64,000 nucleotides of DNA from Atractiella rhizophila (Eukaryota): positions 1 to 64,000 of the forward strand of contig MU271272.1 of the NCBI GenBank assembly GCA_021432655.1. The letters are read 5' to 3'. How positions within the stretch are numbered: the stretch's first letter is position 1; each line of letters starts with the position of its first letter. The notes beneath the pieces were generated by a model. That model worked only from the letters and a program-made list of their open reading frames with translations, did not search any database and had not been told where the DNA came from. Below are positions 1-64,000 of the stretch, piece by piece. The position numbers were made by a program, and so were the translations under genes.

Positions 1-255
1 TCCTGGACACGTAAGGCGAGACCAGAGGTCTTACTGCCTGACTTTGGAGACCAGAAAACCTTGGACGTTCTACGCGAATTGGCGTTAGGTTTCCGCCAGC
101 CTTCCACACAAAAAGTCGATCGTTCCACTCCAGCTCAGCAAACTCCGGATATTCCGAATCGATATATACTCAAAAGAAGAGACTTTGTACTTTTTCTCTC
201 TTGCGCTTGTGGAATATCTTCCGGAAGAGTTTTGCTAAGATGTACAAAGATGTAA
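1..255 (+). CDS. Possible 3' end of a gene entering from the left edge
   Basis: Frame 1 is open from base 1 to TAA at 253-255; no recognisable motif. Confidence 0.25.
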   Translation, partial: SWTRKARPEVLLPDFGDQKTLDVLRELALGFRQPSTQKVDRSTPAQQTPDIPNRYILKRRDFVLFLSCACGISSGRVLLRCTKM

Positions 256-559
256 TGTATCTTGCCTTTGTAGCAGTATAGTCACGTGACCAAAGCGCGT
301 CGCAAGAGCTGCATCAGGACTCATCAACTTAGTCTGGAGAGAAAGTTTGAACAAGGCATCACCAAGAGCATCACACGAGCATCACACGGAATCCCTGAGC
401 CAGGGAGGAGTAAGAGGAATACACGATCCCGTTAAGGGCTACGAAATTTCACGCCAAATTGTCAGTAAGCATATTTGCTCCGTCACGCGTGAGTCCTCCA
501 GCTGTTCGAAACCGTTTGTGTGCTCATTGAAGGAGAGCAGACAAGTTTCTTTGCTCAAC

Positions 560-1826
560 ATGCTCTCTACCAATAGCACACTAGCACCTTCTTCTTCTCT
601 CTACCGGGCGAAGGGGGCCATCTTTGCGATCTTTTCCGACGATGACCTCCTTGGCCAACAATCCGTACCGCAACGGTCTTTCGAGCCTGCTTCTTCTAAA
701 CCTATTAGAAAGGCAAAAGGAGTCTTAGGCGAACGCCAGACCTCATCAGGATCCGAAGTCAAAGTCTTTCTGGACAGCGGTGCGTCGTTTCTGAAAGCGG
801 AAAGAAAGGGGGATGGCGTTGAGACTGGTGTGGATGACCTCGTTTCCGGTCTCTCCTTTGTAGAGATCAACGATGACTCGAACAAGGAGAATGCCTCTAT
901 GTTTCCTCCGGTTGTTTCCGGAAAGAAGAAATCCGCGCTGACTTCAAAAGCTCCTTCGATGAAGAAAAAAGGGGAGCGCAACCCTCTCTCTTCCAAACCT
1001 ATCATCACATCCGAGAAGCCCAAATCCAAAGCTCCCCTCACCTCAAAAAGTGTCGCATCGACCGAAAAGCGTTCAAAACCGAAGAAGACGCTGACGAGTT
1101 CCAATGGTATCTGCACAGGGACCCTTGTCGAAAAGGAGTTCCCGTGGCATCTCAACCCTGGTCTAAAAGACGAGAAGGACGAGATGGAAGAGCTCCTAAG
1201 AGCAGAGAAGGAGATGTTTGAGATGAAAGCTCAACGCGCCAAGGACGCCAATAGGATTGCGAAGGAGTTGACAGAAAGTCCGCTGGCCGAGATTACCAAG
1301 GCTTACACTGGTTCAGGTGCTTTCAAGGTTAGTCTGTTCGAATAACCTCTGAGCAGTTTTGATTGACTGGTTTGTGTCAAAGGTGCTTTGTGAGGACGAT
1401 CCCGAAACCGTGCCTTTATCCATCCCTTCCCCTTTGCATTCCTCCGAAAGCCAAAGCAGCGCCGTATCCGTCCTCTCTGCCTCCGACAGCGATACCCCTA
1501 CTTTCCCCACCAAGACGACCTCCAAACTACCCCCACGTGTCCTCAAGACAAAGGAAGGCACCAACATGAAAGTGAAGGAGAGTGGCGGGTTGAAGGTCAA
1601 AGAGGGAAGGGTGGCTTTGAAGTCCAAGTCTGAGAATGGAAAGTGGGTTACCAAAAAGGCGGAAGGAAAAGTCCATTCAAAGTCGAAGGACGCCATTGAC
1701 ACTGAAAACGGAGCCCCGCGGAAGCTGGAGGGGAGGAGACCCTTGGGTCAGAAAAGCACCAACCCGCTCAGGCAAGGCCCATACGGTGTTCCTGTCAAGC
1801 AATCGGAGAAGAAGCGTTGGGTTTAA
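560..1826 (+). CDS. Hypothetical K/S-rich protein with KEN- and D-box-like motifs (2 exons)
   Basis: ATG at 560; GTTAGT..AAAG intron 1328-1382 joins ORFs 347..1345 and 1359..1826 in frame; NKEN and RRPLGQKSTN motifs. Confidence 0.6.
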
Positions 1827-2324
1827 TCTCGCCTCACTTTCTCCCCCTTGCCTATGCTAATTCCCTCCCTCTTCATGCAACTACGCGGTATGCCTCTACT
1901 ATAGCATTTTCTTGGTCTACTTTTTTATCTGGTTTTCTTGATATGTCTCTTCTCTTTCTCTATCATGGCGTCTTCTTCGCATAGTCATAATTCACCTACA
2001 TATCAGACAAGCAATGAGTACCTGTATCTATCAAGCACTCTCCAATTGGGGCCAAAAGAATCGATATCGCTACAATGTGTCCATGGCATGAATTTGAAGT
2101 CGACGCGTCCACACACGTGATGCTTTCCATTCCATACATTCTAATTCTATTGCTCTAGTCCTGTGTACTATCGGGTAGTTACTTTCTCGGTTCTAGCTTC
2201 CACCAATAGAAGACGAGATTTTGTCGAGGGCAAGTTAAGAGGATTCAAGCTTGTCTGAACCATTTCGCTCTCCCCGCACGACGTGGCAGAAGAACTGAAC
2301 ACTCTTTTTCAAGTTCGCAGCACA

Positions 2325-4059
2325 ATGGGAGGAAAGAAGGCGAGCACCACGAAGGATGACCCGAAGACGTCAAAACCTGTCGACAGGATGGACCTGCACG
2401 AGTACTACGAGTTCGGTGGACCCATTGGAACTTTCGCTATGATGACGGTCTTTCCAGTACTGATGTATTACTTCTGGATCTGCCTTTACTTCAACGATGG
2501 TAAATTGGCTATGCCTCTCAAGGGAGAGTCTGTTGGGGATGCCGTATTGCGCTGGTGGGGCTTACTTCAAGAGGTGCGTCAATTCTGTATATCCCCGGGA
2601 AGTCTGGTCATTGAAATGAGCGTGTCAAGCACGCCGCTCCGACTGGGAGGGCTTTTCAGCTTTATGGAGGTCTCATGGTGTATCAAATTGTATTGGCGTT
2701 CATAATGCCGGGTTACAAGCAAGAGGGACTCCCAGTCACATCGCTTGGTTGGATTTCTTGGCTCCATTCAGTGTCTTGGACCCTGCTGACCTTGCGGTAG
2801 GGGGTAGGACGCTCATGTACAACTGCAACGCTCTGCCCTGCCTTTACGCGACGTGTGTCACGACAGCGGCCCTCCACTACTTTGACATTGTCCACCTGGC
2901 GGAGCTCATCGACCGGTTCGGCGAACTTATGACTGTCTCCATGATCTTCGGCTTTGGTGTCGCTGCATTCTTCTACATCTTCACAATCGCTCGAGGAGAG
3001 CAAGTGCGCATGTCCGGAAATCTAATCTACGATTACTTCATGGGCGCTGCTTTGAATCCAAGAATCGGAAGTGTCGACGTCAAGATGTGGTGCGAGGTCC
3101 GGATCCCTTGGGTTCTCATGTTCTTGATGAGTCTTGCTGGGGCGAGCAAACAATACGACCTGTACGGATATGTCAGCCCTAATCAAGCATTTATGTGCCT
3201 CGCAACCGGACTCTACATCAATGCTTGTGCAAAGGTACCCCATCCTGTCCCAAGCGCGAGAACCAAACTCACAACATGGCAGGGCGAAGAGTGCATCCCG
3301 CAGACCTGGGACATGGTGCACGAGAAGTTCGGATGGCTCCTTTCTTGTGAGGTTTATATTAGTATTCTTTGGCCTAGCTGACATATTCTTTCAGTCTGGA
3401 ACCTGTCCGGAGTGCCGTTCATGTACACCTACTCCATCGTTTACATGGCGACTCACAACCCGGAAGTGTATCGCTTTTCCACTTCCACTTACGTTCTTTT
3501 GTACACAACATTGATGGTAGCCCACATTATGTGAGTTCGATCCCTTTCGTTGAACAACACGCCAATCCCTGTGGCCAGCTTCGACACATCCATGGCTCAA
3601 AAGTCCAAATTTAAGGCTCAACAAACCGGAACCTATCAACCGCGTTATGCTTTCCCTCAATGGCCGGGCAGCATCGTCAAAAACCCAACTTTCATCCAGA
3701 CCAAGCGGGGAAGCAAACTGCTGACCGGCGGATGGTGGGCATATCTTCGCAAACCCGTATGTCCAACCATCCCTTTATTGCTAATCCCGCTGACCCGGCG
3801 CAGAATTACAGCGCCGATTCCGTTCAGCTCGCAACTTGGGCATTGTGCTCTGGATTCGGCTCCATTCTGCCTTACTGGCTTCCATTCTTCTTCTTCGCCA
3901 TGTTGATCCATCGTTGTTCGCGGGACTTTGAGCGATGCTCCAAAAAGTATGGAGAAGATTGGGATCGGTACTGCAAAGTTGTTCCTTACAGGTTGGTGCC
4001 TCCTCTCTTGATGGGTCACTGGCTGATCGGGGTTCAGGTTCATCCCTTACGTTTACTGA
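2325..4059 (+). CDS. ERG4: Delta24(24-1) sterol reductase (ERG4/ERG24 family)
   Basis: Spliced exons give YEFGGPIGT, SGNLIYDYFMGAALNPRIG, KGEECIPQTWDM.HEKFG, LLTGGWW, HRCSRDFERCSKKYG and C-terminal FIPYVY*. Confidence 0.92.
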
Positions 4060-4285
4060 AGCACTTCATTTATCTATTTATTGGAGGCGCTTGCAAATGT
4101 GGCCAGACTGATCCATTACAAACTATCCTAATACAAACTAGCAACAACATGTTGACGAAACTCCTGTTTCAAAAATTGAAAAAGTCACTGAAACAACACA
4201 GTCTGGACATTCGAAAAACAAAACACTGAGGTACTTGAACGAAAGTATCCATGTCACAAATCGACATCTAAAATTCAAAGTCGAA

Positions 4286-6558
4286 CTACTCTTCAATCCC
4301 AAAGAGTCCCTTAACATCAGCTTTCTCCTCTCGTGCCTCGACAGCTCCAGCTCTCACGCTCTTGGGACTCTTACTCCCCAAGAACCGCAAGCTCCCAACC
4401 TTGCCACCTTCCTGAGAGATGAAGGATCCTGGCGTGGATGGTGCAGTGCTACGTCGCATGGGGACAGGCGGCCAAAACCAAGACGCTGGTGAGGTATTAG
4501 ATCGAGAAAGGTTGGACGAAGAGGCGGTTGGTTCAGACTGCCAATCGTTTGGGTCGACGAGGACGGCATCTGAGTCCTCCGGCTCTTCAGCGACTGTGAG
4601 GGAAGAAGTGGAACCTGGGAGAGTTGTGGGGGACATCTTCGGGGTGGAGGCCAAGGAGAGGGTGGAGGAGCGACGGGATTTAACTGAAGCAGAATCGACG
4701 TCGAAAATGTCCGCCCATCGTTCGATCAGAGTCTTCACAACCCCTCCAAGCGTCACTGGTCCATCTTCGGCCGTCTTCGATACCTCTCCTGTCATTATTG
4801 ATGGCGGATTCGGCACCAAGCAGAGCTTCCCGTCCAACTTGATGTCGTCCGACTTGAGCAAGACGGGAGTGATGCAAACTGCGAGGTTGTGCGAGTTCAT
4901 CAGGTTCTTGGATTCCTTCTCCTTCACATCCGCCAGCAGACGCATCACCTCCGCAAGCAGGACGCGGTTGCAGGCAGGCTCCAATCTCCCTACGATCTCA
5001 CGCCGAATGTATCTCGTCGACTCGTCCGATGATAGCGGAGGACATGCCTGGATGGTTTGGTATGTCGAGCGGGGAAAGAGAGGACGGGGGAGCAGGCCAA
5101 GAAAGATCTTGATGAGAGACGAAGCAAGAAAGGGAGAGTCGGTAAAGGCAGCTAGGTTCACAGGGTTCCCACGATCGTATGCTTCTTGGACAGAACGGAC
5201 AACTGACGTCTTGGGAGAGCGCCGGAATAGACCTTCTGTCTCCAAACCTAACCAAGATTGTTTATTCGTGACAGTTGCCCTAGAAGGAAGATGCGACAAA
5301 CCTTCAGCGCGCAAGTGCTGGAAGCAATCTAGCAAAATAGGCGGCAGCCCTAATTGGCCCTTGTAACCCATGAGCTTCTCCAGAGGCACACCGAATTGTT
5401 TCTTAGGCTCCAATTTTGCCTTGAGAGAGGGCGGTAGCGTAATCCAAGTCTCTAGCTTAGCATTTACCTCATAGACCTGAGGAGGAATCTCAATCCTTCC
5501 AAAAGGGTAAGTTAAGCATAATGAAGACAGAGCCACATACTGTGAGATGTCGACGCCTTGCGCCGCAAGAGCGGAAATGTTAGAGCACCTAGTTCCCATC
5601 GTCGTAAGTTGCAGCACACATTGACGGACATGACCTGCCATTTTATCTTGCGTGCCGTCTTGGGCGACAGCAGGGTTGTAAGAAACAGGGTAAGTAGCAT
5701 CTGTCGGCCCAAAGAATGCTCAGTTTGGCAAAGTTTGCACGTCTGTGATAAACGGACGAACCTTCAGCCATCCATATCGTTCGTTTCCTCCCACTATGTA
5801 TAGGGCTTTGATATTTTTACGCGCCTCCCTTGGAAGGTTTAGATATGTCCGAGTGAGAAGGGTAAGCGGTGGAGGGTTCGTGACTGGATTGGCAAAGATG
5901 ACCTATATCGGTCATTCAGACTGAGATTCAGTACAAGGGTTTAACACCACATACCACTTCATAATTCCCTCCCCAAAACACCTCTAATCGCCGTGTGATT
6001 CGTTGCATTAACCGGGATGGATCGACAGTGGACTTGGTAGGAAGATAACAAGCGGCGACTACGATGAGTGGATACGATCCAGAGGCGTCGAGGCCCGCCT
6101 TTCATGTTTATGCGCAAGCTCAGTCGCTGTATACCCTCGAACGAGACTAGCAAGCGTACCTGAAACACCACTTTCTCCGCGATCTTATCTAACCGCTCAG
6201 CCTCCTCCATCCGCTCCTTTGTCTTCTCGCTCATTCCGGCCTTCCTCTCTGATTCCACCGCGCCATCAGCGCAAGGACTCGGAGCCCTTCTCATGATCTT
6301 CTTTCCCAACCCACTGATGCCAGCGCCATTCTCTGAGGGAGCAGCATTCTCGTCGTTGTCGCTCCAGGGGAGATTCTCCATCAGCGACTTGCGTTTGAGC
6401 TTCTTGGGTGGCCGTCTCAGCGTTTTAAATTCGCCAGGAACTTGGGAATGATCAGGCGGCAGAAAGGAGCGGAGGGTCTGGACACTCTTGTGCTTTGACG
6501 TTGAAGAGGACATCGTTGATTCTGGTTGCCTTCCTTCAGGCTGCCGCGGACGAGGCAT
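4286..6558 (-). CDS. Rho GTPase-activating protein, probably with an N-terminal BCH/CRAL-TRIO-like domain
   Basis: FGVPLE, EGLFRRSP (arginine finger), NLMNSHNLAVCITP; several short introns in 5700-6160. The start could be 6558 or 6513. Confidence 0.85.
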
Positions 6559-7480
6559 TCACGTGATTAATCAAGGAGTTGTGCCCCTGCACCATTTACA
6601 GCGCGTTTCGACCACAAGTTCAGTTCAGTTTGGAGCAGATGGCATGTGGAATACAAAGGATCATGAAATAGACACGAAAAGGCTAAAAACGATAAGTGAG
6701 CCATTTGCAGTGTGGATCATCCATCCATCCTTCCTATCCATTGGGAAGAAGTCCGCCCCCCCACAGCTCCAGCCAAATCGTGCCTCCTGTCACGTTCGCA
6801 ATAGTGGCTCGTTGTTCTGTCACTTACCTATTGTCTCGCTTACATGGGCAGCTCTCGAAACGGTAGTTCTTTCTGCACTTTGTCATAACTGTCTGCTCCA
6901 TGCATGCAGTCTGCTCCCTAGTTATAACTGCAGTTCGACTGGATATTGTGGCTCGGGCGGTACAGATCTCACAAGAAAGCTACTCAGGCTCCTGTCTGCA
7001 TTGCATTCCTGACTTTGCTGACTTTAATATTAGGAAACATTGCGAGAGATTGAATCTCCTGGCTCTTGAGAGGAAATGGCTGGAATTTTCTCCCTGCACG
7101 CGATAAATTGACCCAGACGTTGGATTGAAAGTATTTAAATGGAGTGATTAAATACAAAAATCCACACCTTTCTTTCTTCGACCTCCTCAGTCGACCAGCT
7201 CTTGCATGGTAGACCCTTCGACGGGACACAACACCGGCTGCCTAACCAATGGCGTAAGTTCACTTGTGAAGTCAGGGCAGTCTCATCATTCCCAGCACTG
7301 TCCTGTTGCACTGTTCGGAAACAGCGAGAGCAGCGGCAGCGTGCTCAGTCTAGTGAGCCACTCGATTTGATTGGAAGATTTGGAGTAAAAGGAAGAGCTG
7401 TGCCGGATTGGTTCAGACAGAGGACCCAGAGGATCGAGCGCCTCGAACAACAACGGTTCAGAGCAGCAAAGGACCGCCAC

Positions 7481-8447
7481 TTAAAATTCTATTGTGTGGA
7501 AGTTCCTGACAGTCGAATATTAATTCGATATCTGTCAGAAGGGACTGGGAGAGGACGAACGGATAGCACAACTCCGACTCCAGCGCCTTCCTCGCAACCT
7601 CCAAAACAAATTTCTCAATTTTCCCCACATTCCTCAGCACACTTCCACTCTGTTCCCTCCCTGACGCTCCAACAGAACTTCCTAAACCTGAAGGCTCTCC
7701 CATGCCGCTCCCAATCTCGCTATCCACCACAATCTCCCTCAAGATCTGCTCTGCCATGCGCTCCTCTCCATCTCCTGCTGATGAGCCAAACGTATATCCT
7801 TCTCGACTCGGTATCCCCTCCTCTGTTTCAGCTTCGCCATCCTCATCTTTCAGAGCCAGGAGGGAGATGTTCACGCGTCGCTTTGGTCCCTCGAAGGCAA
7901 CAAGGATTTCACAGACAATGGAGATGGCGCGGACGGAGAGGGTGACAGGAAGAGATATGAAGAAGGGAGAGGGATGGTTGAGGATTACGGACGTTTTGAG
8001 GGAGAGGGAGATGGGGCCGTGGAAATGGAATGAGAGGTGCATTTGAAGTGATATTGGGATTGGAACCGGCGTCCGACTAGAGGAGGCTGTGGGGCCGTTG
8101 AGCTCCTCCTTCCCTGCTTGATTTAAGTTGGCCAAAGGCTCGTCCTTTGCTTTGCCCTTCCCCTTCCACGGCTGTCTTGAGTTTTGTCGATGTGACTGAA
8201 ATTGCGGTGCACTTGTTTCCTCTTCATCGTCTGAATATTCCGAAAATTCCCTCCACACATCTACAATGTCGATAATCTTCACCCGTGGTTTGAAGTCCGG
8301 GTCTTCTAGTGGTAATTCAAAGGCAATTATTTCGACTGGTCCTAGGAAACTGGGACGGGTGGTTCGCGAAAATGTTTCGTTGAGGGAGTTTTGTAGTGAT
8401 TTTTGCAGGGACGGCCCTAGAAGGGAAAAATCGAAGTCGATGCTCAT
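7481..8447 (-). CDS. MDM12: ERMES subunit Mdm12 (SMP domain)
   Basis: MSIDFDFS..RPSFLGPVEI.., LNHPSPFFISLPV, VLRNVGKIEKFV; intron 7506-7560 gives the terminal ELCYPNFHTIEF*. Confidence 0.88.
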
Positions 8448-9232
8448 AGGCTACACTTCAAACTAAAAGCGATTGGTCAACCAGCTGCTTAAATATTTGA
8501 CAACTTGAGCAAAAACTCAACAGCTTATCTTGTACAGGTCAGAAGTCAAGTTCAGCTGCGATGAGATCTCGAGAGAACACATCGGACAAAGCACAAGAAG
8601 AAATGAAAATCTGATTAGGATCGTGTATACTACCAAGAGCTATTGAGAGGCTGTATGTAGTCTAATGGCCTAGACAACTTCTAACTGAAGTAATAAGCTC
8701 ATTCCAATTCATTAGCTTAGATAAGGGAAGTAGAAAAGTTGATTTCTATTCCCACTAAGACATAAAAACCATGTCCTTGCATGACCAAAGTAGCATGCCA
8801 GTGCCTTCTGGAATACAAGCATTAGGGCCTCAACTTGTAGCGACTGGGACCGCTTTCAATGTTTACAGGCAGTGCTCCGTAAGGAATTTACAATGAGAGC
8901 ACTCAAAACGCTTCTTTTGGATTGGATATCCACAAAGGAAAAAGTCGCTGCAGCCAAAATGGAGGCTCACCTGAGCAACCAACAAAGATTTTTTGATACC
9001 AAGCACAATATACCTCAGATTAGTCACCTCCTCAAGCTAATTCGCCTCTAGTTACTTCGGCTCTGAGCACACAGACTTGAAAGTGGATTGAGAAGTTGTT
9101 CGTAAATTGCGCCGATTTCCTTTCCTGGAAGGTCGTTTGCGTCCTCGTTGAAGTTGTCATTGCTTCCGCTTTGCCACCATCAATCAAGGAATCGCCAAAC
9201 ACCGCCTACCATTACCTTTCTTCTTTCAAATC

Positions 9233-9915
9233 ATGCCTAAAGTTAAGACTTCTCGGACTAAGCCACCTCCGGAAGGTTTTGAGGAGATAGAGGACATCCT
9301 TGAAGAGTACGCTCGGAAGATGCGTGACGGTTTGTCTCTCCTCTTCCATCCCATGCTTGTTCTAATGAGCTTTGCAAATTTACCAGCTGAAACGGAATCC
9401 CACGAAGGAAAACGAAAGACTGAGGCCGTGTGGCCGATAATGAGAATCACACATACTCGCTCGAGGTATATCTACGATCTGTATTATAAACGAGAAGCGA
9501 TCTCGCAGGAGCTTTATGAGTGGCTACTTGAAGAGAAGTACGCAGATGCGAAGTGCGTCTCTCCTTCTCATGTCCAATCAGCTGAGCTAATACATGAGAG
9601 CAGTCTGATTGCGAAGTGGAAGAAGACTGGATACGAAAAGCTTTGCTGCGTACGCTGCATTCAAAGTCGAGTGCGTCTCCTCCTTCGGAATCTCTCTACT
9701 ATCCTCGATGCACGGGCGGGTTTGCTGAAGTGAGGACGCGGTGCAGGACATGAACTATGCAGGTTCAGCATGCATATGTCGAGTTCCAAAAGCAGTTCTC
9801 AAAGCTGGCACAATAGTGGAATGCGTGCATTGTGGTACGTTGTTTCCTAAATTCCCCTCGCGTTTGATTTATGTATGTTGCGAAAGGTTGCCGTGGCTGT
9901 GCTTCTAGTGACTGA
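9233..9915 (+). CDS. BUD31: Pre-mRNA splicing factor Bud31/Cwc14/G10
   Basis: [67 protein letters not shown] across 4 introns. Confidence 0.95.
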
Positions 9916-10150
9916 GCTTTCCGTAATAAAATCCATTTCAGGTCAATTGTGTACGTCTCCCTATTCCGTGCAAACAAACCTTTTCAGCAGACCTTCGTGC
10001 TGCTATTACTTCAGAGACTAGGAGACCCCCTAAATAATCTCGAATGCAGTAAGTATGTCGAGCCATGACAATGTTGCCCTCCCGCATCATGGTGACTTTC
10101 TTCCCAGCTTCTCTCAGTTCTTTTCAGTTTTCTCCGTGTCCTTTCCGGAC

Positions 10151-12497
10151 TCATTTTCCGAATTCTACAAGATATGCGTGACTCCCCAGAAACCTGCCCT
10201 GTCCAGCTCTGCTGCAGTTCTACCCAGATAGGAATCAGTTATATCAGCTCAAAAGGGAGAGGACATACATCTCTCTTGCCTCCGTTTCTGAAACTAATGT
10301 CCTGAAGGGTGACGCGGCTTTAGCGTATTCACTGCCCAGGACGATGATTATCAAAGGTCTACCGTCCTTTGTCAATCATGCTTCCGCAGCAGTGAGGGCT
10401 CACATTGATGACGGTATATCCCTGCAAGCAGTATACAGTGCTTTAGTCGAATTGATGTCCAAACTGTTGGCGATCACCTACGCAGAAACAGGTTGATTGA
10501 GCCAGTTTATAAAGGTTAGAAAGCGTCTTGCCTTGTTTATTCCAACATCCCATAGCTTTAGCCACTTGTTGCCCTTTTTGCTTTTTTTGCCCTTTTTCCC
10601 TGTGCTCTTATCCATGATAACAGGGGTACACCATCCAACACCGACACTTTCAAGAGTTTTGAGCGAGTTATCGAGTTCGTCCCAAGATTGGAAGAGGGTC
10701 CCTGAGACAGCAGCACTAGTGGGCACGTCCCCAAAAATCCAACTCCAACCTGTTCTCCTACTCGGAAGGGCTGCCAGTCGTTGTGCAATCTGATGCGTCG
10801 TCCCTTCCGTAATGCGAACAAAATAAGTTGGTGTCGGATGGTGGCTTAGCGGTTGAAGCGATTGGCGAGGAGCGAGAGGCGCGGACGACGCTGACTGGTC
10901 CGCAATCGAGGTGTTCGCCGCCAGTTCAGTTCTGGCGGTCTCTGCTTCCATCACTCGATCTTGCAACCTCGAGATTTGCTCTTCATACTCCTCTTGGCGC
11001 AACTCGTAATCCTCCTGCCGTTGTTGATACGCCAGGAGTTCAGCTTCGAGCGCTGCGATCCGATCCTGTAACGAGGTTTGGTCTCTCTCTGCTTCTTCAT
11101 TAGGGACCGGCGTCGAACAAGCAGTCATGAAGCGTGGATCTTTCTCCCAAGCCTCTTCATCTCCCGTTGGCGAGACAATTCGTGCTTCCAGTACGAAGGG
11201 AACTTCAGGAATGGCAAGAAATTGGTCGAACGCAGTGTGCGAGCCCGACCGACTGGGGACTGGAAAGGGGTCTTCCAGAACAGAGTGCTGGTCAGGAAAC
11301 GCATCGTCAAATTCGATTGCTCGCCCTTCTTCAGCTGAGGCTGGTTCTGGTGTCGGATTCCCGTCCTCAGGCACTTGGCCTGCTGGTACTTCTTCGGCTG
11401 CATAAGCCGGTTCAGGTGTCATCCTCTTAACAACTTCTTCAAAGTGCTCTTGGGTAGTAGTCTGTACGTGGGATCCATAATGATTCTCGTCGAATGCCTC
11501 TCTAGCCACATCGATGAAAGGAGAAGGAGGTCCATCCGCCCAATCGTTCGCTGGGTCATTCTGTCCACTGCCACAGGCGTTGATGAAGTGTTCCACAAAC
11601 TCGCCATCTGACACTGTTTCAGCGAGAGGATTCGTTAGAACGTCATCGCTGCCTGGAAGTAGGTTTTCTGATAGAGGAGCAGGAGAGTGCTCATCACTTT
11701 GGCTCAAATTGTTAGGAAAGACCGACGGAAGGATCTGTTCGGATGCCCTGGTGAGGTCAGGAGGATTGGTCACAGGATGGACGGCGGGGTTTGGTTCTGT
11801 ACGGATGGAATCGAGCTTGGGCAAAGCCTTTTGGAGGTCTGTCATGCCCTTTTTGAGGTCCTTCATACCCGGTACGACGTTCGCGAGGAGTTGCTTGATG
11901 TGGTCGAGGTCGGCACGCAGCTCTTCCTCCCCCATCGTCGTTCCCGCTTCCTCCATTTTACCCTCAGAATAGGATTGGGACGCCTCCGCCTGAGAGGTCT
12001 GGTTCTGTTTAGCGAATGCGAGGTCCTCAGCGATTCGGGACGCCAATTCTTCTTGAACCCGCTCTTTGTCCGCATGGCACAGGCTATACTTGACGAGGAG
12101 CGAGTCGAGGATGCCCCTATACGCTGCACACTGGCATTCTGGGCCTGTTGCTTCTCGTTCTGGATGCACCAGATCAGAGTCGTGGGGTTCGAGGAGTTCG
12201 TGCGTTTCGGAAGTCGTCGTCGAATTAGAGTGCTAGAAAAACTAGAATGTGAGATGTGGGCGACAGAAGAGGAGGAGAAGGGACGACGCGCCTGCACGCT
12301 GTCAAGCTGGCTTTGGATCGAGTCCAGACGTGCGTTCAATGGTTGGAGGTACTTGAGAAAGAATCGCTCCTTCGCCCCTCATCAGTCTCCACACCGACCA
12401 CGCAAATTACAATAACTGCAGGAAAGGAGGAAAAGACGTGAAGGACGGGACAGACCTCGATCAACGAGCAGAGCTCTGTCAAACTGACTTGGACCAT
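10151..12497 (-). CDS. Hypothetical coiled-coil/acidic protein; shares N-terminus with the neighbouring gene
   Basis: 563-aa ORF 10478..12169 plus small upstream exons (MVQVSLTELCSLIE | ERFFLKYLQPL) and probable small 3' exons; 3' end uncertain. Confidence 0.6.
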
Positions 12498-13160
12498 GTC
12501 GACGAAGGCGCTCCAACTGTTCTCTCTGATTATAAAGGATTCTGAATCGAGAGGTAGGAACAGGGACAAAAGTAAAAGCGAAAGGACGAGGGTCGGTTGT
12601 ACTTTCGTTTAAGGAGCAAAGCCTAAGGCGGGCCTGTTTTGACAAGTTTGTACGTAAGTCAGGGCGAGGAATGTGAGGGAGCTGTCGCCGTCTAAATGCT
12701 TATCTGCACATTTGACCAGATCCATATTGTTAGTAAACAGCCGCGGTCAGCCAGCCTTTCTAGCATCGGAGGTGCAGCTGAGAGGAGGAGATCGAACCTG
12801 ATCGAGGAATCAAATGCTCACCTTACGCCTCACCGGCGCTCTACATGGGGCACGTGAGACGGCCGACAGGGTTGATGGAGAGGAGAGCTGTTGACGCGTT
12901 ATTTTGGGCGGAATGGTAATGCGAACATGGATTGCAGATTGCAGATTGTAGATGAGGAGGGCACATCAATTCGAGGTCACATTAATTCGAGGGCATATGT
13001 ATCCGAGCTGGACACTTGACAACTGATCGTGGCGGCTTTTGGATTCTTTTCGTGAGCTGAGAACTGAATTGAGTGAGAAAACAAGTTGAACTGAACTTTG
13101 GGACACGGCATGGCATGGAAGGATGCGATTTTGCGTTGCGTTGAAGACCGATTCACTGAT

Positions 13161-15257
13161 TCACTGATCGAGACAGACGAGCATGAGCTGGATTGGTTGG
13201 ATGAGAAATGCTGGACGTAATGCGCTTGAATCCCCTGTCAGCGATAGAACCGAAAAATGAGGACGAAAGGAGACGTACAGATACTTGTACAGATTAACTA
13301 GAGACAAAGAGCACTCAAGGGGTCGTTGAGAAGCTTCACGAGATCCGAATTCCTGCACAAAATTGTATTTTCTAGTGACTCATTTTTGTGATAGATACGA
13401 GCTCACAGGAGCAATGGATCCCTGGTGCTCCGTAACCGTTTGAGACGACAAGAAGGCGTCGTAACGACGAGAAAGGGGCTGTTTAGTGCATTCAGGAGGA
13501 TTTATCACTGAAAGATTGGTCGGAAGACGCACATTCTCTGGGGGTTCTCCACGGAGACGAAAGCCTCGAGGTTCCTCCTATTCTCCAGCGAAAGAGGGTA
13601 GAAGACAACCTATCATCACAACATCGTCAACATCGCTCACTATTCGTTTGGATTCACATATAACGCTCCAAATCGTCCTTGGCAGGAGCGAGTGGAGAAG
13701 GAGAAGGAGCAGGACACCAACCTTCGACACCTTCCTCTCCCTCACGATCCTCTTGAACTGTTCCACGCTTAACGCACCCGTCATCGCCACGATGCGCTCA
13801 CCACCGCCACCCATCCCACCTACCACAGCGACGCCAGGACCGGTCACTGCATCCAATCGCTCGGTCTCGCGCAGGACATCCAAAACGTCCGCCCCTCGTT
13901 CAAGCACCACAGGGGCAGTTTCCTCTTCAAAGAGGGCGAACTGTTGCTCCGTGAGCTTGGTCGAGTCGCAGACGAGGAGGGTGATCGGTGTCGACGTCGA
14001 AGTCGATGCTGCGTCTCCTTTCTCGTTCATGCCCGCCGCTCCTGGAGCAGTGAGAGTGGCGGTTGCGGTGGGTAGGGAGCAGAGGGAGGTGAGGAGGTCG
14101 TGATCGTCCGCTTGGTTGGCGGAGGTGAGGGCGAAGGTGTAGATGGGTCGAATGGCGTTAGGTTGGAGCGGTATCTCAGTTGGAACTCCATTTTCTGCTT
14201 CCGCTTCCTCTCCTTCTTTGAATGGGAGAGAACAGGGAGAGTCCAGAGGGGAGGGAGCAGGAGAGGGAGAGGCGGAGGGAGGAGGCGTAAGAGGGGTCTT
14301 CGTCCTGGAAAAAGGGGAGTCGTCGCCCTCTTCCATGGAATCAGAGTCCTCAAAGTCCTCCGTACCCGAGGTCACCATCCTGTCCTCATCCTCATCCTCT
14401 TCCTTCTTCTCCCTCACCATCACCATCTCCTCCACTTCCACTTCCGCTTCCCTCATGCTTCCTCCATTGACATCCCCATCTCCAATGGAGAAAGGCAAAG
14501 GCAAATCGACCCCAAACGCCTCCTCACCCAACACACATAACTCCTCCCCCTCCGTCCCACCAACCACATCAACCTCGACCTCGACCCCAATTTTCTCCCT
14601 AACCAAAGCGCACAACTCCCTCACCGCCCCCTCCGCGACCTCAAGGTCCCTCTCGAGCCTCATATTGTGTTCCGAAGCGAGCACGACGCGTTCGAGGAGT
14701 GCGCTGCACTCTTCGTCTTTCCTTGTACAGTGACTCTGTAACTTTCGGTTGAAGGTCTCGAGGTACCGGATGCGTGTTCGGAGACGCGTTTCGGTTTGGG
14801 AACGCGCGGTGTTGTGTGTTTGGGAAGCGTGCAGGAGGGTGTGGATTTGTCGACGGGCTTCTTGTAGGTCTGAACACTTTTGGAGGTACTCCTCTGCTGG
14901 GACGTAGGAGCTGTTCACGTTGGGCTTTTGAGGGTGCGGATGCGGTGAGGAAAAAGAGGAAGATTTGTAATAATCGTTGGCTGGTTCTTTGAGACTCGGA
15001 AGAAGCTTGATGAAAGGAAGAGACTGATTGATACCCTGGAGGCACTGATGATGGATATTGAAGAGACTTACAAAGTCCATGGTACGCTTCATCGCTTGGA
15101 ATTCTTCACGCAATGGTTTGATAGTAATTCGATCGATACGTTCCTGCTCCGACCATCAGCTCTTGAACAGTCGCTTGAATGAAGAGGAAGATGAAGGGAA
15201 GGGAGAGACCTGAACGAGGTCGCACAGTTCGAGGAAGCTGATTTCGACTCCAACCAT
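13161..15257 (-). CDS. Hypothetical coiled-coil/acidic protein; shares N-terminus with the neighbouring gene
   Basis: 511-aa ORF 13578..15113; exon 1 MVGVEISFLELCDLVQ | ERIDRITIKPL; further splice-like signals down to about 13161; 3' end uncertain. Confidence 0.6.
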
Positions 15258-15789
15258 GTTTACTAGATCCACTCAGCTTGGACGAACTGAATGATTAGAT
15301 TTTGAGGCGATTAAATGATGACTGATTGAGTGATTTATGATGCCAGTCACGATGGGAGGTGCTGGAGGCAAAGGAGGCCACAATAAAATAGGGAAGATGG
15401 GCGTGTTTGAGCAGATTTCGCCTGGACATGTTGGCATATTGCTGTAAACAAATACACTCCATTGCAGAGAGCGATCTCTCCGAAGGTCTTCTTGGGCAAC
15501 GCCAACAACTGATCTTTGCGAATCTTTGATCGTGTTGGGCGGCGATAAGGAATTACGTAATTCCTTATGAGTCATGTTTATTGAGTCACAATAGTTCCTA
15601 ATTCGGAACCTTGTTTTTTCTTTTCTTCCCTTTCTTCTCACAACATCATCCCCCATCCACTCCCCTCCCTATCCACTATCCATCCCATATCCCATCACCG
15701 AATCAGCACTAGGAATATTACCCACAGTACCAGCATACCAGAGTCACTGGTGGACTGGTAACCGATAACACCGCACGTGACGGGGGAGC

Positions 15790-18700
15790 ATGCGACGCAC
15801 CCATCAGCCTTCTCAGCAGCATCAACCGAGCGTCATGCAGTCCATTCCCCTCGCCAACAGCTTCATCATTCCCCCCGGCCAAGCGCAGGGCCATCCCGGT
15901 GCCATCCGCCAAGGGGTTCCCCAACAAGGCGTCCCCCAAGTGCCACAGGGGGTCGGGGTTGGCCATCCCCAGTACATGGTGTACGCCTCGGCCGCTCCAC
16001 ATCCCTCGTTGAACCAGGAGATGTTGAAGCGCCCTCATCCGCCTTTCCAACTCCCACCCGGTCACCCACCGCAGCATGATATGGCGGCCCCGTTCCAACA
16101 CCCCCCACCCACCACCACAGCCGCCGCGGCTAGTCAGAATCAGAACATGGGAGGAACCCCAGCGAACGCTCCGTTCCCTACGATGGCCATCCAGAACTCG
16201 CACAACCCGCAATCATCCCCCGCAAATCCGAACATGCATCCCCCGACCCCGATGATGCAGCAGCAGCAGCAACAGTTCTTCCCTCCCGCTCAGCCGATGC
16301 AGCAGGGGAATGGCCCGCCTCAGAACCCGAATAATCCGAACAACCCGCACGCTCAGCCCCCCATTGGACTCGCTAATCGTCGACAGGGTATGGCGCCCAT
16401 GCCGGCTTTCGCTCAACAGCCTCAACCCCAATCCCAACAGCCCCAGCCTCAACAACAACAGCAACAGCAACAACAGCAACAACAACAGACAAACAACATG
16501 GGTCCTCCCCCCCTCCCCAACCAGAACCCGCAGCAACAACAACCACAACAGCAGCAGCACCATCAACCACCGACGTTGCATCGGACGAGCTCGATGTCCC
16601 AGATGCCAAACGGGGTCATGCCCGTCCAGATGAACGGTTCGCAGACATACGCCAATCCCAATCCGAACCCCAATCCATCCAACCTCACCCTGATCAATCC
16701 GTCCGGCGCACCCCCCATGGGTATGGGGCTGGGTCCCAATCCCTCAGCCACTACGACCGCAAGTGGCACGGCGCCCCCAGGCTCAGGTTCCGGTTTAGGG
16801 CCGGGAACGGGAATGGCGATGGGGATGGGAACGATGGAAGAGCGCGAGTTCATGAGCGAAGTAGAGAAACAGCATCTCGTCCATTCTCTCGTCTACGACA
16901 CGCTCGTCAAAGCCGGCCTGCTCCACTCCGCCAAGACATTTGTGGACGAGTATCCGAAGGTGTTCCCCTCCTCTCGTCCCGACATCAAGAGGGACAAGGA
17001 CGGAAGCAGACTCTGGCCCTGGAGGGAGGAAACGAGTAGATACAGTTGGGCACCCCATGCTGATTTCTTGAAGGAGGCGGCGATGGGAGGTGCGGATAAG
17101 AAGGATAAGGATAAGAGGCCTAGCACCGCGACTGGTGTTGTCGACGGTGGGGTTGGGAACGATTCTAGTTCGGGTTCGGGGAATGCGGGTGGAAATGTGG
17201 GGAATGTGAGCGGTGGGGGAGGGACGAATGCCAACGCCCACGATGGCAGGAGCTCGGCCTCGATTTCGTTGCAGAGCACACCTCAGAATCCGCACCAGCA
17301 ACTTGAGTTTCAACTCCCTGTTCCTGAGGTTCAGTTCCCTGGGTGGGGCGGTGGAGCGGCGGCAGCTTGTCCGGAGGGGTATTTGGTCGATTGGATCACT
17401 TTTTTCGTCGATATGGCTCATGCCCCATTCCCTAACGAAAACGGTTACCCGGCTCATAAGATGACACCGTCGGAGTTGATGTTGGAGACGACGAGCAAGT
17501 ATCAAGCGATGTTATTGAGCAGGAGGGAACATGTGCGTTTCCGTTCCCTTCAATTTCTGCTTCCTCAAATGTGAATGATGATGTGACTGACGATGTCACG
17601 AATGGGATGGATGTACAGGTGGAAAAACAAAACCAAAATCCACGCATGGGACCTCAAGTACCAATGATGGGAATGCAGCTGCCATCCGAATTCCGCAACA
17701 CTTTACGACAAGATGCCCTCGCTGGCAACTCGGCTGCATTCGCCAATCCCGCCGAGGCTCAGAGGCTCCTCCAACAGCCCCGTGGCCCCATCGGAACCGC
17801 CGGTGTCGTGAACGCCTTGGGTCAGCAGCAGGGAGCACAGGGTCAGAATCCGAATGTGAATGTGCCCGTTCCTGCTTATCATCAGAGTACGGCGACGCAA
17901 CAGAGGATGCAGGGAAGACCAGACCAGATCACTCCTTCTGTAAGTTTCTTCCCTTCTCCCCTTCTCTATGTCCGACGTGTTGAGAGTTCTGACCGTTGCC
18001 TCGCCCCGTTCTCTCTCTCACTCTCTTTCCCTCCGAACATTTTGCACGTTCGTCTCCCTCCCCTAGGGTATGAATTTACCTCGTCCCCCCATACCGGGTG
18101 CACCGGGGACGCAAAACAACCCGTGAGTGGCTCCATCCTCCCTACTCGCTCTGCTTCGTGCTGAGTGGATTCTGATTGGACGAACACAGGATGCCACATT
18201 TTTACCAGCAACCGCATCCAGGCGCAGGACCTCAGCAACAGATCAACGCGCGTCAAGTGGTCCCACTGCCGCAGAGGAATGGAAACCTCCCGCCGGGCAT
18301 GAAGCCTGGTGAGGTTCAAGCATCGCCTGGTAAGCGACTCAAAGCTCCGCCCCTCCCCTCCAACCCTATCCTCCGACCCAAATGTTATTACTACCGCGCC
18401 CCTATAACTGACCGTGACATGACTGTGAATGCTGACCTGCGCGGGATGGGCTAGGTCAACCATCGATGCAGCAAATGGGTGCCCCACGTCAAATGCCTCC
18501 AGGATACTCCCAACCCCCACTCACGGATGGCAAGCCCCAGTATTGGCACCAGCTCGGATCACTGAAGGAAGGGGAGTCAAGCGACCTCGGGATGCCCAAC
18601 GGCCCAGGAGGCATCCAACAGAGACCTCAATTCGCTCCGCAAGGCCAGCAACATATGATCCAGGGGATGATGCAGCCTCGAATGGGACAACCAGGTGGCC

Positions 18701-19347
18701 CTGTAGGCTTCCATCCCCAGAACGGACAGAGACCACTCGGCCAGCCTCCATCTGGACCAGCTGGCGGAGCGCAACAACCCACTCCGGTCGCGGGATCGAT
18801 GCCTCCCCCTCCTCCGCCTGGTCCTGCTAGATCGTCCCCGAACAACGCGAATCCATCTTCTGCACCTTCACCAAAACCTCAAGCGAAGAAGCGGTCCGCA
18901 CCAGTGGATGCGCCGAGCCCATCGAAGAAGAAACAAAAGAAAGAAGCCTCTACTCCCTCCTCCGTCCCACCCGCCGCTACACCGACCCCAGCACCCGTAG
19001 CCCCTACGCCCGCCTCGCAACCGGTCGCCCCAGCTCCATCCGCTCAGGTGCCGCCCACAACGTCCGCGACGACTTTGGATGGGATATCGACTGACTTCGG
19101 TGCGTTCGGAGAGCCGCCAACTTCTCACATGGGTCTGTCGGATATGGGACTCGGAGTACCGGACACGACAATGATGGGCATAGGTGGAGACTTGGACTTG
19201 AACGGAATGGGAGGGATAGGCGACTACAATTTCGACTTCGACCTCGATGTCCTTCTCGCTGGTATGCCAAACACTTATCAGGAAGCCATGCCCGCGGATA
19301 TCGATGCGTTCCTCAATGAGTCAGCGGGAGAGGGTTTCCAGTCTTGA
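15790..19347 (+). CDS. Q/P-rich transcriptional regulator with LisH/LUFS-like domain (Flo8/Som1/SSDP-like)
   Basis: LVHSLVYDTLVKAGLLHSAKTFVDE (LisH-like) and PEGYLVDWITFFVDMAHA (LUFS-like); basic KKRSAP..KKKQKK segment; acidic-hydrophobic C-terminus; several introns. Confidence 0.7.
16449..16488 (+). repeat. CAA/CAG polyglutamine tract
   Basis: Imperfect (CAA/CAG)n run encoding about 13 Q. Confidence 0.85.
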
Positions 19348-20459
19348 GGTCCCTCGCTTACTTGCGATGTGGACGGAATTGTTCATAGGCGTGGTTAGTT
19401 TTGTGGAGGAATTGTTAGCAGATCATTTTTTACAGTATTTGAGTAGGCTTAACGTAGTGAAATGTTGTTGATCAATCTGTGATCGCAAGTTCGAACCATC
19501 TGTGCTTTTCCTGTTTTTGTGGCACAAACAAATCAAAATTCAAACTTAGAACCCTTCCATATACTCACGAACTACTTCTTTGGCTCTTCTTTCTCTCCAC
19601 TTCTCTTCTTCTCCTTTTCTTGGAGCTTCCGACAGCGACTTTCCGGTCTGAAAACTCATTTGCATTAGGACTGTTGATCACTTGTGAGCTGCTTCATCCC
19701 GAATCTCTGGGAATGCTAGGGTTGACTTGATATTATAGGATTCGTTTTTGTGGACCAGTGTCTCAATGCACTTGGCCATCCACGATCCTACAGCCCCTTC
19801 AATCGATCGAGTTCGCTTCCTCCCCACAAATCCGCTCAACCATTACCTCGCCATCCCTTCCCCACAGAATTGCCAAAGAATACGATCTCCTCTCGCGTGC
19901 CCGGATGTACCCCATGCGAGCATGCATCGCATCTCTCATCGGGCGCTTCCTCTAATCCGTACCCGTCGAATCCAAATCTAAATCCTTACTCATTTCTTGA
20001 TCGATCAGTGCTCATTCATGCTCATTTTGGGAATTGTCATCTTCATCGCTCAGCTTACAGTGACCGGTCCAGGCCGAATTACGATCGGGAAGGGAGGTTC
20101 ATCATGAATACATTAGTCAAAGATTGTATTTTCAGCCTTACAGTAACATTTTTGAATTTTTCTTGATTTTTCTGTGCGGAGCAGTGTTCAATGTCCTCTC
20201 AATGAGTTATCGATCGAATAAGTCTATTATTCCCCTTTGAGTGTGCCGTCTGTTCATAGGAATATATACGTGCCAACCCGGCTGAAATAACCAATCTGTA
20301 AAGCTGTCTCCTCCACAACTCCACAAAAGAGGTTCCTGCACCATACTGAAGAGCCGCTAAATCCATCGGTTAGCCTAGCACCAGCTGCCCATCGCAATTG
20401 AGACTTGAACCAATGCGAAACTAGCACGTGAGAGCTTGACTCTCTTCGACTCTTCGACG

Positions 20460-23400
20460 ATGGATGTCGACGAAATAGCTTTTGAATCATACTCAAAGAG
20501 CGGCCAGGTTGACGATATTGCCTGGTCGGAAGATGCTAGTGGAGGAGGAGGTCAGTTTGCGCTAGAGAGGTCTGATTAAATGAAACGCTGACAATCGACA
20601 TATGTGTAGATGCCATAAAAGCCCTTCAAGACGCATTGGAGCACATATGGCTGGTCGAGGGAGATGAGGGGAGAAATTCGTCCGACAGATTCCTGAGAGT
20701 GAAAATTGTGATTGGAAGCTCATCAGAGCGGCTGGAGGTCTTAAGAGCTCTGCGTGATGCGACGGTAGGGAGTAAGGAACTGAAGAGTGAACTTTTGAGA
20801 CGTTCGACCCTCATGGACAGGTAGCATTTGTTTCTTTCCATTGGCTGGAGACTCATATTTATCTTCCCAGTCTTCTTAAATATATAAACTTGCGTAGCCC
20901 GTCCTTCGACGATGACACTGAATCCACTCTTCATCAAACAAGACTTTTGACTTCTGGGATCTTCCTCTCCCTTGCGAACAGTGAGTTTCTCAGCAGATAC
21001 TGACGTTCTGACAACATCTCCGCACAGTGGAAAATGCTCAACTCCTGCTGTGGAAACCATATCACAGCCACTTCTTGGACGCTTTCCGACGTTTTCAGGG
21101 CGACAAATATATCTTCTCGACTCATTCGCATGTGGATGACCGCAAGGAGGCAGAAGCGCTGCTGAGGACGATCAGACTGTTGTACGGCAGCATTCAGTCG
21201 CTTGGCGATGGTGATCTTTGGGGGATGGGTCTCCTACGAACCATCATCCTCCCGTTGTCGATGGCTACTTTGCCTTTTGAAAGTACCAATACCAATGATG
21301 CTGAAAAGAGAGCTTTGCAGCCAGGAGACCGACATGCTCTTCTGGAGGGTTATAATAGAGCGATGAGCGCTTTACTCCAGGTCCTTCTTTTACCACATTA
21401 GCAAGAGCTCATCTCTTTTCCTTACAGCCAGAAATTTGTGAGATGTTACGTGCAATTTTTGAGCGGTGCTGCGAAGACAAATGGACATCTGCTCGAGAAT
21501 CCCAGTTATCGCAGCTCCTGAACCTGACAGAACCAGCCTGCGACATCATTTCAACCTGCTTTCGCACAGCACAACAGCAAAATCACCTATTGGACAAAGG
21601 GTCTCTGATGCCATTTAAAATTCTCGACGGTTTGTTGCAGCTAGCAGACTCGAATAACGCCAAAGTATCCCTTTCAACGGTCCAGGTCGCAATCTAACAT
21701 TTCCACAAGTTGACAGACAAAGCCCTCGCAGCGATCGCCACGCTTATACGAGACAATCAAGATGCAAAGTGGTATATTGTACATCTTAAAGGTGAGGATT
21801 CATTTCCTAGCTACGAGCCATGTCTGATCCCAGGTCAGGTCCTAGTGGACGGAGTTGCCTTGAGATTTTGGTCGACTTATCACGACACAGAGCTGTGACT
21901 ACTCGTTTAACAGCTAATCTCTGGTATGGCTTGGGTTTTCATTTTCCAATGCTTGACGCTCCTGTTCAGTCGGATACATATCATTAAATCTCTGCCACAA
22001 TTGTATTCGGACGAGGATGCTCGCAACATTCTCGCAGTCTTTCAAACATTGTTCGATGATACCCACAACTCGTGGGAGTTTGGGGAAACGGCAGCCTCGT
22101 TAGGTATGCAGTTTATTATAGTGTTATGATTCGTTCTCAGAAGGCTAGTTTAGCGCTCTTCCTTCAAGGCAGTCATAATCTTCAAACAATTGCATTTGAG
22201 CTTAACCTTGCTGAACCGCTCATGCAATTCTTGCTCCAAGATGAGGCCGTGGAAGATGTGGAGATTTCAGAGGCGTTGAGAGATCCCATTCGAGAGGTAC
22301 GGTTGATGCAGTTTGACTCAAAAGCTCACACAAGATCACGCACAGGCATCCATCCTTGCATTATCAAGCATGATGCTGACGTCAGATACAATCCGTTCCA
22401 GCTTCGTGAAAGCAGGGATTATGCCGATCCTCATTTCCTCCGTTCGTTCAAGGAAGGCTGGTCTTATAGCGGCTGCCCTTCAGGCGATCAGAATTCTGTC
22501 ACGCTCGACTACAATCCTTCGCACCACACTCGAGGACGAACTTCCGATTGAATGCATCATGGATCAGATTGTCGATGGAAGAGATGACGCGGTTAAAGCC
22601 ACTGCTCTGGCCGCATTGTGCAACCTCGTGACAGCCTATGCACCGATGAAAAAGGTACACAAATGCCCTCTCCTTTACAGTCAGCTGAGGTTTTACAGCA
22701 CTTTATCGAACGGAATGGTCTCCAATTGCTCGATCGAGGACTCCTGTCCACATGCTGTGAGGTCAGAAGATACGCAATGCATGCCTATTCTAACGCTGCA
22801 GCTTTCTGTCCTTTCCAAATTAAGCAGCACATCGTGGCGACAATAACATGGGATAGGATCGAAATGTAGGTCGTTGCCACAGCTTCTGCAATATGAATAA
22901 CAGAAGTTTAGCCTTTGTCAAGATCCCGATGACTACGTGAGTTCCACATCGTCCGCAAAGGCTCACTGATGTCTCCCTAGGTCTGTTCTTTCGCCTTGAA
23001 TTTGCTACGAAACCTGGCATCAGGAAAGGAAAACCACATCACTTTTACGGTGCAAGGGCTTGGTCTTAAACGCATGCTTGACCTCATAGCACGCTACATT
23101 GTTCCCGCTGAAGGAGAGCGTGGCCGATGCCAAAACGAGGTTTGTTCAACCCTTCTGATTGCATATCTGAACTTCGCTGAATAGGCGCTCTGGGTCCTGT
23201 CTAACATTTCTCAAACTTACTATCAACCCATAATCGAGTACCCAGGCATGGTAGCAGGAGTCCTTCACTATTTTGTGTGTAACGTGATCAAGAAAAATAA
23301 TCCCCTAATATGTTGCAGGATCGCGGCCGCGAAAACACTCGAAATGCGGCCGTATGGTGCTTGCATAACCTTTCAAAAATACAAGGTATATAAATGTTCC

Positions 23401-23572
23401 GCAAAACCACAGCCTTACAATAGGAGTAGGTCGCGTTCAAATGCCTGCCCTCGTCATTTTCGAAGAGTTGAGAGTCAGGTCGACTCTGGAAAAATACGGC
23501 GAAGACCCGGACGTTGATATTAGAGAGCGAATCAAGGACATCCTGCAAATTATGGATTGGACGGAGCGGTGA
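20460..23572 (+). CDS. Armadillo-repeat protein, possibly ARMC8/Vid28-like
   Basis: Many short exons; ARM-like segments AALQAIRILSRSTTILRT, ATALAALCNLV, LNLLRNL, ALWVLSNI, AVWCLHNL. Confidence 0.65.
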
Positions 23573-23686
23573 TGCACAGTATTTGAGGCAGCGCTACGGC
23601 ATTTAGCTTTTGTATTGGTCTCGGTACTGTATTTTCTGTCGCATATGGGAACCAAGTTTGCAGTATTGACAAGAGTACTTCCACAT

Positions 23687-25625
23687 TCAAGTTTTGACGA
23701 ATATTTTCCAGTTTCCCTGAACATAACGCTTCGCGCCAAGAAGGGCGAGCGCGCCAGTAACGTAGCAAAGTCCTGAGAAGATCTGAGTGTATGTATATAC
23801 GTCTCTTCCGGTTCTGTGAAGGACGGTGGCGGAATAGTCGTTAATGTATTCAGCTATCGCCTGCGCGAATGTGCATGGAATGACTGTCACAACACGTCCC
23901 GTCAGCTCTTAGCTCGATATTCCGACACCAGGCCTGACAACTCACCGATTGTAATCCAAAATACGGCTAGAGCGCTTCCAAGATCGGAGACGCCTACAAC
24001 CTCTGCTCCCACAGGCCCTGCCGCTCCCCATAAAACGCCCCCTGTCGCGCCTATATTACTTCGGTCATTATTTCAGTACTTAGACGGGGCAAACCACTCA
24101 CCTTGCAGGACTGCAAACACAAAAAGTGCAGCTGAACTATCGCTGAAGATCCATATCAGGAGGACGGTCAGTCCTGATGTAAAAGTGATCACGGCCGTCA
24201 TGTTTATACGTCCACCAATATCCAAAATGAATCCACATAACGGGCGACCGACAAGTGCGCCAGCACTGAGAGACGACTGGATCGCCGAAGCTGTTGACTA
24301 TGTGCGAAAGGGAGTCAGTTAAGCATGTTGTAAAACATGTACATACCTCAGACAACCCAAGAGCTCTAGTCGCAAAAGAAGCAACCGAGTAGAGGCAAAG
24401 CACATAGGCCAGAGACGTGAACCATGCCCAGATGAGTACGAAGGAGAATCCGGGGTGAATGAACCACTTTGGTCGGAAAGTTTCGAATTTGGCGTTTACA
24501 GCTTTCCGTCCTAATTCCGGTAATAATCAGAAAAGTCGACAACGAGTAGAGGGCTTGCCAACCTTTGAGGAGAAAAACTCCCGGAAGAAGACCTCCAAGG
24601 CTGACACAAGCATTGATGATAAATGCAACCTTTAAAGAAATATTCTCAATAGAAGCCCGAGTGCTAAGCGCCAAAACTAATCCTCCGAGCCCAGAACCCC
24701 CCGCAACTAATCCCATGGCTGCACATAGAGTAAACAACAGGACTGCAGGGAAGAGGAAATGAACCCACCTATCCCTCTCTTTTTGTGAAACCAGTGCGTG
24801 GCGAGAGGCGACACGGGGACAAACGTGAACCCTAGCCCAATGCCGAACATGACGCCTTGGGTAACGAAGAGATGCGCAATTTTTGTGGAATAGGCAGCCC
24901 CAAGTTGAGCACAAAAGACGAAGGTGGTCCCCAATATGAGTGGGACTCGAAAATTCCACTTCGAAATAAGGAAGTTCGCTAAAGGAGCAACCAGCATTGC
25001 TATCGATATTGAAAGACCACCGACATAGGCATAGTCGATAGAAGTTGCACCGGGGAAGAAATTGTTGTTTTTGTAGAAGGACAGGTACACCCCCTGTGGC
25101 AAACTATCAGCTTAGAACTGCTTACGGCGACAAAACGGACGAAGACGGCATTAATGCCCCATGTCACTGCATTGGCCAGCGCGGAGCAGAATACGACAAC
25201 CCAACCTGTCTCAAAAGTATTGATCAATATCATTTAGTGCCAAAGGAAAAACATACCGTAACCTCCTTCCTGTGAGCCCAACAAACAGTTAGCTTTATTA
25301 TTCAGATGGAGATCGACATCGATGGAGGGATATAGACGGGAATGAAGGTGGAAACACCAACATCACTCGTTCAGATGTACTATCACTAGCTAAACATAGT
25401 GGGTATCTGAACTAACGAGCGAAAAAGTGAGGAAAAACTTACGGGGAAATCATCCTTTCCCGACGGAGGCGTCAGCTGTGTTTCTCCTGTCCCATCGGAT
25501 GGTTCAGCCTCAAACTTCTTCTCCCTGTCTTCCTGCAACTTTTGACTGCCTGGTTGCTCCAGCTGCCCAAAATTGCCGCATTCCTCAGCACCCTTCTCCA
25601 TATCGTGTTCTTCAAACTTCTCCAT
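23687..25625 (-). CDS. MFS monocarboxylate-type transporter (MCH/MCT family)
   Basis: GWVVVFCSALANAVTWG, YAYVGGLSIS, TQGVMFGIGLG, WFHKKRG.AMGLVAGGSGLGG; multiple transmembrane segments and many introns. Confidence 0.88.
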
Positions 25626-26006
25626 CTGTTCGGCCGTAGATTCCTGCTCAAATCACACAAGCTGAAGTAGCAAGAGGAGAAAGAGGCTTGAAGAAGAGAA
25701 GGACTGGGTGACTGGGTGGAGAAGGGAGAAGGCCTTTATACTAGTTTTAGGTGCAACGCCGCGAGCCGAGTTCGACGGCAAAACAATCAAGTTTGGCAAG
25801 GCTTGCCGTGGGGTCACGCGAAATGTTCGCCAGCCATTCGTGACGCCAGCAAGCACGACAATAATGATGAGCATAAACAAGACAATAACAAATTCTATAC
25901 GCGATATAGGAAGATAACATACACACAGCGCCCAGAAAGAACAAGGGGGAATCGACAGTTCATGGATGTCCATCATGATTGTGAAAACAATAATAAAGAG
26001 TGATCG

Positions 26007-28313
26007 TTAATCGTTTCTGCCCTTTCTGCCCCGTTCTTCTTCTTCTAACTCTTCCTTCCCATCCTCCATCCCACTCTTCTCAACCGGCTGTAGCTCCAAT
26101 GTCTGTTCAAGAATTTGCAATACCCGCCTGTCCGAAACCTCAATGACCACAAATCCCTCCCGCCGTGACCTCCTTGAATTTGCCGTTCCAGGTCTAGAAG
26201 TCGATTGCGACTTCTTCTTCTCCCTTTCGAACTCAGAGTAGGTAATCGACATGTAAAACTTGATAGTTTTCATCTCTCCTCGCTTCGCTGCTGGTTTGGT
26301 AGTTGAGACCGTGCGTGTCCTTGATGCCAATGGAGGGGAGGAACTGCTACGTTGAGCGTTGGGACGTGTTAGATCCGAAGGGCCCATGAGAGCCATGATA
26401 AGTGCGTTCGTAGCCTTTGAAGAGCGGAACATGGCCTCTTCTTCCTCCATCGCAGCAACACAAGCAAGATAAATCGTTGATTCATCCTCCTTGTCTTCCG
26501 GAGATGTTCGAGAGGGGAGTACATGATAAAGGATCCCATGGCAGCGCAAGCTGTATTTGATGAAGGAGAAGACACGATCGAAGGGGTGACCAGAGCGATT
26601 TTTTAGGAGGATCTGAAGGGGAAGAGGTTTCCCCCTTCTCGAAGACGGAGAAGTCGGACTATACAAGAATGGAGATCTCATCCCTTCGCTCACGCTAGGA
26701 GAAGATGACAAGGAAACACCGTCCATAGACACATTAGGGTCTAACTCGAGTTCGAGGACTCTGTCGTCTCTGGAAATAGGAGACACAAGCTTCAGGTCCA
26801 GGGAGAATTGAAGCTGAGACTTCAAAAAGCTCTTCGTCTTGAACCTCCTCTCCTCCGTCTTTAAGACGTCGATTTCCTCTTGTATCTTCTCCTCGAAATC
26901 GAGCGGGATCTGGAAACGCTGAAAGTAGGACAGTCGAGCGTCTCCATCCATATCAAGAAAATTAGACAAAATTTCCCGCAGAATGTCATCGTCCACATCA
27001 ATTAGAGCGGAGAGCACTTTGTGTGACATATTGGCGAGAGAGGTGTGTGCAGAGCCGATCGGATATCGCTTACCAACCATGCAACGGAGGAGCGAGAGAC
27101 CGATGCACCAAACATCGATTTCGGGGCCCTATTGCTTCGATACTCAACTGAGAACTACAAGCAAGCTAACGAATCACGCACCCAGTAAGGATTCATGCCT
27201 TGGCTCTTAAGGCCAGCCCAAATTTCAGGCGAATGGAAAGCTGGGGATCTAAGTAAAGCCATCCGTTCAGAATACATCTCACGAAAGATTAGGGATACGA
27301 ACCCGCAACAGGTCGACAGCTTTTTCTTGCTTTTCGAATAATGAGTTGCGAGTCCGAAATCAAGGAGGACCACTCTGAGGGATTTAGGATGTATGAGAAT
27401 GTTCTCAGGCTTGATGTCCCGGTGACAGACAGAGATAGGAGAGTGGAGGGCGTTCTTGACGACGTGGGTGAGTTGGAAAAGGACACTGTAGGCGATCGAT
27501 GTGGGAATGGTGTTGGAAGGATAGCGAGCACAGAATGCTTCCAGCGTCAAGTATCCATTCAGGTACTCCTCTAAAATTGGTGTAAACTAAAGATCTAGAG
27601 AGAACGGTCAAATACACACCGACAAGGTAGAAATGTCCAGGAGTTCGAATCGTCTCGAAAACGCGAATGAGGTTTGGGTGCTGTGGAAGCTCAGCCAAGA
27701 CGTCAGGTTCTCGTAGAAGTCGCGTTGCAATCAAAGGATGGTGGGGATGCAAAGGTGTATGCTTGATGGCGTACTAGATAGGAAGGATATAAGCTTTCTC
27801 AGCAGTGTCCTGAGAAGACTCGTGCCAAACCTTTTGCCCATTTTTTATCGCCAGTCGAACTTCGCTGAACTTTCCCTTTCCAACCAATCCATCCGGCCGT
27901 TTTCCATCCCTGACAGGGACGAAGGTATAATCGCCAATACCACCGTATCCTGATTTGCTAAGCAACAAGCCGTCCAGTTCTTCCAACGTCGTCGTTGACA
28001 AAGGCTCTTCTACCTGCCAAGAGATGATGTCCTCCGCTGTTGCTGCATCACAAACGAAAGTCTGCTTCGCCCCTCGAGAGGTGTAACTAGCCGAATTGAT
28101 GGATCCACTCCGGCTCCGACTGGTAGTCGTCAAAGGCAGAACTTCGATCGTCGGCCTCGACTTTCCCAAGTTGCCTGAGACGTGACGCGGTCTCGAGCAG
28201 CCATCTCGACGAGAAACATTATACCCCCGAGGCATCATATTCTCCATAGTCTCTCTTGATGTCGAAGCCCTTGGAGGGAGTTCAGCGAGGGAGGATTCGA
28301 GGGATTTTGACAT
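26007..28313 (-). CDS. Ser/Thr protein kinase (CAMK-like)
   Basis: VGKGKFSEV, HPNLIRVFE, HRDIKPENIL, DFG, CCG|SPAFHSPE, DVWCIG. Confidence 0.9.
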
Positions 28314-28636
28314 GTTGACGATAACTTGTCACCGTGACCAGAGCGTGTTTCGCTGCGCGATTATTCCCTTTCCGTGCTCTCTTTTCGCTAGCCCAGTGGT
28401 TCGTGAGTATGTTGAGTCGTTTATAGCGTTAAATAGGCGCCCAAGGTGGCAGAAGTGAAAAAATCGTACAAAGAAAAGAGGAAGCTGAAGTCGTCAACGG
28501 ATCCTGGATAAATTACGCGCAAATAGAGTTTGTGACTGGGATCCCGTGAATTCGTGACCCTGACCCTAAAAGCTCGGCGACTCAAAACAACCGTGGAACG
28601 TGCCTCCTGTTGAGCAGACATTTTCTGAGCTTCACA

Positions 28637-29201
28637 ATGTCTACTCAGCCTCTTCTTCAGCGTCAAAATAATAAGCGTATCGCTCTCCCAGTCCGTGTGG
28701 AACCAAAAGGTGATTTTGTCTGTCGTAGAGTGGAGTTGCTGACACTTGGACCAGTTTTCTTTGCAAATGAGCGCACTTATCTTTCATGGCTTAATTTTTC
28801 TGTCATTTTAGGAGGTTCTAAACCGCCTTTTATTCGACGATACAATGCTGAAAGGTTCTTTGGCTCAGGTCTGGCAGTGGGGCTCTTAAACTTTGGAGAC
28901 AAAGTCGGAAAGATCAGCGCCGCTCTCTTCGGTATCATTGCTATGGCCATAATGGTTTATGCGTGCGTCCTCTTTTATTTGGAAAGGTTTGGGTACAAAC
29001 TGTGAAGCAGGTTGGTTACGTATCACTGGAGAGCAAATGCCATCCGGAAACGTGGTTCAGGACCATATGATGATCGGTTTGGACCTACGATCCTTTGCAT
29101 TGCTTTGATTGGTACGTCTCCCTCCTCCTTCTCTAGCAAGTAGAGTTGAAGAAAGGTCAGCTGCTGTCATCACCAACTTCGCCCTTAGATTCAACGCATG
29201 A
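28637..29201 (+). CDS. VTC1: Vacuolar transporter chaperone 1 (polyphosphate polymerase complex)
   Basis: [59 protein letters not shown]; 4 introns. Confidence 0.95.
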
Positions 29202-29838
29202 ACATCCCACGCAGCATCCTAGGAATCCGCAAAGCAACGACCTGAGACGATTCCCTTTGGTGCCTCAAAATGGGGATTCCTTGTATTTATTCCCCCTGAT
29301 TGCCCCTTGGCTGTCGGATATTATGGACTTGCATTTTGTACCCACGTCCCTGCATTTCTTTCCAAGATTCGCTTTAGTGGAATCAAATGTCTGTTGTACT
29401 GCTCTGGGCAGATTCGCCACAATCAATTGCATTGCAGCGTTGTGTTGCAGTAACGAATAGAAAAGCTTAAGTATCACGCCTTCTTCATCGAATGGTGGGT
29501 CTATTCTCGAACGGTCGATTGAAACCCATTTGTCAACAACGTGTACACAGCTGGAATTGTTCTGTGTGAAGACATAACTAACCAAGATCATTGTAGACGG
29601 CTTTTTGGGTGTAAGATGTGAGATCACATCACCAGGAGAGGTCCCACAGAGTTTACGTAACAGGGTTCTCCTATGGGTAGGACAAGGTGGTATAAAGGTT
29701 CAAGTTCGTTCCCTCCCACTTCTCAAGAAATCATCCCAGACGTTCACAGAAGTGCCTCAATTCCGTTGTATCCCAGGCTTGTATCCCACCTCTCACCAAA
29801 CTGCCTTGCTTTGAGCAACCAAGGTGCTTTCGTGTAAT

Positions 29839-30945
29839 ATGAATTCTGACGACATCACTCTCCCCATTTGCCAGACTTGTGGAACCCAGGTACCTTCAAC
29901 TTACGACATATCTAGCTGTTATATCTGTACAGATGGGAGGCAATTTGTCGGCAACCGAGGCAAGCAAGTGTGGACAACCTGGACTGAGTACGAAAGCAGG
30001 AACATCACTCACGACCTAGTGCCAGATGAATGGGATCCGAGGATTGTGAGGGTTATCGCCAGCCAAAGGGTGGCGATTGGGCAGACTCGTAAGCTTGCTC
30101 AATGTTCAACAATTCAAGTATTAACGAAAGGATAGCCATAATCGTGAAAGGAAAAACTGGCACCATCATCTGGGACTGCACCAGTTACATCTCGCTGCCT
30201 ACATTGCAGAAAATTAAGGAAGAATATCCAAATTTGCTGGGAATATTCATTTCTCATCCTCATTTCTTCAGCTCTAGCGTGACCATTGCGCGTTATCTGG
30301 GATGCAAAGTGTACATCAGCAAGGTTGACCAAGAGTGGTTTGCGCGCAAGGACGCGGTTGGCGATGTGGTCCAGCTGGTTGAAGAGCAGTATTGGAAGGT
30401 GAATGATGAGTTCACAATGGTCCGCTGTGGGGGTATGTCTCTCCATTCGAAGGCAAAAGGAAAACTAAGAGAATATCAGGTCATTTCCCGGGGTAAGCAT
30501 AATGATGCCCGCATGTGCAAGACATGACCATATTTCGGCGGAAAGGTCATCTGTGATGCTATGGGACCGCTCAAAATGCCCTTCAGAATCGCTCCCGCAT
30601 TCAGGAATTATCTTTGTAGGTGACACCGTGATGGTATGCCCCAATCTGCAACAGTTAAGCTTCATGTGGAGTTATCCTAACATGGTTCGCATTCCTGTTC
30701 CGTCCACCCAGGTCGTCTCTGAGTAAATTCTCAGCTTCCTCTTCCACCGAAAGAAGTCCACGGTGTCTGGCGTGCCCTCTCTCGCATCGATTTTGAAGCA
30801 ATCTACGTTGCTTGGCCGGGAACAGAGTTACTGGACGGAGGGAAAGAGGATTGCCTATGACAGCGCGAAGAGGTTTATTCAAATGGAGGGTGGAGACGTG
30901 GACAGTTTCGATTGGGATGAACAGGACGAGAAAAGCAAACTTTGA
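29839..30945 (+). CDS. Metallo-beta-lactamase-fold hydrolase with N-terminal CxxC..CxxC
   Basis: ICQTCGTQ, CYICTDGRQFV, IIWDC, ISHPHFFSS, GGHFPG, FMWSYPNM. Confidence 0.8.
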
Positions 30946-31232
30946 TGACGGGAACACTGTACCAATGATTTTTGAGAGGTATCAACAATTGATTTCCTAT
31001 GCGAATTTTACAACAGGTCAGATTGAAACAGTGCAGTTATAAAAATGAAAAACGAGGTAAAACTGCCATGGGCAGGGAGGGACGAAACTAGACGCAAAAG
31101 TGGTAGTGGTTGGTCAGCTAACCAATTCAATAGTGAGACTGACCTAATTTTTCCAACATTGAAATACAACACCAAAACTAGCAGTTGAAGTCATCCCAAA
31201 AGATAAATCCCAAGACCTGACAAAAAGTTGCT

Positions 31233-34200
31233 TCAAGGAGTACCGAACTGCATTGCTGTCGTGGTAGGTAATGGAGGAGGATATTCAGTAGCTGGGCTGG
31301 CCAGCATGTAGGTTCCGCCGCCATTGGGCAACGTTGAGACCGTCGAAACTTTTAATGTCGGCGTGCTCAGCGGCACAGAAATCGGGACTGGATTGTACTC
31401 AATCGCGATACCCTTCAACGCTGCTTCTCGCTCTTGCGATAGTCGTTGATACGCCATTCGATGGAAAGTGTTCATGGATTGTATGAACTTCCGCCCCGTC
31501 TATTGGTCACAGTACCTTTCAGCATTCAACGGAGAGTCGAAGGAAAATAACGCACGGGACTACTATTAATGTTATCAAAAAGCTCAACGAAGTTGTTACG
31601 AACGTCCTCGGCGTTGTGGAATAGACCGAATGCTAATGGTAACAACCCTCCCTGATGGGAAGGTGTCATCGACAGTAGCTAGAAGACACGTCAGTCCTGT
31701 ACTCAGACGAAGGGACGGTGCCTACCTCTGTTATTTGGTCATCAGTTCTCGTGTTCTGCGCCAGCGCTCGTGAAATGTATAACGTCTCACTTGGCGGAAG
31801 CTTCCGTCCCAATCGGATCCGCGTGAGTTGGTACCAGACATCAAAGCCTTGGATGGACTTATTCTCAAGGTATTTTGCGAAATCCTTACCGGTTCTCAAC
31901 ATGCTTCCAAAACAGGGGCAAAAAAGACTGACCTCGCGCCAGATACGATAACTCTTGGTTGCCCTCCAACCCTCTATGCGCCCGGCATTAGCTTCCACCT
32001 CCCTGCTCCATGCATTCGCTGTGCTCCCATCGGCAGTGAGAAGACCGCTCCCAAGTGTGTTCTGACCCATCACACCTCTCGACGTATACCCAATAGTCGT
32101 ATTTCCATTCTTTTCCTCCTCGTACTTTGATGCTAACCTTATAATCCTCTGAAGATATTCCGTAAACCGGGCGGCAATGACTTGCTCTCCGAAGTGAGCA
32201 GATATTGCAGTCGTGATCTCATCCATGAAAGCGGCGTCGTACGAGTCCTTCCCGGCCAGATTACCGGTTGCGCTGGGCAGAGGATTACGTCCAATATCAC
32301 CGTCGGTCGAAGAGCCATCATTCGTGGTGGAAGTGCCAGTGGGTAATGTGATATCTTTAGAGATCAGGACTTTGCCAGTATCGATGTTGAAGAGAAGATC
32401 CCATTCTGAGGTATTATATTCGAATATTGGATTCACAACGCCAGCGATGAAGCCAGGGCTGAAGCTTCTCTAAGAATCGACTGTGCAGGGTTAAGAGGGA
32501 TACGTACACATTCTTCAGATAACTTAAACTCTCAAGATTGGCATAGGGGAAACTACGCCCCGTCACCCCCTTCAAGACTGTCCCGCATCCTGAACCTAGC
32601 GCGCAAGCTGCATGTACCATGTTGGCGACTTGACCGGAGCTAGTTTGGTGACCTAAGAAAATTACCCTCTTCTCCGTAATGATAGCATTAAATAGTAGCA
32701 CGATGGGATGAGTATCACGTCCGGAAGAATGAAGGTGAGGGTGAAGCATAGGAGCAGCAGGCGGAGGGGAATTCGCGAACGTTTGTATCAGCTTGATCAA
32801 GAAGTACTATCTCGCTTCTCAGCCATGTTCCAAAGCAAACAGAGGCATAAGCGACTACGCACATCTCCAACCTCCTCATCAAATGTTGCAAGCGGTATTC
32901 GGACAGGAAGTTCAATGCCTCCAAACTTCAGCTTTGACTCAAAGACGTGGGTGTCTTTGGGTTTCTTTTGTGTCCCACTAGTCGCGGTGGCACGAGACTG
33001 GAGAATCGTAATCGGTCTTCCATTGACATGCCCGGCCTTAGAATTGCCAGTTACTGCTCTCAAAACTTCTTGCTCATCTGATTCTGACGAATGATGCGAA
33101 AGATCCGAGAGCGTTCCCACCGACGGTCTCGAGTGATGGCGGTTGATGTGCTGCACGGTAGATGAAGAATCACCGTCGGTCGAAGAGCCATCATTCGTGG
33201 TGGAAGTGCCAGTGGGTAATGTGATATCTTTAGAGATCAGGACTTTGCCAGTATCGATGTTGAAGAGAAGATCCCATTCTGAGGTATTATATTCGAATAT
33301 TGGATTCACAACGCCAGCGATGAAGCCAGGGCTGAAGCTTCTCTAAGAATCGACTGTGCAGGGTTAAGAGGGATACGTACACATTCTTCAGATAACTTAA
33401 ACTCTCAAGATTGGCATAGGGGAAACTACGCCCCGTCACCCCCTTCAAGACTGTCCCGCATCCTGAACCTAGCGCGCAAGCTGCATGTACCATGTTGGCG
33501 ACTTGACCGGAGCTAGTTTGGTGACCTAAGAAAATTACCCTCTTCTCCGTAATGATAGCATTAAATAGTAGCACGATGGGATGAGTATCCCGTCCGGAAG
33601 AATGAAGGTGAGGGTGAAGCATAGGAGCAGCAGGTGGAGGGGAATTCGCGAACGTTTGTATCAGCTTGATCAAGAAGTACTATCTCACTTCTCAGCCATG
33701 TTCCAAAGCAAACAGAGGCATGAGCGGACTACGCACATCTCCAACCTCCTCATCAAATGTTGCAAGCGGTATTCGGACCGGCAGTTCAATGCCTCCAAAC
33801 TTCAGCTTCGACTCAAAAACGTGGGTGTCTTTGGGTTTCTTCTGGGTCCCACTAGTCGCGTTGACACGAGACTGGAGAATCGTAATCGGCCTTCCATTGA
33901 CATGCCCGGCCTTAGAATTGCCAGTTACTGCTCTCAAAACTTCTTGCTCATCTGATTCTGACGAATGATGCGAAAGATCCGAGAGCGTTCCCACCGACGG
34001 TCTCGAATGATGGCGGTTGATGTGCTGCACGGTAGATGAAGAAACGAGGTCTTCTGTGAACGATGCGTCCGACGGCCGATGTTTGAATGGAGGTCGGGAA
34101 GAGGTGCTTTTCAATGAAGCCGTGAGCGAGGTTGAAGATTCTGAACGATGCATTGAGGAGCCGACATCGGCGCCGTTTCCATTTCCTCGGTATACCAGTC

Positions 34201-34933
34201 CAAGTCCAACAGCGGGACCGTAAGGCCCTTCCTCCTGCGCCGAAAACTTTTCTTCGAAGAGATCCCGACGTTCGCTGAACTTCAAGACTATTTTCTCATC
34301 CCGCGACAACTGTGGAAGGGCCGAGACATCCATGCCGTTTATCGCATTATAGAGGGAAGAGAGAACCGATATTGAAGGATTGGAGAAGTAGCTTTCGAGG
34401 GCAAGAAGTAAGATGGGCTGCTCCCTGGTCAGCTTTGCAAAGAAACGACTGGAGAGCTAACCTTCCAGATGTGGATGTAAGGGTAATATGAGCACACTGC
34501 CATGGCTTTATAATTTGCTCCTCTATCATCCCAAAATTCGCATACATCTGAAAAGCACAAAGTAGACGAACCTCTTGATATTTTGATCGGGTTTATTCCG
34601 CATCAAACTAAGGCAATACATGAGCCTGGGATCTCTTTCCCACTCCTCTTTCAAGCTATTAGGACTTTCATCTAGCCTAGAGGGGTCCGACGCCCTGAGT
34701 TGAGTGACGGAATTGAGGTAGAAAACAGTCCAATCTTCGCTTCTGTTCTGCGCTCCCTCAGGCAACATCAGCTCCGCCAGAGTTTGCTCGTTTACGCCGG
34801 TTGGACATGGAAATTGGTGCTCGAGAGTCGTGCCACGATCAACGTCGAATTCTGCGAGCAAAACGAAGGTAGCATGTTGCGTTCCGTGCTGAGGACTGCT
34901 GGAGGACATGGTCGCATCAATCGTCTCATGCAT
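31233..34933 (-). CDS. AFI1: Afi1/MesA polarity-axis protein, with an internal in-frame duplication
   Basis: FVLLAEFDVDRG, LAELMLPEGAQNRSEDWTVFYL; the SPA-domain motif HPHLHSSGRDTHPIVLLFNAIITEKRVIFLG occurs twice. The start could be 34933 or 34909. Confidence 0.82.
32296..34043. repeat. Direct tandem duplication, unit about 873 bp (32296-33169 / 33169-34043)
   Basis: Near-identical copies with scattered substitutions and a 1-nt intronic indel; one A shared at the junction (33169). Confidence 0.95.
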
Positions 34934-35020
34934 CCGTTGCTGCTGCGGAACCGCCTTTCACCTGACTTTTTTTCCGGCCGCTTAGAGACGCGTCGAAATA
35001 CATTAAATCTCCTGCGTCTC

Positions 35021-35595
35021 ATGCAAAACGACGCGATGCAAGCAGATATTCAGAGGCCCTCTCCTGAAAGCCTTACTCCGCCTCGGTATCAAAGTCCTGA
35101 CGAGAGAACGTCTCCTTCAGGCTTAGCGAGCGTGAGCAAACATCGTGTCCTCGTCAACTTGCATGAGAAGTATCAGACTTTCGACACGAACACGTTTTCA
35201 ACAAGATTCCTCACGGAAGAAGAAGAAGAAAAGGTGGCCCTTCAAGGTATGCGTTCCTCAATGCTTTCAGAAAGACGAAATAACGCAGAGGTGTTTGTGG
35301 AGGATAGAATTGATGCAAGAATTCGCTGAGCTCTGCGCCGAATTCTGCACCTGGTTCTCCGTCAGAATAGAGCAGCTGGGTGAAGAAACGTCACAAAGTT
35401 TGGAGGCTAAAGTCACGGAAGTTCAAAAACTAGAACGCGACCAGGGTTCGTTCCTTTCTGTCTCTTCTCTGTAATTGCTCAACTTAAGCGAAACTGTGGA
35501 TAGAGCAGAAACGACTGAGGATGCTCAAAGCCGTTGAGGGCATCACCAAATGCCTGAGACTTTTGCAAGAGCCTTCGATCGTCGAGCGAGCTTGA
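35021..35595 (+). CDS. Small hypothetical coiled-coil protein (3 exons)
   Basis: ATG 35021; GTATGC..TAG and GTTCGT..TAG introns join overlapping ORFs; stop at 35593-35595. Confidence 0.55.
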
Positions 35596-36077
35596 CTAGC
35601 TTCGGTAAAATGGCGGAAGGCTACCCTTTCACTTCTCTTACTTTGCGTTATCGTTCTCCTTTGCACGTACTCACCATTTTTCGTTGGTTTCTGAGTGATT
35701 CTGCTGTTGCTGTTGGGTGAGAGAAAAACTCTGCGTGGTGAGTGTGTACAACCTTTTCCGAGTATCATCAAATCAGTCATGTTATTTTATCGTGTCTTTG
35801 TGGTCGAGTAAAAGCTGAGTAGCATTCTGAATTTGAAGCTTGATGACGGGTCTTGCAAAATTTTATAAACCAAAAGGGACAAGGGGATGATGGCTCCAGT
35901 GCTGTAGTTCGTCACGTGCTACGTATTTGTCGAGAAGGGATCCTGTTTGTTTACCGTACTTATCAAAATATATTGGAATGAGGGCATTTTCTCGATCTAC
36001 CAACATCTTATACGGCATTCGCCGCGCAAAGTGAGGCGTTCCATTGCATCTCTGATGCCTCTGATGGAATGAGCAGC

Positions 36078-37632
36078 ATGTCAACATCCAAGTCGTCCAC
36101 TCCAGTGATCGATGTGCACACTCATGTGCAAGTCTTCCTCAAATCGTGTTGTCTGCTATTGATCGCTCCACCATAGGTATCTACCGCGTTACCTACAGCG
36201 CCTAAGAGCGAGAAATGTTGTCCCTAGAATTACAACCTTCCCGGATGCTCCGAACGACGAGAAGATGCTCATTTTGCCAGGGGAAGAGAAGACTGGGAAA
36301 GGACGACCTCTGACAAAGTGCGTTAAGCTCTTGCAAAAATCATTGCACTGTAGTATTGACAACACTGCAGATTTTATTGGGACAGAGACCTACGACTTCA
36401 ATGGATGGATAAGCACAATATCGACATCTCAGTAAGTTTCAGGTCAACTGGTCTGCTCCTCTAACAAGCATTGTAAAAGGTAATTAGCCTTGCGAACCCG
36501 TGGCTCGATTTCCTCTCTCCTGCTTCAGCCATCGAAGCTTCTCGCGATTTCAACAACGAGATGGAAGAGTTCTGCACATCCGTTTATGAGGACACAGGAA
36601 GGAAAAGGATATTCGGGATGGGTATTCTGCCTCTGATCCCGCTCGAGAACGAGGAAGTGGGATGTAGACGTGAGGATGGCGAAGACGAAATGAGTGTCGA
36701 CACTCTAGTGCAAGAAAACGTCAATGTCGTCGAGAGCATTGCTAGCTCGAAGTATTTAAAGGGTATGCTTCACTTCCTTGACTCTGACCGCAGTAATTGA
36801 ATTGGCGAGTAGGCATCATCCTAGGCACTCAAGGCTTTGGGAAGGGATTGGACGACTCTCGCCTAGTCCCCATCTTCCGAGCACTCGCAGACGCCAACCT
36901 TCCAATCTTCCTCGTCTGTTGCCATATTTTGTGTTTTTAAAGCTAATTACAGAGACAGCACCCCCACTACGGCCTCCCTCCTTCCCTCTTCGGATCCCTA
37001 CCAAACGGCCACGTCTTGCCTCTAGCTCTCGGTTTCCCCGTCGAGACAACCATTTCAATATCGCGCCTCCTCCTCTCAGGAATCTACGATGAACTTCCCC
37101 ACCTCAAAATCATGCTCGCACACTCCGGTGGCGTGCTACCCTATCTTAGTTCAAGATTGAACAGCTGCGTGGAACACGATCCGGTTGTGAGAGGGAGGCT
37201 GAAGCAGAAGGACGTGAGGTCGTACTTGGGGAAGTTGTATTATGATGCGGTGGCCTACGGTTCTGAAGAGTTGGAGTTCCTAGAAAAGGTCATCAAGAGG
37301 GCTGGTAGTGGAGTTTCTGACCAGGAACTGCACCCTACGGAAAGGATACTGTTTGGTGAGTTAAACTCTCACATCCTACTGAACCTAAGGAACTAACGGC
37401 TTCCTTGGCTGGAAAGGGACCGACTGCCCATTCTTTCCCCCACTCGATGCGGATCCTGTAAAGGCCGAATGGACGTCAGTCAAGGAGAACGTAAAAGCGA
37501 TATATGCCACACCCTTCAGCGCAGATCAACACAGAGCAGTAGGCGGTTTCGTCTATTCTCTTAACGTTGTCATGAACAAGGGAGCAGGTACTTGGAGGGA
37601 ACGCCATCAAATTCTTCAACTTGGATCTGTAG
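36078..37632 (+). CDS. Uracil-5-carboxylate (iso-orotate) decarboxylase, amidohydrolase family
   Basis: IDVHTHVY, ISLANPWLDF, GTQGFGKGLDD, HPHYGLP, LALGFPVETT, LAHSGG, FGTDCPFFPP. Confidence 0.85.
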
Positions 37633-38062
37633 AAGACAACCACTTTCGACTTGCAAATGGTAGTACTTGATGGTAGCATCACAGCAAGCACGTTAAAGTG
37701 TTATTGGATACTTTTCAGAATGTTGAAAACAAAGTAAACAGTTCTATAACGAAACACATCGGTGGCCAACAACGAACGATTCAAACAATGTGTCGTGAAG
37801 AGGGGAACAGATGATCAACCAATAGCTTCTGAGTCGTACCACACGCTACGTGTTTCAACTGAGAAAAAGAGAGCTTGAAGGAAGGACAGGGCCAAGTCCT
37901 AGCTGAAAAAGGATCATCAATATCAGTTCGAATAAGCATGGACCAGAAACAAACAACAAAACGAGGCACCGTGCGATACAAGACACTTACGATGACGAGA
38001 GATTACAATGATACACCGAAGGATAGAAAAACTAGAAAAACTTAATGTCGAAAACAGTGCAT

Positions 38063-40100
38063 CTATGACACAACAGAAATGATATGGATGGGTTCACCCG
38101 AATTCGCCTGCTCTTTCTCTTCCACGCTGAAACCTTCCTCATCCTCCGTATCTCCATCGTCTGTCTCGCTCCAGTGACTCTGCAAATTATACATATCATT
38201 CAGTTGGGCATTCAAACCCAGGTCGGGCAGAACAAGGTTCGGCTTTCCCATTCTCCTAGCAAAGATGGTGGTTGAAGGAGAGTCTCTCTGATCTTCTGTC
38301 CCATTGGAACTATTAACGGCGGTTACTTCCGAAGAAGCTACAGAGCTCTTGCGGTAACTATCCCGAGCTAGAGCAGAGGAAGCAGCAATCGATCCTTGGT
38401 TCGTTTCGCTCTCACTTTCGATCCCGAACGATGTCCCAAGAACTTTCGTATATCCATCCCAAGAGACCGCCCTCTCCTCCGTGTTGGGGACAACCAAGTT
38501 TCCGAAAGCAACGGAGTTGACGGAGTCAGACTCAGGAGTTTGGAAGTTTAAGACGTTTTCGATCGCCTTTTCCCCTGCTGATTTCTCTTCCTCCCCGTCC
38601 TGAGCTCCCGCCGCGTAAGACCCAACGTAGATACCATGTCGAGGGCTCTTCTGTGGACTGGAAAACAAGATTGGTTCGTCGCCTTCCTCTTCACTTCCTT
38701 CTCTGCTCATCCTTTGCCTATACGTTTCTGCGAGAGCCAAATACGAGTCTCTCTTGCTCCCCGTCGAGCTGCTGACCCTTTGAGGATAATAACTCGACGC
38801 AAGCCCTCTTCTCATTCGTGGGGTCATAGGAACAGAAGGAGGGGTCTCGTATGGCCTATTATCGTTGGGCGACTTCCAGAAGGCTAAATTCTCGGGAGTT
38901 CGCGGTGGAGAAGAGAGAGGAGAGTCTCTCGGAGGTGACGGAGGGACGTGGACTGGGACGACATTCACAGTAGGATTCCGTCTGGCCGCCAATCCCAGGG
39001 CAGGAGGACAGTTAGCTTTACGTTCTCGAAGTTTCAGGACGAAGCTGGTGTACTGCTTCCCATCCTCAGCCAATCTCTTCTCCTTCACAACTTCAAATTC
39101 ACAGTCCTCCTCCATCCCATCCTCTACTCTGAACTCAATCCCCTCCGGTCCCAAAGATTGAGTTGACCTCTCCCCGATGGGGAATAGGACTGGAGTGAAT
39201 GAGAGAGGCGATGGGGATGGCAGTGGAGATGGGAGCGTCACGGGTGACGGAGATGTCCCGTCCTGACTGGAAAAGTGCCTGCCGTTAGCCATAAAGGGAG
39301 AGGCCAATGCTTTCGCCAGAGGGATAGTGCTGAGGTTGGCGCGAGCTGATGAAGAGCGTTGGCGTGAGGAGTGACGCGGAGGAGGCATCGTCAATTTATT
39401 GCCGCGCGGTGGATTAGGAAAGGTATGCGCATTGGGGTGAGATACGCTGGAGATCTTGGAAGCCTGAGCTGGTTTCGTCTGGTCAGCACGTCCGCTTATA
39501 TGCAATTGAGGGAAAAGATTGACGGACTCCTTCTATTGAGTAACAGATCATCAGAGGAACTTGGTCTCTTTAAAAGCGGAGGTCGTCTCGTAGACTTCGG
39601 GGGTTGTTTGTAAACCCATTCGAAAGAAGCTGGCAGATCGGCATTCGATTCATGTTCCTTCTGTCTTGAACCGATGATTCGTCCGTTTTCCGACTCGCTC
39701 CTCGTCCTTTTCGACTTCGGATGGAAATTCGTCGACTACAATACAACAAGAAACTTAATTGAGCCCCACTCAAGGAGAATGGAGATGAAAGGCATACCTT
39801 AACATGATCCAACTTCTTGCTGCCAGACTCGCTGCCCAAAAGCCTGACGAGTTTAGAGCTTGAACCTTGAACATGAAACTGAGGGTTTGAAAGCTTAAGT
39901 GGAGCAGGACGAGGTTTTCCCAGCTTCTTCGGCGAGGTGGGAAGAGAAGAGAGAATTGGAGTCGACTCGAAAGGTTTGGCGTTGGAGGGGCGATTCTGAT
40001 TTGAGGCCAGTGGTTCGTCCGATTCTGTCGTTACTCTGTTTGTGGAATGGGAGATGTTGGAAGAGTTAAGGATTTGCTTGACCGCCGAGAGTGCTGTCAT
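38063..40100 (-). CDS. Hypothetical S/P-rich protein
   Basis: ORFs 39570..40100 and 38063..39505 with intervening splice signals; no recognisable domain. Confidence 0.6.
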
Positions 40101-42648
40101 ATTGAAATTATGCAGCGATGAGGAAGATTATTGGAAGAATACTACAGATTCGAAATAGTAAATAAGCGTATCGAAGAAAGGGATGAACAGATAAACATCG
40201 ATATTATAAAGCGCTGAACGAAGTTGGTGGAAGAGGGAAAGCCTGGTGAGCGTTGTCCCTACTTTTTATACAACAAAGTTCTCTAAAATGAGTGAGACCT
40301 CCCGTTGACCTTTCCCACGTCGCGTCATGCGATTCTCCAGGACGAGAAGAATGTCTCGGAACCAACCTCGCGCGTAACTTCGCGCGTCATGCATTGACCG
40401 CGACGAACTTTCAAGGGATGAAAAGACCAAGGTAATTAAGAGCGTAAGTAGGCGTGCCAACGTTTCGTTGGGCCCGTTTCTGAGAAGCTAAAATAACGAA
40501 TTGGGGAACGAGAACCACGAACACGAGATACGTAATGCCCGTTTTTATGATGAGATTAGTATCGCGTCCTCGCCTTTAGTGGTGTTAGGCTCGGGAAAAA
40601 AGGCATAGGCGGTTCTAGATGAGGCTGATCATCGATCAGCTCTCAGCCTCTCATATCAGTGGAGGAGAGCCGTGGAAACGATTGATTGAGAAACACATGT
40701 CCACAGGTGTTAAGACGCAAGAAACTGCCAAAGGTTAGCATGCTCAGTAGCATCAGAAGGACATCAATATATCAATAATCCTTTACTGTAATTGATAGTC
40801 AGTAAAGTGAGAAATACGTTCCAAGGGACATTGGGACAGATTGGGGGAATGGAGGAGCGATCAAAGCGAGCACTTCGGCTGGATATGTTTGCGCAAAGAT
40901 GAATGCTGGTTGTAAGAAACACCAGAAGAGTCACTAGATATCCAGACGGAAGGCAGCCATGGCGCGTTGAGGATTGAGAAGTTTATTAAACATCAAATGT
41001 TTCGGTCCCGGAAATGTCCTTTTTTGGAGCCGAACTTTGTCGTCAATTCAATCATTAAGTATGGAGGTCCATGTTTAGGGGCATGACAGGATAAAAATAA
41101 TATATGGTTTGCGCCATTGCCTACAGATGGACAAATGCAGTGTGTGCTCAATCTCATCTAAAATTTCACGATTCAAGTGGCTTGTCCAGCCACTGTTTGA
41201 CTACTTTTGAACGTTGTAAACTTTTGAGTAAATCAGCAACATCACTAAATCTGTGAGATATAATCAACTGCTCAGAAAACCTGGGATCTTGTTGTTCTTG
41301 TATCCTGACTTGCGTTTAGTGAGCTAGTTATTTTCGCCGCTAGGCTTATCAGCTTGCAAACTAAACATTCTGTTGTTGGGACATAGCTCACACCACTCTC
41401 ATCCGATATTCCTATCATCTGCATTTCGCACGAGATTACCTGAATCTCTGAATAAGCACTTTGAATGTGTGCTTCTTTGAAGGGATAGATTGGACTAGTA
41501 AAGGTCTTCCTGCTAATTCAAATCAAGTACTAATGAAATAATGTAGAATCTATGATTTTCGCTTTCTCGTTTAGTCTCAGACTTGTGGCATGTACCCTTT
41601 GAGCAGTAATTGCCTCTTTTTGCAGACGTTCAAGCACTAGCATGATCTTGATGCTAGCATTTGCCAAAATGTCCATTGAGGATCACGGAGACCGTAATGA
41701 GAAGGTCTCCCACGGATATCGATGGAACTTACTCAGTTCAGCGTTTGTTACCCAGGCTGTTATGATAGCGACCGGTTATCCAGACTAGATGCATCCATGG
41801 TCAACCCTGTACCTTATTCTCTTTGTCTGGTTGTGCGAATCTGTATCCGCCTTGTGCTGGGTCCTTAATGAGGTTGTAAGGGAGTTGATGTCAAAGTGAG
41901 CAGAGTTGCGGAGAACGCCACGATATCTCCTCGTCCAAAAGTTCCCATCGGTACACAATTTGGCTTTATCGAAAATAGCTGCACAAGGTGTTAAGAAAAC
42001 ATCCGATGGTAGGTGTACTTCAGACTTCTTCCTATTCATTTGGTAACAGAGAGTAAACTGCCAAAAAGGGTGATTATATAGTACTCATTTGTACGCACCG
42101 AAAAAACGGCAGCTTTGGTGCTTGACTCGATTGTTGCTCGTAAGGATCGAGGATTCAACTCATGGCCCTGTTGCCGCGCGAGTATCGGCTGCCTCTTTTT
42201 TACTGCAAAGAGTTTTAGATGGTAGACCCTTAAGCAATCGGGCGCCGGTCTCCACGGCGTGCGTTCTACGCTTGCGAGCGCAGCTACTAGGACAAGCTCA
42301 AGAAACGGAAGGTGGTCGAAAACACGTCGAATACATCGACGCTAGCAGTCTCTTTGCCTGAGTTTCAATTGACGTTTCAGAGGTGGAACCTATTCGACCT
42401 TTGATACCGTGGAAGCTCTCCACTCATACCGCGTATACTGTAGGAACATGACTTCGGTCTTGGTGTACACAGGCGGAGCGTCACAGAAGGTGAAACTCTG
42501 AGGTGTCCGACGTGCGCGGATATGGAAGAGATTGCATATAAGCAGGAACGGGATGTCGCGAAGATCCCTCATCCTTTCACTTCCTTTCTTCCACCCTCAC
42601 GTTTCCTTTTTCGATATTTAAGTTTGTCGAAGGACAAATTAGAACAAA

Positions 42649-44279
42649 ATGTTAACCCTCCTGGCCTTCACTCTTTTAGCTCACGAAGCACAAGCCCATG
42701 TTGCCCCGTTGGTCTCCCATTTACTTTTATCCACTCTGATGTTGATGTTATGCTTGACAGGTGGGGTTCAGGGATGTTCTGTAAGAACGGCATTGCTGGA
42801 GAAGATTCAAACAATGCGAATTCGATTGTCTCACCCATTGAACCTATCAATCAACTCGAATTCAGTACTTGGTGGATGCATCACCTCAATGGTTGCGACG
42901 AGTATCCCCCGCCTGAAGGTGCGCCTGTATGTTCTCATGTGCACACCACCCGCTTAACGGTCCGACAGGCGAATATCTAGAAGTATGTGTGATCAAGCAC
43001 CCCGATTATAGCTCATGACCGCCTCAGATTCCTGCCAACGGTTCTTTTACTGTTGAAATGGCTGTCAATAGGTGCGCTGCGCCGCTCCCCATCTAATGTT
43101 ATAATGTTAGTCATATTCAACTAGGGCGTTCACCACACTCTCATATGGAGGCTCAAACGCTGGCGAATACGTCAACGGAAAGACAGACCCTTCAACGTGG
43201 AAACGTAGCGATGAAGGTGCGTTATGACCTGTTCCGACTCAAAGTGGACTGATACAGCGTGTAGGTTGCATTGTCGATCCTAACAGTGCGCCTCCTCTAC
43301 CTTGATAACGTGCGTTGTTGATGCACCCTCCAAAGTCCACACCTTCAATGAATCCTTTGTCGGTGCGTGAATTGTGTGATCGCTTTACTCAAGACTTGAC
43401 CTAGTTAACAGCCGGAACTGCTTTTGCCATTTCTTATCACGTTAGTTTTTCTTCGGCCGCTGACTGAGTCTGAGCGATATGTGCTTCCAGTCAGATCTGA
43501 AGGATGTCACTCCAGAGAACTTAGTCGTGTTCACGACCATCAACAACACGCCGTTCAGACGCTTGGTCACTTACGAAGTTCCCGATCTACCCGCATGCCC
43601 ACCTGACGGGTGTATTTGTGCTGTTCGTAATCTCGTCAACTGTGCTCCATTTCTTTGTTGATGTTTTTTTGACAGTGGGGGTGGATTCCTGATGGGTAGG
43701 ATGCTCTAGCTAAGAACGCAGAAGTCTGACCTTCCCATCAGCTGCGGCAATCCGAATATGTACCAAACGTGAGTGGATTCATTGTCTATATGGGGGCTGA
43801 TGGGTCATGATCTCGTAGTCCTTGGAGGTGTAAAGTCACCGGTGCGACGTCAACCAAGAAGCTCGCTGTTGCAAAACCGCCAGTATGGTGTGAAGATGAA
43901 CCTGACAAGTGTGTTACTGGCAGCAAGCAGATGCTTTACGTACGCTCTACTTATTTCTTCTCTATAGTATTCATTGACTTCTCGATACTGTAGTGGCACA
44001 TGAAGGTAGACCTTTGAGCTACTTTAGGAATCTGTCCTCACGAGGAATTTCAGACTGGAAACAACATCGAAGTCGACGGCTTTCAACTCAATGGTCGTAA
44101 CAAGTCTCCAGCTTACAACACCAAGTGTGGTTTCACAGAAGGTAAGGCCAAAAACGAATTTGACTACCTGGGCTGATAGAGATTCAGGTGCGCAACACGA
44201 CATTTTTGAAAGCGTAACAAATACTTCGCGTCCTTCGAGCCATCGTGTGGTCAAGGTCCATAAGAACCATTCCAAATAG
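42649..44279 (+). CDS. Secreted AA14-family lytic polysaccharide monooxygenase, copy 1
   Basis: Signal peptide ending AQA then N-terminal His (HVAPWGSGM); WWMHH..DEYPP, IHT (second His), AFAISY, PACPPDGCICAWGWIP, NMYQ, GAQHDIF; 14 introns. Confidence 0.85.
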
Positions 44280-44524
44280 AATGATCACTGTCAATTGCCA
44301 TGTGGAGGGTTTCCTGGTTGACGCCCCAAATAAAGGAACAGCCCAGTTGTCTAGTACAATTGACGCTGAAAAGAGAGTCTTATCGAACCCTGAAAGATAG
44401 CGCTGCTGATGGTGGGACAAACAATCATGGCATAAGCATCTGCAAGAAAATAAGTCATACAACAGAACCGCATGCGAGGTGTCAGTTGCGAGAAAAGTAC
44501 AAAACACAACGAGCCTGGCCACTC

Positions 44525-45858
44525 CTATGAATCCTCCTCCTCACCCTCCGCTCCAATGTTGATTTCCTGTCCTTCCTCTTCGCCTTCATTCCCACCTCCT
44601 GGTCCGGCATTCAAGTCCTTGAAGACGCGAAGAGTGTCCAGTCCGCCCACCGTCTTAATGGTAGCGTCTTCGAGCATCTCCTTTCTAATTGCAAGCCCTT
44701 TTTCATTCGCAAGGTGCAGCAGACAAATGAAACAAAAACTGGTGCTGATATCGGAGAGTTTCTCGGTGGGATAAACCTTCTCGATCCCAGTCATGACTTT
44801 CTTAAAGGTCTCTCCGTCTTGCTTTTTCTCTTCCGCATCCTACTCTATAGGTCAGCTTCAGCAAGAGGAGAATATGATGAGAAATACGGCTATTAATCCC
44901 TCTTCAAGTTCTCTCCAAATTGTCTCCTTCAACTTGCGCACGTCCACACGTTTAGCTCGCTTGGTGTATCTGACGGCTTCAGGTCGCACCCGCTTGAGTT
45001 GGCCTTGGGTGGCAGCGAGTAAATCATCGTCCTCTGCAACGGCCATGGGGAAATCTCCAACTTCTTCCTCGAAATCGGCAGCAAGGTCGTCCTCGTCCTC
45101 AGCGAAAAATTGCGTGTTGAAGGGCAACGCTGGCATATCTTGATCTGTGTAAAGTGGAATCACCGAGAAGTCCTGATATAGTGCAAAACATACCATCGCC
45201 ATCTGGGACAGGATCTGGATTGGCAGCTTCTGCAGCGGCCTGTGCCCAATAGTGCTCGTCGACATCCTGTTGGTCTGCTCCATAATCAGCCTTCACCTCG
45301 CTGTCTCCGAAAACCATACCTTCTCCACCGACAGCAACACCTCCTCCGTGTCCACCTCCACCTCCACGCCGCCGCATTGTCAACATGACCCGGGGCTTGA
45401 GAAACATTCGTAACAGATCCGTAGATGAAAAGTGCATGTCATCCGGTAACGTATAGTCTTCCTTTTTCTTCTGCCCCTTTTTCCGTTTGGGAAGCGTGAT
45501 GGTTGCCTTTCCACTTGCGAACAACTCCTTCGTTGACACTTTGGCAGGCTCTGAGAAATCAATGATCTCCTTTTCTTTCGGTTGCCGCTTCCTTTTCCCT
45601 CCTGTGGAGTCGTCTGGTTGACGCATTAGTATCTTACATATCAATACGCAAAAAATGTACCTCTGTCCCCAGCAGTCTTTTTAGCTGCAGCAATGGCGCC
45701 AATTCTTCTCATCTTCCAATGTTCAGGACCAGCCCAATTCTTGACAAGATTCCGATCAAAGTAATCGAACATGTCGGCTTCGCCATCCTCTCCATCTTTG
45801 AGCGCCAACACGAGCTCCCTCTCGTTAGGCATCCTCCTCGGATCGAATGGTTCAATTG
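44525..45858 (-). pseudogene. 5'-truncated duplicate of condensin CAP-H
   Basis: Near-identical to 48648-49979; lacks the promoter and N-terminal half; its upstream end abuts the FIT fragment out of frame. Confidence 0.85.
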
Positions 45859-46200
45859 AGTTTGACCTTCTTCGGAAGGGATGGTGATGGAAGCGGAGGA
45901 GAGGGAGGAGGGCACACATTCTCCACCGGTTGCGACGATGATACGATCAAAGATGGACGGACCTAGGAGAGGCAGTTTCTGCGTCATGAAGTACCACACC
46001 GCCGTCGCGATCGCATAAGCTCTCCCATAAGCGCTTCCTCTCAAACTAAAACCTTTAGGGTCCGTGATAGCCTTTGAAAGCACGAGAGCGATGAAAGCGG
46101 TGGTGGTCCAGAACCAAGAGAATTTGACGAGGTAAGCGTTGAATGGATTCGTCTTATCCTGCCACCACACCAATCCGAAAGGATTGTTTCGAGACGGCAG
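45859..46200 (-). pseudogene. Internal fragment of a FIT/Scs3 (fat storage-inducing transmembrane) gene
   Basis: QDKTNPFNAYLVKFSWFWTT, YAIATAVWYFMTQ..LGPSIFDRIIVATGGEC; no N-terminal transmembrane segment or C-terminal half; upstream boundary approximate. Confidence 0.7.
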
Positions 46201-46337
46201 TGGCTTTCTGTACATAGCAAACGTAATTGTTTTTGACGCTCGTTTTGATTACGTTATCTGTTTAACATTAAACATGCATCAATCACTTTCATGGTCAGAA
46301 CAATTGGCCCTCATGCTTGTGAACGCTGGCGGCACGC

Positions 46338-46548
46338 TCATTCCTCAAAAGGGCGGATGACAAGCTTGATTCCGCTCACTTCCTTCTTCTTGTATCGCTC
46401 AAGCCCATTGGATACGGCGCTAAGACCACCAGGAAGAACTTCATATCGCGCACCCTATATCTCGCATTAAATTGCTTGCGTACTTTGGCAGAGAGTACGG
46501 ACCACTAGGATTCTGTCCTTCAACAACTCTGGAAGTCGCTGTAAAGCG
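46338..46548 (-). pseudogene. 3' terminal fragment of an MDR/enoyl-reductase-like oxidoreductase gene
   Basis: LQRLPELLKDRILV | intron 46455-46502 | GARYEVLPGGLSAVSNGLERYKKKEVSGIKLVIRPFEE*, resembling the ToxD-like MDR C-terminus. Confidence 0.65.
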
Positions 46549-46775
46549 ACTCATACCGCGTATACTGTAGGAACATGACTTCGGTCTTGGTGTACACAGG
46601 CGGAACGTCACAGAAGGTGAAACTCTGAGGTGTCCGACGTGCGCGGATATGGAAGAGATTGCATATAAGCAGGAACGGGATGTCGCGAAGATCCCTCATC
46701 CTTTCACTTCCTTTCTTCCACCCTCACGTTTCCTTTTTCGATATTTAAGTTTGTCGAAGGACAAATTGAAACAAA

Positions 46776-48401
46776 ATGTTAACCCTCCTGGCCTTCACTC
46801 TTTTAGCTCACGAAGCACAAGCCCATGTTGCCCCGTTAGTCTCCCATTCACTTTTGTCCACTCTGATGTTGATGTTATGCTTGACAGGTGGGGTTCAGGG
46901 ATGTTCTGTAAGAACGGCATTGCTGGAGAAGATTCAAACAATGCGAATTCGATTGTCTCACCCATTGAACCTATCAACCAACTCGAATTCAGTACTTGGT
47001 GGATGCATCACCTCAATGGCTGCGACGAGTATCCCCCGCCTGAAGGTGCGCCTGTATGTTCTCATGTGCACACCACCCGCTTAACGGTCCGACAGGCGAA
47101 TATCTAGAAGTATGTGTGATCAAGCACCCCGATTATAGCTCATGACCGCCTCAGATTCCTGCCAACGGTTCTTTTACTGTTGAAATGGCTGTCAATAGGT
47201 GCGCTGCGCCTCTCCCTATCTACTGTTAGTCATATTCAACTAGGGCGTTCACCACACTCTCATATGGAGGCTCAAACGCTGGCGAATACGTCAACGGAAA
47301 GACAGACCCTTCAACGTGGAAACGTAGTGATGAAGGTGCGTTAAGACCTCTTCCGACTCACTGGGGACTGACACAGCGTGTAGGTTGCATTGTCGATCCT
47401 AACAGTGCGCCTCCTCTACCTTGATAACATGGGTTGTTGATGCATCCTCCAAAGTCCACACCTTCAATGAATCCTTTGTCGGTGCGTGAATTGTGTGATC
47501 TCTTTACTCAAGACTTGACGGCTTAGTTAACAGCCGGAACTGCTTTTGCCATTTCTTATCACGTTAGTTTTTCTTCGGCCGCTGACTGAGTCTGAGCGAT
47601 ATGTGCTTCCAGTCAGATCTGAAGGATGTCACTCCAGAGAACTTAGTCGTGTTCACGACCATCAACAACACGCCGTTCAGACGCTTGGTCACTTACGAAG
47701 TTCCCGATCTACCCGCATGCCCACCTGACGGGTGTATTTGTGCTGTTCGTAATCTCGTCAACTGTGCTCCATTTCTTTGTTGATGTTTTTTTGACAGTGG
47801 GGGTGGATTCCTGATGGGTAGGATGCTCTAGCTAAGAACGCAGAAGTCTGACCTTCCCATCAGCTGCGGCAATCCGAATATGTACCAAACGTGAGTGGAT
47901 TCATTGTCTATATGGGGGCTGATGGGTCATGATCTCGTAGTCCTTGGAGGTGTAAAGTCACCGGTGCGACGTCAACCAAGAAGCTCGCTGTTGCAAAACC
48001 GCCAGTATGGTGTGAAGATGAACCTGACAAGTGTGTTACTGGCAGCAAGCAGATGCTTTACGTACGCTCTACTTATTTCTTCTCTATAGTATTCATTGAC
48101 TTCTCGATACTGTAGTGGCACATGAAGGTAGACCTTTGAGCTACTTTAGGAATCTGTCCTCACGAGGAATTTCAGACTGGAAACAACATCGAAGTCGACG
48201 GCTTTCAACTCAATGGTCGTAACAAGTCTCCAGCTTACAACACCAAGTGTGGTTTCACAGAAGGTAAGGCGAAAAACGAATTTGACTACCTGGGCTGATA
48301 GAGATTCAGGTGCGCAACACGACATTTTTGAAAGCGTAACAAATACTTCGCGTCCTTCGAGCCATCGTGTGGTCAAGGTCCATAAGAACCATTCCAAATA
48401 G
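46776..48401 (+). CDS. Secreted AA14-family LPMO, copy 2
   Basis: Near-identical to 42649..44279 with splice sites retained; only about 230 bp of native upstream sequence. Confidence 0.8.
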
Positions 48402-48647
48402 AATGATCACTGTCAATTGCCATGTGGAGGGTTTCCTGGTTGATGCCCCAAATAAAGGAACAGCCCAGTTGTCTAGTACAATTGACGCTGAAAAGAGAGT
48501 CTTATCGAACCCTGAAAGATAGCGCTGCTGATGGTGGGACAAACAATCATGGCATAAGCATCTGCAAGAAAATAAGTCATACAACAGAACCGCATGCGAG
48601 GTGTCAGTTGCGAGAAAAGTACAAAACACAACGAGCCTGGCGACTCC

Positions 48648-51600
48648 CTATGAATCCTCCTCCTCACCCTCCGCTCCAATGTTGATTTCCTGTCCTTCCT
48701 CTTCGCCTTCATTCCCACCTCCTGGTCCTGCATTTAAGTCCTTGAAGACGCGAAGAGTGTCCAGTCCGCCCACCGTCTTGACGGTAGCGTCTTCGAGCAT
48801 CTCCTTTCTAATTGCAAGCCCTTTTTCATTCGCAAGGTGCAGCAGACAAATGAAACAAAAACTGGTGCTGATATCGGAGAGTTTCTCGGTGGGATAAACC
48901 TTCTCGATCCCAGTCATGACTTTCTTAAAGGTCTCTCCGTCTTGCTTTTTCTCTTCCGCATCCTACTCTATAGGTCAGCTTCAGCAAGAAGAGAATATGA
49001 TGAGAAATACGGCTATTAATCCCTCTTCAAGTTCTCTCCAAATTGTCTCCTTCAACTTACGCACGTCCACACGTTTAGCTCGCTTGGTGTATCTGACGGC
49101 TTCAGGTCGCACCCGCTTGAGTTGGCCTTGGGTGGCAGCGAGTAAATCATCGTCCTCTGCAACGGCCATGGGGAAATCTCCAACTTCTTCCTCGAAATCG
49201 GCAGCAAGGTCGTCCTCGTCCTCAGCGAAAAATTGCGTGTTGAAGGGCAACGCTGGCATATCTTGATCTGTGTAAAGTGGAATCACCGAGAAGTCCTGAT
49301 ATAGTGCAAAACATACCATCGCCATCTGGGACAGGATCTGGATTGGCAGCTTCTGCAGCGGCCTGTGCCCAATAGTGCTCGTCGACATCCTGTTGGTCTG
49401 CTCCATAATCAGCCTTCACCTCGCTGTCTCCGAAAACCATACCTTCTCCACCGACAGCAACACCTCCTCCGTGTCCACCTCCACCTCCACGCCGCCGCAT
49501 TGTCAACATGACCCGGGGCTTGAGAAACATTCGTAACAGATCCGTAGATGAAAAGTGCATGTCATCCGGTAACGTATAGTCTTCCTTTTTCTTCTGCCCT
49601 TTCTTCCGTTTGGGAAGCGTGATGGTTGCCTTTCCACTTGCGAACAACTCCTTCGTTGACACTTTGGCAGGCTCTGAGAAATCAATGACCTCCTTTTCTT
49701 TCGGTTGTCGCTTCCTTTTCCCTCCTGTGGAGTCGTCTGGTTGACGCATTAGTATTCATATCAATACGTGAAAAAATATACCTCTGTCACCAGCAGTCTT
49801 TTTAGCTGCAGCAATGGCGCCAATTCTTCTCATCTTCCAATGTTCAGGACCAGCCCAATTCTTGACAAGATTCCGATCAAAGTAATCGAACATGTCGGCT
49901 TCGCCATCCTCTCCATCTTTGAGCGCCAACACGAGCTCCCTCTCGTTAGGCATCCTCCTCGGATCAAATGGTTCAATTGGGCCTCCACCCCTACGAAACT
50001 CAGCAGGAGCTCCATCCATTCCTCCCTCCCCGCCATCGTCCGACCCCGGACCAGCCATATAGTCAAATTCTCCCCCCATGCCACCTCCATCGTCGAAATC
50101 ATCTCCATCCATCTCGCCAGGTTCGAAACGGCGAGTGGCATCGAAGAAATCTTGGACCGGTCCATCACCAAGTGCATCAGCGTCAGGGACCGGTGGGATT
50201 CCGTTCTCATTCTCGTCGTCACGTTGATGAGCTCCCGTTAGCCGACGGAAGAAGTTCAGGTCCATCGCGGCGTTGGAGGCTGTGAGTTTGAATTCGGAGA
50301 GGGAAGGGCAAATAAGCCGTTCACGAATCGAGGCGAGGTCGGGAAGGAATTTATCTGTTGGAGGCATCAATGGACGTGCAGTGTAAGAGAAGGCGAACAG
50401 ACCGCGAAGTTTGAAAACGTCAACGAGATCTCCCGCAGCCTCGTCTTCCTTCGTCTTTCGCGCTTCGTCGTCCATCTCGTCGTCTTCCTCGCTTACGGCA
50501 TCGCCAGCATCAAACACTACTCTAACCCGTCCATCGACTCCAAGCTAAATAGCCTCAGTCAATACTGATCCTCGAAAACAACCAAAAATGTTTACATGGT
50601 TCATGAGCAAGCCTCCTGCGCCGCCTTCATCGAAGTCCGCCGAAGTCTTCTTAAACAAAGGATCGACCTTAAATTCGAGATGCTCCTTTCCTTCTTTCAG
50701 TTTAAGTTTAGAGAAGTCATCCGCAAGCGTCGTTGTCGGTCGAACAGCCTTCCGCTTCTCTCTTTTCTGCCGGCCGTCATCTTCTGAGTCGCCACCCTCA
50801 TCTTCTCCTCCTCCTCGCCCTCCTCGGCTAGCAGGTTCTGTAGTATCCACCGCTGTGTTCAGTTTACCGAGTTCGACGACCATAGAGTCAACCCGAGATG
50901 TCCAGATCTTGACGCAGCTTCATGTACTTTATGTTAGACGTACAATATGAAGCAGGAGGGACTCACCCATCTAAGGTTGCTGATGCTTTGGCAAAGTTGA
51001 TCGAGCCGTCATTTTGACTCCGCAGAAGGGTCAAATTCCCATCTGCAAAGTAGTCGATGAGCGCAAGACTCCATGTATTGTTTGCGTTGATTTTCTAAAT
51101 CAGCATATACCATCCTTAACCCATGTCCCAGCGATTTCAAGGAAGGAAGACGCACATTGTCGGTAGCCATCTTTATCCATTCCTCATATTTCGTATTCAT
51201 AACCTCCCAGCTCACTTTTGCCGCTCCCTCGCCAAATCCTCCTCCTCCAGCAACATGTATATCATCCACGCTAACATCCTTCCTGATTCCTGCCCTCCTA
51301 AGAGCTGCAATTTTCGGTGTCCTAGGTCCAATATGTCCAGACGCCTGCCTGACAGGGGATGTAAGAGTTGGAGCAGAGACGGATTGAGCGATCGTCTGGT
51401 TGACATTGGAAAAAGAACGCTCAAGGCCTCCATGAGGCAACGAGACCCTCCCCTTCTTAAGCTGCTTCTTCCGCCTCGGCGTATCCTTGACAGACTCCTG
51501 CTCTGACCTGGACTGATCATCTTCCGAGTGGGAAGACGACAGCCGCCGCTTGCTTCCCTTTCCTTGGGGCTTCGTGACCGGGGCGCTCGAGTTTTCGCTG

Positions 51601-51653
51601 TCTGAGTCGTGCTCGATGACGGCTCGTTTGGCTGCTGCACGCTTTGGTGGCAT
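48648..51653 (-). CDS. BRN1: Condensin I kleisin subunit CAP-H (Brn1/Cnd2/barren)
   Basis: EEWIKMATDNKINANNTW.LALIDYF, NFAKASATLDGCVKIWTSRVDS, VDPLFKKTSADFDEGGA.GLL, NWAGPEHWK, KRVDVRKLK, SFCFICLLHLANEKGL. Confidence 0.95.
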
Positions 51654-51817
51654 CGCTCGTTTCGGGATGACTTCGCTCGATGCTGAATGCTTGTTTTCGA
51701 ACGCGCACCTTTCCTGTGGATCATTGCACGTGACATGTCAACCAAGCTGCATGGTTTTCATGAGGTTTGCACCAATTTTTTCTTCAGAATCTTTTGACCA
51801 GCGGCGAGAAAGAAACG

Positions 51818-53388
51818 ATGGCGCCAAAGCCTGCCAGCAGCTTGAAGCAAGGAAAGAAACGGAAGAATGAAGATATTTCCAATGGGAAGAGCGTGAAGAA
51901 AGCAAAGCTCGATGTTGGGCAGGGAGGCAAAGGTGCGAAATCAAATCAAGCTCAGGTAGAACGGCAGGTGGGAGATGAGAAGCGACTCAAAAGCATCTTG
52001 AAGAAGCCCAGCGAAGTGTCTGACACTCCCAAAGTAGCTTTAGGCAAAAGTGGGAAGAAAGAAAAGGAGTTAAAGAGGACTCCTCAGGTGGCTGCAGTCT
52101 CAGTTGCTGACAGAGATAACGCTTCCCTTCAACCCTCGACACCTTCAACGTCCATCTCTGCATTTGTGGGGACCTACGAACGGCTTCTCTACGGCGTCAA
52201 ATTTTCGTTTTCTCCCCAACCAACTCTCCAGCCAATCTTTTCCTTCCCCGCCCACCTTTCCTGTCTCAAATCCCTTTGTACAGCAAAACGAGGTCGATAT
52301 CTTCTCTCAGCCGGTACGGACGATGTTACGAAGCTATGGGACTTACGAAGGAAGAAGGAGGTTGGAATGCTTGCTGGCCTGGAGGGCACAGTAACCGACA
52401 TGGCAGAGGTGACAGAGTTAGCGAGTGTTGTCATCGCGACTGTTAACACCAGCGCATACGGAGGAGATGATAAGAAAGGAGGAACAATGTTTCTTTATCG
52501 AGAGAGGGATTGGGTGCTCTTACGGAGGTTTAAAGGACATAATTGTACGCTGTCCTCTTGTCAGCGAGAATCCATCCATAACAGGTTGTAGTGCGAACAA
52601 ATAGTATTTCGGTTCACCTAGCAGGCAGAGTTTGTCTGAGCGTCGGCGTGAGCGAGGGAAAGGATTCGCGGAAAAGGTACGAATTGAAGATGTGGGATCT
52701 GCTTGCTGGGAAAGAAGAAGGAAAATTGGGACTACATTCCGAACCCGACCTCATTCGCTTCAATGTTTCTGGCACACGCTTTGCAGTCATCTCACACTCC
52801 AACCTCACCCTGTATAGTACAGACATGCGTCCTCTCACCGAGCTCAACTCCTCTCCCAAGTCGGCTCGCTTTCATGACGTGAGGTTTTGGGAGTTTGATG
52901 GCAAGGAGAGGATGCTGGTTGCGTGTGAGGATGGGAAGGTGCGGGTGTATGATACCAGCACAGTAGTAGAGGGGCAAGAAGAGCCAGTGAAGGATGTTGC
53001 TGTCGTCAAGGGTCACTCCAACCGGTACGATGGTCCTGTATTTGCACCTTCCTCTCTGATTTTTTGTTGCGGCAGAGTGAAACGTATGGATCTCAGCTCC
53101 ATCCTACACGATGGCGAAGAAAAGATAATAATGACCACAATCTCCTCAGATGGTTGGGTTAACTTTTCGGACCTCTCCTCCCTTCGCACTTCCAGCGAAA
53201 GTGTCATTGAATTGGAACCAACTGTCAGATACGATACCAAGGGGATGAGGCTTGTTTGCCTTGCAGTGCAAGGCGTATCAAAAGAGGTGGATGCGGATAG
53301 TAGTGACGATGAGGACGGAAGTGAAAGCGAAGACGAGGACGAAGGAGCGGAAGTGGTCGAAATGTCGGAAGAGGAAACAGAGGACTAG
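51818..53388 (+). CDS. MAK11: 60S biogenesis WD40 protein Mak11/PAK1IP1
   Basis: FVGTYERLLYG, PIFSFPAH, KLWDLRRKKEVG, FKGH, GHSNRVKRM, TISSDG, YDTKGMRLVCL, acidic tail. Confidence 0.88.
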
Positions 53389-54067
53389 TGGTGGGATAAA
53401 TGATGCAATTTCATTCGCCTACACAATACCAAACATCCCTGTCACTGGTGCAGAGATGCTGCGAGCAACGATTCATAAATCATTGAGTTGGAGACGACAG
53501 AGCGCAAAGCTACAGGTCGAATGGATCGCTATTAAAAACGAATTTAGCAGGGAAGAATTAGGTAGAAAGACGGTAAGATGGAAACATTCGAAATGACTAA
53601 ATCTGATCTGTAAGTTAGAATGAATTAAATTGGTCTTTGAAAATAATGACGAAGAGATGGTTTGCTACATTGATAGCGCCAGAAGCACTAGAGTACATGG
53701 GCACATAAGCTAAAGGAAGCTAGTCCTCTGATGGGCACTGACAAATGAGCACGAAATGAGCACAGAGGTAATACATATAAATGAAATGAAATATGAAAGG
53801 GATTGAGACGATGAAGACCGGAGAAGTACAATTGGTACTTGGGAGAAACGGCCCTTTTGAAGTTATATCTGTGGAATTAAACCATCAATGGATAGCTTGT
53901 GGAGATTGGGAAGGAGTACACACGCTCAGAAATAATTCATCAAGTCGCATAACCGCCTAAGTGGATCTTCGCCATCGAACTGCTCTGAGTAGTGTGCAGC
54001 TCTGGGAGCGCAAGTTTTAACGTGATTCTTCGCGCAATTGTCAATATATTTAGAACGGAGAGTGGAT

Positions 54068-54426
54068 CTATTTGAGCACCTTGATGACTGATGGCTTCTT
54101 CGTGACGAAATTGAAGTGGCAGCCAACACATCTTTGGTGTTTCAGCCAGAAGTTGAAATCGGTATCCGGATTGATTTCAGTTCCATCGCGAAAAACATGA
54201 TAGAAGGTACTGCACACAATCGTTCATGCGAAGTGTGAATACACGTCCAACTTGAGACGGAAATAACGTACCCTGGGACGAAGGTACACATTTCGAATGG
54301 TTGTGAAGCAAAGGGATCTCCAGCGTGAATTAGATTGAAAAGTCGACTCTCCGAGACAAGCATCTGAACTTCATGAGCAAAGTAGAAAGTAACATGAGTG
54401 TCGTTGAGAACGATAACGATAGACAT
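54068..54426 (-). CDS. Small orphan protein (98 aa, 2 exons), copy 1
   Basis: GTACGT..GCAG intron joins MSIVIVLND..FVPG to TFYHVFRDG..KVLK*; the exonic differences from copy 2 that I found are all synonymous. Confidence 0.55.
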
Positions 54427-54517
54427 GATGGCTCTTGACGGCCCTGTGAACGACGATGACAAAGGCTGAAACAGTGAAAGCTCAAACTGGGACTGGACAG
54501 CAGAGCATCCTTTCCGA

Positions 54518-55261
54518 GGCGTGAGCGAGGGAAAGGATTCGCGGAAAAGGTACGAATTGAAGATGTGGGATCTGCTTGCTGGGAAAGAAGAAGGAAAATT
54601 GGGACTACATTCCGAACCCGACCTCATTCGCTTCAATGTTTCTGGCACACGCTTTGCAGTCATCTCACACTCCAACCTCACCCTGTATAGCACCGACATG
54701 CGTCCTCTCACCGAGCTCAACTCCTCTCCCAAGTCGGCTCGCTTTCATGACGTGAGGTTTTGGGAGTTTGATGGCAAGGAGAGGATGCTCGTTGCGTGTG
54801 AGGATGGGAAGGTGCGGGTGTATGACACCAGCACAGTAGTAGAGGGGCAAGAAGAGCCAGTGAAGGATGTTGCTGTCGTCAAGGGTCACTCCAACCGGTA
54901 CGATGGTCCTGTATTTGCACCTTCCTCTCTGATTTTTTGTTGCGGCAGAGTGAAACGTATGGATCTCAGCTCCATCCTACACGACGGCGAAGAAAGGATA
55001 ATAATGACCACAATCTCCTCAGATGGATGGGTTAACTTCTCGGACCTCTCCTCCCTTCGCACTTCCAGCGAAAGTATCATTGAATTGGAACCAACTGTCA
55101 GATACGATACCAAGGGGATGAGGCTTGTTTGCCTTGCAGTGCAAGGCGTATCAAAAGAGGTGGAAGCGGATAGTAGTGACGATGAGGACGGAAGTGAAAG
55201 CGAAGACGAGGACGAAGGAGCGGAAGTGGTCGAAATGTCGGAAGAGGAAGCAGAGGACTAG
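54518..55261 (+). pseudogene. 5'-truncated duplicate of MAK11
   Basis: Begins mid-exon at the duplication junction; near-identical to 52645-53388. Confidence 0.85.
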
Positions 55262-55943
55262 TGGTGGGATAAATGATGCAATTTCATTCGCCTACACAAT
55301 ACCAAACATCCCTGTCACTGGTGCAGAGATGCTGCGGGCAACGATTCGAATAAATCATTGAGTTGGAGACGACAGAGCGCAAAGCTACAGGTCGAATGGA
55401 TCGCTATTAAAAACGAATTTAGCACGGAAGAATTAGGTAGAAAGACGATATGATGGAAACATTCGAAATGATTAAATCTGAGCTGTAAGTTAGAATGAAT
55501 TAAATTGGTCTTTGAAATAATGACGAAAAGAGATGATATGCTACACTGATAGCGCCAGAAGCACTATAGTACATGGGTACATAAGCTAAAGGAAGCTAGT
55601 CCTCTGATGGGCACTGACAAATGAGCACGAAATGAGCACAGAGGTAATACATATAAATGAAATGGAATATGAAAGGGATTGAGACGATGAAGACCGGAGA
55701 AGTACAATTGGTACTGGGATAAACGGCCCTTTTGAAGTTGTATCTGTGCAATTAAACCATCAGTGGACTAGCTTGTGGAGATTGCGAAGGAGTACACACG
55801 CTCAGAAATAATTCATCAGGTCGCATAACCGCCTAAGTGGATCTTCGCCATCGAACTGCTCTGAGTAGTGTGCAGCTCTGGGAGCGCAAGTTTTAACGTG
55901 ATTCTTCACACAATTGTCAATATATTTAGAACGGAGAGTGGAT

Positions 55944-56302
55944 CTATTTGAGCACCTTGATGACAGATGGCTTCTTCGTGACGAAATTGAAGTGGCAGCC
56001 AACACATCTTTGGTGTTTCAGCCAGAAGTTGAAATCCGTGTCCGGATTGATTTCAGTTCCATCGCGAAAAACATGATAGAAGGTACTGCACACATTCGTT
56101 CATGCGAAGTGTGAATACACGTCCAACTTGCGACGGAAATAACGTACCCAGGGACGAAGGTACACATTTCGAATGGTTGTGAAGCAAAGGGATCTCCAGC
56201 GTGAATTAGATTGAAAAGTCGACTCTCCGAGACAAGCATCTGAACTTCATGAGCAAAGTAGAAAGTAACATGAGTGTCGTTGAGAACGATAACGATAGAC
56301 AT
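55944..56302 (-). CDS. Small orphan protein (98 aa, 2 exons), copy 2
   Basis: ATG at 56302, intron 56086-56147, TAG at 55944; the spliced length is 297 nt. Confidence 0.6.
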
Positions 56303-57868
56303 GATGGCTCTTGACGGCCCTGTGAACGACGATGACAAAGGCTGAAACAGTGAAAGCTCAAACTGGGACTGGACAGCAGAGCATCCTTTCCGCTTCCTTT
56401 TAAGCCGCTGCTCTCTCCCATAATTGGATCGTGGGTAGTATTTTGGAACCCCAAAAGCAATGGTGGCTCAAGGAGTGTGCACATATACCATGATCGACCG
56501 ATAGGCTCAGTAGTGAATCGACTTCGAAGCAAACGGTCTGAAGACAAGACGCCAGCACAGAGGAGTGCTCGACAGCCTGTTCAAATTGTGATTTGCCGGT
56601 AGGTCGGGGGAAAAATTTCTTTCATCGGGGCAGAGGACAGTCAACAAGGGTTTGCAGCAAGGTGCACTACGCGATCAGAGCTGCAAACAAACGAAAGCAC
56701 GGCCGATAACTAGGCCGATCATCTCAATTCTGCGGCAATCGCAAATTGTTTTGAATTCGGAGCTTCGATAGACGTTCAATACACTCGATGAAGAATGCAT
56801 TCAGCCTCACATTGAGTTGAAAACCCGCTGAAGTTAGAGCTATCCGGCCGCCGCGAAGGCGGAAAGATTGATGAAGACATCAAAGTTCCTGGATTTTTCG
56901 TAAAACTACCTGTGGCCTCAGGAGTCTGCAAACTATTGGCAGAAGGTCTTTCTTCTGTCTCTCGTGACCTCCTGAGCTCAATTTTGAGCATGAGCGGTAA
57001 TTGGGAGCAGGGACGAAGACAGGGTTTACATCGTTACATTAATTAGAGAGGATGGGGAACCCTCGCCTGCAAGCAGCTGCAAGAGAAATGGAGGTGACAA
57101 AGGGAGGACAAAGGGACGGGTGCAGTTCGCAAAGTCTTTGTCCCCGTCAATGGGTCATGAATAGAGAACCAGAACCAGGAAGGAGATACGCTCAAACAAC
57201 TTAGGCTAACTAAGCTCGTCGATTGCGGCGGGTAAATATTGATGAAATGGAGAACAGTCACCCAAAACCTAAGGATAAATATTTTCATGTCACCCACGAT
57301 GCGCGACTCCAGCTCAATACGGGAGCTCATCGAGTCGATAAGAACCCGAGAACAGCACATGCATAGTAAGGATGAGCTAGTTCTGCGTACTCCCCATTCA
57401 GTGCGGCAATTCGTTCAGCTTCCGCCGGGACAACTTCGATCGCTCTCTTCTGTTCCAGAACACTTCTAACACAAGACGAGCTGGGAAAGAATCACGGAAC
57501 CCACACATCGTGAGACTGTCGGTCCCTCACCTGTCTCATATCTCAAAGACGACCCAAACCTCAAGCCGACACAAGAGGTTCTGACAAGCGACTCACTCTT
57601 TACTGCCTATCCCCAATCCATGTCCTTTGTAGCGCCATTGCAATGACATCAACAACATTTCAGGGCACTTTCTGAAGCTGAATCGTATGGAATTGTTGAA
57701 AAGACAACAAGGAAAGCAAATATTGGCCTCCGTCGCAATGACTTGATGACACCTGCTTCACACAGGTCAAGTCACGTTCTTTCCCATGGCACCGGAACAA
57801 TCCCGCCCACTTTGTAGTTATCTATATCTTGTTGTCTTAAAACTTCTAACATTTTATCGAGCCTTGGA

Positions 57869-57931
57869 ACGCGTGATTGGGAGCCGGCAAGGGATCTTCA
57901 ATAGAAAGGACAAGCAGACGCGTTATTTTGG
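57869..57931. promoter_or_regulatory. Two MCB-like ACGCGT elements just upstream of SMC2
   Basis: ACGCGT at 57869 and 57918, within 70 bp of the start codon. Confidence 0.4.
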
Positions 57932-57937
57932 ACAAAA

Positions 57938-60900
57938 ATGAGAATTCAAGGTGAGTATTTCATGTCGTGGTCGTGGTGTGGAACTGGTGAAGATGAAACC
58001 TTCAGAACTTATCCTGGACGGCTTCAAGTCGTATCCTACTCGAACTCAGATCTCTCTCTTTGATCCCAGCTTCAATGCCATTACTGGATTGAACGGTTCA
58101 GGCAAATCCAACATCCTAGATGCCATCTGCTTCTGCCTGGGACTCAACACCTCCTCAGTCTCTCTCCTTCGCGCACAATCTGCTCTCGACCTCATATATA
58201 AACGCGGAAATGCCGGTGTCACGCGTGCGAGCGTTACAATTGTCTTTGACAATACGGACAAGCGCCCCGGGAAGTGCCCAGTAGGAATGGAAGCGGAGAA
58301 CCAAATCACTGTGATGCGAATGGTTAACGTCAGTGGATCGGGGAAATATTTGGTCAACGGGCACGTCGCTACAGTGACACAGGTGCAGAATATGTTCATG
58401 AGCGTAGGATTGAACGTTAATAATCCAAACTTCTTGATCATGCAAGGTAAGCATTAATTGTGGAAATTTCAGATCAAGGAGCGCGGGTTGCTTGTGCAAG
58501 AATCTTTGCCGCGGCTCGATGTTGGAACCACACTGATTCCTCAGACATGTCTTGGATGCAGCAAACAAAGTTTTGCGTTTAGGATCGACGCGCTGATGGG
58601 CTTTGAACAGGCAAGATAACGAAGCTGCTGTCTCTATCTCCAGTTCAGATTCTTTCTCTCATTGCGGAAGCTGCTGGCACCAATATGTTCGACGAGCGCA
58701 AGAAAAAGGCAGAACAGTCGATGGAGAAAAAGCAGCGCAACCTTCGCAACTGCAAAGACGTCCGTCATCACCACAATCCCAGCCCTTAACTGACTTCCTT
58801 TCTAGCAACTCGACGAGATTTCATCGAAGTTGGACAAACTTCGAGCAGAGAAACGTGATTGCATCGAGTACCAAAAGCTGGATGCGGAGGTCCAAACGCT
58901 GCAAATGCTTGAAGCGTCGATGGAGTGGATGGAGAAGCACAGCTCTTTGGAGAAAGGCAAAGAAGATGAGAAAAAACGTAAGAAGGAGCTCGTGAAAGGA
59001 AAGGAGCAGCTTGCGCGGTTCGAGAAAGAATTGGAAGCTATGAATTTAGAAGTAGAGCGACTGAGTAAAGCGCGCAGCAAGGTACCATTTCTGTTCGCCT
59101 GTCCCTCGCTAACATTTTCGTAGGAATTGTCCAAAGGAGGCAAGGTTGCGAAACTAGAAGAAGAATTACAGGGTCATGGCCTGGCGGTAGCCAAGTTGAC
59201 GACAGAAATGGAACTCAAAGAAGGGACTGTGAAAGATGAAGAGAAGAGGATTGAAGATCTCAAAAAGGAGGCCAACGATGTAAGTGACCTCGAGAATGGC
59301 TACAACGATGCTGATCCTCAATTGTAGCTGAGATTACAACGTGATCTGAAAAAGAAGGCCGACGCAGGACTATCAGACGAGTTCGCTTCTATAAAAGCTG
59401 CGCATGATAACACTGAATCGGAATTGCGCTCTCTTGAAGAACTGTACCAAACCCTTCAGACTGGGATTTCAACGACCGCGAATTCAAACACCAACAACGC
59501 CGGTGGATATCTTGGCAAAATTCAGACTGCGCAGTCTACCATTTCATCACTTCAAACCGAAACCGACCAAGCTCAAATCCGTATCGGACATTTGGAGAAG
59601 GAATTAAAGGAGAAAGAACCAGGAGCTCAGAATTCCCGGAAGGAAGGCGAAGCCTTGCGAGTCAAGGTTGAGCAGGGTAGGAAAGAGGTCGAAGCATTGC
59701 AGAAAAACCTGGAGAAGACTGGCTGGAGCACAGACAAGGAACAGAATTTGACATCAAGATTGCAGGCAGCACGCGAGCGCGTACGGGAAACTCGAGATGT
59801 CAGTCATTGTTGACCAATCTCAAGCAAGTCGTCCCAGTTGATGGTTATAATACAGCAACGAGATGTCGTGCGTTCTCGGCTGGCTGCCTTGGACTTTCAA
59901 TATTCGGACCCAGTACCAAACTTCGACCGCTCTAAAGTCAAAGGTTTGGTTGCAAATCTAATTAATATCGATCCAAAAAACTTCAAGTACTCAACGGCTC
60001 TGGAGATCTGCGCAGGTGGAAGGCTCTATAACGTGGTCGTCGAAAACGAGCAGGTCGGTTCACAGCTACTCAACAATGGCAAGCTACAGAAACGAGTTAC
60101 CCTTATCCCCCTGAACAAGATCTCAGCTTTCGTGGCCTCTGCTGAGGTGAGTATTCCAGCCAATTGAATTTGCTCTCGCTCAAACAACGTAGAAATTATC
60201 TGCTGCCAAATCGCTCGACCGTCAAACTGATCTTGCTCTCTCCTTGGTTGGATATGAGCATGACGTGGCGGCGGCGATGAAGTTTGTTTTCGGCAATACA
60301 CTCATCTGCGCCAATCCGGACTCTGCGAAGGCTGCTACCTTCCACAAAGATGTGCGAATGAAATCAGTGACTCTCGAAGGTGACGTTTACGATCCTTCCG
60401 GAACGCTATCAGGAGGTAGTCGTAGCAAGACAGAGAGTATCCTAGTCAGAGTTCAGGAGCTGCGTAAGGCAGAAGATGCGACTAAGGATGCTATATCACA
60501 GCTGGCGACCATTGAACAAGAATGTCAATCGCAGAAAGGGGTCATGGAGCACTTTAAAGAGGGATCGCGGAAGTTAGAGTTGAAGTTGCATGAGCTCAGT
60601 TTACTTGAGGATCAATTGAAGAACAGCAACACGACCATTGTGCGTTCCACCCACCCCCTGCTCCACATGTAATGGGTGTTACAGTTGGCAAATCGAGTCG
60701 ATGAGGTCAAAAAGGAGATATCTACGCTGAAGAGCTCGATTATTGAATGCAAGAAGAAGCAAAAGGCATCTGAAGCAGAGATCGCTCAGTTGGAGAAGGA
60801 GATGGGCGAATTTGCTAACAATAAGGAGTCTAAACTGAAGAAGATGAAGGTCTGTCTCTTTCTGGATGTATTTGGTATACCTATACCGGGACTAGGAAGA

Positions 60901-62670
60901 TATTGCTAAACGTAAAACGGATTTGATGAAGAATGGTCAAACCCTCAAGACTAAACAGAAGGAGCTGAGAGCGGCAGAACTGGAATCAGGTTTGCCACGG
61001 TTTCCCTTCTGTGACTGGCTTTGGCTCACTGTGCACAGAAAACATGGACAGCGACATCCAAACTGCCGAAACAAAGGTCCAAGAAGCTTTGAGCGGTCTT
61101 GAACAGCTCAAGAAGGAACCTGAAAAGGTAAAGAGAACCTTGTCTAAAGCTCAGGTACATTGTACACCCTGCTGTTCTGCGTTCTGACTATTGTTCAGGC
61201 GGAACATGACAAGTGTGAGATGAAACTGAGGGAGGAAACAAAGATGCTTTCATCCTTTCAGACCGAACTGGATGAGCTCGACAAGGCAATGACGAAGAAG
61301 AAGGCAGACATTTCTGATTGCCAGCTCAAAGTCAAACAGCTCGACAATGCTATTGATCGATTCAATAAAGAGAAAGACCTCTTAGTCGACCACATCAAGA
61401 GCCTCGAGAAACAATATCCTTGGATCAGCGAAAAGAAAGGGTATGGGATGCTCAGTTGTGCTTCATCGATACTAAAAGACTCTGTAGATTCTTTGGCCAA
61501 ACCGGTACCCCTTTCGACCCAAGAGGGAGGACATTGGAGCAGGTTGGCAGCGACAAGGAAACAATGCGCCAGAAGACGCTAAAACTGAAGCGAAAGTTGA
61601 ACGTGAAAGACACAGATGAAGATTATATGGCCAAGATTGTGCAAAACCTTGAACAGTCCGTCCCCTTCCACCATACGAGGCTATGATTGTGACATCACTT
61701 CTAGTCAGGAGAAGCAGGAGAAGAAAGTGCAAAAGATGTACGAACAAGTGCTGAGGGACAAAGAGAATATCCAGAACACAGTCACAAAGTTACTCGACCA
61801 CAAGCGAGAAGCTCTGACGACAACATGGGAGAAAGTCAATGTGTAAGACGGCGAGAAATTGTTCAAAGTGTTGCTAACAGTTAATTCAGAGACTTCGGCG
61901 CGATTTTTGGAGATCTCCTTCCCGGAAACACATGCAAACTAGAGCCAATGCAAGGAAAGGATATTACTGAAGGTCTTGAGGTCAAAGTGCGGTTGGGGCA
62001 GGTCTGGAAAGCAAGTTTGACAGAACTCAGTGGAGGACAACGGTACGAGTTGCTACTTTTCTGACCCACGTTATTTAATTACTTGGAGTGGCGCAGTTCA
62101 CTGATCGCTTTGAGCCTGATCATGGCCATGCTTCAGTTCAAACCAGCGCCGATGTACATTTTGGACGAAATAGACGCTGCCCTCGACCTCAGTCACACTC
62201 AGCACATAGGTCACCTCTTCAGGACTCGTGTGTCTCTTTAATTTCGCCTTGACGAGGTTTTCATTTGTGGCGGACCTAGGATTCAAGGGGAGTCAATTTA
62301 TCGTGGTTTCGTTAAAGGAGGGCCTGTGAGTTGTCTGACGAAATTATTTGATTTGCCCTGACATTCTCCCTTTCAGCTTCAACAATGCCAATGTCCGTTG
62401 GCACTGCTCTGTTTTTTCCCTGCCAGACAACTGAATATCCTATAGGTCCTCTTCCGTGCTCGCTTTGTGAATGGCACTTCTGTCGTCGAAGTGTGTAGCT
62501 TCACTTTGCATTTGCGACCTTGCTAAACCTGTGTCTAGCGGACTGTTCAACGAACAGCTTCAGCTGTTTATGACGATGAAAGAACAACCGATGTACCAGC
62601 AGTGCCAACTGGACCTCGGCGGAGTAGGGTTGGAGGGCGAGCTGGGGGTCTCTTGAGCGTAAACGCTTGA
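57938..62670 (+). CDS. SMC2: Condensin ATPase subunit SMC2
   Basis: Intron 57951-58005 gives [14 protein letters not shown]; Walker [20 protein letters not shown], hinge ([17 protein letters not shown]), [22 protein letters not shown]. Confidence 0.96.
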
Positions 62671-63065
62671 GTAGACATGTCGAACACTAAATGCCTCGCT
62701 GTCTGTCTATCATAATGTTTGAAGAAGCATGATGATCGTTCGTTTTTTCACGTCCTGTATTTTTTAATGTAAGCCTCAGGCCATTTCCTGCAATCATTTT
62801 GTGAATCATGATGTATGTGAGAAATAAATCGTGGAACGAAGAGGAAGCTCAGTCCTGCGATCGACCTATCGCTGTTATGCTGGAGTTCATCACGTGACGT
62901 TCGGATAAGGTGCCTCTCTGAGTTCCGCGCTCTCTTCGGACGGTGTCAACCCTGAATGTGAACGGAATCCTGGCCTGTTGTCGTTCTGTGAGTGCTGTAT
63001 ACCTTAGCCTCATCTCATCTCAGGACTGACAATTTTGTTGTAGAACCCGACAACATAGAACCAAA

Positions 63066-64000
63066 ATGCCTGGCCCTCCCCATGGATCAATCGCACCAGC
63101 AGAGCCTTACGACCCTACAGATGATGATTTGGAACGCCCTGAAGCTTGTTCTCACAATAAATCTGTCCCCTTTTCAACAGTCTCAAATCTCCTGGAATTC
63201 ATGGAAGAAAAGAGGGGTGGAAAGCGTAAGGGCAAACGGGACGCGAAGAGGGAGTACCTCCATAAATTTTTTGAGGTGAGCTGCTTTGTATTCTTGGGAA
63301 GAAAGTGGGTCTGAAGACGTCTGAAAGGGTTGGAGAGCCAATGTCGGCATGAACTTGTATCCAGTCATAAGACTGCTGCTGCCAGATGTACGTAAGATGC
63401 GGCTAGTACTTTGTTCGAGCCTAATGCTCCTGCAGAAAGATCGTAGAAGGAATACTTATGGCGTCAAAGAGACTGTCCTTGCGAAGCTGTATTGTAAAGC
63501 TCTGAAACTTGACCCGGACCGAAATTCTAGCGGTCGACGACTCCTTCAGTGGAGAGCACCAACCTTTAGCAAAAGCCGTAGCCGATGGAATAAAGATAAT
63601 GAACAGAAGGTGGTCGTTTTGTTGCTTGCACGTACGACTTTGACGCAGTGCAATAGAAAATCAACGTTTCTGGAGACTTCTCACTTGTGGCATATGAAAT
63701 CATCAAAGCTAACGTGACGCCAAAGAAACGAGGTGAACTAACCGTGGATGAAGTTAATGAGTATCTGGACCTACTAGCAAGTCTTACGCCGTGAGTTCGG
63801 TTCCCCCGAAAAGCATCGTTGATCCTTGCCGTCAGGGATAAGAAACATGAAGCAATTGAAATCTTCGCTGACACGCTCACGCCGACAGAACAGAAATGGA
63901 TCATCAGGATTATCCTCAAAGGTTGGTCGTCTCCCTTTCAAGTCATCGTAATTGACAGAACGAAATAGACTTGAAAATTTCCATGAGAGAAACAACTGTT
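63066..64000 (+). CDS. LIG4: DNA ligase IV, N-terminal DNA-binding domain (truncated by window edge)
   Basis: YPVIRLLLPD.DRRR.TYGVKE..LAKLY, GDFSLVAYEII, LTVDEVNEYLD, EQKWIIRIILKDLKISMRE. Confidence 0.88.

Follow-up and report, generated by a model that had tools for sequence, protein, structure and literature searches.

In BRCA1- or CDK12-deficient tumours, the "tandem duplicator phenotype" consists of tandem duplications that arise through non-homologous or polymerase-theta end joining; their copies derive from sister chromatids and start out identical. In yeast, genomic fragments are captured at repaired double-strand breaks. Duplications may also belong to the assembled record: Kelley and Salzberg (2010; PMC2864568) treat the placement of haplotype contigs at adjacent locations as a known assembly error, and Ko et al. 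(2022; PMC9516828) report false duplications that are sometimes connected through sequence without read support, inserted by erroneous gap filling.

The three direct duplications found in the window, i.e., the whole 64,000-nt stretch of Atractiella rhizophila DNA that was analysed, share traits with each of these systems. Like the tumour duplications, they show head-to-tail copies, junctions with 0–1 nt of microhomology and now and then an extra base, and breakpoints placed without regard to genes; unlike them, the copies are ~2% apart in an allele-like manner, and their junctions appear in no listed run contig. The chain of short pieces from distant loci at a blunt junction (S1, 341 nt; S', 348 nt) is reminiscent of fragment capture in yeast, but is known here from the assembly record alone. 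In turn, the copies are adjacent, 96–99% alike and separated by haplotype-type SNPs and small indels, and they cut genes and would create false exon or gene gains, as described for false heterotype duplications, or "duplicated overlapping contigs", in both assembly papers (PMC2864568, PMC9516828). Haplotype-specific differences between copies, one of the marks named by Ko et al. (2022), are present; an assembly gap (N) between the pair, another mark, is absent (0 N), and instead the joins are blunt or carry at most one filler base. Their further marks are a join that lacks read support in place of the gap, about half the read depth on each copy, and discordant read pairs or linked reads across the pair. 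We consider that the three duplications most likely do not represent a new way of duplicating DNA, and estimate at roughly 0.8 the probability that they are false heterotype duplications, a data fault in which two haplotypes were set in series by the assembly.

Anatomy of the repeat pairs

Self-BLAST of the whole window at E<1e-10 recovered exactly three repeat pairs, in agreement with the number and positions reported in the earlier note: 32296–33169 and 33169–34043 (duplication 1; 98.29% identity over 875 columns), 42422–45858 and 46549–49979 (duplication 2; 98.40% over 3442 columns), and 52645–54516 and 54518–56392 (duplication 3; 97.66% over 1877 columns), an identity range of 97.7–98.4%. 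The view that flanking repeats and transposon ends are lacking also holds, as the same search at E<1e-10 gave no further direct repeats or inverted repeats in the 64 kb and homology at the breakpoints is ≤1 nt in all three duplications. The window holds 0 N bases, and the joins are gapless. The head-to-tail arrangement is correct for duplications 1 and 3, but not for duplication 2, the copies of which lie 690 nt apart (45859–46548, a sequence unique within the window). Breakpoints do cut across gene boundaries as claimed, severing an SPA-domain gene, a Cnd2 gene and a WD40 gene.

Duplication 1 is located inside the minus-strand SPA-domain gene, where Pfam PF08616 matched the ORFs 31666–32469(-) and 32797–33342(-). 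Its copies (32296–33168, 873 nt, and 33169–34043, 875 nt) meet at 33168/33169 with one shared nucleotide, the A at 33169, that is, with a 1-nt overlap. The minus-strand ORF continues in frame through this junction, which would happen by chance in 1/3 of cases, yet would be expected of a real event that was tolerated and counts against an assembly artefact. A protein search with the ORF spanning the junction gave 1 distant protein (43% identity), none derived from Logan and none from the organism itself.

Copy A1 of duplication 2 (42422–45858) is contiguous with the left flank and carries a complete AA14 LPMO gene (+) followed by the 3' half of the condensin gene Cnd2 (-), cut at 45858. Copy A2 (46549–49979) repeats the AA14 gene (+) and the Cnd2 3' half (-) and is contiguous with the right flank, where Cnd2 is whole (Pfam profile 91–763 over 48651–51094). 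When the Cnd2 ORF was searched against proteins, including longer ones, 6 were found and 0 of them came from Atractiella rhizophila. In duplication 3, copy c1 (52645–54516) contains the last two exons of the WD40 gene (+; CDS end at 53391, intron 53025–53075) and a small 128-codon gene (-; 53926–54426) severed from its upstream region. Copy c2 (54518–56392) comprises a WD40 3' fragment without its 5' part (54518–55264) and the small gene (55802–56302) with its natural upstream flank retained. Over their final 242 nt, c1 and c2 do not differ.

The spacer between A1 and A2 has an additional breakpoint, 46200/46201, which the earlier note had missed. S1 (45860–46200, 341 nt, minus strand), cut bluntly at both ends, comes from the interior of a FIT (PF10261) gene with a single exon: it corresponds to residues 104–216 of the 345-aa FIT protein P0002, with 110/113 residues identical, and the intact gene for P0002 is encoded on a different contig of the Atractiella rhizophila assembly. 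S1 differs from the FIT alleles, namely by 3/341 nt from a run contig and by 3/113 residues from P0002. The second piece, S' (46201–46548, 348 nt), has no Pfam hit and a source locus beyond the window; it is covered in DNA runs and nearly missing from RNA. The near-equal sizes of S1 and S' would fit library fragments or single reads too.

As to the A reported at each junction, the signature is weak as a pattern. The sole clearly untemplated A is that at 54517, between c1 and c2, which is supplied by neither parent context, the natural neighbour being C on either side. The join at 46548/46549 is blunt, and the A at 46549 simply opens the repeated unit, as it also does at 42422, directly after the left flank; that at 33169 represents the overlap mentioned above. 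The single A at 45859 sits between A1 and the FIT fragment, either as filler or as the fragment's own first base; within the FIT fragment this is a third codon position, at which run contigs carry C or G, and the A may belong to the fragment. There is no A at 46200/46201, and A makes up 26% of the bases of the window. That a single N was turned into A as junction filler stays a guess, given that 46200/46201 lacks a filler and that the window format can hold N.

Allele-like differences between the copies

The three pairs together show 90 substitutions (54 transitions, 36 transversions) and 25 gap columns, which amounts to a divergence of about 1.1–2.0% by substitutions and 1.6–2.3% with indels. 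The substitutions go in all directions, and no excess of C-to-T/G-to-A changes indicative of RIP was seen between the copies. Our codon comparison covered four modelled gene parts, i.e., the SPA gene, the Cnd2 3' half, the WD40 tail and the small gene, which in total hold 30 synonymous versus 8 non-synonymous codon differences; all 25 gap columns (25/25) fall outside these coding parts. The copies of duplication 1 are set apart by 14 substitutions, with 10 synonymous and 2 non-synonymous codons, and its intron has 2 substitutions and 1 indel. For the Cnd2 3' half we counted 8 synonymous and 2 non-synonymous codons (both I/V), for the WD40 tail 7:4 and for the small gene 5:0. Even in the parts that would be dead fragments (Cnd2 half, WD40 tail and the promoter-less small gene), only 6/26 codon differences are non-synonymous, compared with a share of ~0.6 assumed had one copy drifted freely since duplication (binomial P = 1.4e-4). 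This scarcity indicates that the differences arose in working genes, i.e., as alleles, and supports the earlier statement that the copies differ in an allele-like way, transversions included.

Breakpoint contexts in public run contigs

Duplications 2 and 3 were compared with the Logan contigs of four runs, X1, X2, X3 and X5 (the latter covering 9/30 bins), among the pieces listed; runs X4 and X6–X13, with shares of 0.05–0.10, were left out. Such contigs show presence, not absence, their depth is not a copy number, and X1 and X2 may not derive from the assembled isolate. We found that at 45860, 46200, 46548/46549 and 54516 listed contigs run on into other sequence (presence only, and for X1/X2 perhaps in another isolate). 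All four tested breakpoints continue into ordinary single-copy context in the listed contigs of the four runs. None of these pieces spans a novel join, with contigs being a sign of presence rather than proof of absence; 174 further pieces fall outside the listing, and a collinear contig over such a join would not have stood out.

Loose contig ends occur at 45860 in X1, X2, X3 and X5, and at 46200 in X1, X2 and X3; by hand translation, the overhangs beyond the ends of S1 encode P0002 residues 94–103 and 217–226. At the right end of S', two contigs of X1, two of X2 and one of X3 extend past 46548 into sequence absent from the window. A search of the window for 20-nt words taken from the loose ends, allowing ≤3 mismatches, gave 0 matches for each, and thus the source loci of S1 and S' lie outside the 64 kb. 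The spacer is not the natural neighbour of the duplication 2 copies. Instead, in an X2 contig the end of the left flank leads into the beginning of the unit (28/30 letters of the contig's loose end before 46549 equal window 42392–42421), and 452-nt contigs of X1 (record 4) and X2 (record 12) bridge 49979/49980.

For duplication 3, X1 and X2 each contain a 2726-nt DNA contig that covers 53910–54516 and then proceeds, unbranched, with the letters from window position 56393 onward. It differs from c1 at 9 sites, the exact count of c1/c2 differences over that range, and so looks identical to the window's haplotype of c2 plus flank, which consequently seems to occur in the X1/X2 sample. In de Bruijn contigs, a shared repeat end with two continuations forces a branch. 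Since the last 242 nt of the copies are identical, a genome with the c1-A-c2 join would have to show such a branch where the repeat stops, but the 2726-nt contig passes this point in both runs.

X1 and X2 come from the same sample and have retained different alleles at several places, e.g., at 45859 and 50635–50668; this sample is heterozygous. At 6/6 of the listed sites that distinguish A1 from A2 and at which the runs depart from A2, their contigs have the A1 letter, and one contig with A1 letters proceeds into the ordinary right flank. Of the 23 listed differences between run contigs and A2, 17 fall where A1 equals A2, and therefore three haplotype-like sequences exist at unit A, with A1 being the most divergent. 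The depth of the first bin in X1 (45659–45960), 62.3, equals 186.2 x 101/302, the share of the lone FIT contig starting at 45860; thus nothing aligned on the A1 tail, though such holes prove nothing. Relative to the single-copy stretch 49887–52604, mean bin depth was 0.91 (X1) and 0.98 (X2) for A2, and 0.97 (X1) and 1.21 (X2) for c1, contig depth again not being a copy number. There is no twofold excess in this relative contig depth, but individual bins range from 0.6x to 1.75x. Neither the end of repeat 3 nor that of unit A gave any locus (0 each) in exact-pattern scans of metagenome contigs.

Origin of the duplications and its consequences

False heterotype duplications would arise here if the Atractiella rhizophila isolate carries two diverged haplotypes and the assembly strung their overlapping pieces end to end instead of merging them. 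The record would then be a chain of blocks, running up to 33168, from 33169 to 45858, through two small foreign pieces, from 46549 to 54516, and from 54518 onward. Each block would begin 0.87–3.4 kb before the stop point of the previous one, so that the overlap appears in two versions, one for each haplotype, and the join is blunt or contains a single filler base. As for the 690-nt spacer, it would be a wrong fill, composed of the 341-nt slice from the FIT gene of another locus and the 348-nt piece from elsewhere, which fits the read-unsupported joining sequence from wrong gap filling described by Ko et al. (2022; PMC9516828). The novel joins would accordingly be expected to be absent from the DNA of the organism. 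Two further points count against an artefact, namely that the N gap, its usual signature, is missing between the copies, and that a two-haplotype model needs A1 and A2 each to be a fine-scale mosaic. Random ligation chimeras of the library could explain the spacer pieces, but not three overlaps of the same locus and orientation within 24 kb.

The earlier note had left the choice between such an artefact and a real tandem-duplicator process; the run contigs and the foreign spacer favour the former, and we found no positive evidence for the latter. We regard it as unlikely that real, recent duplications joined both haplotypes through homology-free end joining in a diploid stage, with capture of two ~345-nt fragments. 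The junctions are blunt, overlap by 1 nt or carry 1 added base, as end joining would leave them, and both the microhomology and the small untemplated addition expected of end-joined tandem duplications are found. Copies that differ as alleles, three haplotype-like sequences at unit A, the fact that each duplication leaves every gene one whole copy or keeps the reading frame, and the known capture of foreign fragments at repaired breaks in yeast would all suit such an event. However, it would require the homologues to have been joined without homology at three separate places within 24 kb, with a switch of haplotype each time, in a fungus whose two haplotypes may sit in separate nuclei, and the FIT slice, differing from other FIT alleles, would need the "other" haplotype as its source as well. 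It also conflicts with the 2726-nt contigs of X1 and X2, which cross the end of repeat 3 unbranched even though the sample holds the window's haplotype, and with the failure of any listed run contig to cross a novel join. The more specific scenario of an end-joining burst between homologues in an early-diverging basidiomycete, with three allele-pairing tandem duplications within 24 kb and two captures of ~345 nt (roughly dinucleosome-sized), appears quite improbable. Real joins would reveal a natural "tandem duplicator" state in which standing heterozygosity is turned into chimeric genes and exon duplications that keep the frame, and a rare natural case of homologue-to-homologue end joining, though nothing found points there.

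Real but old duplications, with ~2% divergence accumulated since their origin and the cut gene fragments decaying as pseudogenes, are very improbable. The 1.6–2.3% divergence of all three pairs and the position of A1 as the most divergent of the unit-A sequences would agree with them; yet the would-be dead fragments show 6/26 non-synonymous differences and no coding indel, and duplications older than the allelic split would be expected in every haplotype, whereas the listed contigs give single-copy contexts only. An origin from a transposon, from unequal crossing-over between flanking repeats or from RIP-mutated repeats is next to negligible, as nothing in the window supports it: beyond the three pairs, self-BLAST at E<1e-10 gave neither direct nor inverted repeats, homology at the breakpoints is ≤1 nt, and the copies show no excess of C-to-T/G-to-A changes. 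Neither terminal repeats nor a target-site duplication nor flanking homology was found.

If the duplications are false, as we prefer to read them, their value is that of a data warning: the public assembly would write overlapping haplotype pieces in tandem, and the record would contain a spurious second copy of the AA14 LPMO gene, a Cnd2-FIT chimera that does not exist, an artificial internal repeat of 291 codons in the SPA-domain gene and a spurious additional WD40 fragment. Counts of genes, surveys of "young duplicates" and searches for chimeric genes in the Atractiella rhizophila genome would be misled. Genome data of Atractiella are termed unpublished in the acknowledgement of PMC13347111, and for this species, with its genome paper pending, the copies could serve as phased allele pairs that show strong purifying selection.

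Repeat pairs and the genes that they cover

Comparison of the window with itself (threshold E<1e-10) yielded three repeat pairs only, all in direct orientation: duplication 1 (32296-33169 and 33169-34043; 98.29% identity over 875 columns), duplication 2 (A1, 42422-45858, and A2, 46549-49979; 98.40% over 3442 columns) and duplication 3 (c1, 52645-54516, and c2, 54518-56392; 97.66% over 1877 columns). In this order, the pairs show 14, 39 and 37 substitutions and 2, 16 and 7 gap columns between their copies, and no N letters occur in the 64 kb. The earlier note, which described three duplications of such sizes with blunt ends, was mostly right, as both the self-comparison and the junction letters place them in the record. 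Its description of the middle one as head-to-tail does not hold, since a 690-nt spacer (45859-46548), single-copy in the window, separates A1 from A2.

The locus is fungal and intron-rich, as judged from Pfam matches on stop-to-stop ORFs and from splice sites in RNA contigs, on which our gene assignments are based. The gene that contains duplication 1 is on the minus strand and encodes an SPA domain (PF08616); its ORF passes the junction in frame, copy 1 being 873 nt long, a multiple of three; a protein search with the ORF crossing this junction returned no relevant match. By Pfam, the duplication 2 unit contains an AA14 LPMO gene on the plus strand and, on the minus strand, the 3′ half of the gene for the condensin subunit Cnd2. 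Only A2 together with the adjoining right flank holds a whole Cnd2 (48651-51094; Pfam profile 91-763), and the A1 version is cut at 45858. The duplication 3 unit includes the last two exons of a plus-strand WD40 gene (stop at 53391, intron 53025-53075) and a minus-strand gene of 128 codons (53926-54426), the upstream region of which lies beyond the repeat end.

We also noted several features of these genes and of the window. The AA14 LPMO gene (46571-48961; copy at 42444-44839) has many short introns of 45-52 nt, with seven clean GT..AG joints in the RNA run X3, and ends tail to tail with Cnd2; as a 2079-nt X3 contig (record 17) spans the 3′ ends of both, their transcripts may overlap. In X5, a spliced contig (record 24; 53416-54478) shows minus-strand introns at 53869-53923, 54028-54079 and 54210-54271, the first of which would belong to the 3′ UTR of the 128-codon gene, given its modelled stop at 53926. 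A search for longer proteins with the Cnd2 ORF (49759-51094) returned six condensin proteins, none from Atractiella rhizophila and none assigned to the window itself. A complete Cnd2 model may be missing here from public annotation, possibly because of the duplicated half. The G+C content is 0.54-0.57 at 16001-20000 versus 0.44-0.53 elsewhere, and GC skew is negative there.

Junctions and spacer in the contigs of public runs

Of the 13 public sequencing runs matched, four (X1, X2, X3 and X5) were compared as Logan contigs over 45659-54717, which takes in all three duplication 2 junctions and that of duplication 3. X1 and X2 derive from one sample (shares 0.72 and 0.70) and behave as DNA, with 30/30 bins covered and depth at none of the 15 joints listed. 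X3 (share 0.46) is RNA, all 15 joints listed being intron-like X3 joints, and X5 (share 0.09) is likewise spliced. The loose ends listed (18 of 21) cluster at the breakpoints 45860, 46200, 46548/46549 and 54516, and each reads into ordinary context, contigs being informative of presence and not of absence.

The spacer proved to be composite, another breakpoint lying at 46200|46201, which the earlier note does not list. Its ORF belongs to the FIT family (PF10261, Pfam), and the best relative of this fragment is the hypothetical protein BT69DRAFT_1299187 of A. rhizophila. The translation matches residues 104-216 of P0002, a 345-aa FIT protein of this species, at 110/113 positions, residue 104 falling at 46200 (tblastn); the P0002 gene is located elsewhere, on a contig 70,499 nt long. 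FIT sequence extends beyond 46200 in contigs of X1, X2 and X3 and before 45860 in contigs of X1, X2, X3 and X5. Hand translation of the overhangs, both taken in reverse complement, gives VANLLVPPDK for one, identical to P0002 residues 94-103, and TSTSVLDPHH for the other, against TSTSILDPHH at 217-226. The P0002 match and the overhangs past both ends thus mark 45860-46200 as a blunt-cut slice of 341 nt taken from the interior of a single exon. The remaining 348-nt piece (46201-46548) has no Pfam match, is covered in the DNA runs and hardly in RNA, and continues rightward into non-window sequence in two contigs of X1, two of X2 and one of X3 (255 nt). In the record, the order at duplication 2 is left flank, A1, an A, the FIT slice, the 348-nt piece, A2 and right flank. 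Yet, in an X2 contig the end of the left flank (28/30 letters matching 42392-42421) directly precedes the start of the unit, which, together with the overhangs of the spacer pieces, indicates that the natural order is flank, unit, flank.

The proposal that an A marks each junction fails on inspection of the letters. At 33169 the A is a 1-nt overlap between the copies of duplication 1, and at 46549 it is the first base of the duplication 2 unit itself. In the frame of the FIT slice, 45859 is a third codon position; X1 reads C there and X2 reads G, and A would keep Thr. Only the extra A at 54517 is cleanly untemplated, without a source in either parent context (the natural neighbours are C on both sides), and the junction at 46200|46201 has no A. 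Given these mixed origins, and with A making up 26% of the window, we do not regard the junction A as a signature.

X1 and X2 each contain a contig of 2726 nt that passes beyond 54516 into the letters of window position 56393 onward. Over 53910-54516 the 2726-nt contig differs from c1 at 9 positions, and c1 differs from c2 there at exactly 9, so that the sample appears to carry the c2-plus-flank haplotype of the window. Contigs of a 31-mer graph should stop at a branch, and a c1|A|c2 join in the genome would create one at the repeat end, since c1 and c2 share their final 242 nt without a difference; the 2726-nt contigs of X1 and X2 cross that end, in a sample that may differ from the assembled isolate. 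Exact patterns for the ends of repeat 3 and of unit A found no loci in metagenome contigs.

Differences between the copies

In the four gene parts classified (by ORF frames, Pfam-matched stretches and RNA-supported introns, the AA14 gene being left out), 30 codons differ synonymously and 8 non-synonymously: 10 and 2 in the SPA gene, 8 and 2 (both I/V) in the Cnd2 3′ half, 7 and 4 (K/R, V/I, D/E, T/A) in the WD40 tail, and 5 and 0 in the 128-codon gene. These parts contain no coding indels, and the SPA gene intron adds two substitutions and one indel. In duplication 3, 16 differences fall in 1083 nt of coding sequence versus 28 in the remaining 789 nt. The synonymous excess and the lack of coding indels imply that the differences arose in working genes. 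They bear out the earlier view that the copies differ as alleles would, and fit either two haplotypes or a very recent real event joining two haplotypes. No RIP-type bias was observed among the differences of the three pairs.

The sample behind X1 and X2 is itself heterozygous, as the two runs keep different letters at several places, including 45859 and 50635-50668, and X1 holds both alleles at 51549 (131.7 of 220.5). Relative to A2, the run contigs show at least 23 differences (among the 40 of 171 places listed for the whole stretch); six of these 23 fall at sites variable between A1 and A2, all six carrying the A1 letter, and 17 fall where A1 and A2 agree. A1-type letters are present at the ordinary locus, as an X1 contig (record 4) carries A1 letters and extends into the usual right flank. 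Three haplotype-like sequences therefore exist at unit A, and if the isolate has only two haplotypes, A1 and A2 must be fine-scale mosaics, as would result from independently resolved bubbles or mixed polishing.

Origin of the repeats

We consider false heterotype duplication the best explanation (probability about 0.8): overlapping blocks of two haplotypes (ending at 33168; 33169-45858; 46549-54516; from 54518) would have been joined end to end where they should have been collapsed, with two foreign pieces of read size filling the join between A1 and A2. Most probably, then, the arrangement does not represent a biological feature. Of the two readings offered earlier, this favours the assembly artefact, the real tandem-duplicator process having gained no positive read support from the run contigs listed. 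False heterotype duplication is a well-documented class of error (PMC2864568, PMC9516828), its marks including half depth, gaps, discordant pairs and haplotype-specific k-mers (Ko et al., PMC9516828). As in those cases, the copies here carry allelic differences; in contrast, no N gap separates the copies. The contigs listed over 45659-54717 suggest that the joins there may be read-unsupported. We found no published assembly method for the Atractiella genome in the literature searched; a 2026 paper acknowledges "unpublished genome data for Atractiella" (PMC13347111).

A real and recent joining of ends between homologues would account for the junction anatomy and for the allelic differences, yet it is unlikely: within 24 kb the haplotype would have to switch three times, an allele-like FIT slice would have to be captured as well, and the contigs listed for the four runs over 45659-54717 give it no positive support. 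Were the duplications instead real and old, then in three of the gene parts one of the two copies would be a dead fragment, and in these parts 6 of 26 codon differences are non-synonymous; with free drift of one copy assumed to give about 0.6 non-synonymous, the binomial P is 1.4e-4 (0.018 at 0.45), and this selection pattern makes old duplications very improbable. Least credible of all is an origin by transposon, flanking repeats or RIP: the self-comparison, with its three pairs only, and the junction letters contradict the former two, and the 54 transitions versus 36 transversions summed over the three pairs contradict RIP.
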